IMG/VR virus record: IMGVR_UViG_3300026334_000001 | Span: 1 to 64,000 of that record | DNA length: 64,000 nucleotides | Direction: 5' to 3' (one strand) | Source of the DNA: a virus | Shown here: positions 1-64,000 of the stretch, piece after piece | Layout of the letters: every line of letters begins with the position of its first letter | Numbering within the stretch: the stretch's first letter is position 1 | Program-made: the position numbers and the translations under genes | Notes under the pieces: generated by a model | Database searches by the model: none | Told to the model about the DNA's origin: nothing | Seen by the model: the letters and a program-made list of their open reading frames with translations, nothing else

Positions 1-333
1 ATGATTCAAGCAGAACAAGTTAAAGCTGATAATGATCAAGCGAAGAGAGAAGTAGATTACTATAAGATTGATAAAGATTACGAAAAAGCAGTTGAAGTTG
101 CAAGGATTGGAGCAGAGAGTAAATTAAGTAGTGACTTTATGAATGCTACTGGAGGTCAAGAAGAGATAGCAGGTCTTGAAGAAAGAAGTATTAAACGTGA
201 AGAGTTGTTTAAAAAGGATCAATTAGCGAGAGAGCAACTTTCAAAAGATGAAGAAAAAAACAAGAGAGATAACGATACTAAACGGTATGTAGCTGATAAA
301 CAATACAGTATCGCTAAGGTAAATAAGAATTAA
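1..333 (+). CDS. Portal protein, C-terminal fragment (gene starts before the window)
   Basis: Charged coiled-coil tail ending ...IAKVNKN, directly upstream of the scaffold-like and MCP genes; crAss-like order is terminase-portal-gene77-MCP. Positional inference. Confidence 0.7.
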   Translation: MIQAEQVKADNDQAKREVDYYKIDKDYEKAVEVARIGAESKLSSDFMNATGGQEEIAGLEERSIKREELFKKDQLAREQLSKDEEKNKRDNDTKRYVADKQYSIAKVNKN

Positions 334-335
334 TT

Positions 336-396
336 TCTATATATTATAATAGTCTTTCGTATCTTAGCAAAAGTGATCGAATTATCTATATATTAT
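336..396 (+). repeat. 12-bp direct repeat TCTATATATTAT (336-347, 385-396) in the portal/scaffold intergenic region
   Basis: Two exact copies 49 bp apart, seen directly. Confidence 0.75.
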
Positions 397-461
397 TAAT
401 ATGTAAAACAGAGTTATAAAATAGTTGATAATTAAAAAAGAAACACTAAATTAGTCCTATT

Positions 462-1586
462 ATGATTAACGGAACACTTAACGATAACAAATCAGAAGAA
501 TTTACTTTAGATGCCTCAAATGGTCTTGGTAAATTACTCGGAGCTATCCCTACTGAAAGAGAAGATGTAGCGGATGATGTTGAAGATACTGAAGAAGCAG
601 ATAAAGAAACTGATGATTCAGATGATAAGTCAGATGATAAACCAGATGGCGAAGAAGAAAATAAATCTGAAGATAAAGCCGATAAAGCTGAAGATAAATC
701 AGAAGGTGATAAAGATTCTAATGAGGAAGATGAAACGCTGAAAGAATTTGTTTCTTTATTAGGTATTGATGAAATCGAAGGTGATTTTGAACCTACTCTT
801 GAAGGTATGGCTCAAATTGCTAAACAAGTAGCTGACACTTCTAGGAAAGAAGGAAAGATCGAAGGAATTAAAGAATTGTTCGGTCATATGCCAGTTGTTA
901 AACAGTTGGTAGAACATTTAGCAGATGGCTTATCTATTGATACTTTCTTGAAGCAACAAAATAGAACTGATTGGTCTAAGGTTATTTTAGATGAAGATAA
1001 GCCAGAAGTACTAGAAGCTATTTATAGAAGATCATTAGAAGCTAAAGGAACTGATGCTGATGAAATTGAAGATCTAGTTGAAGTAGCTAAAGATACAAAT
1101 AAACTATATCAAAGAGCAGATAAAGGTAAGGAATTCTTACAGAAGAAAGAAGATGCTCTTATACAAGGAGATATAGATAGAGAGAAACAACTTATTAAGA
1201 AACATCAAGATGAACAAGATGCAATTGTTGCAGAGATTGATTCAATTCTTAATACAGGTAATCTTGCAGGTATTAAACTTGACAAGGCTACTGCTCAATC
1301 GTTGGAGAAGTTTATTTTCAATACTGATGATAAAGGAGTAACAGCTAGAGATGTTAAATGGAATGGTTTAACAAATGAGCAAAGAGTTCTATTGGATTAT
1401 ATTGTAATGAATGATTTCAAACCTCTTGGTATTACAACTGCTGCTAAAGAAAAAGAAGTTAAGAAGATAGTAGCTATTAAAAGAAGTAATGATACCAAGA
1501 AGAAACCAGATATGAATTCATCTAAAAGTGGATCTTCTTCAATGAAGATAAGTTCAATTAAAGATTTATTAGGTAATAATGATTAA
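462..1586 (+). CDS. Acidic scaffold-like head assembly protein (crAss 'gene 77' position)
   Basis: D/E/K-rich low-complexity N-terminus, helical remainder, immediately upstream of MCP. Confidence 0.65.
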   Translation: MINGTLNDNKSEEFTLDASNGLGKLLGAIPTEREDVADDVEDTEEADKETDDSDDKSDDKPDGEEENKSEDKADKAEDKSEGDKDSNEEDETLKEFVSLLGIDEIEGDFEPTLEGMAQIAKQVADTSRKEGKIEGIKELFGHMPVVKQLVEHLADGLSIDTFLKQQNRTDWSKVILDEDKPEVLEAIYRRSLEAKGTDADEIEDLVEVAKDTNKLYQRADKGKEFLQKKEDALIQGDIDREKQLIKKHQDEQDAIVAEIDSILNTGNLAGIKLDKATAQSLEKFIFNTDDKGVTARDVKWNGLTNEQRVLLDYIVMNDFKPLGITTAAKEKEVKKIVAIKRSNDTKKKPDMNSSKSGSSSMKISSIKDLLGNND

Positions 1587-1597
1587 TTTTAAACAAA

Positions 1598-3043
1598 ATG
1601 CGTGGAGTTAAAGCAGAATTTGTACTTACAAAAGACACCTACAGAGAAAAGGATCATTCTTCGGTAACAGAGTTATCAAGAGCGATGCAGAATGAAGGTT
1701 CATGGCTATCTAGTGTAGTAACACACATGAACTACTCTAGTAAGGATTATGGTAAGCAAAACTTTCCGATGTTGATGTTAACAGAGGGAATGGGTAATGT
1801 TAAAAAAGTTAAAGATTTTGATTACAAGTTCCCTGTTATTGGTCGTCCTAAAAAGACATCAAGAGTAGCAAGGAATCTTTATCAAGCAGGTGATAAACCT
1901 GGAGTTGGAAGAAGCAAGTTTGTTATTCCATTCGAAGACAAATTGTTTGCTAATCAACAGACTCTTGTTACAAAAGGAGATGTTCAAGTACGTGTTCAAG
2001 GAGAACCAGAATACAAAAACGGAGCTTATCAATATACCGTTCAATTATGGAATGCTTCTGAAACTGCATTTTGTGCATTGAACTTATTAGCAGAGAGTGT
2101 AGTATGGGCAGGTTCAGTATTTAAGGCTCCTTATGAGGATTCTTATGGTGTTGAATCACGTAGTTACTTAGGTGGTACTGCTACTAATATGACATCACTT
2201 GTTCGTAATAGTTACAAATTAAAAGGTAACGTACAGAATAAGATTATGATGTATACTATCAAGGCTGATGGTAAAACATTTACATATTATACTGATTGGG
2301 AAATGTTCTTAGCAGATCTTGCATTCAAAGAACAATGTGAGTATGATATCTGGACATCTAAATATGGTAGAGATAGCAAAGGTGAGTTTATCATGTATGA
2401 TGAATTGACTGGAGTAGGTATTCCATCTGGTGCTGGTATTGATCCTCAAATTCCAAATAGAGATTCGCATTCAGCGTTGACTTATAAGAAGTTGTCAGGT
2501 TACATTCGTGATATTACATTTAATATTACTGATGCTACAGCTAATGTAGAAATCTGGACTGGTACTGGTGGTATGGAAGATATCAACAATGCATTAAAAG
2601 ATGATTTAAAAGGTTTTGCATTAATTGATAGTAAACAGTATTCAGAAGGTGGTAATAGCTATGATATGGTTTATGGCTCGTACTTCAAAGCATTTAGACA
2701 TCAAGATGGAGCAATGGTTACATTCCGTCATCATCCAATGTTTGATCGTGGTATTCGTGGAGATATTTCAGATATTCATCCGATTAGCGGATTACCAAAA
2801 TCATCACATGACTTGTATATCTTAGATCGTTCAACTTACGAAGGGGAAAACAATTTCCAGTATGTAATGGAAGAAGGTCGTGAGTATACTCAATGGTCAG
2901 TAATGGGATCTATTGTACCTAAAGGATTCAAAGCATCAGATTCTCGTGCATCAGATCGTGACAGTTCATCTGTACATGGTATGAAATCACAAGGTATTCA
3001 GATCATGAAACCTACAGGTTGTTTAAAATCAGAGTGTATCTAA
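1598..3043 (+). CDS. Major capsid protein (crAss-like)
   Basis: 481 aa; motifs such as IPSGAGIDPQI, WTGTGG, YGSYFKAFRHQDGAMVTFRHHPMFD and HPISGLP resemble crAss-family MCPs; codon choice suggests high expression. Confidence 0.9.
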   Translation: MRGVKAEFVLTKDTYREKDHSSVTELSRAMQNEGSWLSSVVTHMNYSSKDYGKQNFPMLMLTEGMGNVKKVKDFDYKFPVIGRPKKTSRVARNLYQAGDKPGVGRSKFVIPFEDKLFANQQTLVTKGDVQVRVQGEPEYKNGAYQYTVQLWNASETAFCALNLLAESVVWAGSVFKAPYEDSYGVESRSYLGGTATNMTSLVRNSYKLKGNVQNKIMMYTIKADGKTFTYYTDWEMFLADLAFKEQCEYDIWTSKYGRDSKGEFIMYDELTGVGIPSGAGIDPQIPNRDSHSALTYKKLSGYIRDITFNITDATANVEIWTGTGGMEDINNALKDDLKGFALIDSKQYSEGGNSYDMVYGSYFKAFRHQDGAMVTFRHHPMFDRGIRGDISDIHPISGLPKSSHDLYILDRSTYEGENNFQYVMEEGREYTQWSVMGSIVPKGFKASDSRASDRDSSSVHGMKSQGIQIMKPTGCLKSECI

Positions 3044-3061
3044 AAATAGGAGGAATTAAAA

Positions 3062-3955
3062 ATGAGCATGGAAAAATATGTTGTTGTAAAACTGAATGAT
3101 AAAAGAAATGTATTCACTACTGTACCTAAATCCATGAGGGACGAGGTAGTTAAAAAGATTGGTTCTTATTTCAAAGAAGGTACACGAGATGTAGCTAGAG
3201 GTTTTAGTCCAGATTTAGAGCGTATTATTATGCCTGATATTATTGGACTACAGCCAAATGAAATGGGCTATACTTCTAAGGTTAGAGATTTTTGGGCTGA
3301 CTTTAGTTTAATTCCTACTGTTGCAGGTGTACGATTGAACATTGCAACTAGAAAAGAGAAAATCAAGATTGGAGATAATGAGGAAGATATTGATATGCCT
3401 GTAAATCCAGATGATTTCATGGCATATCAAATCTGCCTCAATCATCCTCTCATAGCTAAGACAAAAGAGGAAAGAGAAAACTTGGATAACTATGATTACT
3501 ACATGATTGATGAAGCAGAGAAAGAACAACAAGAATTAGATGCTTATGAGATTGTAGAAAAAGCAGATACATTATTTGCTCGTCTAGTTAGTAAGTTTAC
3601 TGAAAACTCTAGTAAGATCAATTGGATCTTAGAATTATTGAAATCAAAAGGAGAGTTCTTCTCTTCAGAGATGGAAGATACTAAGAAAAAAATGATGTTG
3701 CGTAAGAAGAAAGAAGAAGATCCAACATCATTCTACAAAGTAGCTAATGATCCACATCTTGAACAAAAAGCGTTCTTATTGCAATGTCTACAATATGATG
3801 TTCTTACTAAGGAAGGTAATGATTATTACAATCTTGATGAAAACATAGGCAGTGAAAAAGCTGTAATAGCATATCTAGGAAAGACAGAAAAATCGCAAGC
3901 AGTTGCAATTTTGAAATCAAAATTAGAGGCTAAAATGATAACTTCTAAAAAATAA
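3062..3955 (+). CDS. Conserved crAss-like protein downstream of MCP ('gene 75' position)
   Basis: Gene order plus motifs (PVNPDDFMAYQICLNHP, DPTSFYKVANDPHLEQKA). Confidence 0.65.
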   Translation: MSMEKYVVVKLNDKRNVFTTVPKSMRDEVVKKIGSYFKEGTRDVARGFSPDLERIIMPDIIGLQPNEMGYTSKVRDFWADFSLIPTVAGVRLNIATRKEKIKIGDNEEDIDMPVNPDDFMAYQICLNHPLIAKTKEERENLDNYDYYMIDEAEKEQQELDAYEIVEKADTLFARLVSKFTENSSKINWILELLKSKGEFFSSEMEDTKKKMMLRKKKEEDPTSFYKVANDPHLEQKAFLLQCLQYDVLTKEGNDYYNLDENIGSEKAVIAYLGKTEKSQAVAILKSKLEAKMITSKK

Positions 3956-3960
3956 TTAAA

Positions 3961-4998
3961 ATGAGATATTTATTAGTAGGTACTGATACCAAGTACGCAT
4001 CAGCAGGAGGTGTAGTAAACACAGCGTTTACTCCAAATCTGCTAGATTTAGGATCAGTTGGTATTTATGGAGTTGATCCTAAAGGAATCACAGCATTTAA
4101 CGGAAAAGATAAATTAAACTTAATAGTAGGATTAGGAACAGCTAACTCTGATGTAGTTGGTAGTTATGCTATTAATGCAGCAGCATTTACTGGTAAGTCA
4201 GTTAGATTCTGCGTTGGATTAGGTAGTGGTAAATTTTATCAGTCGCCATCATTTCAGGTAGCAGGTTTGCAGTATGTAAATGGTAATAAGTATGTTGCTC
4301 CTGTAGCACAGATCTTATATGTAGGATACGATGAAGTAATTGCTGCTCAAACTATCTTAATTGATACAGTTAACTATACTGGTCCACGTAATAATGCTAC
4401 TATTAAAGTAATAGAAAACCTTCCAGGTACATATGATAAGGATTTCTTCTATTACAATGTTAATTATGCAGCTGGTATGACAGCAGTACAATTATGTACA
4501 GCATTGGCTACTGCTGTTAATAATCCTATTGATGGAAGTGCTCCTATCTTTACAGCTTCAGTTGTAAACAGTGGTGCTAGTTATGGGGTTAAAATGGTAG
4601 TAAATGATGTAGAACGTAACTTTGATGTTACTGGTCAAGAAGCTATTGAAGGATCACCTACTACAAAGAAAGGTCCAACAATTGGAGCTGGCTATCCTGC
4701 ACAATTAAAGAGAATTGAAAGATACTCTAATGTGTATAGAGGTGACTTCTACTTGTATTGTGGAATTGACAAACATTTGGCAACACAGGTTAATGATGCT
4801 AAGACATATGATACATATGACATCTTCGGTATTAATCAAGGGTTAGCAAAAGATGGTCAGAAAACCATAGTTGATAATGATGTTCATGTAATGGTAGCAT
4901 TTGAAGTTGAAGCTGATGTGGTTGGAACAAACCAACAAGCTGACTTTGAAAATATCATGGAGATTCTTTATCCTAAAACAATTTCAGTATCAGCATAA
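3961..4998 (+). CDS. Putative auxiliary capsid / structural protein ('gene 74' position)
   Basis: Beta-rich composition, GAGYPAQL and TYDTY motifs, position in the head module. Confidence 0.55.
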   Translation: MRYLLVGTDTKYASAGGVVNTAFTPNLLDLGSVGIYGVDPKGITAFNGKDKLNLIVGLGTANSDVVGSYAINAAAFTGKSVRFCVGLGSGKFYQSPSFQVAGLQYVNGNKYVAPVAQILYVGYDEVIAAQTILIDTVNYTGPRNNATIKVIENLPGTYDKDFFYYNVNYAAGMTAVQLCTALATAVNNPIDGSAPIFTASVVNSGASYGVKMVVNDVERNFDVTGQEAIEGSPTTKKGPTIGAGYPAQLKRIERYSNVYRGDFYLYCGIDKHLATQVNDAKTYDTYDIFGINQGLAKDGQKTIVDNDVHVMVAFEVEADVVGTNQQADFENIMEILYPKTISVSA

Positions 4999-5002
4999 TA
5001 TT

Positions 5003-5974
5003 ATGTATATAAAAACTATGCATATATTGATTGAGCAGAAACTCCAAAATCTTGGAGTTTTTGCTTATTCAGATATACGACCAGAACAAACAGATATGCA
5101 GATTTATTCTGTATTAATTAAGGAGATTGAATTACTCTTTGATTCTGAAAAGAAAGGTAAAGGGTATGAAGATACAGAAAGAAGAACTGAAAGATTTAAA
5201 GAATTAAAGGTTAAAGATTTTAAAATAACTGCTCTTTATAAAGCAGAAGAATATTATAGTGCTGGATTACCAGATGATTACTATTATCTAATTAGAGATA
5301 GGTCAGAAGTTTGGTATGAATGTTCTCAAAAGAGTATTTTATCTGGAGAGATAGAAAAGAATGTTCCTTATTTAGTCAAGAAAGGAAGTATCACCTATAA
5401 TTCTCTTTCTTTCCTAGAAGGACAAACCTTTGTAGGAGTAACTGGAGTTACTGGTTATGTAGGAACTGGAACAGTTATTAAATTGAAAGTAAATAAAAGT
5501 CCTAATAGATTAACTGATGAAGAAGAATTAGATGATGTATTAATCAATAGTCTTACAAAGACAGATAAATTATTCCCTATTAGTTCGTTAGCGACAAATA
5601 AAATATACGTATACTTTGATGATTTTTTTGTAAATAGTATACAAATTACGTATCTTAAAAAACCTAAACAACCAAATTATAGATTTCCAGTTATTACAAG
5701 TGGAGCTACTTTAGCAGCAGGAAAATATGAAACAATTGAAGGTAATATTGTGGTAGATACTATAACTTTTCAACCATTTCAAAGTTTTGTATCAAATGGT
5801 ACAGTAGTTGTACCAAGTGGAACTAAAGTTAGATTATATAAAGATGGTGATTTGGAAGTTTCTGATGCAGTATGTTATATGTTAATAGATAGAACAGCAG
5901 AAGCAATATCTATTATAACTCAACAAGATCAACAGAAGATTGTTAATATGAAGCAAGATGGTATACCAAGCTAG
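5003..5974 (+). CDS. Putative tail ring / head-tail adaptor protein ('gene 73' position)
   Basis: Start reassigned to ATG 5003 (MYIKTMH); LPDDYYYLI and ITYLKKPKQP motifs are typical of ring/adaptor proteins. Confidence 0.6.
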   Translation: MYIKTMHILIEQKLQNLGVFAYSDIRPEQTDMQIYSVLIKEIELLFDSEKKGKGYEDTERRTERFKELKVKDFKITALYKAEEYYSAGLPDDYYYLIRDRSEVWYECSQKSILSGEIEKNVPYLVKKGSITYNSLSFLEGQTFVGVTGVTGYVGTGTVIKLKVNKSPNRLTDEEELDDVLINSLTKTDKLFPISSLATNKIYVYFDDFFVNSIQITYLKKPKQPNYRFPVITSGATLAAGKYETIEGNIVVDTITFQPFQSFVSNGTVVVPSGTKVRLYKDGDLEVSDAVCYMLIDRTAEAISIITQQDQQKIVNMKQDGIPS

Positions 5975-6464
5975 TTTTAAAGTAAATCAAGAAGGAGATC
6001 CATCTACAATCATTATTGTAGATGACTCTACAAATCCAGGTGGAGAAGTTATTACTTCTAGGAAAGTAGAAGTGACTAAGACAGACTTGGTAGTTGTTAC
6101 ATACAATTTTACAGTTGGTGAAAGTACATTAAGTATAGCAGGATTTGATAAAGATTATGCTCTTGATATTAAGTTTATAGCAACTCCAGCAGTTGTAAAT
6201 GTAAATTCAGTTTATAATGTTACACATCAATTTGCTATGTTGGGCTATTCTCAACAAGGATGGACAGAAAGGCAGATTCAATTAGAAGTAGATGAAGATA
6301 TTTTAGATGTAAGATCATTCATTCAGCAATCAAATGAAATTAAGTATTACATGGATGTAGCTGATAATAGAATACTTTTCTCTGATCTAGTTGGATCACA
6401 ACAAGCTCTTGATTATGTATCAGATCTAATAGGAGCATCAAGTAAAAACATGAAAACTTGTTAA
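5958..6464 (+). CDS. Putative tail hub / structural protein
   Basis: Ig-like beta N-terminus with helical C-terminus; lies between ring and fibre genes. Confidence 0.45.
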   Translation: MVYQASFKVNQEGDPSTIIIVDDSTNPGGEVITSRKVEVTKTDLVVVTYNFTVGESTLSIAGFDKDYALDIKFIATPAVVNVNSVYNVTHQFAMLGYSQQGWTERQIQLEVDEDILDVRSFIQQSNEIKYYMDVADNRILFSDLVGSQQALDYVSDLIGASSKNMKTC

Positions 6465-6468
6465 GGAA

Positions 6469-7407
6469 ATGACATATTTCTATGATTTAGAAAAAACAAA
6501 CGAGATTCTCTTCAAAGCAAAGATGGTAAGTTCCAATGTGGGATTAGATATTATAAATACTAATTACATTGGAACTTCTTCTATGTATACAAATGAATTT
6601 ATTAGAATTAATCATCTAATGAATGCAGTTGAATATAGGAAGTTATATGATTTAGGAGATATAAGTTTTCAAAAACTAATAGCACAGTTAGAGAATTCAT
6701 TAGCAATTTCTATTAAGTTAGATAGTTATAATACACTTTACGGTTCTATAAATAGTGGAAATACTATTTATAATTTTGGCGGTATACAACCTACTAATGG
6801 AGTAAATGGAGTTGGTATAGTTAGTATTACAGATCTTGGAGGATCAATGAAGATTCTTCTTAGTGATGGGAGTCAATATATAATTAATATACCAGCAGGT
6901 CCAGCAGGAGCAAATGGTACAAATGGAGCAGATGGTCATAGTATAACTTTAACTAGTAGTTCTTATACAACTCTTGTTACTGGAAATACGCAAGTTACTC
7001 TTACTTTTTCTGATAGTAGTACTGCTGTATTTGTAGTACAAAAAGGATCAAAAGGAGATACTGGAACAAATGGTACTAATGGTACTAATGGAACCAACGG
7101 TAATAAGATTTATAAAGGTGCTACTATACCTATTGGAGCATTAGGTCTTGAAGGAGATGTATATATTCAAGATAATGGTGATTTTTATGAGAAGATAAGT
7201 GGAACTTGGATATTAAAGTTTAATATAATTGGTCCTGTAGGACCAGCAGGTCCAGATGGTCCAGCTGGAGTAAATGGAATTAATGGAACTAACGGTTTAG
7301 ATAGTACAGTTCCAGGACCCGCAGGTAGAAATGTACAAGTATTTGTACAATCTACTGCACCAACAGGGGGTACTTATTATGGTGGAGATATTTGGATAAA
7401 ACCATGA
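6469..7407 (+). CDS. Collagen-repeat tail fibre protein
   Basis: G-X-Y runs (GPAGANGTNGADG; GTNGTNGTNG; GPVGPAGPDGPAG); N-terminus paralogous to 8685-10115. Confidence 0.75.
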   Translation: MTYFYDLEKTNEILFKAKMVSSNVGLDIINTNYIGTSSMYTNEFIRINHLMNAVEYRKLYDLGDISFQKLIAQLENSLAISIKLDSYNTLYGSINSGNTIYNFGGIQPTNGVNGVGIVSITDLGGSMKILLSDGSQYIINIPAGPAGANGTNGADGHSITLTSSSYTTLVTGNTQVTLTFSDSSTAVFVVQKGSKGDTGTNGTNGTNGTNGNKIYKGATIPIGALGLEGDVYIQDNGDFYEKISGTWILKFNIIGPVGPAGPDGPAGVNGINGTNGLDSTVPGPAGRNVQVFVQSTAPTGGTYYGGDIWIKP

Positions 7408-8684
7408 GCGAGTTAAGAGTAAGAGATAATACAGGAAATTGGGTTAATGTATGTGATCGAGAAATTAGTTTCTTCGATCCAGTAAGTAATACATTTAAGA
7501 AATTCAAATCTGGAGATACTATTTGGGATGGTACTTCTTGGGTTACTATAACATGTCCTGTATTAACTTGGGTTGCTGGAGATTATACTTGTGAACTAAG
7601 TACAGATTTAACTATAACTGGATTTTCTGCTCCTTATTATTCGATTGTAGTAGCTGGAAAGATATATGTATCTAATTATTATAGTGGTAATCTATCTATT
7701 GTAGATAACACTAATACAATTATAGGTAATATATATTCTGGTTTTGATTATCCAACTACAGGAAGAGCATTAAGAAATATAGTAAAACATCCAACTGCTA
7801 ATAGAATTTTATCAGTTACATCAGCAGGTTCAGTTAATAGTTATATTATTACATTTGATTTAACAACTGGAACAACTCTTCCATATTTTGATATTGGATA
7901 TCAAAGAGTTAGAGAAATACAGTTAGTACCATTAACTAATTTAATGGGAATTGTTACAGATGGTGGAGGTTCAGCAAGATTCTATAATATAAATTCATTT
8001 GTAGAAGATACATCATTCACTTTATCAGTTCCAACAAATGATTGTTGGTTTATTAACTTTAATGCAACAGGATCAAAAGCTTATGTATTAAGAAGATATG
8101 GATATGTTAATATATATGATATGACAACCCATTCTTTATTAACTACATTAGATTGTTCTACAGTTCATACATCAGGAGGTAGTGTATTTTCAGAATGTCA
8201 AAGATATGCAAACAAATTATACATTACTAATAACTCTGATAATAGTGTTTATATCATTGACATGGATACTGATACAATTACTAGAAAGTTAATTGGAGCA
8301 GTACCATCATTTTCAAAAGCAATTCCAGAATTAAATAAGTTGTTTGTAAGTACAACAACTGGAACAGTTTTAGGTTATGATCTAGATACATTAGATCCTA
8401 CAGATAATATAACATTAGGAATAGGAAGTGTACCACTAGGAGATTTTGTTTACTTTGGTGGTTATTTATATGTTACTTATTTAGGTTCTCCACAAACAGG
8501 ATCTCCAGGAAATATACTTTATAGAATAGGATCTGGAGTAAGAACAGGAAAAAAATTTATATTAGATATTTGGGAGATGGCTGATGGAGTTCCTACTGGA
8601 AATACTCATGATAATTTATCAACTAATCCGAGTATAGGATTACCATACTTTCCACCAGAAACAGGTTCATTAGATTGTGTTTAA
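7404..8684 (+). CDS. YVTN/YncE-like beta-propeller protein, putative receptor-binding subunit
   Basis: KIYVSNYYSGNLSIVD, KLYITNNSDNSVYIID and YLYVT blades; ATG 7404 overlaps the upstream stop as ATGA. Confidence 0.65.
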   Translation: MSELRVRDNTGNWVNVCDREISFFDPVSNTFKKFKSGDTIWDGTSWVTITCPVLTWVAGDYTCELSTDLTITGFSAPYYSIVVAGKIYVSNYYSGNLSIVDNTNTIIGNIYSGFDYPTTGRALRNIVKHPTANRILSVTSAGSVNSYIITFDLTTGTTLPYFDIGYQRVREIQLVPLTNLMGIVTDGGGSARFYNINSFVEDTSFTLSVPTNDCWFINFNATGSKAYVLRRYGYVNIYDMTTHSLLTTLDCSTVHTSGGSVFSECQRYANKLYITNNSDNSVYIIDMDTDTITRKLIGAVPSFSKAIPELNKLFVSTTTGTVLGYDLDTLDPTDNITLGIGSVPLGDFVYFGGYLYVTYLGSPQTGSPGNILYRIGSGVRTGKKFILDIWEMADGVPTGNTHDNLSTNPSIGLPYFPPETGSLDCV

Positions 8685-10115
8685 ATGGCAACAACATTTT
8701 TTTCTCTAGATGAGATAAACGAGATTGTAACAAAAGGAAGAAATGCAATATCACTTTTAGGTTTGCGGATAGCAAATGAGAAGCAATATAGTATAGATTC
8801 TTCTTTCTATAATGATTTTGTCAGGTATAATAATATGCTTGATGCAATTACATATAGAAAAGATTACGATTGGGAAGATACAAGATTTCAAAAACTTGTT
8901 CTTAAGTTTTATGGAGCATTAAGACTGAATCAATTTTCAGCAGTTATTAATGCTAAGTATGGTCAAATTAATGATGGATTTATTATATTCAGTAATATAG
9001 GTTCAAATACTTTTCTAGAATTACTTGATGTGTTTGTTAGAACATATCTTGGAAAAGAAGGAGAAGTAATTACAATTCAAGGAAATGGATTAGTATCTAA
9101 GAAGATAACAGATTTAATTCCTTATAGACAACCTATAGCTTTTAATCCAAATCTAACTGGAGTATTTCCAACTCCTACAAATCCAAGTGATTTATTTTAT
9201 GTATCTGTAGAAGGAACAGCAAATGGTTTATTATTAAGACCTACTGATGTTATTATACCACGTCACGCTACACCAGATCCAACTAATATTGCAGATTGGA
9301 TTATCATTCAAGGATGGAATGCAGATAGTGGATTTTATACTAATCATAATTTAATACAGTCAGATTTAGGAGGTATTAAAAAAGGAGATACATTTAATGA
9401 AGTTCCATATAAAGAATTATGGGATAAGTTATTGTATCCTTATGTTCAACCTACTGTTTTTCTAAATACAGGGAATAATCTTACAGATATTTTTGAAAAA
9501 GGAACTGTACCAGTTGTTAATCTTACATGGTCAGTTACAAAGAAAAGTCTTCCTGTAATAGGTATTAAATTATATAAGCTTCCAGATACAGTTACTAATA
9601 TTCCAGGATTTGTACCACCGGCTTTACCATTTGATCCTTTACCAACTGCTAGTCAAGTAACAGGAGCTACTATACCAAGTGTAGGATATAGTACAGCTGT
9701 AGATAGTCATACTTGGGTATTAAAAGCTATTGATAATACAAATAACTATACTGTATCATATGGTATATCATTTGTATATCCTATATTATATGGAATGTCT
9801 AATCTTGTATTAGATAATACAAATCTATATGGAGCTTTAACTAAGTCAATAGCACAACAAGTTTATAATACTGATATACTATTTACTATAACTGGAGCAA
9901 GTAAATATATTTATTTTGCTTTTCCAGATGCAGTTAATACATTTAGGATATATGATTGGCAAGGTCTTGAAATTACAGATGCTTTTGATGTATCAACAGT
10001 AAATGCACAAAGCATAGGATTAACAAATAATTGGACTCATTCATACAAGGTTTTAAAATTAAAACATTTAACTTCCGTAATCAGATCTTCAACCTTTAAG
10101 TTAATAATTACATGA
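8685..10115 (+). CDS. Tail fibre / structural protein
   Basis: Helical anchor N-terminus shared with 6469; LGGIKKG...LWDKLLYPYVQP and KYIYFAFP motifs common in phage tail proteins. Confidence 0.6.
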   Translation: MATTFFSLDEINEIVTKGRNAISLLGLRIANEKQYSIDSSFYNDFVRYNNMLDAITYRKDYDWEDTRFQKLVLKFYGALRLNQFSAVINAKYGQINDGFIIFSNIGSNTFLELLDVFVRTYLGKEGEVITIQGNGLVSKKITDLIPYRQPIAFNPNLTGVFPTPTNPSDLFYVSVEGTANGLLLRPTDVIIPRHATPDPTNIADWIIIQGWNADSGFYTNHNLIQSDLGGIKKGDTFNEVPYKELWDKLLYPYVQPTVFLNTGNNLTDIFEKGTVPVVNLTWSVTKKSLPVIGIKLYKLPDTVTNIPGFVPPALPFDPLPTASQVTGATIPSVGYSTAVDSHTWVLKAIDNTNNYTVSYGISFVYPILYGMSNLVLDNTNLYGALTKSIAQQVYNTDILFTITGASKYIYFAFPDAVNTFRIYDWQGLEITDAFDVSTVNAQSIGLTNNWTHSYKVLKLKHLTSVIRSSTFKLIIT

Positions 10116-13100
10116 TTCCATTAATAGCTAATTTTACATTAAGAGCTGGAATACCAGTAGATGATCGCATGGTTGTATTTGATGTGACAGAAAGAGATAA
10201 TCTGGCATGGAGATACAATGGTATGACTGTTTATATTGATAGTACAAACGAAGAGTTTATTCTCCTAAAAGGATTAGTTGATTCTAATCTTAATAATAAT
10301 GCTAACTGGAAATTAAAGAAAAACTATTATGGTTTAGATAATGTATATACTAAAGCAGAAATAGATACAAAATTTGCTAATGAAACTCTAGATACAGTAG
10401 TAGCTAGAGGTTATATTACAACAAGATCAATACAAATAGGAGGATTAACAGTAAATGGTAATACTACTATTAACGGTGATTTAATTGTTAATGGTACTCA
10501 AACTATTGTTAATTCAACAGTTGTTGAAGTCAAAGATAATATCATGACTTTAAATGCTGGAGAAGTAGGAGCTGGAGTAACAGCAGGTCAATCTGGTATT
10601 CAGATAGATAGAGGTTCTGCTACAGATTACTTATTTGTATTTGATGAATTTACAGATACATTCAGAATAGGTATAACTGGTCAATTACAAGCTGTAGCGA
10701 CAAGGAAAGATACTATGCTAAATAATGGTGTAGTTATTTGGGATGGAGTTAATAATACATTAGATACAATAGATAGAACTGTATTTGATGGTAACTACAT
10801 ACAGAATCGAACAACACTACAAACATCATCTAATTTCTTCATTTCTGGTAAAGGTAAAGTAGGAGGAACTAATTCAGCTCTTCAACAATTTGAAGTAGTT
10901 GGAACAGATACAGCTCCAGCAGCATCGGGTACAGCACAAAATGGAGCAGTTAGAATATTTGGAATTGGTGTTGTTAATACTATGTTAGATATTGGAGTAG
11001 CAGGAACTTTAGGATATTCATGGATTCAGTCTAGAGATTCTGGTGCATATGTTACTAATAGAGAATTGAGATTAAACCCAAATGGAGGTAATATTATAAT
11101 AGGTAATGGTGCAGTTCAAATACCTAGTCTACCAACTAATGCAACTACAGATTTTAATATAACAATAGATGCTTCAGGAAATCTAAGAAAGAGTAGTGCT
11201 ACGATTAGTGGAAGTTATATTCTTAATCAATTAGCAGCAGTCCAAACTGGAAATTTCTTTATATCGGGGCAAGGTAAATTTGGAGGAACGGGTTTACCAA
11301 TCCAAAAAGTAGATATTATAGGAACTGATGCAGCTCCTTTAGCTACAGGAGGATCAACAGCAAATGGGTCTATTAGATTAGGAGAACCCAGTGGTTCTGC
11401 TGTCAATCTTGAAATGGGAGTGGCAGGAACTTTAGGGTATAGTTGGATTCAGTGTAGATTAGGTAATGATTATACATCACAAAGAGAACTAAGAATCAAT
11501 CCCAACGGTGGGCGGGTAATAATATCTGCTGGAGGATCTGCGGTTACTGGTTTAGCAGCAGCGGTTAATATTAACCCATTTCTAACAGCTACAGCCAACA
11601 ATGATAGTCTAGTAGGGCTGGATATTAATCCTAATTTTACAACAGGTGCATTTACTAATGTACTATCTTATGCATTAAGAATACAAAATAGAGGTGGAGG
11701 TGCCCAAATATTATTGGGAACTACTAACCAAGCTGGAACTATAGATTTTGCAAGAGGCACAGATGGAGCAGTACATGGTAATATAGGCTATTTGACTGCT
11801 ACGACAGGTACAGATTTCGGAGTAAGGGTTACAGGAGGCAGTTCTGTTGCGTTTTTAGATGGACAAGCTTTTTCTGATCTCAGAACAAATGGAGTTACAG
11901 GAGTTAAATTATCAAGTACAAATAACTTAATCATCCAAAATGGAGGAACCTTCACCGATGCTGGATTTAGATTAGATGTTCAAGGTACTGCTAGAATTGT
12001 AGGTTTAGATGCGGCTGCTTCATTATCTGGAAGTGCAGCTAATGGGGCATTAAGAATAGGAACAATTAGTTCTAGTGCTGTAATAGTAGACAATGGAATT
12101 AGTATTGCAGGAGATTATGCATGGATGCAAGCAAGAAATGGAAGCGACTACTCTATACAGAAACAATACCGTATAAATCCAAATGGAGGACAAGTTCTTG
12201 TAGGTTCTGGACTAAATACAACGTCAAATCAATTCTTAACAGTATCTACTTTATATACAGCTCTAAATTCAGCAGCTATTCTTGAGCTTAAAAACTTAGC
12301 ACCCTTAACTGCCAATCAAACCATAGCACAGGCTGTACAAAATGGGGTTGCTGGCGGTGGTGCTGATGCAATATATTATATTCGGCATAATAACTATGAT
12401 AGTGCTGGTGGATTTGTGGATGGAATGAGAATAGTAATGAATGGGCTTAGTTCATCTACAATTATTAATGGACTAACTGCTTTGAACTTTAATATTGGTA
12501 CTGCACAAGGAGTTACTAAAGTCCATATTACATCAACAGGGGCTTTTGTATTTGACACTGCTACAGTTCAAGCACTTGCTCTTCCTACCAATGCTACAAC
12601 AGACCTACCTCTTACCATAGATGCTTCTGGTAATATCAGAAAAGGAACAGCTAGCGTGACTGGAAGTTATATTTTGAATCAGAATGGATCTGTACAAACA
12701 AGTGCTAAGTTTAATGTAACAGGTCCTTCAGTTGTACAAGATGGTAGTTCCAACTATACAGCTATTCAACAGTTTTCAGTATATGGTACTGATGCAGATT
12801 CTGGTGTAACTGGGGCTATTAGAAATGGGGGGTTTAGAGTTGGTCATGGTAATACACTAGACACTTTAATGGATTTTGGATCAAAAGGTAAAGGAGTAGA
12901 AACTGTCCAATATAGTTGGATTCAATCTAGGAGTGGTAGTGATTATTCAGTAAATAAACTATTAAGTATAAATCCAAATGGTGGTATTGTAACAATAGGG
13001 GGAGGCACTCAAAACAATAATACTACAGATAGGTTTCAAGTTAATGGTAGTGCATGGATTAATGGAGGTGCAGAAGCCTTAAAAGTCGGTACGAATACAG

Positions 13101-13963
13101 GTAATCCCGATCATGCTTATATTGGGTTGTATGCTAGAACAGCTACTCCTACAACACAGAGTGGATATATAGGATATAATGGAGTAGGAGCAGTCAATCT
13201 TTCACTAGTTAATAATCTAAACAATGGAGTAGTTGTTATAACCTCTACTGGAGCAACATCTACAGTACAAGTAAATACTAGCCAATTTCAAATATTGCCT
13301 ACTGGATCAGCAGTACAAGGATGGGTTCAAGCACAAGGATTAAATAATGCAAATACAGAAAATGCACTAGTTATAAACTCGGCATTAGGAACTATAACAA
13401 ATGGATCTAAGGTAATAGTTAGGTCTTCTGGAACTACGTTAAATCAACCAACTCTTAATACTAATATACTTGGACAATATGTATTTAGTGGATGGAGAAC
13501 AGCAGGGACCATCTATGATTCTGGTTCTATTCGTGGACTAGCTACAGAAGCATGGTCTGCTACAGCAGGTGGTTCGTTATTGGATTTCTATATAACACCT
13601 AATACTACAATTGCTCAATTCAAGGCTTTAAGACTTGATCAAGACGGCAGTTTAGTACATTATGGTAATAGAACAGGAACAGCAGTAAATGCTTTAGGAG
13701 TTGATAGTACTGGCAAACTGGTTAACATTAGTGGAGGTAATACTAAAACAGGAACTAGTGTTCAGAATGGAAGTGCAAGTTTAACATATACTATAACTCA
13801 TGGAGCATCATTCACACCGACAGGTATTGTATTAACACAGAATTCAATTGATGCTTCTGGATTTACATATGTTACAGTAGGAGCAACAACAATAACTATT
13901 ACTTATCCAACAGGTAGAACAGTAGGAACAAATAACTTAACATGGTCTTATATAATATTTTAA
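10112..13963 (+). CDS. Long tail fibre / receptor-binding protein with internal repeats
   Basis: 1283 aa, G/T/N/S-rich; LTVNGNTTINGDLIVNG and four WIQ.R.G.DY...INPNGG repeat modules. Confidence 0.8.
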   Translation: MIPLIANFTLRAGIPVDDRMVVFDVTERDNLAWRYNGMTVYIDSTNEEFILLKGLVDSNLNNNANWKLKKNYYGLDNVYTKAEIDTKFANETLDTVVARGYITTRSIQIGGLTVNGNTTINGDLIVNGTQTIVNSTVVEVKDNIMTLNAGEVGAGVTAGQSGIQIDRGSATDYLFVFDEFTDTFRIGITGQLQAVATRKDTMLNNGVVIWDGVNNTLDTIDRTVFDGNYIQNRTTLQTSSNFFISGKGKVGGTNSALQQFEVVGTDTAPAASGTAQNGAVRIFGIGVVNTMLDIGVAGTLGYSWIQSRDSGAYVTNRELRLNPNGGNIIIGNGAVQIPSLPTNATTDFNITIDASGNLRKSSATISGSYILNQLAAVQTGNFFISGQGKFGGTGLPIQKVDIIGTDAAPLATGGSTANGSIRLGEPSGSAVNLEMGVAGTLGYSWIQCRLGNDYTSQRELRINPNGGRVIISAGGSAVTGLAAAVNINPFLTATANNDSLVGLDINPNFTTGAFTNVLSYALRIQNRGGGAQILLGTTNQAGTIDFARGTDGAVHGNIGYLTATTGTDFGVRVTGGSSVAFLDGQAFSDLRTNGVTGVKLSSTNNLIIQNGGTFTDAGFRLDVQGTARIVGLDAAASLSGSAANGALRIGTISSSAVIVDNGISIAGDYAWMQARNGSDYSIQKQYRINPNGGQVLVGSGLNTTSNQFLTVSTLYTALNSAAILELKNLAPLTANQTIAQAVQNGVAGGGADAIYYIRHNNYDSAGGFVDGMRIVMNGLSSSTIINGLTALNFNIGTAQGVTKVHITSTGAFVFDTATVQALALPTNATTDLPLTIDASGNIRKGTASVTGSYILNQNGSVQTSAKFNVTGPSVVQDGSSNYTAIQQFSVYGTDADSGVTGAIRNGGFRVGHGNTLDTLMDFGSKGKGVETVQYSWIQSRSGSDYSVNKLLSINPNGGIVTIGGGTQNNNTTDRFQVNGSAWINGGAEALKVGTNTGNPDHAYIGLYARTATPTTQSGYIGYNGVGAVNLSLVNNLNNGVVVITSTGATSTVQVNTSQFQILPTGSAVQGWVQAQGLNNANTENALVINSALGTITNGSKVIVRSSGTTLNQPTLNTNILGQYVFSGWRTAGTIYDSGSIRGLATEAWSATAGGSLLDFYITPNTTIAQFKALRLDQDGSLVHYGNRTGTAVNALGVDSTGKLVNISGGNTKTGTSVQNGSASLTYTITHGASFTPTGIVLTQNSIDASGFTYVTVGATTITITYPTGRTVGTNNLTWSYIIF

Positions 13964-13967
13964 TAAT

Positions 13968-14654
13968 ATGGGCTTTCCAGTAGAAACAATGCTTGATTTT
14001 ATAGAACTACGTAAAAGACCTGGATCAACAGGAGTTACAGTTCTAGTAATGGGAGGTCTAACATTGCCTCCTGAGAATTATGGTCCTTTTTACTGGAAAG
14101 CTGATTCAGTTGCACCAGACGATAATAGAGATATAATAAAATGTGATAATGTAGATATAGGTAGATACTTAAGAGCTTTTACAAGTGGTGGTGTATCTGG
14201 TACAGCTTGTCTATTATATAATGCAACTTTTCTTTTATCAGTTGCTAATCAAGTTTATGTAATACCTCAAAATGCCAATAAGTATATTAAAGGTAGATTA
14301 ATTAAAAGTGATACAGTTAATAATACTCAAACTACATTTGATGGTATAGGTTTAGCTAAAATATCAATTGAAGCTAATATAATTAAAGGTGGAGGTAATG
14401 GTTCTATTGATTTTTGGTTAAGAAAGAATGGTCAAGATATTTTAGATACAAGAAGAACATATGCAGTAGCAGGTAATGGAAAAGAACCTATAGTATTTAT
14501 AGAAGAATTTGATGTAGTAAAAGGAGATTATATAGAAGTTGTAGCAGTAGGTACAGATAATTCTTTTCAATTACAAAGAGTTACTCAATCTGGAAGACCT
14601 GATGTATTACCTTTTAAAATGAATGTTAATTTATACAATCCAATAGTAATATAA
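13968..14654 (+). CDS. Tail-associated protein (tailspike-type N-terminal domain, C-terminal beta-sandwich)
   Basis: FYWKADSVAPDDNRDIIK...GRY resembles tailspike attachment domains. Confidence 0.5.
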   Translation: MGFPVETMLDFIELRKRPGSTGVTVLVMGGLTLPPENYGPFYWKADSVAPDDNRDIIKCDNVDIGRYLRAFTSGGVSGTACLLYNATFLLSVANQVYVIPQNANKYIKGRLIKSDTVNNTQTTFDGIGLAKISIEANIIKGGGNGSIDFWLRKNGQDILDTRRTYAVAGNGKEPIVFIEEFDVVKGDYIEVVAVGTDNSFQLQRVTQSGRPDVLPFKMNVNLYNPIVI

Positions 14655-14672
14655 ATTTAAAGCTCTCTAAAA

Positions 14673-15422
14673 ATGGAAATTAATAGCAGTATAGTTGTTA
14701 CCTCTGGTTTACCAGTAGATAATAGAATGGTTGTAAAAACCATTTATGATAGAAATGCCTTGAAATATAGGTATTTAGGTATGACCGTCTTTGTAGAAGA
14801 AGATCAAAAAGAGTATATACTTTTAAAGGTTAAAGATGATAATATTCATGATGATGCTAATTGGTTAGAGAAATCTAAATATTACGTAATTACTGGAGAT
14901 ATAGATCTTAATAATTATTATACAAAAATAGAATCAGATAATAAGTATATTGATATAGAAGAGATAAAATCCTATCCGACAAATGATCAAGTTAGTCAAG
15001 CATTAAGTAATAAGGCAAATGTTGGAGATAGTTATACTAAATATGAATCTGATAGTCAATTATCTATAAAAGCTAATGTAGGAGAATCTTATACAAAGCA
15101 AGAGTCTGATGCAGCATTAGGAACAAAAGCTAATAGTATAGATGTTTATACTAAAGTTGAAATTGATAATGCTCTTGGAAATAAAGCTAATAATGGAGTA
15201 TCATATACAAAAGCAGAATCAGATGCAAGATATGCACCATTACAAGCAGAAATACAATCTATTCCTTTACAAGTACCTGTATTAATGGGAACTACAGATC
15301 CCACATCAAATGATATTCAAACAGGTAAAGTAGCTATTTGTAAAAACAAAGAAAATGGTCTAGTAAAACTATGGTTCAATGATGGAGGGATAATGAAATA
15401 TGTGAACTTCATTACACCATAA
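14673..15422 (+). CDS. Short fibre protein with 19-aa KANxxxxYTKxExD repeats
   Basis: N-terminus paralogous to 10112 (PVD.RMVV....R..L..RY.GMTV); four tandem fibre repeats. Confidence 0.65.
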   Translation: MEINSSIVVTSGLPVDNRMVVKTIYDRNALKYRYLGMTVFVEEDQKEYILLKVKDDNIHDDANWLEKSKYYVITGDIDLNNYYTKIESDNKYIDIEEIKSYPTNDQVSQALSNKANVGDSYTKYESDSQLSIKANVGESYTKQESDAALGTKANSIDVYTKVEIDNALGNKANNGVSYTKAESDARYAPLQAEIQSIPLQVPVLMGTTDPTSNDIQTGKVAICKNKENGLVKLWFNDGGIMKYVNFITP

Positions 15423-15423
15423 A

Positions 15424-15454
15424 TTTGATAATCCAAAGTAAAATCATAAATTTA
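15424..15454 (+). promoter_or_regulatory. Bacteroidota sigma70-type promoter (TTTG-N19-TAAATTTA)
   Basis: Matches the -33 TTTG / -7 TAnnTTTG consensus with one mismatch; intergenic, upstream of the lysis-region genes. Confidence 0.5.
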
Positions 15455-15473
15455 ACATTAATACATAAACAAA

Positions 15474-15776
15474 ATGGAACTAACAAAATCTTTAGGTAAA
15501 AATCCTAGAACTGGATTAAATCTAGTTGCTTCTTTTGAAAATATAACTACCAGTAAAGAAGAAAGCCAATCACAGTTTTCTTATAGAGAGATAGAATTGG
15601 ATCTTCAAGGAATTCCATATAAACCAGAAACAGCTGGATGGAAAACTATTAGTACAGTACCTACAGGAGCAGGAGAAGATCTATCTAAGAGTCAACGTAA
15701 TGCAGATAGATTAAAGCAGTTACGATTAGATATTCTCTTACTTGTACAAGAAAGATTTGTAGATTTTGAACTATAA
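15474..15776 (+). CDS. Hypothetical protein
   Basis: 100-aa ORF with an A-rich initiation region. Confidence 0.6.
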   Translation: MELTKSLGKNPRTGLNLVASFENITTSKEESQSQFSYREIELDLQGIPYKPETAGWKTISTVPTGAGEDLSKSQRNADRLKQLRLDILLLVQERFVDFEL

Positions 15777-15788
15777 ACAATAAAATAA

Positions 15789-16283
15789 ATGGAAACAATT
15801 AAGTTAACAAATCAACGAATTCAGAAGATTGCTAGTGCGTGTGATGTTTTAAGATCATTTAATAAGATTCCTTTTGATGCATGTTTAAATCTTCAACGTA
15901 TATTTAACCAATGTGATAAGATTGCAAAAGATTATCAAGCAGATGTTAAATTGTATAATGCTAGAAGAGAAGAATTAGTTGGAGATAGTAAAGAAGTATC
16001 TATTTCAATTCAGAAAGCTCTTAGAGAAGATCTTGTTAAACTGAATGAGAAAGAATATTCAGTTAATGTTCATGTTATGAAACTATCTGTATTTCCAAAG
16101 GAGATGGATAGTTATGGTAATAAAGAAGTAACATTACAGGATGGAACTAAAATGCAACTTCCATATATAGATGCATTTCTTGATCTCTTAGATGTTGTTA
16201 TTATTGATGATAGTAAATATGATGATTACCTATTAGGTCTTCGTAAGAAGGAAAAAGAAAAACTTGAAGAAGTACCAGCATGA
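15789..16283 (+). CDS. Hypothetical helical protein (DUF1617-like)
   Basis: IKLTNQRI...IPFDACLNLQRI pattern; family call is tentative. Confidence 0.45.
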   Translation: METIKLTNQRIQKIASACDVLRSFNKIPFDACLNLQRIFNQCDKIAKDYQADVKLYNARREELVGDSKEVSISIQKALREDLVKLNEKEYSVNVHVMKLSVFPKEMDSYGNKEVTLQDGTKMQLPYIDAFLDLLDVVIIDDSKYDDYLLGLRKKEKEKLEEVPA

Positions 16284-16807
16284 CAAAACTAACAGAAGAT
16301 ATAATTGTTAAACTAGCCAGAGAATTTCAACTTGATACTACTTGTGTAAAAGCAGTTATTAAAGTGGAGTCTTCTGGCTCTGGTTTTTCTAAGGATACTA
16401 GTAAAATTGTGATACAATTTGAACCATATCATTTCCAAATGCGTACTGGAGTACGAATTGCTAATGGAGTAGAGAATCAAACTAAGGAGTGGTTAGCTTT
16501 TAATGAAGCATTTAAGCTTCATCCAACAGAAGCTATGGAATCTACTTCATGGGGATTAGGTCAAGTTATGGGATTCAATCATGAAGCAGCTGGATATAAG
16601 ACAGTTGATGCTATGTTAGATGACTTTAAACTTGGAGAAGAACAGCAATTAAGAGGTATGTTGAATTTTATTAAGTCTAATAAAACAATGTATAATGCAT
16701 TGAAGACTAAAAAGTGGGATGTATTTGCATCTTGTTATAATGGTAAGTATTATAAAAAATTTAATTACGATACTAGATTACAAGCAGCATATGAAACAGT
16801 TAATTAA
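16280..16807 (+). CDS. Endolysin, N-acetylmuramidase (DUF3380-type)
   Basis: AVIKVESSGSGF, FEPYHF, STSWGLGQVMGFNH and FASCYNG...YDTRL motifs. Confidence 0.9.
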   Translation: MTKLTEDIIVKLAREFQLDTTCVKAVIKVESSGSGFSKDTSKIVIQFEPYHFQMRTGVRIANGVENQTKEWLAFNEAFKLHPTEAMESTSWGLGQVMGFNHEAAGYKTVDAMLDDFKLGEEQQLRGMLNFIKSNKTMYNALKTKKWDVFASCYNGKYYKKFNYDTRLQAAYETVN

Positions 16808-17030
16808 ACAGGAGATTGCTAGATTAAAATCTAAAACTCCACCATTAGCAAATAAGGTATTTAGTTTTATGGCCAGTCTTTTTGGATTAGGTGTAGGTCT
16901 TGCAGCTTTTGAAGATAAATTACCAGTAAAACTACAAGGGTATTCTGGTTATTTAATAGCTATTGGAATAGTAGGTGCTTATTTATCTAAACGTCAAGTA
17001 AGTGAATTTATTGCGAAAAACAAAGTGTAG
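16791..17030 (+). CDS. Holin-like membrane protein (2 TM)
   Basis: Start reassigned to MKQLIK; RLKSKTP motif and two hydrophobic segments; follows the endolysin. Confidence 0.6.
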   Translation: MKQLIKQEIARLKSKTPPLANKVFSFMASLFGLGVGLAAFEDKLPVKLQGYSGYLIAIGIVGAYLSKRQVSEFIAKNKV

Positions 17031-17344
17031 TGAATATACAACAATTTATCTTAGATCAAATCAATAATGAGAAAATATTTGTATTCATATTCGCTACAGG
17101 GTTAGGAATTCTAGCTAGAAGTGTATATGAATCTTTAGTAGGGAAAGTTCAAAAAGGTAGTTTAATACAAAGGTTAATTTTAGCAAGCTTTATTAACTTC
17201 ATATTACATCCAGTGATATTAAATTATAAGTGGATGTCAGGATGTTATCCACAAGTAATCGCATTAGGAGCTTTCTTATCAATACAGATAGCAACTTGGT
17301 TAGATAAAAAATTGTTGAATAAAATAATAAACAAATTTAAGTAA
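17030..17344 (+). CDS. Membrane protein, holin-like (3 TM)
   Basis: GTG start, three hydrophobic segments, basic C-terminus. Confidence 0.55.
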   Translation: MNIQQFILDQINNEKIFVFIFATGLGILARSVYESLVGKVQKGSLIQRLILASFINFILHPVILNYKWMSGCYPQVIALGAFLSIQIATWLDKKLLNKIINKFK

Positions 17345-17715
17345 TGACAAAGTTAATAGTTCATTTAGTACTTCTACTAAATTTCGCATACTTAGCTCTA
17401 TTGTCTTTGCAGACAATGTTTTGTAATGATATAAAGAAGTTTAATAAACATAAGTTATTCGGAATACCATTAAGACGAAGATTGTATAGACTTTGGTTAG
17501 CTTTAAGATTTGAAAAATTTAGAGGGTTTGTTTATTTACTTGTTTCTTCTTGGATTTATACATTTGATTATTTAAATAAACTATATGAAGGAAAGGTACA
17601 AGAAGAAAATACTTATTTCTTAATAGCATTTGCTATCTTTACATCTGGTATTATTACAGCACTTAAGTCTTTAGGTTATGAACTGGAAGTCTATAAACAT
17701 ATTAAAGAAAGATGA
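17344..17715 (+). CDS. Membrane protein in the lysis cassette
   Basis: Three hydrophobic segments; start overlaps the previous stop. Confidence 0.55.
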   Translation: MTKLIVHLVLLLNFAYLALLSLQTMFCNDIKKFNKHKLFGIPLRRRLYRLWLALRFEKFRGFVYLLVSSWIYTFDYLNKLYEGKVQEENTYFLIAFAIFTSGIITALKSLGYELEVYKHIKER

Positions 17716-18242
17716 AGAAATTACTCCTATTATTTACGATGATATCGTTTTTGTGTATTGGATGTAATACACAATTAAAAAGAGAAACTAGATCAAGGAA
17801 GCTATTTCAGAAAGCTCTCCTAATCAATCCTTCTCTCCTAAAAGAAATAGGTACTAAAGTTACCATTGATACACTTTGGCGTTATAAAGATACTTTATAT
17901 ATAAAAGGAGATTCAGCTGAATCTATTAAATTTCTAATTGATACAGTTGCAGATAGTCAAATTCTTATTGATAATGCTAAATTTAAGGCTACATTAAAAA
18001 GAATGGGTAAAGAGTATCAGTTATTACTAGAAAGAAAACCTGATACAGTTTATAGTATTAAAGAAATACCAGTTAAAATAGAAACAGTTATACCAGCTAA
18101 AGTTGTCCAATTACCCCCTGTAGTAACATATGTAAGAAATTGGATATGGTGGGTTGGTCTTATAACTATAGTAACTATAGGATCTGTAGTAGGAGGATTT
18201 GCATTTTACATACTATTTAAATATGTTATTAGAAGAGGTTAG
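17712..18242 (+). CDS. Lipoprotein with C-terminal TM, unimolecular spanin-like
   Basis: MKKLLLLFTMISFLCIG-C lipobox, beta-rich middle, C-terminal TM WIWWVGLITIVTIGSVVGGFAFYILF. Confidence 0.65.
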   Translation: MKKLLLLFTMISFLCIGCNTQLKRETRSRKLFQKALLINPSLLKEIGTKVTIDTLWRYKDTLYIKGDSAESIKFLIDTVADSQILIDNAKFKATLKRMGKEYQLLLERKPDTVYSIKEIPVKIETVIPAKVVQLPPVVTYVRNWIWWVGLITIVTIGSVVGGFAFYILFKYVIRRG

Positions 18243-18876
18243 AGATTCAATTCTCCTTAGATGGGATCAAGCAAATAATTATGCTCTTGGAGTGATGGTA
18301 GAGAAAGCTGCTATTGCTGCAAGAGCTACTATTATTCAGAGGAGATATGATTCAACAAAGATATTCCCACAAACATTACAGCAGACAGTTAAATGTTCAG
18401 ATCTAATTAGAGTTAAACAAACTGAATGTTGTAATTATGATTCTGGTAAAGCTGTAGTAAGAACAAATAGTAAAGTACCTAAGCCTTTAATAGTAAGAGA
18501 GGATAGTCATTTTACATTAGTTAATTCTCCAGAATATCAAAATATTAGTTATATTAAGCCTGAAGATTTAGACTTGATTAGATATAGGAGATATTCTAGT
18601 AGTTTACCTTTTTATACATATCTAAATGATTATGCATATTTCTTTAATGTGCCTTCATTAAAAGCAGCTAACTTTAGAGCAGTATATGAAAATCCTTTAG
18701 AGGTTGCTAGGTTTGGAGAATGTTGTGATAGTGGAGATTGCTTTGATGATGATGGAAAACTAGTTATAGAAGAATCTCTTTATGAAGGAATATCAGCATT
18801 AGTGGAACAGAAAAGACCATTGATGTTAGGAAAGATAGGACAAGAAGATACACCAATTAACGATGAAAAAGTTTAA
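18223..18876 (+). CDS. Putative tail ring protein
   Basis: Start reassigned to MLLEEVRD; QQTVKCSDLIRV...CC, FYTYLNDYAY and AVYENP motifs resemble crAss ring proteins. Confidence 0.6.
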   Translation: MLLEEVRDSILLRWDQANNYALGVMVEKAAIAARATIIQRRYDSTKIFPQTLQQTVKCSDLIRVKQTECCNYDSGKAVVRTNSKVPKPLIVREDSHFTLVNSPEYQNISYIKPEDLDLIRYRRYSSSLPFYTYLNDYAYFFNVPSLKAANFRAVYENPLEVARFGECCDSGDCFDDDGKLVIEESLYEGISALVEQKRPLMLGKIGQEDTPINDEKV

Positions 18877-19459
18877 TACAAGAGATGCATTTGATTCCTA
18901 TAAAAAGGAAGGTGGAAAATTAGATTATAAAGTATTTGCTAATATAGTCAGAGAGTTCCATCAAAAGATATCTACTGAAGTAGTTAAAGGATATGAATTT
19001 CAATTCCCATTCCTTCTAGGAAAGTTGAATGTAATTGTATTAAAGCGGAAAATATCATTAAATCAAAATGGTAATATTAAAGGTGGAGTTGATTGGGGAG
19101 AATCCAATAAAAGAAAGAAAGAAATACTAGAAAGAGGAGGAATTCCTCTAGCTATGATTAAGGATGATACTAATAATATTACAGGTAATAATGGTGGTGA
19201 AGAATGGATGTGTTATCATATAACTGATACATTCTATTCTTGGAATCATGTAAAGAATTTATTTCTACCTAATCATAGTAAATATGCTTTTAAAATTTCT
19301 TGGGGTAATAAAAGAGAGTTAGCATTATCAATAACAGAAGATTCAGAGTTATTATATAAACCATATTCGCATGAGTACTACAAAAAAGATCTCAAGTTGG
19401 CACATTATTCAAGAATGCAGTCAAAGATTTCAGATCAAGAACGGGAATTGGTGGGCTGA
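18863..19459 (+). CDS. IHF/HU-like DNA-binding protein of the crAss tail module
   Basis: FQFPFLLGKLNV and VDWGESNK motifs; position just before the tail tubular gene. Confidence 0.65.
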   Translation: MKKFNTRDAFDSYKKEGGKLDYKVFANIVREFHQKISTEVVKGYEFQFPFLLGKLNVIVLKRKISLNQNGNIKGGVDWGESNKRKKEILERGGIPLAMIKDDTNNITGNNGGEEWMCYHITDTFYSWNHVKNLFLPNHSKYAFKISWGNKRELALSITEDSELLYKPYSHEYYKKDLKLAHYSRMQSKISDQERELVG

Positions 19460-20207
19460 TGCAATTGACTGGATAGGTCAAGGAATTCAAGCTATTGGTT
19501 ATCATACAGGATTCGATAAGAAAGATATTGAAATAGATGTTAATTCTTATAGAGCTAGAATACCTGACGAAGTTGATAGTATTCAAGAAGTATGGTATAA
19601 TGGTATTAGATTACCATTAGCTATTAATGTATTAGGAACTAACACACAAGTAGATCTTACACAATATACAAGAGTAGCTACACCATTAGAGATAACAGAA
19701 TTAGGAAAATTAACTGATCTTTTACAAATTCAGACAGCTATATATAATCAATTTCCAACACAAGAGAATTTAGATGCTATTAATAATACTCTTTGGAAAA
19801 TCAATCAGATAACAGAGAATCTTAAAGTAGCGGCAGATCCAGAATCAGTTAATACATTATGGTATTATTTAGAGAACGGTTATGTAAAAACTAACTTTTG
19901 TGATGGTACAATTATATTAAAGAATGCGAATGTTATAGCAACTGATGATGATGGTTATCCAATGGTAATTGATACATATAAATATAGAACTGCACTAACT
20001 TGGTATATAATGACACAATGGTTATTACAAGGAAATGTACATCCAGTTGTTAAGTATGGAGATGCAGAAGCTAGATGGAATGACTTTATGTTACAAGCTC
20101 AAAATGAACCAAAGGTAATGAGTATAGATGAGATGAATAGGTTTGGAGCAATGTGGACTTCTACTAAAAGAGATTATACATTAACAACATTACAAGGAGA
20201 TTTATGA
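19371..20207 (+). CDS. Tail tubular / ring protein (P22 gp4-like position)
   Basis: AIDWIGQGIQAIG, YVKTNFCDG and TDDDGYPMV motifs; directly upstream of the muzzle gene. Confidence 0.7.
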   Translation: MSTTKKISSWHIIQECSQRFQIKNGNWWADAIDWIGQGIQAIGYHTGFDKKDIEIDVNSYRARIPDEVDSIQEVWYNGIRLPLAINVLGTNTQVDLTQYTRVATPLEITELGKLTDLLQIQTAIYNQFPTQENLDAINNTLWKINQITENLKVAADPESVNTLWYYLENGYVKTNFCDGTIILKNANVIATDDDGYPMVIDTYKYRTALTWYIMTQWLLQGNVHPVVKYGDAEARWNDFMLQAQNEPKVMSIDEMNRFGAMWTSTKRDYTLTTLQGDL

Positions 20208-23200
20208 TACCATTAAAAGGCATGTTTTTAAACTGCTTACCTAGTAAGCAACCAGAAGGATTTGCAAGAAAAGTATATAATGGTATTATATCAAAAGCTA
20301 CAGGTTCATATAAAAATGAAGATGGTTTTTCGCAAATAGGTACTGGATATATTAATAGAACTCCTATAGGACAAGCTAACGCTAAATATGGAGATAAGAT
20401 TATATTCTCTATTCTAGCAGATAGTTCTGAAATAGGTATTGTAGATAAAAATGGTTTCTATACATCTAAGATTAATGATCCTAAATTAAATTTCAATATT
20501 GACTTTCCTATAGATGCAGAAGTAGAGTATAACTATAAAGGAGATTTAATTGTAGCATTTTCAGATTTCTACAATACTCCAAAGATAGTTAATCTAACTG
20601 ATCTTGCTTCCTATGATTTTGATAGTTCTAATCTATTTCCAGATGTAGCAGAACCTACAACTTCTTTTGCTATTAATGAAACAGGAGGTTCTTTATCTTC
20701 AGGTGCTTATTATGCAGCATTTAAATATAAGAATAATAATGGAGATGAAACATCTGCTACTAGAATAATTGGTCCTGTATTTATTACTGATGATATAATA
20801 AGTGTTGGATATACTAATTACGATGGTTGTCCTGCTGATACAGCTACAGCTAAATCAATAACATTTCACTTAGAGGGTTTAGATAATACTTATGATAAAT
20901 TAGTAACTGTTATTATATCTAAGATAGATGGAATATTAATAGCTAGAGAATATAAAGAAACTACAATAGGAGGTCCTACTTTAGATATTACTATTACTGG
21001 TAGTGAAGTTTTTACTGATTTAACTTTAACAGAAGTATTAACACCTGCTATTAAATATGATAAGATTAAACATCTCACACAATCACAAGGTTCTTTAATA
21101 GGTGCTTGGACAGTAGAAGCTACTCCAGTTAATCTACAACAATATGTAAATGTATTACAATTAGGATGGAAATCTGATATTATTACGAATGGATCTGACT
21201 TATTAAATTCAGATAAAATATTACATTCTAATAAAAGAGGTTTTTGTCATAATGAAGTATATGCAATGTATGTAAGATTCAAGATAAAAGGTCTTGGATT
21301 TACTAAAGCTTTTCATATACCTGGAAGAGCACCACAGAATATAGGATATGTAAGTCCTACAGTTACTATTCCACAACCTGAGAATACATTAAACAGTCTT
21401 CTTCTTGGATATGATACAACTTTGATGATAGATAAAACTATATCAGATCAAAGTAGATATTTTCAAACTAGAGATACAACTAAGAATCATACAGGAAGTT
21501 CTTCTGGTGGTTTTGGTGATTTTGGATTTTGGGAAAATAATGAGGAGTTCTATCCTGATACATTTGATTATGCTTATTTTAAAAATGGGGATGGAACGAT
21601 GCAAAAAGTAAGACATCATAGATTTCCATCATTTAATAAACTAAGGCAGCAGTTTTATAATAGTAGATCTAAATATGGAGTTTCAGAGTTAGATGTTTTA
21701 GGTTTATATGTAAAGAACTGGAGTGCTTTTACTTCTGCTGTACCAGCTGATGTATTGGCTACTATTGAAGGATATGAAATATTATATGCTAAAAGAAGTC
21801 CAGGAAATTCTACAGTTGCAGGTCAAAGTTTATTCTTATTAGCAGGTAATCCTAAAGGACATGGTAATGAAGGTATAGTTACTACTTCAGGAGGAAACTG
21901 GACAAATAATGAATCTGGTGATACTAGTGGTGATGATAATAATAATATACAACCAAATCAATTTAGAATGAGGTTTCATTCTTTTGATCTATTATTAAAT
22001 AAACCAGCTTTACAACCTACTTATATACTACAGGAATTTAAATTACGAGCAAATAACTTAAAGAATCATACTATTACAACTGATGATGATACACCAAGTA
22101 ATCCAAATGCACCAGGATTTGCATACCATATAGATTATGCAAGACCAGATCTACCAAGTGGAGAATTATTTTCTAGTGCTACTGATCCTAATTCATATAT
22201 AAGAAAGATTACTAATTTTAAGTATGTATTAAATAATTCTGTAGTAGATGATATGAATAATCTATTATCAGAAGAATTTATTAATGCTAATATTGATGGT
22301 ACAGTTCCAGTAAGTTTATCATTAACATATAACAATATGGATCTTCATGATAATGTAGCTTTACCAGATGCATTAGGTCCCTTAGATTATGAAGAATCAT
22401 ACTTGACTACAATGATGATGTTCAAACCAGATTTGTATATATCATTCTATTCACAGGAGTTAGTATCAACAGGAGCTTTTTTTAATACATTTAGTAGTGA
22501 TAATGTTTATGGAGGAGATATCTTTATAGGTTACTATGGATTTGTTACATATGCTAATACAGGTTTTACTTATTATGATAACATGAGAGGGGTTAGAGTT
22601 GTTAGGGGAGTAACTTGTGAATCTATTAGTAATATAGGTTTTAGGTATGAAGATCCTGCAAGAGCAATGACAGCTTATTATCCTAAACAGAAAATAACTT
22701 GGACTACAACAATCTTAGGGGGAGTTACAGTAACTAGAGGAACTACATGGATACTTGGAAAAGATAGAGCTAACAATCCTAATGAGATAGCATATAATCA
22801 TGACTATAATGCAGTTAATGATTTGAATGCTGCTTTTCCACATAATCCTTACGAGGTATTTATAGCAGAAGATCCATATAAAATTATCAAGAGTAAAACA
22901 TTCTCTAAAGAAGATAGAAGAGTAAGTTGGAGAACTTTCTTAGCAGATGATTATTTTGAGATGCCTAAGAATAGAGGTTACATAACTAATATAATGGGTA
23001 CGTTTGATACTCTATTTATTAATATGGAATTTGGTCTATTTAAAACTAGACCAATAGAAACTCTTAAAGTAGGAGATACAGAAACTACAGTTGGTAGTGG
23101 AGAGTTGTTTGATAATCCTCCTTCTGAAGTTATATATGATAAAGATGGTTATTGTGGATGTCAACATAAACATAGTTGTTTATTAACTAAGTATGGTTAC

Positions 23201-24043
23201 TTCTTTATAGATGCAGAAAGAAATAAGATATTCTTAGTTAGTGATACACCAGATGAAATAAGTGAACAAGGATTTAGAGAATACTTTATAGAGAATTTAG
23301 AAACTCTTGGAGATAATCCATATAAGAATGAAGGATATACATCTGCATGGGATGATGAAAATGAACGTATCATCTTCTCTAAAAGAAGCGGTACTCCATT
23401 CACAATGAGTTATACTCCTACCATGAAATCATTTACAAGCTTTCATGCATATAATCCAGATGTATTATTCAATGATAGACAAGGTGTTTATTCATTTAAG
23501 AACAATAAGATATATAGACATAATGATAAAACTAAGAAAGGTATTTATTATGATGCTGTAGTAAATCCATTCTATATAGTTAATGTATTTAATCAAGGAG
23601 CACAATATGATAAGTTATTCTTTAATGTTAAATGGGTAACAGAATCATATGAACCAGATGAATCACAAGTAAGAAATGATACATTTAATTCTATAGTTCT
23701 TTGGAATGGATATCAATCAAGTAATAAATTAACATTCACTCAATACGATGAAAGTAAAAGTTATGAAGCTAATTGGGAAGAAGTTAATCTAAGTAGGAGA
23801 TATTCAGAATGGTCATTTAATAGATTCAGAGATTTAGTAATAAATTATGATAATCTATTTATAGATGCAGATACTAATGTAGTTCCATCAAATTACGATT
23901 CTAGTAAATTACCTTTATCTCCTTTGAAGTTTGTAGATAAGTATTTGTTAATAAAATTAATATATGATAATAATTTTATTGATGGTCTACAAAATGATTT
24001 GTATTTTAATGATTATTCCGTAGACTTTCAAGTTATAAAATAA
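20204..24043 (+). CDS. Tail stabilization / muzzle protein (P22 gp10-like position)
   Basis: 1279 aa; LNF...PI, NEVYA, AFHIPGRAP, VRHHRFP, GGDIFI and GYFFID motifs of crAss stabilization proteins. Confidence 0.8.
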   Translation: MIPLKGMFLNCLPSKQPEGFARKVYNGIISKATGSYKNEDGFSQIGTGYINRTPIGQANAKYGDKIIFSILADSSEIGIVDKNGFYTSKINDPKLNFNIDFPIDAEVEYNYKGDLIVAFSDFYNTPKIVNLTDLASYDFDSSNLFPDVAEPTTSFAINETGGSLSSGAYYAAFKYKNNNGDETSATRIIGPVFITDDIISVGYTNYDGCPADTATAKSITFHLEGLDNTYDKLVTVIISKIDGILIAREYKETTIGGPTLDITITGSEVFTDLTLTEVLTPAIKYDKIKHLTQSQGSLIGAWTVEATPVNLQQYVNVLQLGWKSDIITNGSDLLNSDKILHSNKRGFCHNEVYAMYVRFKIKGLGFTKAFHIPGRAPQNIGYVSPTVTIPQPENTLNSLLLGYDTTLMIDKTISDQSRYFQTRDTTKNHTGSSSGGFGDFGFWENNEEFYPDTFDYAYFKNGDGTMQKVRHHRFPSFNKLRQQFYNSRSKYGVSELDVLGLYVKNWSAFTSAVPADVLATIEGYEILYAKRSPGNSTVAGQSLFLLAGNPKGHGNEGIVTTSGGNWTNNESGDTSGDDNNNIQPNQFRMRFHSFDLLLNKPALQPTYILQEFKLRANNLKNHTITTDDDTPSNPNAPGFAYHIDYARPDLPSGELFSSATDPNSYIRKITNFKYVLNNSVVDDMNNLLSEEFINANIDGTVPVSLSLTYNNMDLHDNVALPDALGPLDYEESYLTTMMMFKPDLYISFYSQELVSTGAFFNTFSSDNVYGGDIFIGYYGFVTYANTGFTYYDNMRGVRVVRGVTCESISNIGFRYEDPARAMTAYYPKQKITWTTTILGGVTVTRGTTWILGKDRANNPNEIAYNHDYNAVNDLNAAFPHNPYEVFIAEDPYKIIKSKTFSKEDRRVSWRTFLADDYFEMPKNRGYITNIMGTFDTLFINMEFGLFKTRPIETLKVGDTETTVGSGELFDNPPSEVIYDKDGYCGCQHKHSCLLTKYGYFFIDAERNKIFLVSDTPDEISEQGFREYFIENLETLGDNPYKNEGYTSAWDDENERIIFSKRSGTPFTMSYTPTMKSFTSFHAYNPDVLFNDRQGVYSFKNNKIYRHNDKTKKGIYYDAVVNPFYIVNVFNQGAQYDKLFFNVKWVTESYEPDESQVRNDTFNSIVLWNGYQSSNKLTFTQYDESKSYEANWEEVNLSRRYSEWSFNRFRDLVINYDNLFIDADTNVVPSNYDSSKLPLSPLKFVDKYLLIKLIYDNNFIDGLQNDLYFNDYSVDFQVIK

Positions 24044-26505
24044 TGGCAAAGAAAAAAACATATAAAATGTATGCTGGTGGTGGATGGATGGATAAGAATA
24101 GCGGAGCTGTACAAGCAGGAGCTACTTTTTTAGCAGATACCATGACATCATTTGAAAGACCTAATAAAGCTAATGTAGGATTAAAAACAGGAGAAGGTGC
24201 TTTAACTGGTGCGGCTGCCGGTACAGCTGTACTTCCAGGAATTGGTACTGCTGTAGGTGCTGGTATAGGAGCTGTATCTGGATTAGTTGGAGGTCTAGCT
24301 GAAAAGAAAAGATTACGACAAGAACAAGAGATAGCGGCTAAACAATATATAGACCAAGCAACTAAACAATCAGCAGCTAGATATAGTGCTTATGATACTC
24401 AAGGTCAACAAGGAGTTCAATACTTTGCTGATGGAGGAGAAGTAGAAAATCCTCAATATGAAGTAGAAAAGGGGGAAGTTGTTCAAGGTAATGATACAAA
24501 TCTAGAAGAGCAGAATAATATAGCTTCTGATCTGACTGTAGCTGGAGGAGCTACTCATGAGAATGGCGGTACTCTTGGAGAAGGTGGAGATAGAGTTTAT
24601 TCTGATAGAATTAAGTTATCATCATCAGCCCTTTCTTTCCTAGAAGGTGCAGGAATTAATGTAAAGAAAGGAGCTACTTACGCAGAAGCAGCAACTCTTC
24701 TAGGAAAGAAGAAGGGGGAAGCTGAAGAAAAAACAGAATCTAACTTTTACCCTAGTAAAAATACAGGTAAAAGAGAAGCTAATAGAATTGATACTGGTCT
24801 TGATGTATTATTCAATTTACAAGAATCAGAAAAAGGAGAACAAATGGCAACAAATAAGTTTGCTCAAGGTGGAGGCTTAGATAGAAGTGAAGACTATGGA
24901 TCTAAGAAGAAACCTTATCCATCAGTAGAATCTGGAGATTTTGCTGGTGGAGGAAGATCATATCCTATTCCTACTAGAGCAGATGCGGTAGATGCTCTAA
25001 GATTAGCAGGTCTTCATGGAAGATCAGATGTTAAAGCTAAAGTATATGCTAAATATCCAGATCTTAAGAAAAAAGCATATGGAGGTCTTGTACCAGAATA
25101 TGCTAATGGTGGATTATTGGATGTACCAACAGGTCCAAGAAAACCAGGAGATATATTAGCAGCAGGTCAGACAAGTAGAGCTGGAGGAGTTACTACAACC
25201 TATCAAGCTCCTGTTACAACGCCTCAAGACTGGGGTGGAGCTGATTATGTAGCAAGAACTCAACTAGATGCTTCTACAACTATAGATCCAATAACAGAGA
25301 AATTAAGAACTGCTCCAACAACTATACAATCTGCAAAACCAGCAATTCCAGTAAACAGAGCTATGGAATTTCCTAATGCTATACCATTAACTAGACCTAG
25401 TTATGCACCAGTAAGTCATTATGCTTTAGGTGGTAATATAGGAGATGAAGAGATGCCAGAATATGCAGGTGGGGGAAGAAACTTTAAATCTGGAGCTGCT
25501 TATAAAGCATGGTTAGCATATGGTCATGCATCGGGTGAGTTTGCTAAAACACCTGGTCATCAAGATGTATCTATTAGAGGTAAAGCAAAAACAGTAGAAC
25601 ATGCACAAGGAGGTAATCTTCCAGATTGGTTATATGAAGCTAGAGGAAATAAATTTGCAGATGGTGGAAATATAGGTGCAGCTACTAGATTCAGAACTCC
25701 TCAAGCTACTGGAGTACCTCCAGAACCAGATCAATCATATCAATTTCCTACTGCAACAACAGCAACACAGAATTTAGCTGATATAAGACAACAAAGAGCA
25801 GTAACAGAAGATCCTACCTTTGGTACATGGACACCTGAAGGACAACGTACAGATGTATCAGCACCTACAATTGCAATGCCTACAGCTCAACCAGAATCAT
25901 TTGGACAGAAGTTGGCTACAGGCATTCAAGAAAATCAAGGACAGTTATTAAATTTAGGTTCATATCTAGCAAATTTAGGAGCTATTAAAAAGATAAGTAC
26001 TACAGTACCTCGTACTTATGTACCTCTTCCATCTTATGAGTATACTGATAGATCTGGTTTAGCTAAAGCTAACATTCAACAAGCTTTTAGAACGGCTCAA
26101 AAAGGATTAACTTCTACATCATCGGGTGGTACAGCAGCTAATCTTGGAGCAGCATATGCTAAAACACTAGATGCTCTTAATCAAGCTCAACAAGCAGAGA
26201 ATGTAAGAAGAGATCAGTATAGAGGAGAATTTGCTCAAAGAATGGGTGCTACTCAAGCAGCTAATGTAGCTATAACTAATCAAGCATTAGATCAAGAACT
26301 CGCATTAAAAAATAGAAAATATGCAGAATTACCAGTAGCAGCAAGAAATGCACTTCTTCAAGGTATAATGGGTAATGTTGCAGTTAAACAACAGAAGGAA
26401 TTAGACAAGACGAAGATGGCTTTGTCTGGTTATCTATATGATCAAGGAACAGGAGTAATGGGAAGATTACCTGCTGATCTTAAAAAACGTTTGGGTATAA
26501 TATAA
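24043..26505 (+). CDS. Cargo / ejection protein with glycine-zipper TM and [YFHK]AxGG repeats
   Basis: GALTGAAAGTAVLPGIGTAVGAGIG zipper, EVEKGE and GATHENGG motifs; lies between the muzzle and vRNAP genes. Confidence 0.7.
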   Translation: MAKKKTYKMYAGGGWMDKNSGAVQAGATFLADTMTSFERPNKANVGLKTGEGALTGAAAGTAVLPGIGTAVGAGIGAVSGLVGGLAEKKRLRQEQEIAAKQYIDQATKQSAARYSAYDTQGQQGVQYFADGGEVENPQYEVEKGEVVQGNDTNLEEQNNIASDLTVAGGATHENGGTLGEGGDRVYSDRIKLSSSALSFLEGAGINVKKGATYAEAATLLGKKKGEAEEKTESNFYPSKNTGKREANRIDTGLDVLFNLQESEKGEQMATNKFAQGGGLDRSEDYGSKKKPYPSVESGDFAGGGRSYPIPTRADAVDALRLAGLHGRSDVKAKVYAKYPDLKKKAYGGLVPEYANGGLLDVPTGPRKPGDILAAGQTSRAGGVTTTYQAPVTTPQDWGGADYVARTQLDASTTIDPITEKLRTAPTTIQSAKPAIPVNRAMEFPNAIPLTRPSYAPVSHYALGGNIGDEEMPEYAGGGRNFKSGAAYKAWLAYGHASGEFAKTPGHQDVSIRGKAKTVEHAQGGNLPDWLYEARGNKFADGGNIGAATRFRTPQATGVPPEPDQSYQFPTATTATQNLADIRQQRAVTEDPTFGTWTPEGQRTDVSAPTIAMPTAQPESFGQKLATGIQENQGQLLNLGSYLANLGAIKKISTTVPRTYVPLPSYEYTDRSGLAKANIQQAFRTAQKGLTSTSSGGTAANLGAAYAKTLDALNQAQQAENVRRDQYRGEFAQRMGATQAANVAITNQALDQELALKNRKYAELPVAARNALLQGIMGNVAVKQQKELDKTKMALSGYLYDQGTGVMGRLPADLKKRLGII

Positions 26506-26521
26506 ATATTATTTATATTTA
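26490..26521 (+). promoter_or_regulatory. Bacteroidota-type promoter (TTTG-N20-TATATTTA) upstream of the cargo/vRNAP genes
   Basis: Consensus match with canonical spacing just before ATG 26549. Confidence 0.5.
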
Positions 26522-26548
26522 GGAGATTTATTATTAAGATATAATCTC

Positions 26549-28411
26549 ATGCCCGAATATAATACTAACTTACAATTTCAACCATACGTAACTCCTTATG
26601 CTGGCGCGCCAACTAAGGAGTTTGACGTTTTGGGGCAAACTCTATCTAATAGATACGAAGAGAATCTAGCTAAGATGGATGAATTAGATATGTATGTGAA
26701 TAAGATGCAAACTCTAGCAGGAGATCAACCTTTGAAGCAACAATTAATATCTGATACAAGAGGTATTGTTTCTGATATTAGAAAAGCAGGTAATTGGGAA
26801 AATGCACGTAATCAAGTAAGAGAAGTTGCTAGACGTATTGGTGGAGATGCTGTTCTTGGAAAAGCCCAAGAGAATTACAAGAAAGCACAAGAGATGCAAG
26901 ATATAATGGCTAAGATGAAAGTTCAAGGTCAAACACCTCTTGTATTTGGTGATGTATCTAATTTTACTACTGTTGATCCATCTACAGGACAAGTAAGAGA
27001 TTTTACTCCAGATGTACAAAAGCAATTGGATTACGATACTAGAAGAAAAACATACTTCGATCAAATGGAAGCTGATGCTCAAGCAGCACAAGGTGGAGGG
27101 TATAGACAAAATCCACAAACAGGAGTATGGGAACAAGTATCTAGTGGTCAAAGTGTAAAAGGAATCTTTGAACCTAAGATCAGAGCGCAAGCAGCTAGAA
27201 GTATTGGTAATTACTTAACTACTGATGAAGGTCAACAAGAATTTAGAGTGCTTACAGAGAAACATGGTTTTACTCCACAACAAGCTAAAAATGAACTACA
27301 ACAGAGATTGTATAATACTGGAATGGAGAAAGTATTTAAGCAAGTATCTAGAGAGCAACAAGCACAAATGGTTCCTGGTCAAATGGGAGCTGGAGCAGGG
27401 GCAGGATATAGTCCTTTCGATCAAACTGTAACAGTTAAGACAGAAGTAACTCCAGAGGGCAAAGCAAAAGAATTCAGAAATACTATTAGTAGTGCATTTG
27501 ATACTAGTGTTCCAATAGAGCAAAGAAAGAATCAGCAATATGAATTAACTACTAAGTTAGAGCATATGGCTAAAACTGGAGATGCAGATGCTAAAAAGTA
27601 TGCTACTCAATATCTTAGTTTGATTAACGATGTTAAGAATACATATAAAGGAAAAGCAGATGATGTAATGAACATTATTACTAATGGTAAGATTGATGAT
27701 GTAATTGCTAATACTCCTGTATTTGGAGAGAAGTTAAATAAATTATATCAAAATTTTGCAGGTCTTAAAGGAGAATCAACTAATCATCCATTATTAGGAT
27801 TTGATACTCATTTTGAGAATCAGTGGGAAGCAGTTAAACCAGATAGGCAAATACCTATGGTTAAACCTGACTTAAGTAAATTAACTTCAGATCAACGTAG
27901 TACAGTTAAAGCCGCTGCTACAGATTATAATAAAGAAGATTTTACATTTGTAAGATCAGATAATCCTAAAGTTAAATCTATGGATGACCTTGAAGGAGAT
28001 GTTAAAATTAAAGCTGTATCTAGAGGTAAATTGATGAGTGGTTTAGGAACTGGTTTATTAATAGAAGATAGCAAAGGAAATCAAGTATGGACTACTCCTA
28101 AATCTAAAGAAGTAACAAATAGCTTCTTACAACAATGGGGAATGCCAGAACAGATATATCTTAATGATGTAGCTACAGGAAGTCAAGGATTAAATCAAGC
28201 TCTTACAGATTATCAATTAGTAAAAGCAGGTAGAGTTGAACCTAAGATGGCTCAAGGTGTATTAAAAACAATGTTTGATTATTCGCATATCTTACAACAA
28301 GCTATGCCTGATGAACCAGAAGCAAAAAATCTGTATAAAACAGTAGGTAATAAGAGAGAGATCAATACAGAGAACTTAATGAAACTAGCAGAAAAATATC
28401 AATATAAATAA
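26549..28411 (+). CDS. Putative cargo / ejection protein
   Basis: N-terminal YVTPYAGAP followed by helical Q-rich sequence, as in genes preceding crAss vRNAPs. Confidence 0.6.
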   Translation: MPEYNTNLQFQPYVTPYAGAPTKEFDVLGQTLSNRYEENLAKMDELDMYVNKMQTLAGDQPLKQQLISDTRGIVSDIRKAGNWENARNQVREVARRIGGDAVLGKAQENYKKAQEMQDIMAKMKVQGQTPLVFGDVSNFTTVDPSTGQVRDFTPDVQKQLDYDTRRKTYFDQMEADAQAAQGGGYRQNPQTGVWEQVSSGQSVKGIFEPKIRAQAARSIGNYLTTDEGQQEFRVLTEKHGFTPQQAKNELQQRLYNTGMEKVFKQVSREQQAQMVPGQMGAGAGAGYSPFDQTVTVKTEVTPEGKAKEFRNTISSAFDTSVPIEQRKNQQYELTTKLEHMAKTGDADAKKYATQYLSLINDVKNTYKGKADDVMNIITNGKIDDVIANTPVFGEKLNKLYQNFAGLKGESTNHPLLGFDTHFENQWEAVKPDRQIPMVKPDLSKLTSDQRSTVKAAATDYNKEDFTFVRSDNPKVKSMDDLEGDVKIKAVSRGKLMSGLGTGLLIEDSKGNQVWTTPKSKEVTNSFLQQWGMPEQIYLNDVATGSQGLNQALTDYQLVKAGRVEPKMAQGVLKTMFDYSHILQQAMPDEPEAKNLYKTVGNKREINTENLMKLAEKYQYK

Positions 28412-28414
28412 GGT

Positions 28415-31400
28415 ATGTCAAAGAAAAGAAGTTTACCACAAGCTCCAATAGATTATACTAATCCATCGGATGAAGATATTGCAAGAGGGTTAAAACAATA
28501 TGGAGTTAGTCCTTACTTAACGCCAGCTCGTCCAGAAAGTGCTATTGAATATGGTACAGATGTAAGTCAGTATGGAACTGGACTTATAGGAGAAAAAGGT
28601 GGTGAAGGTTTCATAACTGCTCCCGAAGAACAGTTTCAAGATATAGCTGCTCAAAATCAAGGAGCTGGTTCAATGCTCTTAAGAGGAACAGGTAGATTAC
28701 TTGGAGGAGCTGCTATGAAAACTCTTGAAGGGTTTTCTTTGTTAGGTTCTGGAGTACTAGGAGGTATATATGATGCTACTGGATTAGATCAAGCTATTGG
28801 TGGTAAAGAAATGACTTGGGATGATTATGTAGATAATCCTGTTAATAATACTTTATTCAAAGCAGAAGATTGGATGAAGAGTAAAATGCAGATTTATAAA
28901 CCAAGTGATTGGAATAGTAAGTCTTTTCTAGAACAAGTTTCTTCTGGTGCTTGGTGGGCAGATGAAGGATCAGATGCAGCTGCATTTGCTCTATCTACAT
29001 TACTTCCAGCTGGATTATTAGGAGATGCTGGTATAGGTGCTAAAATGATGGGAACTGTTGGAGAAGGTGCTGGTATGATTGATGAAGCAGGACAAGTACT
29101 TAATTCTGGAACTAAAGTAGCTAAAGCTCTTAATGGTGGAGCTAAAGCTTTAAATAAAGTATCACAAGCATTAAATTTTGGTGAAGTTGGAATGCTTAAC
29201 TTACCAAAGACAGCAGGAACAATAGATAACTTAGTTACTAATGCATTGATGACTACATCAGAAGCTTTATTTGAAGCTAGAGATACTGGTCAACAAATGA
29301 AGCAGGAAGTAGTTAAGAAGTGGAATGAAACATATCCAAATCAGAAAGTTAGTGACTTTGAAGAACTACCAGATCAAGTTAAGCAAACAGAGAAAGAAAA
29401 GATGTCTGGTAATCAGAGAGATACTTTCTTAGCTAACTTAGCAGCTCTATCATTTACTAATAAGTTTGAAACAGCATTATTAAATAAGTTTGGTTCTCAA
29501 ACTGCTAAAGCAGGTCTTAAAGCTTTGGAGGTATCAGATGAATTACTTACACCAGCAGCTAGATTAACTAAGAAAGGAATTTCAGGTTTCTTTGAAAATA
29601 CAGGTTTAAAATCTGCATTAAAAGAAGCTGCTACTGGAGCATTTATGGAAGGTATCTTAGAAGAAAATATTCAAAGTGCTATTCAAAATGTAAGTCAACA
29701 TTATAGTGGTAATGGAAAAGATAACTGGTTTTTAGATGCTTTAGATTATACAGGTGATGTTGTTAAAGGATCATTTGATAATTTATCAGATCAAGAAGCA
29801 TGGAAGTCTATTGGTTCTGGTATGGTTATTGGTGCATTAAGTGGTGTAATAGGTGGATTTAAAGAACACAGACAAGAAGTAAAAGATGCTAATCATGTTG
29901 CAGGTAGATTAAATGAAGCTACTAATAACTTCTTAAATGTAGGAAATGCTTTATACGAAAGAATTCCAGTTATTGATGAACAAGGTAATCCAACAGGAGC
30001 TACCAAAATTAAATTAGATCAAGAAGGAAATCCATTATATAATAATGAAGCTCTTAATAGATTCATGGCTAATCAAGCTATGGTTTCTTCATTAGAATCA
30101 ATTGCAGATCTTTATCAATCTACAGGAAATGAGGAGATAGCAAGTTACGTTAAGAATGAAGCTTTCTCTAAATGGGCGCAAGCACATTTAGAATCTGGAT
30201 TAGGAGAAGAAATGTATGCCAAGTTAAAGAAACTTGGAACAATGAAAGATACGGATCTTCTACAATCTAATATACCAATTACTACTGTACAAGGAGAAAA
30301 GGTATCTTCACAAGCAATAGCTAATCAATATATAGCTAAAGCTAAGGAGTTAGAAGCAGATTATAGACAAATATCTAAAACAATACCAGCTGAACAATCA
30401 GGTCGTATTGATAATGCATATCAAACTAAATCTAGATTAAGGGAATTAGGTAAACTTAAGGATGCTTTAAATTTAAAGCTAGGAGATTATCAGAATAAAA
30501 TTAGATCTGGTAATGATACAGTTGATCTTATTAATAGAAAGGTAACTCAATTAGAAGCATCTAAAGCACAATCGGAGTTCTTTGTAAATGCTAGTGGAGA
30601 AAATGCACAAGCTTATTTGAGTTCATTAGATAGACTTGAGAAAGAAATAACTCAATTAAAAGCAGATAATAAGGATATGTTACAGGATCAAGGTCATGAT
30701 GTAACTCCAGGTATTGAACCTATTCCTTATCAAACAGCTGGAATGTTTAAGTCTGATTTTCAAGATTACACTAAAACTAATGATAAACTTGCTGCTATTG
30801 AAGGTGGTTCAGCAGAATTAATGGATCATTATAATGGTGTTATTGATTATAAAAATGGCGAAGAGTTTTATAATAACTATCTAAATCAAGGAGTTGCAGG
30901 ACATAATCTTAAATCTGAACTTGAAAAAGCTGTAACTGAACAACAAGCAGTTGTAGATAGACAAGAAGAAGATCAATGGCGAGAGTTTCAAGATAATCTT
31001 AAACAAGGAGATTTCTTAGAAACTCCTACTGAACAAGGTTATGTAGCTAAAGATGCAGATGGAAATTTAACTTTTAATAATAGAATTATAACTCCAGCAG
31101 TTCTTAGAGCATTACAACCAACTAAAGTTAGTGAAGCTGATGTAGCTTTACGTAAACAAGAAGCTTTAGATAATACTCGTAGAAATCAAATGCAAGCTAG
31201 AGTAACTGGTAATCTTCAAGATATATCAGTACTTAATGATGCTATTAGACGTGGAGAAGATGGATTATTGAATAATCAAATTGAATTAGAAAAATTAATA
31301 AACAAATCAAATGGTAAAGCTAACAGCACTCAAAATCAAATTGCTAAACAAATTGAAGCAGTTAAGGGCACGATAGATGAAATTCAATCTGGATTAGATG

Positions 31401-34400
31401 TAGCTAATCAAAGAAAGAGTAATCTAGAACAAGAAACTACTAACTACCTCCAGATGTTAGAATCTGGAGATGTAGTTGGAGTAGCGGAAGTAGAAAGTGA
31501 ATTAGCAGAAGTTAATAGTCAAATAGAAGAACTTAATCATCAAATCTCCTTAATGGAGAAGTTAAAGGATGAAGGCAATAAATTCCTTTCTTTCCTAGAA
31601 GATTTATGGAAGAAAGCTTTTCCTAATAAACGTAGACAATTAGAAAAAGGTCGTCAAGAATATACTGATGTTAAAGAAGAGATTCAATTAAGTAAGCAAC
31701 AATTAAAACAACTTGATGAAAACATAGCTAATACATCTACTATTTTAACTCAACTTAATAATAGATCAACTGTTTTACAGAATGAAATAACTCAATATCA
31801 ATTAGCAGCAAGAGCATTCTCTCCTGTAATTAATACTAAAACAGAAGAAGGAGTTCAGAATAAAGCTAATCCAGTAACAGAAGATCAAGAAGGTATTACT
31901 TATAATTCAGCTAGAAATCCTGATGTTAGTGGAGCATTTACTTTTAGAACTACTGGTTTTCATGGTAACGATAAAACAGGTCTTAATCCAAAAGAATCAC
32001 AAAGAAGATGGTTTAAATGGGCAGAAAGAACACCTCTCTCGGAATTAAAGAATCTAAAATTAAGAGTTGTAACTATTAATGATGAAACTTATGGAACAGG
32101 GAAGATTAACGACCTTTTTCGGGACGAACCTATGGAGTACAAGACAGAACACGATCTTAAAGTTGTGGTTGTTGACTCAAGGGGAAATGCGATTGACTAT
32201 ATGGGAGGACCAGTTCATACGAATCTCTTATTGCCAAAGGATAATGTAAGTGATTATAAATATGGAGATGGTTCATCTATGTTTATTAATAAGACTGGTA
32301 TGAGTGATGCTGCTATTAAAGAGAAGAATGATACATATAAGAAATTCACTCAATCTTTAAAAGATGCCAAAGAACCAGTATATCTAGAGATTACAGGAAA
32401 ATCTAATGGAGTTAAAGCTAGAGGAGAAAGAACTTCTATTAGAGAAGTTTTTGGAACTGAAGATATTAATCTTCAAGTTGTAACTAGTGAAACTATTACA
32501 ACTGCTGATGGTACTTCAATAAGTGCAAGACCTGGAACTGTTATTACTATAGTTGATGGAAGAGTTACACCATTATTGACTAGAAAATTAAGTTCAGAAG
32601 AGGGCAGTAAAGTATTAGATTTACTTAAAGATTATTCTAAATTAAGAGAGAATAAAAAAGCTAATGCTAAAGAACTTAAAGATGGATTGAGTCAGTTAAA
32701 ATCAATTGTCTTCATGGGAGATACAGCAGATCCAGCTACTTCTATGGGATTTGTGACAGGAGAGAATAATTTTAAGTTTGGAAACGCTCTTATTAGTATT
32801 AAGGAATTACAGTCAGGAGAATTCGATCCACAAATTAGAGCTTTCTTAGAAAATAAATACCATCAAGTTAGTAATGATTGGTTGAAATCAAAAGCATCAT
32901 ATGAAGATGTATTTGGTAAAAAATGGAATTCTTACAAAGATTATTTAATTGGAGAAAGAGATAATCCATTAGATGCTCCACTTACTAGTGATTTAGTTCC
33001 TGTTACTGATGATATTAATAAACCATCATTCTATAGTACATATGTAACTTTTGGTACAGATATTAAAAATTCACCTAAAGCTGAAACTAAATCAACTAAA
33101 ACTAACGTATCTATTCCTGTATCAACTGTTAATGAAGAAATTCAAAATAGAGATGAACAAGTAGTTCCAGTTAAGAAAAGTATCTTTAAAAAGAAACAAG
33201 CCTCTCCTGTAGTTGAAACTAAATCAACTAATCAAGTAACTGTTATAACTGAAGATACTTTATTAGAAGAACCATCTTATGAACCAACATTTGAACCTCC
33301 TACTGGAACAGTTCAAAAGTTTGCAGATGTTATTAAAGGAAAACCTGTAACTGAAGTAAAAGCTCCAGAAGCAGAATTAACTGATGATGATATTGAAGCT
33401 ATGATTGAAGCTTCATTTACTCCTAAGAAGAAAGAAGAAGTTGTAATGGGAGTTGTTCCTGTAGATCCATCTGATTTATTTTTAGATGCTACAAGAATAT
33501 CAGAAAATTATGTTAAAGAAGATACAGGTAAAGCACAAGCATGGTTTAAACAAAATATAGGTGAAAATGTACCATTCCATTTAGTTAATGGTCTAGTTAA
33601 TCAAAGAGCTTTCGGAATGTTTAGTAAACATGGAGAAGTTCTTATATCTGATTTAGCAGTTGAAGGTACAGTATATCATGAATCATTCCATGCAGTTACT
33701 CAATTAGCTTTAGGTAAAGATGAACGTAAAGCTTTATATGATAATTATAGAAAAACTAGAAATGTAGATCTTTCAGATAGAGATGTAGAAGAAGAACTTG
33801 CAGAAGAGTTTAGAACTTACATGCTATCTCAAGGAGAATATAAAATACCAGAGGCTAATTTCTTTAAGAGATTATGGAATGCTATTAAGAAAGTAATTGG
33901 TATTCCACAAGATAAAATTGAAGAGCTATATAAAAATATATCTACTGGAAAGTTTAAAGGTTTAACAGCTAAAGAACTTGATGGTGGTAATATATATTCA
34001 TCAATATTATCAGATTATTCAGTTTCATTTGCTAAAGAACTGATGGAAGGAATGACGACATACTTTATGAGGAATCTATTTAAAAATGGATTCTCTGTAA
34101 AGGATATAGTAAAATTTCAAGAAGATACTTTAAGTAAAGATAGTGCAGATAGAATAGCAGGTACATATAATAATATTCTATCAAATATTGCTTTCATGTG
34201 GTCAGATGAAAAACTGGCTGGAATGGATAAAGATACTGCACAAGAGTTTAAAGATTCAAGAAACTTTGTAACAGCTAACTGGAAAGGTATTGTTCAAGAA
34301 CATAATACCTATATGCAGAGATTTGGTATCAATATGAGTTTTGAAGATACTATTTATAGTTCTGTTACTGAAGAAGATAGAAATAAAGATACATTAGGTA

Positions 34401-37400
34401 TCATTAATAACTTTGAATTCTCTACTAGAGATGGAATGCCTAATTCAGTTAAATTATTATTTGCTGCATTACCTTCATTAGATAAAGATGGTAAAGTGGC
34501 AACTAATGCAATTGGATTACATGGTATATCAGATTATACAGCTAATCAAAGATTACTACAAAATAAGTTATCTAATGTAAGTGACTTTAAAGAACAAGTT
34601 TCTATTATTAAAGATCTAATGAAAGTTAGACCTGAATTCAAGTATTTATTACAATATCTTGGAGTACAAGATGATAATGAAACACCATCAACAGCGGGAT
34701 CAGATATATTTGATCTTCAAATGGCATTTAGACAGCAGTTTGATAAAGCTAAATACAGTCCACAAATTATCATTTATGATGAAGGAACTATTAAAACTGT
34801 AGATGCTGATGATGATCGTATTGTAAATGCTATATCTACTGAATGGCAGAATAATTTGAAAGCTAAATTATCTACTGCTAATATACCATCAATTCAAACT
34901 AATGATTTAGGACAATTGGTATATAATGCAGATTATCTAGTTAATAAGTATTTCAAACCGTCTACAGTTAAAAAAGGGAGATTAGTACTTAAAGATGCTG
35001 GAAAAGAATCCCTCCTTTCTTTCTATAAGGATTTAGGTATTGAATTTTCAGATAAAGATAATATTGATTATGGTAAGTTAGCAGATAAATCTTACTTCAT
35101 AATGAATTCAATTCAATCGCATCCAGAAGAATTGAATTTATTTGCTAAACCACATAACTTAAGAGGTGACTTGGCATCACTTCTAGAAGAAGAGGTGAAG
35201 TCTAGAGATGATCTTTCTGACAATCAACATATTAATCCTGAAGGAAAGACAGTTTATAGTATTAGTTTAAATAACTATCTTTCACAAACAGTAAATGTAT
35301 TAAATAGAGTTATTCCAGATCATCTTAAATGGAATGAGAAAGATAGAATTGGTAATCCATTTGTAAGGAATTCTCAATGGGGAAAGAAATTTGCAGCTGG
35401 AAATAAGATGAAATTAGTAATGTTAGAAGGTGCTGGTATTGCTGAGGCTGGAACAGATGCTAAAATGGCTGATGATCTTACTAGAGGTGATACTGGATCA
35501 GTACAGTTTCAGAAAGTGTTAGATGGAGTTTATCCCCTTCTACAACCAGGAGATAAGAAACTTGCATATGGATTTAGCTTTGGAGAAGAGATATCTCCTA
35601 AAATGAAGTATGAAGAAATGGTATCTCAATTAAAAGGGTATCTATCTGATGAGTTATTATCATCATGGATGTTGAATGTAGAAGGTATTGGAGCTGATGT
35701 TAAGAACTATAAATCATTAGGAAAAGATCTTCGTTCATTTAAAGGAGCTATTACTGGTTATGAACAATTAATTAAAAAGAAAGTATCTAGACAAACTATA
35801 CTTAATCATATTGAGAATTTTGTAAATAGTGATGAAGTTACTAAACAAGTAGAAAAATGGTTTGATAATAAAGTTGATAAAAATATAGAAGAACTAAAAA
35901 ATTATCAAACTATTAAAGAATCTAAATTAGGGGTATTTACATTATTAGGTATTAGTGAAGAAACTGCTGAAAAATATGCAGGTAAGAAAAACAATCTTTC
36001 TACACAAGAGATGAAAGATTTAGTTAAGTTTTTTACTTATGGTTCATTGCATGGTAATATAGAACAAACTAAATTATTTACAGGAGATACAGCATTCTAT
36101 GAATTTACATCTAAGAAAGTTGACTTCTTTAAACGTGTATCTGGTTTAATTGGTACTGGTAAAACAGCAGCTATAGGAGAACAAATTAATAATTGGTTTA
36201 ATACTAATTTTAAACAACAATATATAGATAGAGATGGTAAAATAGTTGATGGTAAAGTTAGTGATGGTAAGATTAATACTGTAGTTTTTAATGATGTTAA
36301 AATAGCAGCAGAAAACTATAATGGTTTATTATCTACTATGGATTCATTAGGATATGATAAAGAATATTCTAGAGGATTAATGAAAGCTTATTCTGAATCA
36401 GCTGATGAAGCAGATGCTCAAGGTTATATTACAATGCCAGAATATAGAGAATTCCTTAAAAGAACTGGAGATTGGAAAGATAGTCATGAAGTTGCTTATC
36501 AAAAAATGTTGAAAGGAGATAGATTAACTAAAGAAGATATATATAGATTCCCACCATTAAAGCCACAGTATTTTGGTAATCAACAATATGGAGAATTATA
36601 TGTACCTACATTCTATAAATTTTCAGTAATGCCATTAATACCTCAAGTTATTAGTGATATTAAAGCTAATGGATTGAAAGATCTAATGGATCAAATGCAT
36701 GAACAACAAATAGGTATTGCTACATTTACTTCTGGTAATAAAGTAGGAGTTGTAAATACACATGACTTCTATGATGAAAATGGAAACGTTAAACAACAAA
36801 CTTATACTCCTCAAGTTGTAGGATATGAAGGAATGAAAATTCAGTTAGATATTTCTCCAGAAGTTAAAGATAAAGTTACATTTGGTACTCAATTCCGTAA
36901 GTTGGTATTAATGAATCTAAAAGGAAATTCATTAACAATTGATGGAAAGAAAGTAGATGGTAATGAGCTAATCAAAAAATATAGCGGTCTTATTGATAAG
37001 TTAATACAGATTGATACTGAAAATTTAACTAAGAAATTAGGTATTGAGAAAAAAGGAGATAAATATAAGATCAATAATGTTAAGTATCTTAAAGAAACTC
37101 TTGTAGAAGAATCGGTAAGAAGGGGAGTTGCTTCTAATCTAATTGAAGGAATTGAACAAGTATTTGATGCTGATAAACCATACATGGACTTATTAGTAAC
37201 CAGAAACAAAATGGAGAATATCTTAATGTCAATGGTCAATAATAACTTGATCAAACAGAAGATGTTCGGGGATATGAAAGTTCAAGGAGCTTCAACAGGA
37301 TTTGAGCAAACAGCAAGAAAGCAAAGTTCTGTTAATGATCAAGCATGGGCATCTAATTTAGAAGCTCTTAAGTTTTATGATTTTAAAGATGGTAAAACAC

Positions 37401-39964
37401 AAGCAATGGAAGTATATTTACCTCATTACTTTAAGGAGTATTTTGATAAGAATATAGATATTAATGATTTACCAGAAGAGTTAAAGAACTTTGTAGGTTT
37501 TAGGATTCCAACACAAGGGTTGAATTCAATTGAAGTAATCAAGATCAAAGGATTTCTTCCACAAGAAGCTGGTAATATCATCATTACTCCATCAGAGATT
37601 GTTACAAAAGCAGGTTCCGATTATGATATTGATAAATTGACAGTATTCTTCCCTAACTATAAAGTAAACTATGATATGAAGCAAATGAGAAATGATTTTG
37701 CTAGATATGTAGTAGGTACTGGAGGAGAAGTTAGTGGAGAAGAATTAACTAATTTAAAATCAATTATTGATAAAGGTAAAGAAGAAGATTCTGATGACAT
37801 ACTTTTAGGAACTCTTCTAGGAGAAAAGGATAGGAATGTATATCAACAGTTTAAGGAGTTCCAGAAAGAGATGAAACAAGATTATGTTTCTGGAGTTGAT
37901 TATATTAAATATGAAGAAGGAACTAACGATAAGAAAGCTATTCAGAATGAGATTATCAAAATGGCTTCTGACATGGTATCTGCTCCAGAAAACTTTGCTG
38001 GTTTGATGACTCCCAATTCTACAGATATTATTAAAGGTGCTGCTAATGAAGTAAGAAAATTAAAAGGATTAGATCAGAAAGAAGCTGCTACAATTGATAA
38101 TTTAACTGACTGGTCTTATAACTTAGATGTTAGAAGTAAATACCTATTAGGTAAAGCTGGTATTGGTCATACTGCATTACAAAACGTACATCATGTTCTT
38201 AGTCAAATTGCAGATCTTACAGTTAGCAATCCTGATGTTAAAATTGAATTAGATCATAATCTTAAAGATGGTAAGATATTTTTAGGAGGTATTTATGATG
38301 CTAATAATAAAACTGATAGTAAATCATATAAGACAATTCTAGATGTAATATCTGAATTTGCCAATGGTTTCTTAGACGTAGCAAAAGATCCTTTCTTAAA
38401 GGATATTAATGCAAACGTAGAAACAATTAATACTTATATGTATTTAATCAGAGCTGGAGTACCTGTTAGACAATCAGTTCTTTTCATGACACAACCAATT
38501 ATTACAGATTACTTAGAAGCATTAGAGAAAAATGATTCATTATTCTTGAAGAATGTAGAACAACAGAAATCTAAAAAACAGTTAAGAACTGAAGTTGAAG
38601 CTAAATATAAATCTACTGCTAAGATTGGAGATTATAAAGCTGCTATCAGTGAAGCTAACTTAGCTAAGTATCTTAAAGGAGATGTAGATAATGCAGTTCA
38701 ATTAAGAATACTTTCTGATTATTTTGCTTATAAAGAACAATCAGATAAATTAGGAGATCTAGTAAATGCTACATCTCAAGATACCAGAGGTACAGGTGCT
38801 TCAATGACAGAGGCTCAATTAGTTCAGAATAAATATAATGAAGTTGTTAAAGAAAAATACTTTGATAATATTCAAGAATTTATGAACCAGACCTTTCTAG
38901 GATCGTTTAAAAAATCTGTGGATTTATCTTTGTCTTTATATCAAGATTTATTCATCACCGAGCGACCAGAAGTTAAGTCATTTTTCAATCAATTAACTAT
39001 GCAGTTACCAAAAGTGATGAAACAAGATACAAGGGTGAAATTATTGAATATGATGAAGAATGATTTTATTCAATACATATTCCAAAACTCTGCATCTAGT
39101 TATAAAGATCAAAAAGGTAAGACAGTTGAAGGAGGTAAATTAGGTTATAGAACAAGAGAGTTTTTTGCTGGAACAGATTCAATTCCTTATAAAGTTGCAG
39201 AGATTAAGAGAGATAAAACTAATCCTCTTCATGATAATCTTCTTATTAATGAGTTGTATGTAATTACTGGTAATAGTAAAGAATCTACAAATGTAACTAC
39301 TGAAGGAACTAATAACTTAAAATTATTTAATAAAAGAATGCCTGTTGATGATAGTAATAGACTAACAGAAGCATGGAAGGAAATATTTGATACAGATAAA
39401 ACTTTTGGTGATACTTTATTAAAATTTAGTATATTGCAGTCTGGATTAAATAGTAGTCCAATTAGTTTCATGAACTTTGCTCCTAATGATGAATATATTA
39501 GAGTTGCAAAACAAGTGATGGAAGCTTGGTCAGATTCTCCTATGACAGCAGATTTTCTGGAGATGTACTATCAAAACAATTACAAAAGTAATGATTTAGT
39601 TCCTAATGTAAAAAGAGTGGAGGTTAGAAATGGTATTGCTAAAATTAGTGATATAAGATATACTAATTCTCCTTACATTAAAACTTGGATTAAAACTACT
39701 GCTAACAAAGGATTCTTTAGATTATTGAAGAACACTAATACACAAGTAGATAATAATACAATCTTTGAAGAAATAGATAAGAGAGGAAATGGATATCAAT
39801 TCAAAGAATTTACTACTGGAATTGGAACAATGTTAGTAGATAATAAAGCAGGTTATAATCCTAGAGTTCAAGAAAAGACTAAAGACGATTATAAAGTTAG
39901 TTATACACCTCCATTTGACACTAAAGATGTTCCTTTGGAAGAAGTAAATAAATGTGGAATATGA
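28415..39964 (+). CDS. Giant virion RNA polymerase polyprotein (hydrophobic N-terminus, coiled coil, zincin, two-barrel RNAP)
   Basis: GFRIPTQG and GSDYDIDKL (DxDxD at 37619-37633), DEADAQGY and GTQFRK motifs; HESFH zincin motif near 33677. Confidence 0.9.
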   Translation: MSKKRSLPQAPIDYTNPSDEDIARGLKQYGVSPYLTPARPESAIEYGTDVSQYGTGLIGEKGGEGFITAPEEQFQDIAAQNQGAGSMLLRGTGRLLGGAAMKTLEGFSLLGSGVLGGIYDATGLDQAIGGKEMTWDDYVDNPVNNTLFKAEDWMKSKMQIYKPSDWNSKSFLEQVSSGAWWADEGSDAAAFALSTLLPAGLLGDAGIGAKMMGTVGEGAGMIDEAGQVLNSGTKVAKALNGGAKALNKVSQALNFGEVGMLNLPKTAGTIDNLVTNALMTTSEALFEARDTGQQMKQEVVKKWNETYPNQKVSDFEELPDQVKQTEKEKMSGNQRDTFLANLAALSFTNKFETALLNKFGSQTAKAGLKALEVSDELLTPAARLTKKGISGFFENTGLKSALKEAATGAFMEGILEENIQSAIQNVSQHYSGNGKDNWFLDALDYTGDVVKGSFDNLSDQEAWKSIGSGMVIGALSGVIGGFKEHRQEVKDANHVAGRLNEATNNFLNVGNALYERIPVIDEQGNPTGATKIKLDQEGNPLYNNEALNRFMANQAMVSSLESIADLYQSTGNEEIASYVKNEAFSKWAQAHLESGLGEEMYAKLKKLGTMKDTDLLQSNIPITTVQGEKVSSQAIANQYIAKAKELEADYRQISKTIPAEQSGRIDNAYQTKSRLRELGKLKDALNLKLGDYQNKIRSGNDTVDLINRKVTQLEASKAQSEFFVNASGENAQAYLSSLDRLEKEITQLKADNKDMLQDQGHDVTPGIEPIPYQTAGMFKSDFQDYTKTNDKLAAIEGGSAELMDHYNGVIDYKNGEEFYNNYLNQGVAGHNLKSELEKAVTEQQAVVDRQEEDQWREFQDNLKQGDFLETPTEQGYVAKDADGNLTFNNRIITPAVLRALQPTKVSEADVALRKQEALDNTRRNQMQARVTGNLQDISVLNDAIRRGEDGLLNNQIELEKLINKSNGKANSTQNQIAKQIEAVKGTIDEIQSGLDVANQRKSNLEQETTNYLQMLESGDVVGVAEVESELAEVNSQIEELNHQISLMEKLKDEGNKFLSFLEDLWKKAFPNKRRQLEKGRQEYTDVKEEIQLSKQQLKQLDENIANTSTILTQLNNRSTVLQNEITQYQLAARAFSPVINTKTEEGVQNKANPVTEDQEGITYNSARNPDVSGAFTFRTTGFHGNDKTGLNPKESQRRWFKWAERTPLSELKNLKLRVVTINDETYGTGKINDLFRDEPMEYKTEHDLKVVVVDSRGNAIDYMGGPVHTNLLLPKDNVSDYKYGDGSSMFINKTGMSDAAIKEKNDTYKKFTQSLKDAKEPVYLEITGKSNGVKARGERTSIREVFGTEDINLQVVTSETITTADGTSISARPGTVITIVDGRVTPLLTRKLSSEEGSKVLDLLKDYSKLRENKKANAKELKDGLSQLKSIVFMGDTADPATSMGFVTGENNFKFGNALISIKELQSGEFDPQIRAFLENKYHQVSNDWLKSKASYEDVFGKKWNSYKDYLIGERDNPLDAPLTSDLVPVTDDINKPSFYSTYVTFGTDIKNSPKAETKSTKTNVSIPVSTVNEEIQNRDEQVVPVKKSIFKKKQASPVVETKSTNQVTVITEDTLLEEPSYEPTFEPPTGTVQKFADVIKGKPVTEVKAPEAELTDDDIEAMIEASFTPKKKEEVVMGVVPVDPSDLFLDATRISENYVKEDTGKAQAWFKQNIGENVPFHLVNGLVNQRAFGMFSKHGEVLISDLAVEGTVYHESFHAVTQLALGKDERKALYDNYRKTRNVDLSDRDVEEELAEEFRTYMLSQGEYKIPEANFFKRLWNAIKKVIGIPQDKIEELYKNISTGKFKGLTAKELDGGNIYSSILSDYSVSFAKELMEGMTTYFMRNLFKNGFSVKDIVKFQEDTLSKDSADRIAGTYNNILSNIAFMWSDEKLAGMDKDTAQEFKDSRNFVTANWKGIVQEHNTYMQRFGINMSFEDTIYSSVTEEDRNKDTLGIINNFEFSTRDGMPNSVKLLFAALPSLDKDGKVATNAIGLHGISDYTANQRLLQNKLSNVSDFKEQVSIIKDLMKVRPEFKYLLQYLGVQDDNETPSTAGSDIFDLQMAFRQQFDKAKYSPQIIIYDEGTIKTVDADDDRIVNAISTEWQNNLKAKLSTANIPSIQTNDLGQLVYNADYLVNKYFKPSTVKKGRLVLKDAGKESLLSFYKDLGIEFSDKDNIDYGKLADKSYFIMNSIQSHPEELNLFAKPHNLRGDLASLLEEEVKSRDDLSDNQHINPEGKTVYSISLNNYLSQTVNVLNRVIPDHLKWNEKDRIGNPFVRNSQWGKKFAAGNKMKLVMLEGAGIAEAGTDAKMADDLTRGDTGSVQFQKVLDGVYPLLQPGDKKLAYGFSFGEEISPKMKYEEMVSQLKGYLSDELLSSWMLNVEGIGADVKNYKSLGKDLRSFKGAITGYEQLIKKKVSRQTILNHIENFVNSDEVTKQVEKWFDNKVDKNIEELKNYQTIKESKLGVFTLLGISEETAEKYAGKKNNLSTQEMKDLVKFFTYGSLHGNIEQTKLFTGDTAFYEFTSKKVDFFKRVSGLIGTGKTAAIGEQINNWFNTNFKQQYIDRDGKIVDGKVSDGKINTVVFNDVKIAAENYNGLLSTMDSLGYDKEYSRGLMKAYSESADEADAQGYITMPEYREFLKRTGDWKDSHEVAYQKMLKGDRLTKEDIYRFPPLKPQYFGNQQYGELYVPTFYKFSVMPLIPQVISDIKANGLKDLMDQMHEQQIGIATFTSGNKVGVVNTHDFYDENGNVKQQTYTPQVVGYEGMKIQLDISPEVKDKVTFGTQFRKLVLMNLKGNSLTIDGKKVDGNELIKKYSGLIDKLIQIDTENLTKKLGIEKKGDKYKINNVKYLKETLVEESVRRGVASNLIEGIEQVFDADKPYMDLLVTRNKMENILMSMVNNNLIKQKMFGDMKVQGASTGFEQTARKQSSVNDQAWASNLEALKFYDFKDGKTQAMEVYLPHYFKEYFDKNIDINDLPEELKNFVGFRIPTQGLNSIEVIKIKGFLPQEAGNIIITPSEIVTKAGSDYDIDKLTVFFPNYKVNYDMKQMRNDFARYVVGTGGEVSGEELTNLKSIIDKGKEEDSDDILLGTLLGEKDRNVYQQFKEFQKEMKQDYVSGVDYIKYEEGTNDKKAIQNEIIKMASDMVSAPENFAGLMTPNSTDIIKGAANEVRKLKGLDQKEAATIDNLTDWSYNLDVRSKYLLGKAGIGHTALQNVHHVLSQIADLTVSNPDVKIELDHNLKDGKIFLGGIYDANNKTDSKSYKTILDVISEFANGFLDVAKDPFLKDINANVETINTYMYLIRAGVPVRQSVLFMTQPIITDYLEALEKNDSLFLKNVEQQKSKKQLRTEVEAKYKSTAKIGDYKAAISEANLAKYLKGDVDNAVQLRILSDYFAYKEQSDKLGDLVNATSQDTRGTGASMTEAQLVQNKYNEVVKEKYFDNIQEFMNQTFLGSFKKSVDLSLSLYQDLFITERPEVKSFFNQLTMQLPKVMKQDTRVKLLNMMKNDFIQYIFQNSASSYKDQKGKTVEGGKLGYRTREFFAGTDSIPYKVAEIKRDKTNPLHDNLLINELYVITGNSKESTNVTTEGTNNLKLFNKRMPVDDSNRLTEAWKEIFDTDKTFGDTLLKFSILQSGLNSSPISFMNFAPNDEYIRVAKQVMEAWSDSPMTADFLEMYYQNNYKSNDLVPNVKRVEVRNGIAKISDIRYTNSPYIKTWIKTTANKGFFRLLKNTNTQVDNNTIFEEIDKRGNGYQFKEFTTGIGTMLVDNKAGYNPRVQEKTKDDYKVSYTPPFDTKDVPLEEVNKCGI

Positions 39965-42900
39965 ATTGTATCTTAACAGCACATCCAACTTATAAAGCAC
40001 TTGTAGAAGCTGGTTATAGTAAAGATCTAATTAATAGGGCTTGGTATCTAATAAATACCAAGTCTTTTAATGATTGGTATGGTGAAGGTAATAAACATCA
40101 AGATGATAATAGTCCAATCATTACAAAAGATCTTAAAGTAATAAATGAAACTGGTCAAGCAGTTTCTCTTGATGATATAGTTGGTTATGGTTTTGTAACT
40201 GATGTAAAAGATATCAAACAAAAGTTGAAATATCCTAATTCTCCTTTTAGATCAGATGAAAGAGAGAAGTATCGTTTATTTAAACAAGAAGATTATAAAC
40301 AAGCACTAGCTGTTGCTGCTAAGATTAATACAACTTGGGATAATGTAAAAGCTAATGTAGAAAGAGCTGTTGGAGAAAAAGGAGATCAGAGAAACTATTT
40401 TAGAGTTGTTCTATATGATAACTTTAATAAAGATGAAGCTTTTCAACAACGAGAAGATGTAAAAGAAGTTACTAAACAATGGGATAAACAACTTGATGAT
40501 AAGATGAAATCTTATCTTAATAAGTTGGGAATTTCCTATGAAGGAGTAAAAGCTATTTATGATAAGGCAACTGGAGAAGAAATTCCTGCTATTGCTGTAG
40601 CTGATATGGTTAATAAAGTAGTTAAAGTAGTTGAAGGAAAAGCTGGTATAGATACATTACCAGAAGAAACTGCTCACTTCTTTGTGAAGATGATTGAAGG
40701 ATCTCCTCTTTATAATTCAATGTACAATGAGATTACGAATTTTGATGTATATAAAGAAGTTGTTAATGATTACTCTGAATTATATAAAGGTAATGATAAG
40801 CAACTTAGAGAAGAAGCAATTGGAAAGATGATATCTCAACAAATTGTAAATCAATTTGAAGATGCTAAAAAAGATAGAGCTGATAGATGGTGGAATAGAG
40901 TTTGGAAGCTTATAAAAGAAAAAGTTTTAGGTATAGATTCTAAACAACTACAAGATGATATTACTAATCTTGCTCCATTTAGTGATGCAGCTAAACAAAT
41001 ACTTGAAGAACAAAAAGTAGATAGAAGAGAAACCAATCCTTCTTTCCTAGAAGAAAAAAGTGAGCAGGAATATTATCAGTTAGATAAGCAAGATAAAATA
41101 GTAAAAGCTATTACTGATACTCAAATTGCATTAGATAGTTCTACTGATAAATATTTCTATATGGAAAATGGAAATAGAGTTGAAGTTAGTAAACGTGTTT
41201 CAGATAGAGTAAAAGAAGCTAATATTAAAAGAGGTTTTGGTAAATTTAGTGAGGCACAAAAAGAGAAATTTACAAAGTATGCTATAGCTGGAACAAGAGG
41301 ACATGCAGATTTAGCTAATATAATTGATAGAATAACAGCTGAAAAAAATGGGCAACTTATACCATCTAAAACAAATTTATCTGGAGAAAATGTATATAAT
41401 ATTCTAGAAAATTGGATGAAAGATTTTATATCTAAATTTCCAGCAGGTACTAAATTTCTTTCAGAACAATCAATTCTAGATAAAGCTGCTAGTGAAGCAG
41501 GTACAATGGATTTACTAGCTATTAGTCCTGAAGGAGTTGTAGATATCTATGATTTTAAGTTTATTAACTTTGAGAATAAAACAGAGATTCCTTGGAATAA
41601 AGAGGAAGATTATAATATTCAATTAGGAAGATATAAACAAATTCTTAAAGAAAGATATGGAGTTAAAGAGTTTGGTAAATTAAGAATCTTACCAGTTGCA
41701 GCTACATATTCAGAACAACATGTTCTTAAATCTATAGAAGTTAATAAACAGATTGTTCCATTAGAAGGAAAGAAAGCTTATCTTAATCCATTACCTATGT
41801 TTGATGAAATGACAGGTAATGAAGATAAAGATAGATTACTTCAAGTGGCTCTTAAAGATAGAGAAAGATTGTTAGGAATGCATCCAAAAACAGCAGAAGA
41901 AACAGAGTATAAACAAGATAAGCTAAAGAGAATTAATAAAGCTATTAAGGAAATACAATTAACAGGCAATATAAAAGAATTTATTAATAATGCTCTATAT
42001 ACTCTTAATAAAGTAAGAGATACAGGATTTGAGAAATTAGATGGTAAACAATTTCATGCTTTTCAAGATGAATTAACTTTTTATTCTAATTACTTAATAG
42101 ATAGTATTGGAGATGAAATGGATAAATTAGATAAAGATACTAAAGATGCAATTTCAAAAGTAGTATCTAATTCTCAGTTAATGTTAAAACATGCTACTAA
42201 AGAAGTATCTAATAGATTAAAAGGTTATTTTGGAGATGATATAGAAACTCCTCAAAAAGAATCGGGTCTTTGGACTAGAATGTTTAGAACTTTGAGTCAG
42301 CAAAACCATCCTAAAATAGCAGCATTCTATAAATTGGTTCAAAAATCAATAGAAAAAACAAGAAAAGCTCATGATGAATTAAATGATAATATAAGAAAAA
42401 CTGTAGATGCATTAAAAGAATTCCAAAAAGGAAAAGGAATAACTGGAACAGATGTTTTTAATTATATGCTCACTAAAAATAATAAAGGTGGGTGGGATAT
42501 GATCTCTAAATTTAATCCTGAATCATATAAAACACTTAATTCTTATAGAGAAAAAGGAGGTGAAGATGCTCTAAGTTGGATAAAGAAAAATATGACTTTT
42601 AATCAAACTGCATATAATGAAACTCTTAATGAAAAAAAGAGAATCTGGAAAGATATGTATAAGTTTGATGATGATGCTGTAGGTAAATTTAATGAAAGAG
42701 TTAAACAATTTGAAAATAAATATGGTAATAATGATAAAGGTTTAATCAATAATAAAGATAATAAATTTCTATCTTTTAAAGATGATCATTTATCAAAAGA
42801 GTATAAGAATATATATGCTACAGGAAATGAAGCATTAAAGAATTTCTATGAATTATTTCATAAAACTTCATCAGATTTTCAAGATTATACAGGATTGACA

Positions 42901-44760
42901 AAAGGAGGTGAATTTGTATGGAATATTTCTAATGATCTAATAGATAGTATTGGAGAAAATGGATTTGGAGTTTTTAAACATATGAGTTCAGTATGGGAAC
43001 AATTAGAAGCTAATAAATCAGCACCTTCTATTGGTATGGTAGATCCTACAAACGGAGAAAAGTTAAAAAAGATTCCAGTTTATTATGCATATGATAATTA
43101 TAAAATAGATAAAAAAACAGGAGATAGAGTAATAGATAATAGTGCTCAATCTAAAGATCTTGGACGGGTTCTTTCATTAGTAGGTGCAATGGCTTATAAC
43201 CATAAACATATGGAAGAAATTGAAGGAACAGCTAGAATGTTAGAAAAAACATTAGCATTAGATACAACTATAGTAACTGATGGTAATGGTAATCCTATAG
43301 TTAATACTCTTACAGGTAAAGTACAAACTGCTATTGGAAGTGCAACTAATTTAGAATCATTACAAGATTTCATGAACTATTATTTATATGGAATCAAAAT
43401 GAAGACTAAAGATTATGCTTTTAACTTCTTTGGTCATCAATTAAGTATGTTAAAATCTTTTAATATGCTAAGTAATATGTATACAACCAAATCAATAGCA
43501 ATGAATCCTATTTCTATCATATCAAATGCTGTGGGAGGTAATTTGAATGCTAGAATAATGGGAGCTAGATCTAAATTCTATTCAAATACACAGTATACTA
43601 ATGCTATGTATAATTTAATAGCTAGAAGAGATAGTAAATCAATGGCTTTAATGGGATATTTTGATTTAGCTCACGGTCAAGATATATATAAGAAAGCAAT
43701 CTCTTTATCAGTTAGTGCTTTAACTAAGAATCTAACTTATGATAAGTTATTTATAGGTCAGTTAGCCCCAGAAGCTAATATTAGAAATTCAGTTTTACTT
43801 GGTATGTTACAAGCACATACATTAGAGAATGGTAAGATTGTTAAAATAACAGATGAAAAAAAAGGGGCAACTTCCCTCTTAGATCATATAGAGATAAAAG
43901 ATGGAAATCTAGATTTTAAAGGAATTTCTGACCAAGAATTAACCAAATTTAGAAACAGGGCACTTAACGTAGGAGATGACTTACTAGGTAATAATACTAG
44001 AGATGATATTAGAGCAGTACACTTATCTATGATGGGTAGAGCTTTGATGACTTTCAGAAATTGGATTCCTAGAATGCTAGATGAGAGATATGGAGAATTA
44101 AGATATAATCAAAATCTAGAAGAGTATGAATTAGGTAGATATAGATCTTTCTGGAATCAAGTAGTTAATAAACAAATTCATAAATTAGCATTTGATATGA
44201 TTAAAGGATTTGGAGTATTTGGTTATGCTGGAAAGTTTGGTAATGTAACTGTAGAACATGCAAAAAGATTATATGAAGAAGCAATAGCTAAAGAACCTGG
44301 ATTAGCAGATAGAATGACAGAAGATCAATATGTACAATTACATCTTGAAAATTTAAGAGCTAATATGATGGAAATATATCTTGTAGCTGGAATGGTTTCT
44401 CTTTTAGCAGCTGCTAAACCAGACGATGATGATAAAGATAATCAAAGTTCTCTTAATAAATATTTAGTTAAACAGTTGGATAGAAATCAATCAGAATTAT
44501 TGTTCTTTTATAATCCTCAAGAATTTAATAGAATATTAAAATCACCAATACCGATAACTAATCTATTAAGAGATTACATTGGATTAACCAAAGCTATAGC
44601 ATTTGAAACTGCTGAAGGAGTTACTGGAAAAGAAGATATAACAAAGAAGAATGAAATACCAAAGTATGCAATGAGAGTATTACCTGTTTTAAATGGGTTT
44701 GAATCAATACTATCATATATAAATGAAGATTATGATAAGACTGATCCAAGATCAAAATAA
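39952..44760 (+). CDS. Large polyvalent virion protein (degenerate zincin plus PD-(D/E)XK nuclease domain)
   Basis: LPEETAHF...REEAIGK; GTRGH...AGTMDLLAISPEGVVDIYDFK...QLGRY; FRNWIPR...EYELGRY C-terminal block. Confidence 0.75.
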   Translation: MWNMNCILTAHPTYKALVEAGYSKDLINRAWYLINTKSFNDWYGEGNKHQDDNSPIITKDLKVINETGQAVSLDDIVGYGFVTDVKDIKQKLKYPNSPFRSDEREKYRLFKQEDYKQALAVAAKINTTWDNVKANVERAVGEKGDQRNYFRVVLYDNFNKDEAFQQREDVKEVTKQWDKQLDDKMKSYLNKLGISYEGVKAIYDKATGEEIPAIAVADMVNKVVKVVEGKAGIDTLPEETAHFFVKMIEGSPLYNSMYNEITNFDVYKEVVNDYSELYKGNDKQLREEAIGKMISQQIVNQFEDAKKDRADRWWNRVWKLIKEKVLGIDSKQLQDDITNLAPFSDAAKQILEEQKVDRRETNPSFLEEKSEQEYYQLDKQDKIVKAITDTQIALDSSTDKYFYMENGNRVEVSKRVSDRVKEANIKRGFGKFSEAQKEKFTKYAIAGTRGHADLANIIDRITAEKNGQLIPSKTNLSGENVYNILENWMKDFISKFPAGTKFLSEQSILDKAASEAGTMDLLAISPEGVVDIYDFKFINFENKTEIPWNKEEDYNIQLGRYKQILKERYGVKEFGKLRILPVAATYSEQHVLKSIEVNKQIVPLEGKKAYLNPLPMFDEMTGNEDKDRLLQVALKDRERLLGMHPKTAEETEYKQDKLKRINKAIKEIQLTGNIKEFINNALYTLNKVRDTGFEKLDGKQFHAFQDELTFYSNYLIDSIGDEMDKLDKDTKDAISKVVSNSQLMLKHATKEVSNRLKGYFGDDIETPQKESGLWTRMFRTLSQQNHPKIAAFYKLVQKSIEKTRKAHDELNDNIRKTVDALKEFQKGKGITGTDVFNYMLTKNNKGGWDMISKFNPESYKTLNSYREKGGEDALSWIKKNMTFNQTAYNETLNEKKRIWKDMYKFDDDAVGKFNERVKQFENKYGNNDKGLINNKDNKFLSFKDDHLSKEYKNIYATGNEALKNFYELFHKTSSDFQDYTGLTKGGEFVWNISNDLIDSIGENGFGVFKHMSSVWEQLEANKSAPSIGMVDPTNGEKLKKIPVYYAYDNYKIDKKTGDRVIDNSAQSKDLGRVLSLVGAMAYNHKHMEEIEGTARMLEKTLALDTTIVTDGNGNPIVNTLTGKVQTAIGSATNLESLQDFMNYYLYGIKMKTKDYAFNFFGHQLSMLKSFNMLSNMYTTKSIAMNPISIISNAVGGNLNARIMGARSKFYSNTQYTNAMYNLIARRDSKSMALMGYFDLAHGQDIYKKAISLSVSALTKNLTYDKLFIGQLAPEANIRNSVLLGMLQAHTLENGKIVKITDEKKGATSLLDHIEIKDGNLDFKGISDQELTKFRNRALNVGDDLLGNNTRDDIRAVHLSMMGRALMTFRNWIPRMLDERYGELRYNQNLEEYELGRYRSFWNQVVNKQIHKLAFDMIKGFGVFGYAGKFGNVTVEHAKRLYEEAIAKEPGLADRMTEDQYVQLHLENLRANMMEIYLVAGMVSLLAAAKPDDDDKDNQSSLNKYLVKQLDRNQSELLFFYNPQEFNRILKSPIPITNLLRDYIGLTKAIAFETAEGVTGKEDITKKNEIPKYAMRVLPVLNGFESILSYINEDYDKTDPRSK

Positions 44761-44766
44761 AAGAAA

Positions 44767-44793
44767 AAACCCTAACTTAATAAGTTAGGGTTT
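44767..44793. terminator. Bidirectional intrinsic terminator between the converging modules
   Basis: AAACCCTAACTTA-A-TAAGTTAGGGTTT inverted repeat flanked by A and T tracts. Confidence 0.85.
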
Positions 44794-44801
44794 AATTTTA
44801 A

Positions 44802-45101
44802 TTATACAGTTGGATATGTTTTTTCTTCTTCTGCTAATTTACTATTAGCTAAAGCTAAATGAGCTTTAAGATTAGCAACTTCTCTTATTTTATTTCTATA
44901 AGCATCATTAAAATTCTTTAAATCTTGTTCTATTTCTTTTATACGCTCAAAATCTCTAACTTCTACATCTACATCCACTATGGTTCCAGTTCTAAAATCT
45001 AATCCTTTTTCTTTAATAGCTTTTTGTAAGTCAAGAATGATATCTAAATTATCAGCAGTATCTTCAACTACCATCTCTAATATAACATGTACTCTTTTCA
45101 T
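44802..45101 (-). CDS. Hypothetical protein
   Basis: 99-aa ORF with a coiled-coil C-terminus. Confidence 0.65.
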   Translation of the reverse strand: MKRVHVILEMVVEDTADNLDIILDLQKAIKEKGLDFRTGTIVDVDVEVRDFERIKEIEQDLKNFNDAYRNKIREVANLKAHLALANSKLAEEEKTYPTV

Positions 45102-45115
45102 AATTTATTTTTAAT

Positions 45116-45631
45116 TTATTTTTTAATTGATTTTGTAACTGGTTTACTATTACTAGAAGTAACAGTTTTATCTATATCTCCATCACTACCTTTATTAGCT
45201 TCTGCTGTACGTGCTATTATACCAGGAGATACAGTACAATCTTTAGGTGTATATGGTGCTACTCTAGTTGCTTTTTCTTTAGCATTAGCTTCTAGAAGAT
45301 CTCTATAAAGATGATTGATATTCTTTAAAGAATTCTTAACTAATTGTAGTTCTTTTTCTGAATCTATTAATGATGTATTTAGTTCTCTATTACTAGTATC
45401 TAAATTAAGATACTTTTTTTCAGCTTCTATTCTTAAGTTATTTGCTCTTTCTAAAGCTCTGCCTTGTTCATCATACATTTTATAAAGACTAGCATATGTG
45501 TCTTCTTTTGATAATATCACATCTCTATACTCAGCTATTTTTCTATTAGTTCTTCTTAAAGAAGACATTAATGTTATAGTCATCACTAAGAAAACTCCAC
45601 TAAGAATCATAAATAATAATTGTTGTGTCAT
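45116..45631 (-). CDS. Membrane-anchored coiled-coil protein
   Basis: N-terminal TM followed by heptad-rich sequence. Confidence 0.65.
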   Translation of the reverse strand: MTQQLLFMILSGVFLVMTITLMSSLRRTNRKIAEYRDVILSKEDTYASLYKMYDEQGRALERANNLRIEAEKKYLNLDTSNRELNTSLIDSEKELQLVKNSLKNINHLYRDLLEANAKEKATRVAPYTPKDCTVSPGIIARTAEANKGSDGDIDKTVTSSNSKPVTKSIKK

Positions 45632-45658
45632 TGTTATCTGTTTTTAAATTGTTTAAGT

Positions 45659-46222
45659 TTACTTCTCAAGTTCTTTTCTTTCAGAGATTAAATCTCTATT
45701 ATTTGCTGATTCCTCATTGAAACCTTTTTCTACTGGGAATCTAATGTAAAGTTTATCAACTACATTTTGCATAGCTTGTTCTAAATCAACTCTTAGATAA
45801 TGAGCAACATGACCTACTGAATTAAGATACATTATTAAAGCTTCTTGCTTATCTCTTTCTAATATTACTTTTCCATAAGCAAATTGTTTCTTAACAAGAT
45901 CTGCATAACGACATGCATTTTTACCAACAACTATAACTGCATTACCAATAGTAGCTCTTTGTGGTTTAGGAAATTCATAATCATCTAAATCCATACCAAT
46001 ATTAGTAGCTTCATTAGCCGCATACCATAAACCATCAGCTAGTTCTTCACCAATATTAGGTTTATCAATATTTTCAACTGCATCTACTAATTCTTCCCAT
46101 TCTGTTACCATACCCAATGCCATATGCAAACTATTAGCTAATTCTGCATCTAAACATGGAAATTTTTCTTCTAATTTTGGATTAGTTCGTTTTACTTCCT
46201 GTTGGAAGACATTTAATTTCAT
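45659..46222 (-). CDS. MazG-like all-alpha NTP pyrophosphohydrolase (tandem domain)
   Basis: HMALGMVTEWEEL...EELADGLWY, then a second degenerate repeat ending NVVDKLYIRFP. Confidence 0.8.
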   Translation of the reverse strand: MKLNVFQQEVKRTNPKLEEKFPCLDAELANSLHMALGMVTEWEELVDAVENIDKPNIGEELADGLWYAANEATNIGMDLDDYEFPKPQRATIGNAVIVVGKNACRYADLVKKQFAYGKVILERDKQEALIMYLNSVGHVAHYLRVDLEQAMQNVVDKLYIRFPVEKGFNEESANNRDLISERKELEK

Positions 46223-46429
46223 ACAATACCGTTAAAGATTTTAATTAATTGATTCTTCCATTTTGTTATCTTCTTTATTTTGCCTTTTTATAACGTAATA
46301 GACTTGTTAATAATGAGTATAAATATACTCTTTTTTCTTGAATGTATATCAAGATAAGTGAAATTAATAGATATTTCATAATTGATTCTATAAAGAGCGT
46401 GATAAATCAATAATATCTATTACTGAATG

Positions 46430-46540
46430 CTATATATCTAACACCAATAACACCAAGATTCCTAATATAACTCCTACTAGGAATCCCATAAATACAACAC
46501 CTAAAATTTCTTTTAGATCTTTTTTCTTCCATTCATTCAT
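46430..46540 (-). CDS. Small single-TM protein (36 aa), not in the ORF track
   Basis: MNEWKKKDLKEILGVVFMGFLVGVILGILVLLVLDI*, with an A/T-rich initiation region. Confidence 0.5.
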   Translation of the reverse strand: MNEWKKKDLKEILGVVFMGFLVGVILGILVLLVLDI

Positions 46541-46580
46541 AAATAGTTGATTTTAATTAAGTTACGAAATTTTAATCATT

Positions 46581-46613
46581 AAAAAACTCACTAAGTTTTA
46601 ATTTAGTGAGTTT
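46581..46613 (-). terminator. Intrinsic terminator
   Basis: Minus strand AAACTCACTAAAT-TAAA-ACTTAGTGAGTTTTTT. Confidence 0.75.
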
Positions 46614-46659
46614 GGCACAAACAAAAGCAGTTAACCCAAATTTGTCAATGAAAGAAGGT
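46581..46659 (-). ncRNA. Putative ~78-nt small RNA (sRNA-A)
   Basis: Perfect -7 element TATCTTTG (46664-46671) followed by an ORF-less stretch and a terminator; the -33 element is weak. Confidence 0.5.
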
Positions 46660-46768
46660 ATTACAAAGATACCAAAATCCACCAATTCTCCTATAAGGAT
46701 TGCATTATTTATTTGCTAGTTTAAAAATCCAAATATATTTCGTATATTTCTATCTAAATCTTAAAACT

Positions 46769-46999
46769 ATGTGTAACTGTTGTAATACTAGAGTCAGCAA
46801 GATTGATTGTTGCTCTCTAATAGCTGATACTACATTAGCTGTTTTAAAAGTATCATCTAATGATGCTTTTTTTACACCTCAATTTTCTACTCCTGTTCTT
46901 TTTAGTACTCCTTCTATACCAGTAGTTAATTGTTGCTGTACTCCTAGACATCATAATAGACATTCTTCTTTTCTTGAAGCTAAATTTAAACGATGGTAA
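46769..46999 (+). CDS. Cys/His-rich small protein (76 aa), counter-oriented
   Basis: MCNCC...DCC...NCCC...HH.RH; upstream TTTG-N18-TATATTTC (46712-46741) and A-rich initiation region CTTAAAACT-ATG. Confidence 0.5.
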   Translation: MCNCCNTRVSKIDCCSLIADTTLAVLKVSSNDAFFTPQFSTPVLFSTPSIPVVNCCCTPRHHNRHSSFLEAKFKRW

Positions 47000-47017
47000 C
47001 TAGTAGCCAAGCGATTA

Positions 47018-47266
47018 TTAAATCGTTTGGCTATTTATTTTTGTATTAGCTTCATATTCTGAACCGAAATTACCTAAGAATTTAGTAACACCTTTTACCT
47101 TTTTAAACGCTAACCATCTATTACCTTTGATAGGAATTATAAATTTAGATCTAGGTAATTTAACCTCAATTTCTGATACATTTTCTACAGTATCTTTAAT
47201 TGCTTCCTCTAATTCTTTAATATATTCACTTCTCTTTTTCAGTCCAAATGCTTTACCTCTATTCAT
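47018..47266 (-). CDS. Small basic protein with AP2-like DNA-binding C-terminus
   Basis: RWLAFKKVKGVTKFLGNFGSEYEA resembles the AP2 W.A.......LG.F....EA pattern. Confidence 0.5.
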   Translation of the reverse strand: MNRGKAFGLKKRSEYIKELEEAIKDTVENVSEIEVKLPRSKFIIPIKGNRWLAFKKVKGVTKFLGNFGSEYEANTKINSQTI

Positions 47267-47306
47267 AACATTAATATCTTAGTTTAGATTAAATACAATT
47301 ATATTG

Positions 47307-47495
47307 TACCACCCCTAACTCCTGCATCTAGAGTGTCCGCCTACGGATTATATGCCAAAATTGATGCAAAACATTTGTTCCATTGCTAGAAAATATCGAT
47401 TCTAATGAACTTTTAAAGGTGAAACATATCTTCTGATGGAACGATTTACATGATCCAACCATGCTATTTCAAAAGGAGTTTGGAGGGCTTTGGGT
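47307..47495 (-). ncRNA. Putative multi-branched structured RNA domain (~190 nt)
   Basis: Several compatible stems seen directly, GC-richer than flanks, no convincing ORF. Confidence 0.45.
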
Positions 47496-47636
47496 AAAAG
47501 AAAACCCCCTGCAATTTTGGCGAAGCAGGAGGTCAATAACGTAGCACACGTTGTATTTCTAATATAAAATCTTCTTGGTAAATACTTTACCGTATGCTAC
47601 TAATAACCAACTGTCGCCAAACAGCCATATGTCATT
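47496..47636 (-). ncRNA. Putative ~140-nt structured small RNA or attenuator leader (sRNA-B)
   Basis: Promoter upstream, 10-bp stem GTAGCATACG/CGTGTGCTAC, terminal hairpin ACCTCCTGC/GCAGGGGGT plus U-tract. Confidence 0.55.
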
Positions 47637-47641
47637 AGATG

Positions 47642-47672
47642 TAAAGATACGAAAATATTTCATATTACCAAA
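47642..47672 (-). promoter_or_regulatory. Bacteroidota-type promoter (TTTG-N19-TATCTTTA)
   Basis: Consensus match with canonical spacing at the end of the ung gene. Confidence 0.65.
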
Positions 47673-48357
47673 CTATTTTTTCTTTTTCCATATTCTCTAA
47701 CCAGAGATTTGTGTTAATGAAGCAATCATTAGATCTCCATTTACGTTTCTCATAGCTACTAGCCGCTGGATGTTCACATTCAATAATATAATTCCCTTGA
47801 TTTATATACTTTTTATATTCCTTCGCATCATTACCCCATAATAAAAAAGCAACTTTTCCTCTTGATGGAAATTTTTTGATTACCTCTATAGTAAACTCCT
47901 CCCAACCTTTACCTTCATGTGATTTAGGCTTACTTTTCTCAACTGTTAAAATTGTATTAAGTAAAAGAACTCCTTGTTTAGCTAAATATTCTAAACAAGG
48001 ATTCCTATCTAAATACATACCAAATCCTATCTGATCTTCCATTGCATCATATATTTTATTAATTGATGGATTTAGCACAGGAAATTCTAAACTCTCTTTC
48101 ATTGAGAAGGCTAATCCATCTGCACTTCCATTATGATATGGATCTTGACCTAAGATAACAACCTTAACTTCATTAAATGGGGTTAATTTGAATGCTTTAA
48201 ACATATCTTCTCTTGCAGGAAATACATTTACTTCTTCTCTTCTTCTAGCTAAGAATTTACCAAGCTTAATCATGTAATCTTTCTCAAATTCCTCTGATAA
48301 TTGATTATACCATGATTCACCCATTAATTCTATACGTTTTGTTCTCGCATCTGACAT
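47665..48357 (-). CDS. ung: Uracil-DNA glycosylase (family 1)
   Basis: VKVVILGQDPYH, ADGLAFS, QGVLLLN, FLLWG and HPAA motifs. Confidence 0.95.
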   Translation of the reverse strand: MSDARTKRIELMGESWYNQLSEEFEKDYMIKLGKFLARRREEVNVFPAREDMFKAFKLTPFNEVKVVILGQDPYHNGSADGLAFSMKESLEFPVLNPSINKIYDAMEDQIGFGMYLDRNPCLEYLAKQGVLLLNTILTVEKSKPKSHEGKGWEEFTIEVIKKFPSRGKVAFLLWGNDAKEYKKYINQGNYIIECEHPAASSYEKRKWRSNDCFINTNLWLENMEKEKIVW

Positions 48358-48950
48358 ACACCTATTTTTACAAGAAATGGATAAATTTTAGCTATTAAAT
48401 CTTCTTCTGTACCATCATTAACTACTTCATAATCCCATTCCTTATAGGAAGATAAGCCTGTTTCTGATGCATGATTTTTCTGATCACCAAATATTGTAAT
48501 CTCTTGATGTTCAGGTCTAGTTATCTTAATTAGATATCCTCCAGCCATCTTTACAAATCCAGCTTCATTTTCAAATCTAGTATCAGTAATGATCCAATTT
48601 CTATGAGATTGATATTTACCTAATAAAGCATAACACCAAACATTCTCATTGATGTTTCTACCTACTTCAGTTCCCATCTTTTGCATAAACTCTCTAATTG
48701 TCATATTCAAATTAGGAATCATTGCATTATAATACTCTCTATCATAGAAATGCTCTATTGGAAGACCAGTTATAATACTACATACATGCTTGAGAGGATC
48801 GGCAAATTTCTTTACCTGAAATGCTACAAAAGATTTAATACCTATCTTATTCTTAGTAGATATAATATTATCTTTCTTTTGTAAATCTATAATTATATTA
48901 GCTAAAGTGTCCTTGCCACTTCCTGCTACCCCTGAAATCGCTAGTATCAT
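48330..48950 (-). CDS. Deoxynucleoside monophosphate kinase
   Basis: ISGVAGSGKDT, FADPLK, REFMQKMGTE, ITDTRFENE and HASETGL motifs. Confidence 0.9.
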   Translation of the reverse strand: MILAISGVAGSGKDTLANIIIDLQKKDNIISTKNKIGIKSFVAFQVKKFADPLKHVCSIITGLPIEHFYDREYYNAMIPNLNMTIREFMQKMGTEVGRNINENVWCYALLGKYQSHRNWIITDTRFENEAGFVKMAGGYLIKITRPEHQEITIFGDQKNHASETGLSSYKEWDYEVVNDGTEEDLIAKIYPFLVKIGVCQMREQNV

Positions 48951-49103
48951 TTATAATTTATCAATTAATTTACCAATAATATTACTAACTCTATTACTCC
49001 AACCTAATACATCAAGAAGCATAGCTGGTACAACTGTAATACAAGCAAAACCTAAAAAGGTTATACTTATAAGTACTAATATGAAAATACCAACTCTTCT
49101 CAT
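48951..49103 (-). CDS. Small membrane protein (50 aa), not in the ORF track
   Basis: MRRVGIFILVLISITFLGFACITVVPAMLLDVLGW...; fills the gap exactly, with an ATGA overlap. Confidence 0.6.
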   Translation of the reverse strand: MRRVGIFILVLISITFLGFACITVVPAMLLDVLGWSNRVSNIIGKLIDKL

Positions 49104-49474
49104 GACTTAGATATTTTTAACCAATGTTCTAACTTCACATAGACTTTATCTTCTCCTACCGAATCCAAATACATTATCTGACCTTGCTTAAGAGCATTTA
49201 CAGCAAGTATCTTATAAGTATTGTATTTTGTTTCAAATTGTATTCCATCTACAACTCTAACAAGTACTAGGGGAATTGACCATGCATTTAATTTACGATA
49301 AACGTTATTTTCATCTTCTAATTTTTCATATACCAAGAAAGGAGCATTATTTCGCTCCTTCTCGTATACTTGACCTATCTTTCTAACTCTCTCATCTTGA
49401 AGATGTAAAGTAACCTTACCATTGATTATAACATACTTATTGCCATAATCATCTCTAAGGGTTTTGTTGATCAT
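49100..49474 (-). CDS. Hypothetical protein
   Basis: 124-aa ORF in the operon. Confidence 0.65.
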   Translation of the reverse strand: MINKTLRDDYGNKYVIINGKVTLHLQDERVRKIGQVYEKERNNAPFLVYEKLEDENNVYRKLNAWSIPLVLVRVVDGIQFETKYNTYKILAVNALKQGQIMYLDSVGEDKVYVKLEHWLKISKS

Positions 49475-49745
49475 CTTGTTTTGGTACTAATGATATAACT
49501 TGAACTTCTGTGACAGTAGGATCATTTATTGGAAATGATCTTATAATAATAGGAAAATTAACAGAATAATCTTCTAATCCAGCTTGTATTGTTTTAACAA
49601 CTATATGATCTGTATCTTCTATTGCTATTTTTTCTTTAATAGCCTCTTGAAAAGATTCTACTAAATTCTCTTTAACTTCTACAATAGCTTGCATATGACG
49701 TTCTATTGTAACTATTTCAGTATATTTAATTATAAAGTCTGCCAT
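49455..49745 (-). CDS. Hypothetical protein
   Basis: 96-aa ORF overlapping its neighbours. Confidence 0.6.
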   Translation of the reverse strand: MADFIIKYTEIVTIERHMQAIVEVKENLVESFQEAIKEKIAIEDTDHIVVKTIQAGLEDYSVNFPIIIRSFPINDPTVTEVQVISLVPKQDDQQNP

Positions 49746-50749
49746 TTTTCTAAATTTAAAACCATATTACCATATAAATGTTCTTCATAAGACATATTCC
49801 AAAGATTATTATCTATATGATATTGAATTCTATTTAATAGACTTACAATTTCATGATAACCTTCTTCTATAACCTTTTCTTCTATCTCCCAAACAACACA
49901 TTGATATAAACCAAATGTTTCTACAACTACATTTTTATAAATAAATTTGTATTGATAAGCATCTAGAATATCATTTTGTGATAAAAATTCTGAAACAGCT
50001 CTTTTATAGAATGCTAGTTGTCTATGATATCTCCAAAACTTAATAGTTTCTGGAAATAGATATGCTGATTTTGATGTAGTCTTAATATCAGTTATTGTAA
50101 TAGTCTTATCTTCTAAATCTATTTCAACATCATCAAATTTAGCTTTACATTTTAATCCCATCCATTCAAAGAATACTACTTGTTCTTTATAGTATAGTTT
50201 ATCAGAGAAATCATCTTTCCAGAATAATAGTTTATTAGCTGCATCATTAGCTTTAATAGAAGCAGTACATTTTTCTACTGTTTCTTTAACTGCTTTAGTT
50301 AAGAACTGCTTTCCACTATTAGCTATGTCTAAAGCTTCAATAACATAAGGAACTATCTTAGGACAAGCATTTTTCATAACTGCTTCATCTCCCCACTTAG
50401 CATTCCAACCTACAGTTCTACAAACTTGTAAAGTTAATAAATCTAAATCATAAGGCTCAGAAACTAAACCTTCTGTAATAGACTTAACTAGAATATCTGC
50501 AATTTGACCAAGTGTTTCTGCGGGTTTATCTATTTCTGCAACTATAAATGCATCTGGATTTTCTGCCCAAAGATGTATTGCTGAACCTTGTATTAATGAT
50601 CTATTTTCTTTTTCTTCTTTATTATCATTAAAGAACTCCAAAAATTTTAACGGGGAGCCACCCTGCAAAGAATTTATATGTGATAAACTAGAATTAGAAA
50701 CTACAATATCATCTGCTGTACCTACTTTATAATAATCTTGATCTTTCAT
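49730..50749 (-). CDS. PD-(D/E)XK exonuclease (RecE / ExoVIII-like)
   Basis: SNSSL, GSAIH, KCKAKFD...DIKTT and YHRQLAFY motifs. Confidence 0.85.
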   Translation of the reverse strand: MKDQDYYKVGTADDIVVSNSSLSHINSLQGGSPLKFLEFFNDNKEEKENRSLIQGSAIHLWAENPDAFIVAEIDKPAETLGQIADILVKSITEGLVSEPYDLDLLTLQVCRTVGWNAKWGDEAVMKNACPKIVPYVIEALDIANSGKQFLTKAVKETVEKCTASIKANDAANKLLFWKDDFSDKLYYKEQVVFFEWMGLKCKAKFDDVEIDLEDKTITITDIKTTSKSAYLFPETIKFWRYHRQLAFYKRAVSEFLSQNDILDAYQYKFIYKNVVVETFGLYQCVVWEIEEKVIEEGYHEIVSLLNRIQYHIDNNLWNMSYEEHLYGNMVLNLEKWQTL

Positions 50750-50751
50750 TA

Positions 50752-51063
50752 TTACTTTTGATTAGTTCCTTCTACATTTCTTTTCTTACGATCAGATGTT
50801 CTTTTTTCTAACCACATCAGAGATTCTTCTAATTTAGTTATCACAATAGCGTTTTCTCTACATGGAAATTTACCTTGAAGATACTGCATTCTATTAATTA
50901 GCATTTCTAATATTTCTTCATTTGTAGTACCATCGTTAACTGTTACTAATTCTGTAGAACCTTCTTCTACAGGTACTTTATGAATGAAACTAATCACTTG
51001 AGAACTTTCTTTATTCTCAAAATTACTTACTGAATATTGGTGACCTGTTACTAACTCTTTCAT
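50752..51063 (-). CDS. Tad1-like anti-defence sponge protein
   Basis: GTTNEEILEMLINRMQYLQGKFPCRENAIVITKLEESLMWLEKRTSDRKKRNVEGT matches the Tad1 C-terminal helical-hairpin signature as I recall it. Confidence 0.75.
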   Translation of the reverse strand: MKELVTGHQYSVSNFENKESSQVISFIHKVPVEEGSTELVTVNDGTTNEEILEMLINRMQYLQGKFPCRENAIVITKLEESLMWLEKRTSDRKKRNVEGTNQK

Positions 51064-51064
51064 A

Positions 51065-51241
51065 TTAATGTATCCAATTTTGAATTAATGTATAATTTGT
51101 ATCTGGGAAATCTTTAGTAGTAGATAATATAGGTACTATTTTAATGCCTTTATTATCTTTAAGTTTAACATGAGTTGGACCTACTAATTCAACTATCTCG
51201 TATTGAGTTCCTCTATAATAAACTAATTCTCCAATTTCCAT
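51065..51241 (-). CDS. Small beta-rich protein (58 aa), not in the ORF track
   Basis: MEIGELVYYRGTQYEIVELVGPTHVKLKD...; fills the thyX-tad1 gap. Confidence 0.6.
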   Translation of the reverse strand: MEIGELVYYRGTQYEIVELVGPTHVKLKDNKGIKIVPILSTTKDFPDTNYTLIQNWIH

Positions 51242-52179
51242 TCTTTTTTAATTACTCGTGAATCCTTTTTGTTTTCTCCATCTAACATTTTGCGATAGGG
51301 AATAAACCCTTTTATATTACCGCACCATCCACGATCTTCTACAATTAATCCATTTTTGGGTTTAGTATGAGAATATGCTATTAATTCATCTGATCTCATG
51401 CATCTACACGTATGTTCAAAAGGACTGAAATGACCAGACATTAATAATCTATCATGTAATTTAATATCATTAAGATAGTTATCTGATTTTCCCTCTTCTC
51501 CAACAATAGTATAACTAATTCTTGCACATCGAGAAACTGAAATCTTAATTCTAAGATTATTAATATGTTCTATAATATCAGTATTACTATAAGGAACTTC
51601 TCTTAATAATTTATCCATATCTATACCATCTCCGAATGGAATATGGTATTCTCCTTCTTTTAATGATTTAGGAGTTGAATTATTATACTCTTCCATCATA
51701 ACTCTAGCTAATTCTGCTATATGAATTTCAGCTGCTTCATGATTACGCAAAGCAAAGAAATTCTCAAATTCTGATGCAGTTATAATAGCTGTATGCCACA
51801 TGAATGGTTCTAATAAACGATTACATATCTGCTTTGTTACTCCCAATTCAGATAATTTAACAGCACAATCAACTGCTTCATCTCTAGCACCTAACCATTC
51901 AAGAACCAATAAATCTATCTCTTTTTGATCTTCTACATATTCAGTTCCTTGCATTCCTTTATGATCCTTCATCCATCGTATAGGAATGAAAGGATTATTT
52001 TCTACAGCTTCTATCATCCTTTCAAATGGTATAGCTCTGCTAGATGCTGAATTTCTACTTAATACCCTGTGAGTGTTCAGCTCCGCCAAGATTATACGCG
52101 GAAACGTCACTACAAAGGTTGTTAATCTGTGATTTGCTGGCGATAAACTATCTGCCACGATTTTAGCTTCTATTTTCAT
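51223..52179 (-). CDS. thyX: FAD-dependent thymidylate synthase
   Basis: PRIILAELNTHRVLSRNSASSRAIP, KQICNRLLEPF and GHFSPFEH motifs. Confidence 0.9.
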   Translation of the reverse strand: MKIEAKIVADSLSPANHRLTTFVVTFPRIILAELNTHRVLSRNSASSRAIPFERMIEAVENNPFIPIRWMKDHKGMQGTEYVEDQKEIDLLVLEWLGARDEAVDCAVKLSELGVTKQICNRLLEPFMWHTAIITASEFENFFALRNHEAAEIHIAELARVMMEEYNNSTPKSLKEGEYHIPFGDGIDMDKLLREVPYSNTDIIEHINNLRIKISVSRCARISYTIVGEEGKSDNYLNDIKLHDRLLMSGHFSPFEHTCRCMRSDELIAYSHTKPKNGLIVEDRGWCGNIKGFIPYRKMLDGENKKDSRVIKKEWKLEN

Positions 52180-52670
52180 TGTGCTTTAATTTGTGCTTCT
52201 GTTAACCAACCATACTCTCTTCCAGTATTATCTTTAATAGCATACATATTAACACCTTCTTTTGGATCTTTCTGCATATTAGATATTTTTCCTCTTATTC
52301 CAACAAGATTAATAGGTAATCCCATACCATCAGTACTATAAATAGGATTTGAATTAACTACTACTACATTATCACCTGTTGAAAATAATGAAATAGTAAC
52401 ATCTTGTATATTACCACCCCCATTTCTAAAACTAGAAATAATTGATCTTCTAAAATTTTCTAAAATATCTCTTGCTTGATCTTTACTAAATGGAACTGAT
52501 GGTTTTTGTGTTTTATTAAATACATTATTTAATCTAATAACATCATGTAAAGAAAACACTTCTGAATGTTGATTAGTTAAATTAGCATCAACTATAGTAG
52601 TGTTTATTTGACCTCCATTATCAACAAATAATAACCAATTATACTTTACTATTTCATTCTGATTTTCCAT
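52176..52670 (-). CDS. Hypothetical protein
   Basis: 164-aa ORF in the operon. Confidence 0.65.
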   Translation of the reverse strand: MENQNEIVKYNWLLFVDNGGQINTTIVDANLTNQHSEVFSLHDVIRLNNVFNKTQKPSVPFSKDQARDILENFRRSIISSFRNGGGNIQDVTISLFSTGDNVVVVNSNPIYSTDGMGLPINLVGIRGKISNMQKDPKEGVNMYAIKDNTGREYGWLTEAQIKAQ

Positions 52671-53355
52671 AATGTTTACTTGTTTTAATACAATCTCTTT
52701 CGTCTGTGTAAATTTTAAATACTAACTTTCTATCTTCTGAATTTTCAATTGGATAGAATAATGCAACTGGAGGTTGAGTTATGTATTTTCTATGATCATC
52801 TGGAATAATACGCTTACTTTTATATTTGATAGTTTTAGTTTCCTTATCTATATAAGGACTACCTTGAAGAACATCAGGAAAGCATTTAAGTATCATAAGA
52901 TATCTATTATCTATATCCCATTGTATATTCTTCCTTTTCTTTTCATCATAAAATTCATCATAGAATGTATCATATGCTTCACAAAGAATTCTAATTGGAA
53001 AATTTGTAATTGGATCTAATTTCTCTACCTCTGGAATTAACTGTGCTTTTATTGCACCTATGATCTTACTACGATCATAATCAGTTAATGTTAATTGATG
53101 TAATTCTTGACCATTAATTACTTTCCATCTAGGAGTACCAGCTGATTTAGGATTTTTAACTACTTTTTCTTGTGTATCTATTTCAGTTAAAACATCATTC
53201 TTCCACTCATAATCAACTCCTATCTTTTCACTATACTTTAAAGGAAGTTTTTCTCCTTTTTTATAATGATTAGCTCTTCTTTTCTCTGCTACTTTAACTG
53301 CTCTTATGTATTGATGAATAGTTACTGTAGCTATTAAATTTTTATCTACCGACAT
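52654..53355 (-). CDS. RusA-like Holliday junction resolvase
   Basis: WDIDN...K...D.L...IIPDD acidic pattern of RusA. Confidence 0.65.
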   Translation of the reverse strand: MSVDKNLIATVTIHQYIRAVKVAEKRRANHYKKGEKLPLKYSEKIGVDYEWKNDVLTEIDTQEKVVKNPKSAGTPRWKVINGQELHQLTLTDYDRSKIIGAIKAQLIPEVEKLDPITNFPIRILCEAYDTFYDEFYDEKKRKNIQWDIDNRYLMILKCFPDVLQGSPYIDKETKTIKYKSKRIIPDDHRKYITQPPVALFYPIENSEDRKLVFKIYTDERDCIKTSKHYGKSE

Positions 53356-53542
53356 ACTTCTTGACTAAATCAAAATTATCTAAAAAAGCTTCAATATTAG
53401 CATATTCTTTAATATGCTCTTTTCTTGAAGCTTCTCTTATTTTAATCTTACCTTCTACAGTTTTCATTTGTAGATCATAAAATACTTTATTATAGTAACC
53501 AGATACATTTTCTGATATACATCTTGCTCTTACTAGAATCAT
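53342..53542 (-). CDS. Hypothetical protein
   Basis: 66-aa ORF coupled to the primase gene. Confidence 0.6.
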   Translation of the reverse strand: MILVRARCISENVSGYYNKVFYDLQMKTVEGKIKIREASRKEHIKEYANIEAFLDNFDLVKKYVGR

Positions 53543-54528
53543 ACTAACTCGTATTTTGCTTCTTCTATTAAATCTAACATATATTGCAGACCATAGTGCT
53601 TGCAGTGATCTGTAAAATCCTTTGGTTCTGACTGCCTTCTAAATAAACCATTTGATTCAAATAGCAAAGGTTTAGTACCATACGTTTTTCTCATTATTTG
53701 AGCCATTCTCATTCCAGCTCTATCTCTATCAAATAGCGAAAAAACATTAAAAAATCTATTCTCTAAGCCACAATACTCCTTCTCTCCTATAAGGATTGAC
53801 TCTGCTGCTGGAGCAAGTGATGGTATTTCAAATCCATCAAGAGCCATCACATCTTTATATGACTTAGTTATTAGAAGACTCTCTCCTTCTTCTGGTAATT
53901 GATCCCATCCTTCTAAAATATCTCCAGTTGCTTGAATGAATTTAAAGAACTTCCTTTTTGGAAAATATAATTTATATCTGTACTCTCCAAAATGGTATGC
54001 ATAACCAGGATCTTTTTCTACATAATTATAGCTAAGATTACCATTTATCCATGCCATATCTAAAGGATACACATTAAATTTAGCTAAAGCAGCTTCACTT
54101 ACAAAATTATCTCTCCAAAACTTAATATCTGCTTTTGACCATCCTCTACGTTTAATACGTATTTCTGTATTCTTCCTAACTCTTTTATGAACTTCTTCTA
54201 GGAAAGAAAGTGGTTTGTAGTCAATATTTGTTCTTGATAACTGAAAGTCATTAGCTATGATTTCTAATGCTTTAAAGAAGTTAACTCCAAATAATCTCTG
54301 CACTACATTGAAGCAATCTATATTATCTCCTCTTGCAAAATCTTTAAATTTAAGAAGACCTCTTGAATCAAAATAGAATCTGCAATCTGCATGATTATCT
54401 GACCTCAAAGGATTACGAAAATAATCATGAGTATTAGGAAATAACCCCAAATACTTAAAGAATATATCTTCTTGGGAAATCCTATTTAATATAAACTCTC
54501 TTGTAATATCTTCTTTATATTCAAACAT
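53539..54528 (-). CDS. DNA primase (crAss-type, TOPRIM)
   Basis: NPLRSDNHADC, FKDF, LLITKSYKDVM, FDRDRAG and KDFTD motifs. Confidence 0.9.
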   Translation of the reverse strand: MFEYKEDITREFILNRISQEDIFFKYLGLFPNTHDYFRNPLRSDNHADCRFYFDSRGLLKFKDFARGDNIDCFNVVQRLFGVNFFKALEIIANDFQLSRTNIDYKPLSFLEEVHKRVRKNTEIRIKRRGWSKADIKFWRDNFVSEAALAKFNVYPLDMAWINGNLSYNYVEKDPGYAYHFGEYRYKLYFPKRKFFKFIQATGDILEGWDQLPEEGESLLITKSYKDVMALDGFEIPSLAPAAESILIGEKEYCGLENRFFNVFSLFDRDRAGMRMAQIMRKTYGTKPLLFESNGLFRRQSEPKDFTDHCKHYGLQYMLDLIEEAKYELV

Positions 54529-54540
54529 TTATTAGAAATT

Positions 54541-54567
54541 AAAAAGGGGAGCTATTAACTCCCCTTT
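54541..54567 (-). terminator. Intrinsic terminator
   Basis: AAAGGGGAG-TTAATAG-CTCCCCTTTTT on the minus strand. Confidence 0.8.
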
Positions 54568-54573
54568 ATTAGA

Positions 54574-55170
54574 CTAGAAATCTGAATCAACTTTTTGACC
54601 ACCATTTAAAGAAGATACTTCTGTATCTGGAGCAGCATTAAGTGAATTGAAATATGCTGAATTAGCTTTGATATGATTTTTATCAAACTCTAGCATATCA
54701 CCTGCTTTTACAATGAATGGCAAGTATTTAGAGAAATCGCTAGTTGCTTTACCATTGTAAACATTACCTACTACAATGAAATCAACTTTAACTCCTTTAT
54801 AAGAAGTACCAATAGTTTGAACAACCCAGTTTGCATAATCATCAAAATTATTATGATTTTGATATAAACGATCTTTAGCTACAAACTTAGACATAATATG
54901 ACCAACACGTTTAGCCATATTTAAAGCTTTTGCTTCTGCATTATCGTCTTCTGGAAGAACAGCATATTCAATATGTTGATGTGCTTTTCCTTCTGCTGTC
55001 TTGAATGTAAATACAAGACGTGCTTTTAACTGCTCTGATTCTCCTTCTGCATTTTCCTTAACTGGTCTACTAATTTCCACCCCTGTCATTTCTGCATTTG
55101 TGTATTTAGCTGGTTGCAATTTAGGGGTTGAAATTCCTTCAAAGTTAGTTTTTTCGTTAGTACCGAACAT
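54574..55170 (-). CDS. Putative single-stranded DNA-binding protein
   Basis: OB-like beta pattern, acidic/aromatic C-terminus (VDSDF), located between the ATPase and primase, with its own terminator. Confidence 0.55.
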   Translation of the reverse strand: MFGTNEKTNFEGISTPKLQPAKYTNAEMTGVEISRPVKENAEGESEQLKARLVFTFKTAEGKAHQHIEYAVLPEDDNAEAKALNMAKRVGHIMSKFVAKDRLYQNHNNFDDYANWVVQTIGTSYKGVKVDFIVVGNVYNGKATSDFSKYLPFIVKAGDMLEFDKNHIKANSAYFNSLNAAPDTEVSSLNGGQKVDSDF

Positions 55171-55224
55171 AATTATAAGATTTAAATTTTTAAGATATTA
55201 TTTTAAAATGGAATTTTTCTAAGG

Positions 55225-55257
55225 AAAGAAAGGGGAACCAATTTAATGATTCCCCTT
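55225..55257 (-). terminator. Intrinsic terminator
   Basis: AAGGGGAATCA...TGGTTCCCCTTTCTTT on the minus strand. Confidence 0.7.
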
Positions 55258-55280
55258 GTTTAATAAATATGATTTAACTA

Positions 55281-55850
55281 TTAGAAGTTATCATCATCTG
55301 CTTCTTGAACATCAGCAGTTTCTTCTACTGCTACATCTTCATCTTCTGCTGTATCTTCATCAGTTTCTTCATTATCAGCAGTTGTTTCAACTGAACTAAT
55401 AGCGTAGATACCATGACACAAAATACCATTTACCTCGGTATCTTGACCTACTAAAGACAACTCTAAAAGTTGAGCTTTGTAGCTATCTTCTTGAATAGTA
55501 CCTTGACCGATCAAAGCATTCTCCAAAATTGAAGACTTAAATTTACGACCTTTTTCTGCATCAGCAGCTAATTTCGCAGTACGTTTTAGTACAGTAGCAT
55601 TATCATTATCTACGGTAGCTAAATATGGAACTCCATCTGGAGAAGTGATTTGCATCAAACCTACATTTGACAAATTCAATTCTTCAAATTTAGCATCTGC
55701 AATGGTAAATACTGTTTCAACTTTCTCTACTCCACCTTTCTTAGAGATGAACTTCTTAAATTTGAAACTGAATTTTTGACCTTTAGGACGACTAGCTGAA
55801 GTTTTAGTGTTTGCTGTTTTAACTGCTTTAAAATTTGCGAAATTTAACAT
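55281..55850 (-). CDS. Hypothetical protein with a very acidic C-terminal tail, probably highly expressed
   Basis: Basic N-terminus and D/E tail; has its own promoter and terminator. Confidence 0.7.
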   Translation of the reverse strand: MLNFANFKAVKTANTKTSASRPKGQKFSFKFKKFISKKGGVEKVETVFTIADAKFEELNLSNVGLMQITSPDGVPYLATVDNDNATVLKRTAKLAADAEKGRKFKSSILENALIGQGTIQEDSYKAQLLELSLVGQDTEVNGILCHGIYAISSVETTADNEETDEDTAEDEDVAVEETADVQEADDDNF

Positions 55851-55908
55851 GACATTTTTGTTTTAAGGGTTTATAAAATATTTGTTTCTGTTTGTTATTT
55901 ACAATAAT

Positions 55909-55940
55909 CAAAGATACAAAACTTAGCTTGTATCTGCAAA
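55909..55940 (-). promoter_or_regulatory. Consensus Bacteroidota promoter (TTTG-N20-TATCTTTG) with an overlapping inverted repeat
   Basis: Exact -33 and -7 elements; AGATACAA (55912-55919) / TTGTATCT (55928-55935) palindrome. Confidence 0.8.
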
Positions 55941-55968
55941 AAAATTTAAAAATAATTACAACTACTAT

Positions 55969-56688
55969 CTAATTGCCGTAATCTTCTAAAATCCTATCTA
56001 CTATCGTTTGATAGTTATTTGAAATTTCATACTGTTCCCAATAACCTTGAGGACTTCTAGCTGTATTATATCCAGAATTTGCAGTAGTTAATTTATACCT
56101 ATTTACATCTGTATGTGGTAAATTAGCATCAACTTTTGTATAATAGGTATGAGAAAGATTCAATCCTTCAACTCCTAATTTGGTAGCCATTTTACCTAAG
56201 ATTCTTAATCTTTGTCGGATTTCTCCAGCTTCAGCTTTATAATCTTCAATATGACCATTAATAAAAATAATTAAAGTACCTTTTCTTTTACCATGAATAC
56301 CAAAAATTTGCTTCTTTACTGTTTCATAGTCTTCTACTTCCTTATAATTCTTTTTACTATTATCAATTGGATATTTATTTCTAGCTCCAAAGAAAGTTAA
56401 TGGTTTTCCATCAGCATTTAACCAAGCCGTTTCTTCTGGATTTAAGAAAGAACCTCCTACTGTCTTCCCCGTTCCTTCATGTCCCAAGACTTGAACCAAA
56501 ACCACATCATCAAGTCTTTTCATCCAATCATAAAGATCTAGTATTTCAGTACCGTAATCTCTCCACATATCGTAGTTAGCTTTACCTACATCCTTTAGAT
56601 GTCTTAAATACAGCTTATTTTGTACACCATTTATGGTATCCAATATTATACTTCTGTATTTCTTGTCATTCATTACTATTTCACTCAT
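55969..56688 (-). CDS. AAA_24 / Sak4-like P-loop ATPase with permuted segment order
   Basis: GHEGTGKT, LNPEET, GKPL.F, GKM and TARSPQG motifs; the IILDT Walker B block lies N-terminal of Walker A. Confidence 0.75.
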   Translation of the reverse strand: MSEIVMNDKKYRSIILDTINGVQNKLYLRHLKDVGKANYDMWRDYGTEILDLYDWMKRLDDVVLVQVLGHEGTGKTVGGSFLNPEETAWLNADGKPLTFFGARNKYPIDNSKKNYKEVEDYETVKKQIFGIHGKRKGTLIIFINGHIEDYKAEAGEIRQRLRILGKMATKLGVEGLNLSHTYYTKVDANLPHTDVNRYKLTTANSGYNTARSPQGYWEQYEISNNYQTIVDRILEDYGN

Positions 56689-56689
56689 T

Positions 56690-57649
56690 TTAATAATCTT
56701 CTATTTGATTAAATCCTAAATTATGACGCATCATTAGATTTCCTGTCCATCCATCTCTTTGTTTGAGAATACATTCAATCATTAAATGATCATATTGATC
56801 TGGATTGTTTGGATTAATACCAGTTGGAATATCTTCCCATGATGTAAGACCATAAAATCCAGGTCTATGTAGAGCCATCACTATATCAGCACATTGAAAA
56901 ACACTATCCGATCCGAATATATCACTAGAAACTGGAGTATTCTTTCCAATATCATCTCTACCTCTAGCTCCAGATTCAATATTTCTATTCATCTGACTCA
57001 AAAAGATATTGATATGTTCATAATCATTCTTAATTTTCATTCCTGCCATCATAAACTTAGATATTAATTGTTCTTCTGATCCTTCATTATCTCTTGATAC
57101 TAATCTTGTATGATCTACAATATTAACAATGGTATGTTTAGGATACTTATTTGTAATCTCTATCTTTTGTTTCTTCCAAGCATTTACTGATTGTGATATT
57201 TGACTCATATAAATTGGATATCCTTTAAAAGAATCACCAATTAACTTTAATCTTGTAAACTGTTCTTCTGTTATTGTATTTTGAAAATCCAATAATTGTT
57301 TTACAGTCATTTGAGCTTCTCTACTATACATCCTTAATACTGATCTAAAATCAGCCATCTCCCATGTATCATACAGAATTATTAGTTTGCCATTATAATG
57401 AGGATTAATTCTTGGATCTACAAAGTCGCGCATCATATGTATAACCTTTGCAGTTTTACCCATACCAGTTCTAGCTGCTAAAACCATCTGATCTGTTGGA
57501 TACAATCCTCCAATCTTTTCCTTTTCTTTCCTAGAAGAAGTAACTAGAGGCTTTAACTTACCACTTCTAATTAATTCAATCCTTTCATTAGTTTTATCAA
57601 CTACTTTTGAAATGTGATTGTAATTAGTAGATTCTAGGTTTAACTGCAA
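56690..57649 (-). CDS. DnaB-like replicative helicase
   Basis: LAARTGMGKT, VDHTRL, LSQMNR, SDIFGSD...ADIV...HRP and KQRDG motifs. Confidence 0.9.
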   Translation of the reverse strand: MQLNLESTNYNHISKVVDKTNERIELIRSGKLKPLVTSSRKEKEKIGGLYPTDQMVLAARTGMGKTAKVIHMMRDFVDPRINPHYNGKLIILYDTWEMADFRSVLRMYSREAQMTVKQLLDFQNTITEEQFTRLKLIGDSFKGYPIYMSQISQSVNAWKKQKIEITNKYPKHTIVNIVDHTRLVSRDNEGSEEQLISKFMMAGMKIKNDYEHINIFLSQMNRNIESGARGRDDIGKNTPVSSDIFGSDSVFQCADIVMALHRPGFYGLTSWEDIPTGINPNNPDQYDHLMIECILKQRDGWTGNLMMRHNLGFNQIEDY

Positions 57650-58187
57650 CTTTATCTCCTTCCTTTTGTAAGACTAACCAATACTGACTTGTAACAAATT
57701 TATCAATCTTCATTGTTGCATATCCATTATTATTCTTTTTATAATCCTTCACTATATTAATAATATCTAAATGAAGGAATTTATTCTTCTTAATAATCTG
57801 GATATATCTTTTTTTTAATTCAGCTTCATCAGAAAAAGTCAATCCTTTAGCTGGAACTTTAATTCCATTAACTACTAATTGATCTGGATATTCTTTAAAG
57901 AACTCCTCTACTGCTTCTTCTGGCTCTACTAACATAAATTCGGTAAACTCTAATGTTACACATAAATCTATGATGTTAAATACATCTGCTTTAGGATTCA
58001 TATTTAATATAAATCCTTTATCTATTAGATTGTGTAAATCTTGCTTCTCGAATAAACCTACTTCGTTAATATACTGTTGTAATAAAGAGTATTCTTTATT
58101 GTACAGCAAATAACAAATGTAAAATTGATTAGGTGTAATTTTAGTTCTACACAAAAACTCCGTGTACTTGTTGATGTCGTAAATCAT
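57624..58187 (-). CDS. Putative replication initiator / helicase-loader-like protein
   Basis: Winged-helix-like N-terminus and EEFFKEYP motif; directly upstream of the helicase. Confidence 0.45.
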   Translation of the reverse strand: MIYDINKYTEFLCRTKITPNQFYICYLLYNKEYSLLQQYINEVGLFEKQDLHNLIDKGFILNMNPKADVFNIIDLCVTLEFTEFMLVEPEEAVEEFFKEYPDQLVVNGIKVPAKGLTFSDEAELKKRYIQIIKKNKFLHLDIINIVKDYKKNNNGYATMKIDKFVTSQYWLVLQKEGDKVAVKPRIY

Positions 58188-58392
58188 TTACTTCAAAATC
58201 CTCTGGTATCTCTATTACTTCATTAAAATTAACTACTTCCCAAATTTCTCCTATTGCTATATTAAGATCACTATTTGATGCGACTGCTCCAAAGTGATTT
58301 AGTAAAGCTTCATTGATCTTTTCATTGGGACTATAAGGATTTAAATCTTCCTTAGTGAATACAACTGATAATCTAAATATTAGTTCTTGCAT
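58147..58392 (-). CDS. Hypothetical protein
   Basis: 81-aa ORF overlapping its neighbours. Confidence 0.55.
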   Translation of the reverse strand: MQELIFRLSVVFTKEDLNPYSPNEKINEALLNHFGAVASNSDLNIAIGEIWEVVNFNEVIEIPEDFEVNDLRHQQVHGVFV

Positions 58393-59777
58393 AATTCAAA
58401 GTTTAAATCTTCTTGTACAACAATTTCATCTATCGAATCTACCCACTTAATTCCTCTTTTTCCTTTTTGTTTCTCCTTTAACCATTTCTCCTCTTGAGAT
58501 TCTTTGATATAAAGATTAACAATAATACTAACCTTATCTGCATTTGAATAATCTACTCTTATTGCTCGCCCTGTTCTCTGATTATCTTGACGCTTTCCTG
58601 AATTGTAACTAGCCATAATAGCAAGTCCTATACTATGAAAATCAAAACCTTCATCTAAAGATTTCACTGTTGAAAGAACATCTACTCCAGAATCAGCTTG
58701 TTTAAATAACTCTAAAGATTCTTCTTTAAGTCTATTACCACTTATTTTTTTATCTTTATAAACTACTTTAACTTCGCCTTTTTTAGAAACTGTTTCTATT
58801 CTCTCTGTTCTTACAATACTTTTGATTTTTGTATGATAAGCTCTTGCTTTATTACCTAAAACTTCTGCTAATTTATCTGCAAATTCAGTATCTTCTGCAA
58901 AAGTCATAGTTTTGAGATTAAACTTATTAACTAATTCTTTAACAGCTTGTATTTTAACAGTAGCTCTATAAATTAGTTTCTTTCTTTCTCTCATTGCCCA
59001 TGACCATTGTTGTGCAGCTTTTCCTACATTCTCTGGCGACCAATAATGCTCTCTTGTTCCATCCCAATCATTTCTGGTTGCTACAGATACTCTCCATTGA
59101 TCTCCTGTTTTATAAACTTCTCCAATCTTAGTAGTCATCCCTTTACCAGTTGAACAAGCCATAGCTAAACTGAATTCAAATCCAAACTTTGCAAAGTTCT
59201 TATTGAATATAGAATGAATCCTATCATACTCAATTCTATCTTCTTCTGATAGATCTAAACCCCAATTAAAAACTTTATAATCAGAAACATAACCTTGTCT
59301 TCTTGCTTCTTCTAAAGTTATTTCTTCTATTACAGGACATAGATTTTGTATGATCTCATGTTTGCCATCTATTCTTTCAAGAGTAGCAGTTAATCCTAAT
59401 ACAAATTTATAAGTAGTATTATCAAAAGTCTTACCAAACTCCTCCGAAACGTAATGATGAATTTCATCTAGCACTAATAAATCACATACATGTAAATATC
59501 TTATATACGTATTGACTACGTAAACATTAACATTATGTAAATTATGCTTTTGAATATGCCCATTATTACCAACCCAATCTTCTAATAACTTTACAGATGG
59601 GACTACTACATTAACTGTAGCATTTGGATACTTTCTATGCATTCTCTGTATTGCAAGAATAGCTACATATGTTTTCCCAAATCCGGTAGCCCCGATCAAG
59701 CATCCACAGGCTTTATTCTCTACCCACTTCTGAACTATTTGTAATTGCCTCTTGAGCTTCTTTTCATTTATTTCCAT
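58380..59777 (-). CDS. Superfamily 2 (DExH) helicase
   Basis: ATGFGKT, LDEIH, GLTAT, LDEGFD and QRTGRAIR motifs. Confidence 0.9.
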   Translation of the reverse strand: MEINEKKLKRQLQIVQKWVENKACGCLIGATGFGKTYVAILAIQRMHRKYPNATVNVVVPSVKLLEDWVGNNGHIQKHNLHNVNVYVVNTYIRYLHVCDLLVLDEIHHYVSEEFGKTFDNTTYKFVLGLTATLERIDGKHEIIQNLCPVIEEITLEEARRQGYVSDYKVFNWGLDLSEEDRIEYDRIHSIFNKNFAKFGFEFSLAMACSTGKGMTTKIGEVYKTGDQWRVSVATRNDWDGTREHYWSPENVGKAAQQWSWAMRERKKLIYRATVKIQAVKELVNKFNLKTMTFAEDTEFADKLAEVLGNKARAYHTKIKSIVRTERIETVSKKGEVKVVYKDKKISGNRLKEESLELFKQADSGVDVLSTVKSLDEGFDFHSIGLAIMASYNSGKRQDNQRTGRAIRVDYSNADKVSIIVNLYIKESQEEKWLKEKQKGKRGIKWVDSIDEIVVQEDLNFELCKN

Positions 59778-59989
59778 TATTTTGTTGTTACTAATTCAAA
59801 TCTTGGCACATTTTTCTTTGGATGTATTGCAAAGAAACCTTCTAATGGTCTTGTATATGCTTTTCCTGTATCAATATTAGCATAAATGACAACCTCTGTT
59901 TGTGTTTCTTCTGCCTCTGCAAATCCTAGTATTACATAATAACCGCCTTTAAAGTGTTTATAACATCTTTTAATTAATGGCTTCTTCAT
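59777..59989 (-). CDS. DUF1653-family protein
   Basis: YKHFKGGYYVI...AEET...VVIY...YTRPLEGF...PRF pattern. Confidence 0.8.
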   Translation of the reverse strand: MKKPLIKRCYKHFKGGYYVILGFAEAEETQTEVVIYANIDTGKAYTRPLEGFFAIHPKKNVPRFELVTTK

Positions 59990-60381
59990 CCTTTAATAAT
60001 TCTAGATTTGATAATACTCTGAATATCCACTTCTGCTTGCACTTCATCTGTCTTATTTAAATCACCTAGTTTCTCTTGTAGAGCTTTTAATCTACCAATA
60101 CTACTAAAAGAACCTTTTACTCTTCTTATAATTTTATTAGCATGAATAATTCTTTTAGCTAAAACTTCATAATCAAAAGACATTTCTCCTATTCTAAATT
60201 CAAATGTATTAAATTGTGAATTCAATCTTACCCAATTATGACATCTTCCTATCATTCTAGAATTATAATGACCTTTATATTCCCATGTATCTAATTCTGC
60301 TAAAATCCAATCTTCATTTTCTTCAATCCAAGAACGATCTACCTTATCAAATATATCAGTTGTATCAACATGATAATGAAT
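59986..60381 (-). CDS. Amidoligase-family protein, exon 2
   Basis: Begins IHYHVD and contains TFEFR; joins exon 1 in frame to give SGIHYH. Confidence 0.75.
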   Translation of the reverse strand: MHYHVDTTDIFDKVDRSWIEENEDWILAELDTWEYKGHYNSRMIGRCHNWVRLNSQFNTFEFRIGEMSFDYEVLAKRIIHANKIIRRVKGSFSSIGRLKALQEKLGDLNKTDEVQAEVDIQSIIKSRIIKG

Positions 60382-61596
60382 CATTTTGTTATCTTAAAGG
60401 CTTTTTATCCTTTAATTCTTATACTACAAAATATCTCGTATAAGTTCGGCATATATTTTCTTCCTCTATTTTTAATATTAGTAGGAAGTGGACACTCTTG
60501 GGAGAATTATATTCTATTAACTGTAATAGGTTCATCTCCTATGCTCTACACTATTCTCCATTGTTTAGATGTAGAATTAGCACGGTATCCAAAGTATTGT
60601 TCAAATTTTATCTTTTTTCTAACTAAAAAGCATTTACTACCTTCATACAAGTATTCATATATTTCTCCTATTTTTATAGTTCTATTCCTATTATAATCAA
60701 ATCTTAATAAGAAATAATTACAAGTTTTTCCTGCATGTTCATATATCACAGGTTTTATATCAAATAGTTCTTGGAATATATTTGCTATTTGTTCCGTGAA
60801 TATTTTTGAATTAAATACAAAACTAAAATTAAAAAATATTTGAGATCCTTTATTTTTATGAAATGATACTGAACCATCTCCATCAAAATAACCCCTTATG
60901 AAATGTCTTATTAATTCTTTTGGTAATAAATTAAAATCAAAATTAAATGAATGATCGTGAGTTTTATTAGGTATAATCTTATATTTGTTAATTAGAGTAT
61001 TACAAATCCTTCTTGAATTAATCTTTAAATTAACTTGTTCTTTTCTAACCTTCACTCCTGATTGATTGTTTCTAAAAAATAGTTTTGAATTTGGACTGAT
61101 TTCTTCTTTTATTAATTTTATTACTTCCAAATCATCAACACTATTTAAAAATACTAATCTTTTACTATCTTCATTAACTCTTTCAGTTACTTCAATGCTT
61201 CCATCTGCAATAATAAATCCTAGAATATACGCTTTTTCTTCTGTATCAATATTATCAAAATAATCTTCATTATGATTATAATATTGATTTATATTCTTAA
61301 CTACTAGTTCTTCTTTTTTAATAACCCACGTAGCTTTATTATATTCTATATCTAATATTTTACAGATTTGTCCTACACAATATCCTTTTTCTAGATAATC
61401 TTTTAGCAATACAATTTTTTCATTTTCTATTCCTCTATCTGGAGGAGCAATTTTAAAATTTGAGAAATCCATAGTATATAGTATTTGTATACCACAATAT
61501 AGATATTTCTCTAGAAAAATCAAAAATTATTTATTTTGTTCACCGTTTTTGCCCAATTTTTCATATAGATTACTCTATAAGGTGGCATTCATTTCT
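60382..61596 (-). mobile_element. Group I intron (1215 nt) carrying a homing endonuclease
   Basis: Exon ends in U; P1 GUGGU/GCCAC with U-G wobble; terminal G at 60382; P10 AAUGAAU/AUUCAUU; P7-like GCAUA/UAUGC. Confidence 0.88.
60546..61523 (-). CDS. Intron-encoded LAGLIDADG homing endonuclease
   Basis: AYILGFIIADGSI and HFIRGYFDGDGSV motifs; N-terminal HTH-like segment. Confidence 0.92.
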   Translation of the reverse strand: MIFLEKYLYCGIQILYTMDFSNFKIAPPDRGIENEKIVLLKDYLEKGYCVGQICKILDIEYNKATWVIKKEELVVKNINQYYNHNEDYFDNIDTEEKAYILGFIIADGSIEVTERVNEDSKRLVFLNSVDDLEVIKLIKEEISPNSKLFFRNNQSGVKVRKEQVNLKINSRRICNTLINKYKIIPNKTHDHSFNFDFNLLPKELIRHFIRGYFDGDGSVSFHKNKGSQIFFNFSFVFNSKIFTEQIANIFQELFDIKPVIYEHAGKTCNYFLLRFDYNRNRTIKIGEIYEYLYEGSKCFLVRKKIKFEQYFGYRANSTSKQWRIV

Positions 61597-61905
61597 ACCA
61601 CTCCCTTCATTAAGAGCAGAATTTCGTTTTAATTGAGTACAGATATTAAATAAACAAATCAAACCTTTATGACCTGCTGGAATACGATATCTTTGCTCTC
61701 CTTCTCCATTATTAACATCCATTATATCTGGAATAGATGTAAAAGCTACTTCATTATAATTTTCACCTTTACTACATTCTATTTCAAATCCTGTAGAATA
61801 TGGAAGATAACTATCTGCTGCTTTAGCTAAACGATCATTTCCATGCGCTGCTAAAGCTAGAGGAGCATAATATATACACTCCTCCAGAATAGACTTTTCT
61901 TGCAT
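61597..61905 (-). CDS. Amidoligase-family protein, exon 1 (103 codons)
   Basis: STGFEIEC motif; ends ...NEGSG at the intron boundary. Confidence 0.75.
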
Positions 61906-62351
61906 TAGTATTCTCCGTTACGTTTTTCTCCAGTTTTAGCAACTGGTTGTGGTGCAGCTCTTTCTACAGCAAATAAAGATTTTAAAAGAGCAATATCTTC
62001 TTCAGAAACTTTACCATCTCTAATCTCTTTAGCTAGATCAGCAACTACACTAGACTTAGCTTTTTTCTCAATCTTCTCTGCTTTAACTGCACGTTTAGCT
62101 GCTTTAACTGCTGCTTTAGTTTCAACAATGATTTGTTCTTTAACTTCTTCTTTAGCAGTTGCTTCTGGAGTTAATGCTTTTACAACAGCTGCTAAACCTT
62201 TCTTAGTTCTCTTAGCATTGTATTCAGTAATCATATCCTTAAAAGGTTGAAGAGCTTCTTTACTACCTGTTTTAGTATAAACAGTTTCTCCAATGATTAC
62301 ATTTAGGTTTCTACCTATTTGTTTAAATTTAATTTCTGGTGACTTTTCCAT
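61905..62351 (-). CDS. Hypothetical K/A/E-rich protein downstream of rIIA
   Basis: 148-aa ORF with a histone-like basic middle; sits in the usual rIIB position but is too short to call. Confidence 0.6.
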   Translation of the reverse strand: MEKSPEIKFKQIGRNLNVIIGETVYTKTGSKEALQPFKDMITEYNAKRTKKGLAAVVKALTPEATAKEEVKEQIIVETKAAVKAAKRAVKAEKIEKKAKSSVVADLAKEIRDGKVSEEDIALLKSLFAVERAAPQPVAKTGEKRNGEY

Positions 62352-62357
62352 TTTAGA

Positions 62358-64000
62358 TTAATTTGTTTGTGCAATAATTTGTTTAGCTTGTTCTAATAAC
62401 TCTTCTTCATGTGGTTGAAGTATTATATAATGCTCTGCATTTAATTTCTTCTTCTTCAACTTCATAAAGTCAATTATCAAATCTGAATTACCTTCTACAT
62501 CTCTAGAAGAAATAAGTGTCAATAACTTAAGTCCTTCCTCATATTTCAATACTTGTTTTAATGTATCTCGTATTTCTTCATCCCACCAATTATTCTCCTC
62601 CATCATTGTATAACATTCTGATAGAAATTCAGTAGTACAATATCTAGCATTACTAGTATGTCTTCCAACATAATTACTAAGTTCTGCTATTCTATCTGTA
62701 TGTTCTGCACAGATCTTACGATAAGCATAATGAGTTAACTGAATCTTATCAGTCATATTCTCTCTAATGTAATGAGCTGTTATTGTCTTAATAAAAACTT
62801 TGTTTCTATTAGATATGAATTCTTCACCTGTCATACAATTTGACTGATTTACTAAATACTTATGATTACTTTTAGCAGTTGTGAAAACCCTAATTTTATG
62901 TTTATGTAAGCCACCAACATTTCTCCAGTTACCTGCATAACTAAGAGATTTCTTTCCCGATAACATTAAAGCAATCTCCTTAATTAATTTCTTATTTTCT
63001 GGAAGATCATAGATAATAAGTTCAGATTTTACTTTATTTAAATCTAAAATTTCTTTCTCTTCTACTCCAGTACTAAAATAAGTAACATTAATTTCATTCT
63101 TGCCAAGCTTATTAGTTACTCTTCTTTCTCTTTGAGAATCTATCCACTCTTTAGGAATGTTAGTTTGCTCATAACTATGAGATTGTTCTACTAAATAATC
63201 TTGTAATACTTTTTTTACCTTTTGAAATAACTTTACTTTGTTAAGACCATTTTGCATGTATGGTGTATTAACTAAACCTAAAGCTTTATTCCATTGATTA
63301 AAAGATAAAGTACTCTTTCTTACTAATGCAAAATTCTGCAAATAGCTATTCTTTCTTGTTACTACTTCTCCTTTAATACGATATAAACTACCTCTTCCAA
63401 TATGATCACATTTGTGAACCTTAGTAGAATTCTCCTTTTTAAGTAATCTTCCATTACTATATACAGCACTCACATAAAAAGGAAAATATGGGTTGTCTGT
63501 TGGTATTTCAATACCTAAGTTTTCTAATCCTTTTAGAGAAATAGGATGTAGATCTGGAATAGCTATTTCTTTATACCATTCATAATTACTACCAGTTCTA
63601 GGATTCTTACCGTACTTCTCTTTAAATCCTATCTTCAATGATATACCTTCAGTTAATTTGATCATCCTATAAGGAGAATCTTTAAGCTTTACATATTCAC
63701 TAATAGTAGTACAAATAGCAGCATCAGATTTAGATAATTCTATTAACTCCTTTTTAGCTAACTCTATTTTATCTAGAATTAATTGTTTAGCAGTTTCATC
63801 ATATCTTAATTGCTCTCTATTTGGAGTAACCATTAGTTCTCCTATATTAAACTTAAGACCGATACCAATAGGAATTGTTTCTATACCTAAATAATTGTAA
63901 TCAATTGGATATGCTACTTTACCAAGAACTATATGAATATCATCAGAATACTTACAATCATTTCTATACTTAAAATGCTTACCTTCATAAATCTTATAAT
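62358..64000 (-). CDS. rIIA: rIIA-like protein, 5'-truncated by the window end
   Basis: Frame stays open upstream of ATG 63833, reading ...LGKVAYPIDY...LKFNIGELMVTPNREQLRY, the rIIA signature. Confidence 0.75.
   Translation of the reverse strand, partial: YKIYEGKHFKYRNDCKYSDDIHIVLGKVAYPIDYNYLGIETIPIGIGLKFNIGELMVTPNREQLRYDETAKQLILDKIELAKKELIELSKSDAAICTTISEYVKLKDSPYRMIKLTEGISLKIGFKEKYGKNPRTGSNYEWYKEIAIPDLHPISLKGLENLGIEIPTDNPYFPFYVSAVYSNGRLLKKENSTKVHKCDHIGRGSLYRIKGEVVTRKNSYLQNFALVRKSTLSFNQWNKALGLVNTPYMQNGLNKVKLFQKVKKVLQDYLVEQSHSYEQTNIPKEWIDSQRERRVTNKLGKNEINVTYFSTGVEEKEILDLNKVKSELIIYDLPENKKLIKEIALMLSGKKSLSYAGNWRNVGGLHKHKIRVFTTAKSNHKYLVNQSNCMTGEEFISNRNKVFIKTITAHYIRENMTDKIQLTHYAYRKICAEHTDRIAELSNYVGRHTSNARYCTTEFLSECYTMMEENNWWDEEIRDTLKQVLKYEEGLKLLTLISSRDVEGNSDLIIDFMKLKKKKLNAEHYIILQPHEEELLEQAKQIIAQTN

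Follow-up and report, generated by a model that had tools for sequence, protein, structure and literature searches.

Does a short word that recurs inside the genes of a phage, on both strands, act as a signal in the DNA, and if so, what reads it? The window analyzed here is a stretch of 64,000 nucleotides from the viral record IMGVR_UViG_3300026334_000001. An initial annotation had pointed out eight copies of a 14-mer, TTCTTTCCTAGAAG, and all eight were confirmed at their coordinates and strands; none occurred in 100 dinucleotide shuffles. Allowing up to two mismatches, 15 matches were found; shuffles averaged 1.61 and never exceeded 5. Four copies extend to one 16-mer, CTTTCTTTCCTAGAAG, as had been claimed. 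The partial copies are present (a 12-mer at 6055 and 19013, an 11-mer at 3874), and the variant near 55218 is real, being a copy with one extra T. The copies in the window are as follows:

838..851, minus strand: exact 14-mer, antisense in ORF 462-1586, read as TSRKE
3874..3884, minus strand: incomplete and probably decayed copy, TCTTTCCTAGA, missing the final AG
5407..5420, plus strand: exact 14-mer, sense in ORF 4901-5974, read as SFLE
6055..6068, minus strand: copy with an exact 12-mer core, TACTTTCCTAGAAG, antisense in ORF 5958-6464
19013..19026, minus strand: copy with an exact 12-mer core, AACTTTCCTAGAAG, antisense in ORF 18863-19459, read as LLGK
24633..24646, plus strand: exact 14-mer, sense in ORF 24043-26505, forming the left arm of a convergent pair
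24697..24710, minus strand: exact 14-mer, antisense in ORF 24043-26505, read as LLGK, right arm of the convergent pair
31588..31601, plus strand: exact 14-mer, sense in the 3849-aa ORF 28415-39964, read as SFLE, 0 differences in an X4 contig
37814..37827, minus strand: degenerate copy, TTTTCTCCTAGAAG, with the core TCCTAGAAG intact, antisense in ORF 28415-39964
41040..41053, plus strand: exact 14-mer, sense in ORF 39952-44760, read as SFLE, 0 differences in an X3 contig
54195..54208, minus strand: exact 14-mer, sense in the primase gene 53539-54528, read as SFLE, in a variable linker with no indel
55215..55234, minus strand: variant with a single additional T, CTTTCTTTCCTTAGAAA, lying between ORFs 54574-55170 and 55281-55850
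57524..57537, plus strand: exact 14-mer, antisense in the DnaB-like helicase gene 56690-57649, read as SSRKE

The arms of the convergent pair at 24633 and 24697 lie 50 bp apart, and the predicted fold of 24625-24720 has an energy of -31.8 kcal/mol. At 3874, a 10-mer, CTTTCCTAGA, extends to the 11-mer TCTTTCCTAGA.

Over the entire 90,052-bp circular genome, a word of the TTCTTTCCTAGAAG type ranks first among strand-symmetric k-mers at every k from 11 to 16. The annotation had taken the conserved unit to be 14 to 16 bases long. Its copies of TTCTTTCCTAGAAG stand, but the true unit is a pyrimidine tract followed by TCCTAGAAG, of which the 90 kb hold 17 copies (9 on the plus and 8 on the minus strand), including 6 outside the window in the 64- to 90-kb part of the genome. 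The layout runs from about 10 G-poor, pyrimidine-rich bases through the invariant TCCTAGAAG to what is usually a purine. When the 17 copies were aligned, T was invariant at -1, only C or T occurred at -8, -7, and -4, and a purine came next in 15 of 17; about 17 to 19 positions of the word are informative. Decay is nested from the 3' core toward the 5' tract, with 9 bases kept in 17 copies, 10 in 12, 12 in 10, and 14 in 8. The 12-mer CTTTCCTAGAAG has 10 copies in total, among them those at 6055 and 19013. No flanking sequence is common to the copies past 16 bases, and the only 18- and 20-mers found twice belong to a different repeat.

Codon-preserving shuffles, a check that the annotation had itself suggested, set the eight copies apart. 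The top 14-mer reached a count of 2 to 5 in 99 of 100 synonymous shuffles and 2 to 4 in all 100 codon permutations, ranges that the observed count exceeds. One synonymous shuffle of the 100 also reached 8. A second run of 60 shuffles yielded nine top 14-mers at 4 or 5; six of them were (CAA)n or poly-A and three were ordinary looking, so the outlier may have been of either kind. For TCCTAGAAG, the 17 copies observed compare with a mean of 0.94 (maximum, 3) in 150 synonymous shuffles, 0.51 (maximum, 2) in 150 codon permutations, and an expectation of 1.7 under an order-3 Markov model. Positions 22001 to 42000 of the window showed 0 differing letters in two contigs of about 89.95 kb, from two runs in two studies, and in short contigs from two further runs; these are Logan contigs of the four runs rather than raw reads, and the record itself may derive from two of the runs. 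At this contig level, the word is carried unchanged in all four runs, which rules out an adapter or assembly artifact.

The translated frames were all as previously read, namely SFLE five times, TSRKE, SSRKE, and LLGK. Three of the four stop-free frames are used (SFLE in five copies, SRKE-type peptides in three, LLGK in two). The codons of the word are rare, CTA making up 13% of Leu, AGG 9% of Arg, and TTC 25% of Phe codons, and five of the seven SFLE peptides are encoded by exactly these codons. All 17 core copies are intragenic, 8 sense and 9 antisense by hand count (computed for 13 of the 17), and orientation is independent of transcription direction and frame. The argument that protein-level selection does not explain the word was thus upheld by the three frames, both orientations, the rare codons, and the shuffles. 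So was its spread over both modules, structural and replicative. The word is supported as a DNA-level signal and not a protein motif, a repeat element, or an artifact.

At the primase copy, no gap was seen against any of 40 aligned homologues (query residues 88 to 130 shown), none of which has SFLE there. Relative to one compared genome, G001, no 5-aa gap was found at the primase, helicase, or 18863 site. Judging from these alignments, the word appears to have arisen by substitution in variable protein linkers, without insertion. A miniature mobile element or insertion footprint was rejected, since the tested sites have no indel and no common sequence extends past 16 bases. At 37814, the match to a near-identical protein fragment ends exactly at the copy, which could be a 15-base indel. 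A homing-endonuclease target was also discarded: the exon junction of the gene interrupted by the LAGLIDADG reading frame (60546-61523) is unlike the word. The halves of that gene are contiguous in the compared genomes G003 and G010.

The genome is that of a crAss-like phage from soil. Its capsid protein matched phrog_11589, a major head protein, with an E value of 5e-60. In a tblastn search, the 30 listed of 65 phage records matching the capsid were mostly Crassvirales or unclassified gut-phage records, at 22 to 30% identity. Further crAss-like features are its giant ORF of 3849 aa and the arrangement of its genes in two arms. The exact 12-mer was found 0 times in 10 relatives with 44 to 67% capsid identity, and G001, G003, and G010 yielded no comparable word. 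A 17-mer scan of 185,579 bacterial species genomes returned at least 120 matches; the 80 listed were all single and scattered over taxa, with no genome among them holding more than one copy.

The distribution of the copies follows a rule on each strand. Same-strand copies are about 10 to 11 kb apart and more evenly spaced than chance (mean per-strand gap coefficient of variation [CV], 0.465; P = 0.002), a result that depends on the relaxed set of 17 copies: the 10 exact 12-mers alone are not even (per-strand CV, 0.658; P = 0.28). The smallest same-strand gap is 2,206 bp (P = 0.03), and opposite-strand copies come as close as 58 to 640 bp. When strand is disregarded, spacing is not even (CV, 0.743; P = 0.16). 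Alternation between strands, at 12 of 17, was not significant (P = 0.16). The quasi-palindrome that the annotation had seen in the core does not hold as a conserved feature; the word is asymmetric and the spacing rule applies strand by strand.

A word of similar build occurs in gut crAss-like phages of the Intestiviridae. Four Intestiviridae genomes have 26, 14, 6, and 5 copies of the pattern YYYTACGGGGG; one Suoliviridae genome has none, and reversed-sequence controls gave 0. In gut phage cr110_1, TACGGGG has 36 copies with the consensus TCCTCTACGGGGGGTC, evenly spaced per strand (CV, 0.487; P < 5e-5). A degenerate pattern, YTYTANGRRRGR, built after both words had been seen, occurs 13 times in our phage (control, 3). 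The same post hoc pattern was counted 21, 33, and 9 times in three Intestiviridae genomes (controls, 4, 1, and 2) and is not enriched in four word-less genomes (4, 1, 2, and 4; controls, 10, 3, 4, and 4). Among the four cr110_1 word sites alignable to proteins of our phage, one coincides with a copy (ligase aa 93/94), with opposite gene-relative orientation; with four alignable sites, common positions in orthologous genes were not demonstrated. Three Intestiviridae genomes have a primase site in common at the equivalent of aa 230 to 237, where our phage has none. We found no paper describing this evenly spaced Intestiviridae word.

Our preferred explanation, held tentatively, is a selected cis-acting signal that is strand specific and read by the phage, the local spelling of a crAss-like word, and most likely a nick or priming site. 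A sequence-specific, phage-specified factor would read the word on DNA, one strand at a time, and a strand-specific cut or start of synthesis would take place at the word during replication or genome processing. The word may be this phage's spelling of the evenly spaced, strand-specific word in other crAss-like phages, a link that we infer from the degenerate pattern built post hoc. A phage-specified reader is likely because the 12-mer is absent in the 10 relatives and the bacterial matches listed are all single. From the initial idea of a recognition site, the DNA-level signal was retained, whereas the quasi-palindrome and both suggested readers were not. The supposedly IHF-like 18863 protein had no Pfam match at an E value of ≤0.01 and hit only a PHROG of unknown function; homologues are present in four word-less genomes (G001, G003, G010, and cr1_1). 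The supposedly AP2-like 47018 protein (82 aa) gave no AP2 match, only a subthreshold one to ThiI_fer. Homologues of the primase, helicase, and polymerase are present in G001, G003, and G010, where a comparable word is absent, so the core replication proteins would be insufficient as readers. The phage encodes enzymes that might take part in nick-based chemistry: an ATP-dependent ligase, a family A polymerase with 3'-5' exonuclease, two GIY-YIG nucleases, one LAGLIDADG nuclease, and one PD-(D/E)XK nuclease. A consideration against nicking is that cuts at both copies lying 58 bp apart on opposite strands would risk a double-strand break.

An asymmetric, strand-specific word in equal numbers on the two strands, even on each, would also suit a Chi-like site, at which a translocating helicase-nuclease of phage or host reads one strand and switches from degradation to recombination or protection, regular copies limiting DNA loss. 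The phage encodes a PD-(D/E)XK nuclease (49730-50749) and a helicase (58380-59777), yet homologues of both occur in word-less genomes. With about 17 to 19 informative positions, versus 5 to 8 bases for a Chi abundant in its host, absence in relatives, and listed bacterial matches that are single and scattered, this account has a small chance of being right. Sites at which a phage DNA-binding protein docks to organize, condense, or segregate the genome are unlikely: a strict word dispersed genome-wide, within genes too, fits them, but docking would be expected to be independent of strand, and the copies are even only per strand (P = 0.002 versus 0.16). According to a preprint, the prototype crAssphage may live as a phage-plasmid, which would suit partition sites, as would a borderline RepL-like protein in our phage (20.2 bits versus a cutoff of 20.3). 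On the other side, a scan of 57 distinct proteins, covering roughly half of the ORFs, detected no ParA, ParB, or other DNA-binding family.

Eight copies that are letter perfect over 14 bases with few intermediates, in a word restricted to this lineage (0 in 10 relatives), could instead be a functionless by-product of copying, through short-patch gene conversion, templated repair, or the recent footprints of a small mobile element; the match break at 37814 would fit. We consider this improbable, since the primase, helicase, and 18863 sites have no indel, flanks are not common past 16 bases, decay is nested from the 3' core as in a recognition site, and random copying is not expected to give even same-strand spacing. 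Very improbable, too, is a promoter, pause, terminator, or stoperator-like site for host or virion RNA polymerase. Dispersed asymmetric repressor sites are known from Cluster A mycobacteriophages, and for crAss-like phage phi14:2, a promoter motif of the virion polymerase reportedly could not be found. However, all 17 copies lie inside ORFs and none precedes a gene start; 8 copies are in the sense and 9 in the antisense orientation, and the regularity is in spacing and not in gene position. As for a protein motif, chance, or an assembly or adapter artifact, the five sense copies do all read (L/P)SFLE(G/E/D) and the word was picked post hoc; the shuffles, three frames, both orientations, rare codons, and identical contigs from four runs leave a negligible probability.

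Among known systems, Chi sites (RecBCD/AddAB) are 5 to 8 bases long, host specific, and abundant in the host genome. Like them, our word is asymmetric and lies inside genes, Chi being recognized on one strand by a translocating enzyme; unlike them, it is longer, private to the phage, and without enrichment among the bacterial matches listed. The stoperators of Cluster A mycobacteriophages are dozens of asymmetric 13-base sites bound by the L5 repressor gp71, oriented with transcription and mostly between genes. Both are asymmetric sites dispersed over a phage genome, and stoperators are read by one phage protein, whereas the present copies are oriented without regard to transcription (8 sense, 9 antisense) and all lie within genes; a stoperator-type repressor site was rejected on that orientation. 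The DUS and USS of competent bacteria, of 10 to 12 bases, occur host genome-wide at about one per kb. They too are found within genes in either orientation, at times as inverted pairs; the present word differs in that no bacterial genome among those listed has more than one match and related phages are without it. Further parallels for dispersed sites are the N15 prophage centromere sites, the P1 C1 operators, and the bacterial matS or SlmA sites.

T5 and phiKMV-like phages have localized single-strand interruptions with nick-associated motifs. For Rembedalsseter/tf, the report (PMC11780129) describes a 9-base nick-associated motif, WACTRTGAC, inside genes and with no known function, on a single strand and clustered toward one side of the genome instead of being evenly distributed. 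The likeness is that of a short, asymmetric, strand-specific intragenic word enriched in a phage lineage; the difference is that theirs has 9 bases on one strand and one side, and ours about 17 to 19 positions, evenly spread on both strands. A one-strand-only nick motif was accordingly rejected, with 9 copies on the plus and 8 on the minus strand. The Intestiviridae word differs from ours in spelling (TACGGGGGG versus TCCTAGAAG), in number (36 copies in cr110_1 versus 17), and in same-strand spacing (about 5 versus 10 to 11 kb), and our phage's relatives at 44 to 67% capsid identity are without such a word. The likeness lies in the crAss-like phages that carry both and in the build, an asymmetric pyrimidine block, TA, and a purine run distributed through genes. 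Both words occur in similar numbers on the two strands, evenly on each and with close opposite-strand pairs, and the post hoc pattern YTYTANGRRRGR fits both spellings.

The word, which is private to this phage, is under DNA-level selection; substitution put it in place, and its spacing is even on each strand. It has about 17 to 19 informative positions and is strict and asymmetric. The eight copies of its 14-mer, TTCTTTCCTAGAAG, that the initial annotation reported were recovered at exactly the same places, and none appeared in 100 dinucleotide shuffles; allowing up to two mismatches raised the number to 15, compared with 1.61 on average in the shuffles. Partial copies were likewise as described at 3874, 6055, and 19013, and so was a variant near 55218 that is longer by one base. 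The record, whose first 64 kb form the window, comprises 90,052 bp, and a terminal repeat of 127 bp at its ends indicates a circular assembly. Across this whole genome (G000) the word was the top strand-symmetric k-mer for k values from 11 to 16, with 10 copies of the 12-mer CTTTCCTAGAAG and 4 of the 16-mer CTTTCTTTCCTAGAAG. The relaxed core TCCTAGAAG occurred 17 times, against 1.7 expected under an order-3 Markov model. Six of the 17 lie beyond the window, so the apparent absence of the word between 64 and 90 kb is true only of the strict 12- to 14-mer.

Copies of the core CCTAGAAG beyond the window (genome coordinates)
67393 (-), core copy
67811 (+), core copy
76779 (+), core copy
80733 (+), core copy
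82939 (+), core copy
84892 (-), core copy

All 17 genomic copies of CCTAGAAG were preceded by T, and about ten G-poor bases lie upstream, with only C or T at positions -8, -7, and -4; a purine followed in 15. Conservation fell off in nested steps from the 3' core to the 5' tract, extending over 9 bases in 17 copies, 10 in 12, 12 in 10, and 14 in 8. Such nesting is what a strict-core recognition site shows, and not what a copied element, with its shared flanks, would show.

Synonymous codons were shuffled within each of 106 ORFs, keeping the proteins and per-gene codon usage. Against the 8 copies observed, the maximum 14-mer count was 2 to 5 in 99 of 100 such shuffles and 8 in the remaining one; permuting whole codons gave 2 to 4 in all 100 runs. 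A further 60 shuffles gave nine top 14-mers with 4 or 5 copies, six of them (CAA)n or poly-A and three ordinary-looking words, so the outlier at 8 may be of either kind. The 17 copies of TCCTAGAAG compare with a mean of 0.94 (maximum, 3) in 150 synonymous shuffles and 0.51 (maximum, 2) in 150 codon permutations. TAG closes two of the word's six reading frames. Three of the four open frames are used, giving SFLE in sense (five copies) and T/S-SRKE or SRKV (three) and LLGK (two) in antisense. The codons involved are uncommon (CTA, 13% of Leu; AGG, 9% of Arg; TTC, 25% of Phe), and five of the seven SFLE peptides in the proteome have exactly the codons of the word. A protein motif is ruled out by the frames and orientations, the identity of uncommon codons, and the synonymous shuffles; to annotators, the constraint on the DNA can look like one on a protein (the SFLE motif).

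Two runs from two studies each yielded the whole phage as a contig of ~89.95 kb, and short matching contigs were present in two further runs from two further studies, all labeled soil metagenome. Between window positions 22001 and 42000, matching contigs had no differing letters, and none ended at a word (contigs cannot show nicks); short contigs spanned the copies at 31588 and 41040. Identical contigs from four runs rule out an adapter or assembly artifact; two of the runs may be the source of the record itself, and the contigs show presence, not molecule ends. Inside the gene for a 3,849-aa protein, positions 32244-32264 and 37744-37767 were joined by low-depth short contigs of runs X1 and X4 (200 nt in X1) that skip 5,479 bases and have 13 other letters between. 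This junction may represent a repeat or another organism.

The capsid is a crAss-like major head protein (phrog_11589, E value of 5e-60), 22 to 30% identical to Crassvirales capsids. No exact 12-mer and no comparable word occurred in G001, a marine-sediment metagenome genome that was the closest compared (67% capsid identity), and no exact 12-mer in nine further relatives with 44 to 47% capsid identity; capsid homologues at 68 to 78% identity exist on long contigs, some of them of 66 to 91 kb. Screens of k-mers, Markov enrichment, and masked 12-mers revealed no comparable word in G001 or in two other relatives, G003 and G010, whose top words, like those of G001, were CATCCCA-type, followed the gene strand, and resembled Trp-Asp codons. 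In G000, the masked 12-mer TTANNATCTTTA was found 20 times and may be a Bacteroidota-type promoter box. A 14-mer scan of viral contigs yielded only single matches among those listed. A 17-mer scan of one genome per species over 185,579 prokaryote species likewise gave, among the matches listed, single hits in unrelated taxa, which, as a weak negative, argues against a host-wide word (DUS- or Chi-like).

Translated in the primase gene, the word gives PLSFLEE, part of a linker. In the stretch shown for 40 aligned primase homologues (46 to 54% identical), length at the word was equal, residues were unrelated, and SFLE was absent. Comparison with G001 revealed no five-residue gap at the sites in the primase, the helicase, or the protein at 18863. 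Since length is unchanged at sites with homologues, the copies were written by substitution where proteins tolerate change. An insertion footprint or MITE is ruled out at sites with alignable homologues, and also by the lack of shared flanks. For the giant 3,849-aa protein, a 721-aa homologue fragment from another data set (P0247) is 99.4% identical up to the first codon of the degenerate copy at 37814-37827, where the match ends; it then reads DR..., equal to the window sequence five codons further on. The break at 37814 may reflect an indel of 15 bases or else a bad or chimeric contig end. Near-identical strain variants (about 99% amino acid identity) retain the word peptides, a comparison with no statistical power, and most matches to the 820-aa protein whose gene holds the inverted pair covered only a short conserved segment of about 10% of the query.

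The two readers initially proposed gained no support: the protein at 18863, named as IHF-like, had no Pfam family and no match beyond one PHROG of unknown function, and four genomes that lack the word encode homologues of it; the 82-aa protein at 47018 had no AP2 hit. A presence/absence profile of genes over eight genomes singled out no reader gene and was uninformative at tblastn sensitivity. Family-library scans covered about half of the ORFs, the remainder being mostly small and without homologues. The phage encodes an ATP-dependent DNA ligase, a family A polymerase with proofreading exonuclease, a PD-(D/E)XK nuclease, a primase, and two helicases. This one 90-kb phage also has three homing-type nucleases.

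Homing-type endonuclease genes
Window 60546-61523, LAGLIDADG endonuclease ORF (PF14528, E value of 4e-11), within a ~1.2-kb insertion
Genome 64369-65217 (-), free-standing GIY-YIG endonuclease with NUMOD3 motifs, beyond the window
Genome 81029-81667 (+), free-standing GIY-YIG endonuclease, beyond the window

The LAGLIDADG-carrying insertion splits a gene at window positions 59986-61905 (- strand), the halves of which are adjacent and in one frame in G003 and G010. Rfam revealed no group I intron there at E values of 0.1 or less and nothing in 44000-64000. The word as LAGLIDADG homing target was rejected, the exon junction beside the gene being unlike it. ARAGORN detected no tRNA or tmRNA in the 90-kb genome. 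A cluster of nucleotide-metabolism genes was also noticed, which might hint at a modified base in the phage DNA.

Nucleotide-metabolism cluster (window coordinates)
51223-52179, ThyX-like protein (318 aa)
48330-48950, dNMP kinase
47665-48357, UDG-superfamily protein
45659-46222, MazG

Spacing was evaluated for all 17 copies, without selection, against 20,000 random placements. Same-strand neighbors were 2.2 to 19 kb apart; the mean per-strand coefficient of variation (CV) of the gaps was 0.465, and only 0.2% of placements were equally even. The smallest same-strand gap was 2,206 bp (P = 0.03), and the closest opposite-strand copies were 58, 418, and 642 bp apart. For the 10 exact 12-mers alone, evenness gave P = 0.28 in a test without power. 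Neither strand alternation (12 of 17, P = 0.16) nor opposite-strand pairing (3 of 9 within 700 bp, P = 0.08) was significant. Relative to the surrounding gene, eight copies are sense and nine antisense. Per-strand evenness and this orientation together argue that the reader takes each DNA strand separately, independently of transcription.

The word is very probably a selected, strand-specific signal. Its more detailed reading, at a little under an even chance, is a signal read per strand by a phage-specified factor and marking, most likely, a nick or a start of DNA synthesis. A factor with nuclease-like stringency would read the word on one strand, and the act performed there would most likely be a strand-specific nick or the initiation of synthesis. 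We favor a nick or synthesis start because of the per-strand rule, the independence from transcription, and the nick-processing enzymes encoded. That the word is a Chi-like signal for a translocating nuclease appears unlikely to us, and so, to a greater degree, does its serving as architectural or partition sites; strand-blind spacing was not unusual (CV of 0.743, P = 0.16). A functionless copying process is improbable: its copies would share flanks, yet no word-containing 18-mer is present twice in the genome. A transcription signal is very improbable, and we give chance, a protein motif, or an artifact virtually no weight.

Few known viruses are as abundant as crAss-like phages, and to our knowledge their replication and DNA processing are largely unknown. 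A strict word, regular per-strand distances, and a rare-codon cost in essential genes imply a process that tracks single DNA strands, and the word offers an experimental handle on crAss-like phage DNA processing. New here, and what makes the G000 copy set informative, are its origin in a distant soil lineage, its A-rich spelling, and the direct evidence that substitution, not insertion, made the copies. The literature searched (partial coverage, main texts only) contained no description of a dispersed intragenic word in crAss-like phages; Supplementary file 1 of a phi14:2 preprint lists promoter-motif matches, 17 of them in coding regions (10.1101/2020.03.07.982082), and might bear on this.

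In Intestiviridae genomes of gut crAss-like phages, YYYTACGGGGG occurred 26, 14, 6, and 5 times in four genomes and was absent from one Suoliviridae genome, with no copies in reversed-sequence controls; the genome with 14 is that of crAss002, a cultured phage of Bacteroides xylanisolvens. The Intestiviridae phage cr110_1 (MT774386.1) has 36 copies of TACGGGG (consensus TCCTCTACGGGGGGTC), split 17 to 19 between the strands; their spacing per strand (CV of 0.487) was matched by none of 20,000 random placements, whereas strand-blind spacing gave P = 0.05. With the same core, per-strand evenness was not significant in crAss002 and CrAssphage LMMB. On its purine strand the present word reads CTTCTAGGAAAGAA and is built as the gut word is: pyrimidines, TA, one base, and a purine run. 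The degenerate YTYTANGRRRGR occurred 13 times in G000 (control, 3) and 21, 33, and 9 times in three Intestiviridae genomes (controls, 4, 1, and 2), and was not enriched in four genomes without the word; having been designed after the fact, it indicates compatibility with both words, not homology. No set of shared positions emerged: one of four cr110_1 sites in alignable proteins coincided with a G000 copy.

Coinciding ligase site
Genome 67393 (weakest G000 copy; ligase gene 66482-67681) and MT774386.1 69055, same aligned residue

This site, at ligase aa 93/94, has opposite orientations to the gene in the two phages, and the coincidence of aligned positions may be due to chance. A primase site at the equivalent of G000 aa 230-237, where G000 has no copy, is common to the three Intestiviridae genomes. 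The lake-phage word, compared as its quoted spelling alone (TTCCCCAATAGARG), has TTC and TAGARG in common with the present one. It is possible, if rather doubtful, that gut, lake, and soil Crassvirales share an undescribed genome-handling step in which a fast-evolving phage factor would use a regularly spaced, lineage-specific word on each strand, in which a pyrimidine block is followed by TA and a purine run, for a nick or synthesis start. Were this true, the G-run of the gut spelling would be dispensable, and a lineage could respell its whole set through point substitutions within genes. Closest in kind are published nick motifs (PMC11780129) that are 9 bases long, on one strand only, and not evenly spread, whereas the present word is on both strands, longer, and evenly spaced on each.

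Follow-up and report, generated by a model that had tools for sequence, protein, structure and literature searches.

A candidate folded 5′ leader RNA between the uracil-DNA glycosylase gene and a small downstream gene of a soil crAss-like phage

Results

The studied stretch is a gap of about 400 bases (398 bases) on the minus strand, between the gene of a uracil-DNA glycosylase (UDG) and a gene for a protein of 82 amino acids. The source is a soil crAss-like phage (Crassvirales) with a genome of 90 kb. The window, that is the whole stretch of DNA that was analysed, comprises 64 kb of it. UDG was identified by Pfam (UDG, E 2.7e-13) and by phrog_12143 (E 3.6e-49). Its stop codon (47667-47665) is located just before the RNA element. 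The composition at 47300-47600, with a GC content of 0.37 and a purine skew near zero, differs from the adjoining coding DNA. According to ARAGORN, neither the window nor the complete genome contains a tRNA or tmRNA. A sequence check found all elements listed in the original prediction in place on the minus strand. The features are:

47665-48357, minus strand: UDG gene, 230 amino acids, from the ORF list
47642-47672, minus strand: Bacteroidota-type promoter-like site with -33 TTTG (47672-47669), a 19-nt spacer and the -7 box TATCTTTA (47649-47642)
47603-47635, minus strand: putative 11-codon ORF, ATG at 47635, followed by TAG TAG; overlaps the 5′ hairpin
47601-47637, minus strand: H1, 5′ hairpin of 7 + 8 pairs with a 3-nt bulge
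47541-47600, minus strand: H2, predicted 10-pair helix around an A/U-rich interior of 40 nt
47496-47534, minus strand: T, terminator-like hairpin of 10 pairs (6 G-C) with a 12-nt loop and the tail UUUUCUUUU
47512-47570, minus strand: X, upstream strand of a predicted long-range helix, taking in H2 interior and 3′ arm, T 5′ arm and T loop
47364-47511, minus strand: central domain inside the X:Y helix, with several predicted hairpins
47276-47363, minus strand: Y, downstream strand of that helix, holding site 3 (47363-47354) and ending 10 nt before the ATG of the 82-aa gene
47018-47266, minus strand: 82-aa gene downstream of the candidate leader, weakly AP2-like in its C-terminal half

Promoters of the Bacteroidota sigma-A type are described with a -7 TAnnTTTG and a -33 TTTG at a spacing of about 19-21 nt (PMC7366714). 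The -7 box TATCTTTA agrees with this consensus in 7 of 8 positions, an A replacing the final G. The pattern TTTG-N19/20-TATCTTT has five near-identical matches in the 90-kb genome, the gap site among them. Four of the five lie in gaps on a crude ORF map, and the fifth is 15 nt upstream of an ATG. The promoter proposed at 47642-47672 is present as a sequence of a recurrent type, and by consensus match it is a candidate Bacteroidota sigma-A-type promoter. No internal promoter was seen between X and the ATG of the 82-aa gene, by eye or by a promoter-pattern search. The neighbouring promoter unit at 46671 did not have the same RNA design.

The 11-codon ORF over the 5′ hairpin, also part of the original prediction, was confirmed with its ATG at 47635. 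Near-leaderless starts are conceivable because another site of the same promoter family is located 4 nt upstream of the ATG of a gene. The ORF has no repeated codon and no regulatory codons.

Downstream of the promoter-like site, a 147-nt RNA was folded. In its minimum free energy (MFE) structure, H1 had pair probabilities of 0.58-0.95. H1 holds site 1, UUUGGCGA, at 47621-47614. The strands of H2 are GUAGCAUACG (47600-47591) and CGUGUGCUAC (47550-47541), with predicted pair probabilities of 0.63-1.0 in read-through RNAs. This closing helix had been foreseen for the middle domain. The domain had also been called branched, which was not recovered: all folds gave one inner hairpin or a large loop.

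The terminator-like element T consists of a hairpin (47534-47503) with a loop at 47524-47513 and a tail that ends at 47496. At -16.2 kcal/mol, it ranked second in stability among the 16 terminator-like hairpins of a genome scan, and its loop was the largest. The predicted probability of T formation in the 147-nt RNA was 0.95-0.975. T is the only terminator-like hairpin in the gap, and the 82-aa gene starts 230 nt beyond it. The order of an attenuator, a promoter followed by an intrinsic terminator before the regulated gene, is present at the level of sequence. The 147-nt RNA had a folding energy of -42.4 kcal/mol (z -3.63), compared to -32.1 kcal/mol (z -2.51) for the plus strand. A 151-nt fold gave z -3.53. 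After GC correction, the 147-nt RNA ranked 7th among 1835 minus-strand windows on a grid anchored on the locus. Together, according to these models, the promoter-like site, the three hairpins and the strong terminator-like structure would yield an RNA about 140 nt long.

The loop of T was proposed to be complementary to the 5′ hairpin and to a downstream site. Both perfect matches were located in a repeat search: 8 nt between 47516-47523 and 47614-47621, and 10 nt between 47512-47521 and 47354-47363, each with 100% identity. TTTGGCGA and GCCAAAATTG have only two occurrences each in the 90-kb genome, both strands taken together, and all four are inside the gap. Taken alone, the 8- and 10-base matches are weak because such repeats are common in shuffled gaps. 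Four perfect inverted repeats of at least 8 nt in the gap compare to 1.74 in shuffles, and 34 of 300 shuffles reached four. A repeat of at least 10 nt anywhere in the gap was present in 10.9% of 2000 shuffles. With the T loop held fixed, an upstream complement of at least 8 nt arose in 110 of 5000 shuffles, a downstream complement of at least 10 nt in 12 of 5000, and both complements with at least 8 nt in 4 of 5000. For the two matches to share a single 12-base loop is unusual.

According to the folding models, the top of H1 can pair with the 5′ half of T in competition with the terminator hairpin. This antiterminator is the MFE structure of the 125-135-nt prefixes. At 128 nt, it is predicted to lie 10.6 kcal/mol below the H1 form, with estimated barriers of 7.4 kcal/mol for entry and 21.1 kcal/mol for exit; all energies and barriers are model predictions. 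When the 5′ 40 nt were shuffled, 51 of 1000 versions equalled this energy gain. A sensor, such as a ligand pocket, a protein site, a tRNA or a leader peptide with regulatory codons, was not found: apart from a Phe_leader row (E 7.5) outside of the element, Rfam showed no riboswitch, T-box or leader family. Leader-peptide attenuation was rejected. The 11-codon ORF lacks regulatory codons and is not long enough, and a ribosome on it would be expected to mask the antiterminator strand.

The MFE structure of a 379-nt RNA contained a long-range helix, X:Y, of 49 pairs including 5 G.U pairs. The 10-base loop match is the tip of this helix. The limits of X and Y were picked after the fold was seen, and for these limits the duplex had -45.8 kcal/mol and a z of about -5, reached by none of 1000 shuffles and none of 1716 other genome windows. 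On a grid anchored on the locus, it tied for rank 1 among 3094 genome windows of the same geometry. Without the loop and site 3, the remaining duplex had -33.9 kcal/mol (z -4.63), reached by none of 1000 shuffles and by 1 of 2553 natural windows. The minus strand duplex was more stable than that of the plus strand (-45.8 vs. -35.8 kcal/mol). The central domain has an ordinary stability on its own, with GC-adjusted residuals of -0.17, -0.55 and -1.53 sd for the windows starting at 47493, 47444 and 47395. For the read-through RNA, three folds (T with H2, the antiterminator with H2, and X:Y) were predicted within 4-8 kcal/mol. At RNA lengths of 391-441 nt, X:Y had a predicted probability of at most 0.03 against the antiterminator form.

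The downstream 10-mer is not an isolated target resembling seqC of P4. The perfect match stands, and the 10-mer forms one helix of the 49-pair X:Y structure. Since this structure extends to within 10 nt of the ATG, it suggests that long transcripts have their initiation region buried, and not a P4-type control of termination.

The gap was designated as lying upstream of an AP2-like gene. Three of five non-self phmmer matches of the 82-aa protein carried a Pfam AP2 annotation, a local tblastn gave an E of about 7e-6 restricted to the 82-aa ORF, and a phmmer search of the PDB gave AP2 at E 1.1. Structure rows in the Atlas had TM values of 0.43-0.47 to AP2, HNH_3 and GIY-YIG proteins. These signals are weak, and a comparison with Pfam PF00847 (AP2) yielded no match above the cut-off; the only row was ThiI_fer, with 17.8 bits below its own cut-off. 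The AP2-like label is a weak one.

Homologues were searched for the RNA and its neighbours. In the 64-kb window, Rfam gave no family at gathering score, and the membership in the C4/CI family that had been considered is not upheld. An Rfam search with E up to 10 over 47000-47900 gave six rows, none of them C4 and none meaningful. A blastn search with 601 nt against phages detected no relative, and an exact 28-mer had no match in viral contigs. UDG had two loci at 42% identity in viral contigs, with no gap after the gene, and the 82-aa protein and the dNMP kinase had no matches there. In metagenome contigs, 50 UDG loci were all at most 49% identical, and the best non-self match in a UDG word search had 53%. 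The capsid protein had one relative at 67% identity, and a search with an alignment added two fragments at 47-49%. In the nearest relative, the one with the 67% capsid, only 4 of 20 neighbouring proteins have a match, the UDG gene is not followed by a gap, and the RNA model finds nothing. A single-sequence covariance model recovered only the element itself (188.8 bits); the best scores elsewhere were 14.5 (partial), 12.7 and 6.3 bits. Contigs of four other soil runs were identical in the parts of the gap that they covered (47274-47486; 47532 upward), the uncovered 47487-47531 including most of the terminator. In these sequence searches, the RNA element is a singleton.

Discussion

The gap may be transcribed into a highly folded 5′ leader that controls the 82-aa gene in cis, at the levels of transcription and translation. 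We assign a probability of about 0.5 to this reading. From the sequence elements, the predicted folds and the statistics, we infer a course of transcription, termination, switching and translational burial, perhaps with action in trans. The host-type (Bacteroidota sigma-A-like) promoter at the end of UDG would start an RNA at about 47640-47635. Many of these transcripts would end near 47496, as would RNA reading through from the UDG operon, because H1, H2 and the strong intrinsic terminator T come after the start; the product would be an RNA of about 140 nt. Before the 3′ arm of T exists, the nascent RNA could switch to the antiterminator, in which the 5′ half of T pairs with the top of H1, and the polymerase would pass. 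H1 would act as an anti-antiterminator, and stabilising or masking it would set the share of read-through.

In the read-through RNA, the 3′ half of H2, the 5′ arm of T and the T loop would pair over 49 bp with the 90 bases before the start codon. Bacteroidota ribosomes need an unstructured A/U-rich leader region and do not use initiation led by a Shine-Dalgarno sequence. The X:Y pairing would hide such an unstructured, A/U-rich initiation region, with the T loop as the exposed 10-base seed of the helix. As the terminated short RNA has this seed too, binding to the leader in trans is conceivable. By analogy with IsrK, the short RNA may also act in trans. No trans target was found outside of the locus; 7-base matches elsewhere fall in structural genes. 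The proposed RNA switch is partly retained: promoter, hairpins, terminator and a competing antiterminator are predicted; family membership and the P4-type role of the downstream site are dropped.

A self-targeting riboregulator with two isoforms would go further. In this scheme, the loop of the terminated 140-nt RNA would bind the nascent 5′ hairpins, affecting read-through, and the leader of the read-through RNA, affecting translation. We regard this extension as speculative and rather unlikely.

The closest layout among known systems is that of IsrK of the Salmonella Gifsy-1 prophage. As described in PMC4825925, one promoter gives rise to a terminated short RNA and a read-through mRNA, alternative folds set the translation of a downstream frame, and the short form binds the long form in trans. 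The phage element shares the arrangement of promoter, terminator and read-through with alternative folds, here predicted from sequence and models. Here, too, part of the short-RNA region can pair with a more distal segment of the read-through form (49 predicted pairs, -45.8 kcal/mol). There is no sequence relation to IsrK, and no IsrK row appeared in Rfam, neither for the window nor for 47000-47900. Compared with the published account of IsrK, the phage complementarity is longer (49 pairs), takes in the terminator 5′ arm and loop, and stops before an ORF instead of lying within one. The phyla also differ, as that of the phage element's presumed host does without Shine-Dalgarno-led initiation.

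Free-standing and intron-borne homing endonuclease genes of T4-type phages are described with terminators and with structures burying the initiation region (PMC2988022). Like these, the 82-aa gene is an accessory gene wedged between conserved genes, with a predicted intrinsic terminator as a shield and a predicted structure, restricted to the long transcript, that masks the start of translation. The 82-aa protein is similar to the DNA-binding tail of these endonucleases. In contrast to the genes as portrayed there, the 82-aa locus has no nuclease domain, no internal late promoter able to free the start region was found in it, and the structure spans about 300 nt and is not a local hairpin. Attenuator-derived small RNAs that also act in trans are described for rnTrpL (PMC6614838) and Rli51 (PMC11394854). 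The terminated leader RNA of the phage is, similarly, a possible regulator. Unlike these two, as far as their descriptions go, the phage RNA has an 11-codon ORF lacking regulatory codons and no target found outside of the locus.

P4 CI and P1 C4, from which the locus was originally interpreted, have one RNA segment complementary to an upstream and a downstream site of the same transcription unit, and the layout of the phage loop matches P4 CI seqA and seqC as described in PMC4825925. An immunity RNA of this kind would pair in trans at both sites and force termination. The geometry bars this: the downstream site lies past the only terminator of the gap, so pairing there cannot terminate at T, and it is part of the 49-pair helix aimed at the start region. 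The phage RNA would, moreover, be made by termination and not by processing. No C4 model matched even at E up to 10, and an immunity context was not noticed, integrase and repressor being outside the search scope. An immunity RNA is distinctly improbable. Operators at the DNA level were considered as well. TTTGGC/GCCAAA could be bound by a protein, perhaps the AP2-like product in an autoregulation, with sites at about +20, in the terminator and upstream of the 82-aa gene. AP2/ERF domains bind short GCC-containing sites as monomers. The hexamer is present 14 times in 90 kb, including 3 copies in the gap (expected 0.049, Poisson P 1.9e-5) and 5 within 46611-47616, and the 82-aa protein has weak AP2-like signals. 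However, the five sites are alike in the hexamer alone, the complementarity runs well past the hexamers, the G.U pairs favour RNA folds of the minus strand over the plus strand, and Pfam makes no AP2 call. Operators are improbable as an explanation of the gap.

The gap may also have no regulatory function. In that case, T would simply end the UDG operon, the promoter-like site would be idle or belong to the next gene, and the complementarities would be an old inverted duplication or chance. This is consistent with the lack of the element in the nearest relative and of homologues in the searches, with a number of 8-mers in the gap that is not significant, with a 10-mer in 10.9% of shuffles and with an antiterminator gain equalled in 5% of shuffles. 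Against it, X:Y is the most extreme complementarity of the genome, both folds are better on the minus (transcribed) strand than on the plus strand, and a plain gene boundary needs no order of promoter and then terminator. When X was aligned as DNA to reverse-complemented Y, 46 matches and 47 gap columns resulted; with so many gaps, a recent duplication is not apparent. We consider a non-functional gap possible, though unlikely. A decayed or recoded coding region, either the lost N-terminal nuclease of a homing endonuclease with an AP2-like C-terminus or an ORF with a sense TAG, is very improbable. ATG 47635 is in frame with the 82-aa gene, the 123 codons of this frame contain 6 stops, TAG accounting for 4, and the nearest AP2 match is a NUMOD4-HNH_3-AP2 protein. 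Yet, by a rough estimate, 6 stops in 123 codons are not below chance for the base composition. The read-through translation yielded in Pfam at E up to 1 only the below-cut-off ThiI_fer in the 82-aa part and PBECR2 (E 0.18), and had no phage tblastn match; AP2 proteins align solely inside the 82-aa ORF. TAG serves as the stop codon of 12 of 72 long ORFs, no tRNA is encoded in the genome, and the purine skew of the gap is unlike coding DNA. Gene decay and TAG recoding were rejected on the basis of stops, Pfam, tblastn and the use of TAG as ORF end.

For the leader reading, the weight of the element is limited by its being a singleton. Gene control in crAss-like phages is known mostly via unusual RNA polymerases. 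A full-text literature search for small RNAs, attenuators, antisense RNAs and antitermination found no paper on an RNA regulator in crAss-like phages or Crassvirales; among the papers listed, the term crAss-like occurred in a single review, once. The type of control is familiar, and the phage group is one without a described RNA regulator in the literature searched. The case shows that a loop match spotted by eye may be the tip of a far longer helix. If the two-isoform riboregulator were true, a small DNA-binding protein that perhaps determines how an infection proceeds would be under a feedback switch made of RNA alone. The switch would also represent an IsrK/P4-like logic that arose independently in a phylum that, to our knowledge, has no Hfq-type small RNA biology. 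If the fold works as predicted, the leader would provide a compact example of a terminator, an antiterminator and a long-range burial of the start site combined in a Bacteroidota-type system.

Phage and locus

The minus-strand gap between the UDG gene and a gene for an 82-aa protein very probably encodes a structured RNA. The virus record has 90,052 bp, direct terminal repeats and a GC content of about 29%; the window is its first 64 kb. The gene layout is crAss-like, with a plus-strand structural block (including a 3849-aa ORF) and then a minus-strand replication block. The capsid protein matched phrog_11589. It shared less than 60% identity with all of 64 Crassvirales-type phage records (27–29% among the matches listed) and exceeded 50% identity in one viral contig only. 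The best non-self match of the UDG among 5.8 billion protein clusters had 53% identity. This soil crAss-like phage has very few relatives in the searched collections. Six soil-metagenome runs from four studies contained its DNA; none is an RNA run.

The gap comprises 398 bases. The sequence observation behind the original prediction is real: all named elements were found in place on the minus strand, and a repeat search recovered both perfect complementarities of the terminator loop, upstream and downstream.

Elements of the gap
47667-47665, minus strand: stop codon of the UDG gene (Pfam UDG)
Minus strand: promoter-like site, TTTG, 19 nt, TATCTTTA (from sequence)
47637-47601, minus strand: 5' hairpin H1
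47600-47541, minus strand: H2, a helix of 10 pairs with an A/U-rich interior
47534-47503, minus strand: terminator-like hairpin T, -16.2 kcal/mol, 6 G-C pairs, tail UUUUCUUUU
47570-47512, minus strand: X, paired with Y in the minimum free energy (MFE) fold of a 379-nt RNA
47363-47276, minus strand: Y, paired with X in the same fold; 3' end 10 nt upstream of the ATG
47266, minus strand: start of the 82-aa ORF, the next ORF of note

Putative promoter, terminator and short RNA

The accessible text of PMC7366714 quotes a Bacteroidota consensus with TTTG near -33 and TAnnTTTG at -7. A pattern scan for TTTG-N17-21-TATCTTT gave 8 matches in the genome, 5 of them with a 19–20-nt spacer. Four of these five are in gaps of a crude ORF map and the fifth is 15 nt upstream of an ATG. 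A scan for generic sigma-70 promoters yielded fewer sites than its shuffled controls and none at the locus, as expected for a Bacteroidota-like host. At one site of the promoter family (minus strand, 65180-65252, outside the window), 4 nt separate the -7 box from the downstream ATG of a GIY-YIG endonuclease-like ORF. Such a position suggests an mRNA with no leader or almost none; starts very near the AUG thus seem to occur.

T is the second most stable of 16 terminator-like hairpins in the genome (scan with loops of 3–14 nt); its 12-nt loop is the largest among them. It was absent from the standard terminator scan because that scan is limited to loops of at most 8 nt. The short RNA (47640-47494) had an MFE fold of H1, H2 and T at -42.4 kcal/mol, with a T probability of 0.95–0.975. 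The 'branched' middle domain of the original prediction appeared in no fold. The fold had a z-score of -3.63, versus -2.51 on the opposite strand; a separate 151-nt fold of the region gave -3.53. After GC correction, the short RNA ranked 7th among 1835 minus-strand 147-nt windows of a grid anchored on the locus. No window of the genome scan had a more extreme GC-adjusted fold energy than 79785-79931 (minus strand, outside the window; -47.4 kcal/mol at 29% GC, -4.48 sd).

The top of H1 can also pair with the 5' half of T. This antiterminator helix is the MFE of 125–135-nt prefixes; T prevails at 140 nt. In the 128-nt prefix, the H1 form lies 10.6 kcal/mol above the antiterminator form, and findpath puts the barrier into the antiterminator at 7.4 kcal/mol. 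For the full RNA, the path from antiterminator to T requires an estimated 21.1 kcal/mol. The predicted arrangement is the layout of an anti-antiterminator/antiterminator/terminator device. Its statistics are only suggestive: when the first 40 nt were shuffled, 51 of 1000 sequences had an equal antiterminator gain, and 110 of 5000 shuffles contained a perfect complement of at least 8 nt to the loop region. Four perfect inverted repeats of at least 8 nt are present in the gap, as many as in 34 of 300 shuffles; 10.9% of 2000 shuffles had a repeat of at least 10 nt anywhere in the gap.

Predicted long-range helix and competing folds

The predicted 10-mer match downstream is present but not an isolated element, since it is part of a 49-pair complementarity of X and Y. 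In the 379-nt MFE, this forms eight helices of 6, 5, 7, 8, 5, 6, 2 and 10 pairs, including 5 G.U. With limits of X and Y set after the fold was seen, the duplex had -45.8 kcal/mol (RNAduplex); shuffles of Y averaged -25.9 (sd 4.0) and 0 of 1000 were as strong. The best of 1716 other 104-nt genome windows reached -40.9 with X. The minus strand (z -4.59) exceeded the plus strand (-35.8, z -4.09). When the geometry was slid along the minus strand, on a grid anchored on the locus, the locus tied first of 3094 windows. Without the T loop and its downstream match (site 3, 47363-47354), the duplex retained -33.9 kcal/mol (z -4.63), a value matched by none of 1000 shuffles and by one of 2553 natural windows. 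The long helix is therefore independent of the 10-mer. The central domain between X and Y is not unusually stable.

The tie is with 61800-62104 (minus strand, -45.8 kcal/mol), equally the strongest local long-range complementarity of the genome. A 147-nt window at 61948 had a GC-adjusted fold energy of -3.79 sd.

In read-through RNAs of 374–441 nt, three states are close in energy. The probability of T was at most 0.018 in every read-through RNA folded. By prediction, the leader region would be multistable; the predictions do not give the dominant fold in the cell.

Predicted energies (kcal/mol) of read-through RNAs
374 nt: T and H2 -90.8; antiterminator and H2 -95.6; X:Y -96.1
441 nt: T and H2 -101.9; antiterminator and H2 -108.0; X:Y -99.6

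Alternative readings

The TTTGGC/GCCAAA hexamers might act as sites in DNA. One observation genuinely favours such a role: of the 14 hexamers in the genome, the gap contains 3 (P 1.9e-5), and a stretch of 1 kb (46611-47616) contains 5. However, the sites are alike in the hexamer only, and the complementarity extends far past it. A decayed or TAG-recoded gene is very unlikely on the grounds of homology, stop usage, absence of tRNAs and composition. In the frame of the 82-aa gene (47267-47635, minus strand), four of six in-frame stops are TAG, including TAG TAG right after the 11-codon ORF; TAG is the stop of 12 of the 72 long ORFs of the genome, which has no tRNA gene. GC reaches 0.37 at 47300-47600, where the strong purine skew seen in the flanking genes of the minus strand is lost. 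This composition fits a paired RNA without coding function better than it fits a gene. Control as by P4 CI or P1 C4 RNA, proposed originally, found no match with the Rfam family model, and its geometry does not fit because the downstream site is past the terminator. No Rfam family reached the gathering score anywhere in the window.

Two of the five clustered hexamers are in neighbouring structures. One is in a second unit (46575-46700, minus strand) with a promoter of the type found in the gap (TATCTTTG as its -7 box at 46671-46664, and no clear -33), a predicted two-hairpin RNA of about 75 nt containing GCCAAA, with a terminator-like last hairpin and U run, and then a 41-aa hydrophobic ORF (start 46532). 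This unit is without an antiterminator design. The other is in the stem of a two-way terminator-like hairpin (47002-47035, 12 pairs), which separates the 82-aa gene at its 3' end from a convergent plus-strand ORF (46700-46999) without PHROG match.

Searches for relatives found no homologue of the element. The closest phage (capsid 67%, UDG 45% identity) has overlapping genes directly after UDG and no relative of the 82-aa protein; the RNA covariance model reached 14.5 bits at best. Contigs of four more soil runs covered the gap in part (47274-47486 and from 47532 up) and were identical there; 47487-47531, most of T, lies outside their coverage.

Downstream gene and known systems

A word-indexed search returned no relative of the 82-aa protein. 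Exhaustive phmmer found five non-self matches. Three carry Pfam AP2, one of them a NUMOD4-HNH_3-AP2 endonuclease, with similarity restricted to the 82-aa ORF. Pfam and PDB sequence searches of the protein gave a below-threshold ThiI ferredoxin-like match instead. The label 'AP2-like' is weak. Atlas structure matches of residues 38–82 included AP2, HNH_3 and GIY-YIG proteins (TM 0.43–0.47; model pLDDT 0.56).

Among the systems compared, IsrK is the nearest working analogue. According to the accessible text of PMC4825925, transcription from one promoter yields both a short RNA that ends at a terminator and an mRNA formed by read-through. There, the central part of the short region pairs with a stretch of about 30 nt downstream, translation differs between two folds, and the short form binds in trans. 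The nearest biological context among these systems is the homing-endonuclease genes of T4-type phages, for which the accessible text of PMC2988022 describes multi-layer restraint by terminators and by structures hiding initiation regions on long transcripts. There is no homology to either; the likeness is one of design, if the element works at all. A role of the short RNA in trans is possible. The proposed control in cis by termination and burial of the start site is the best-supported mechanism.
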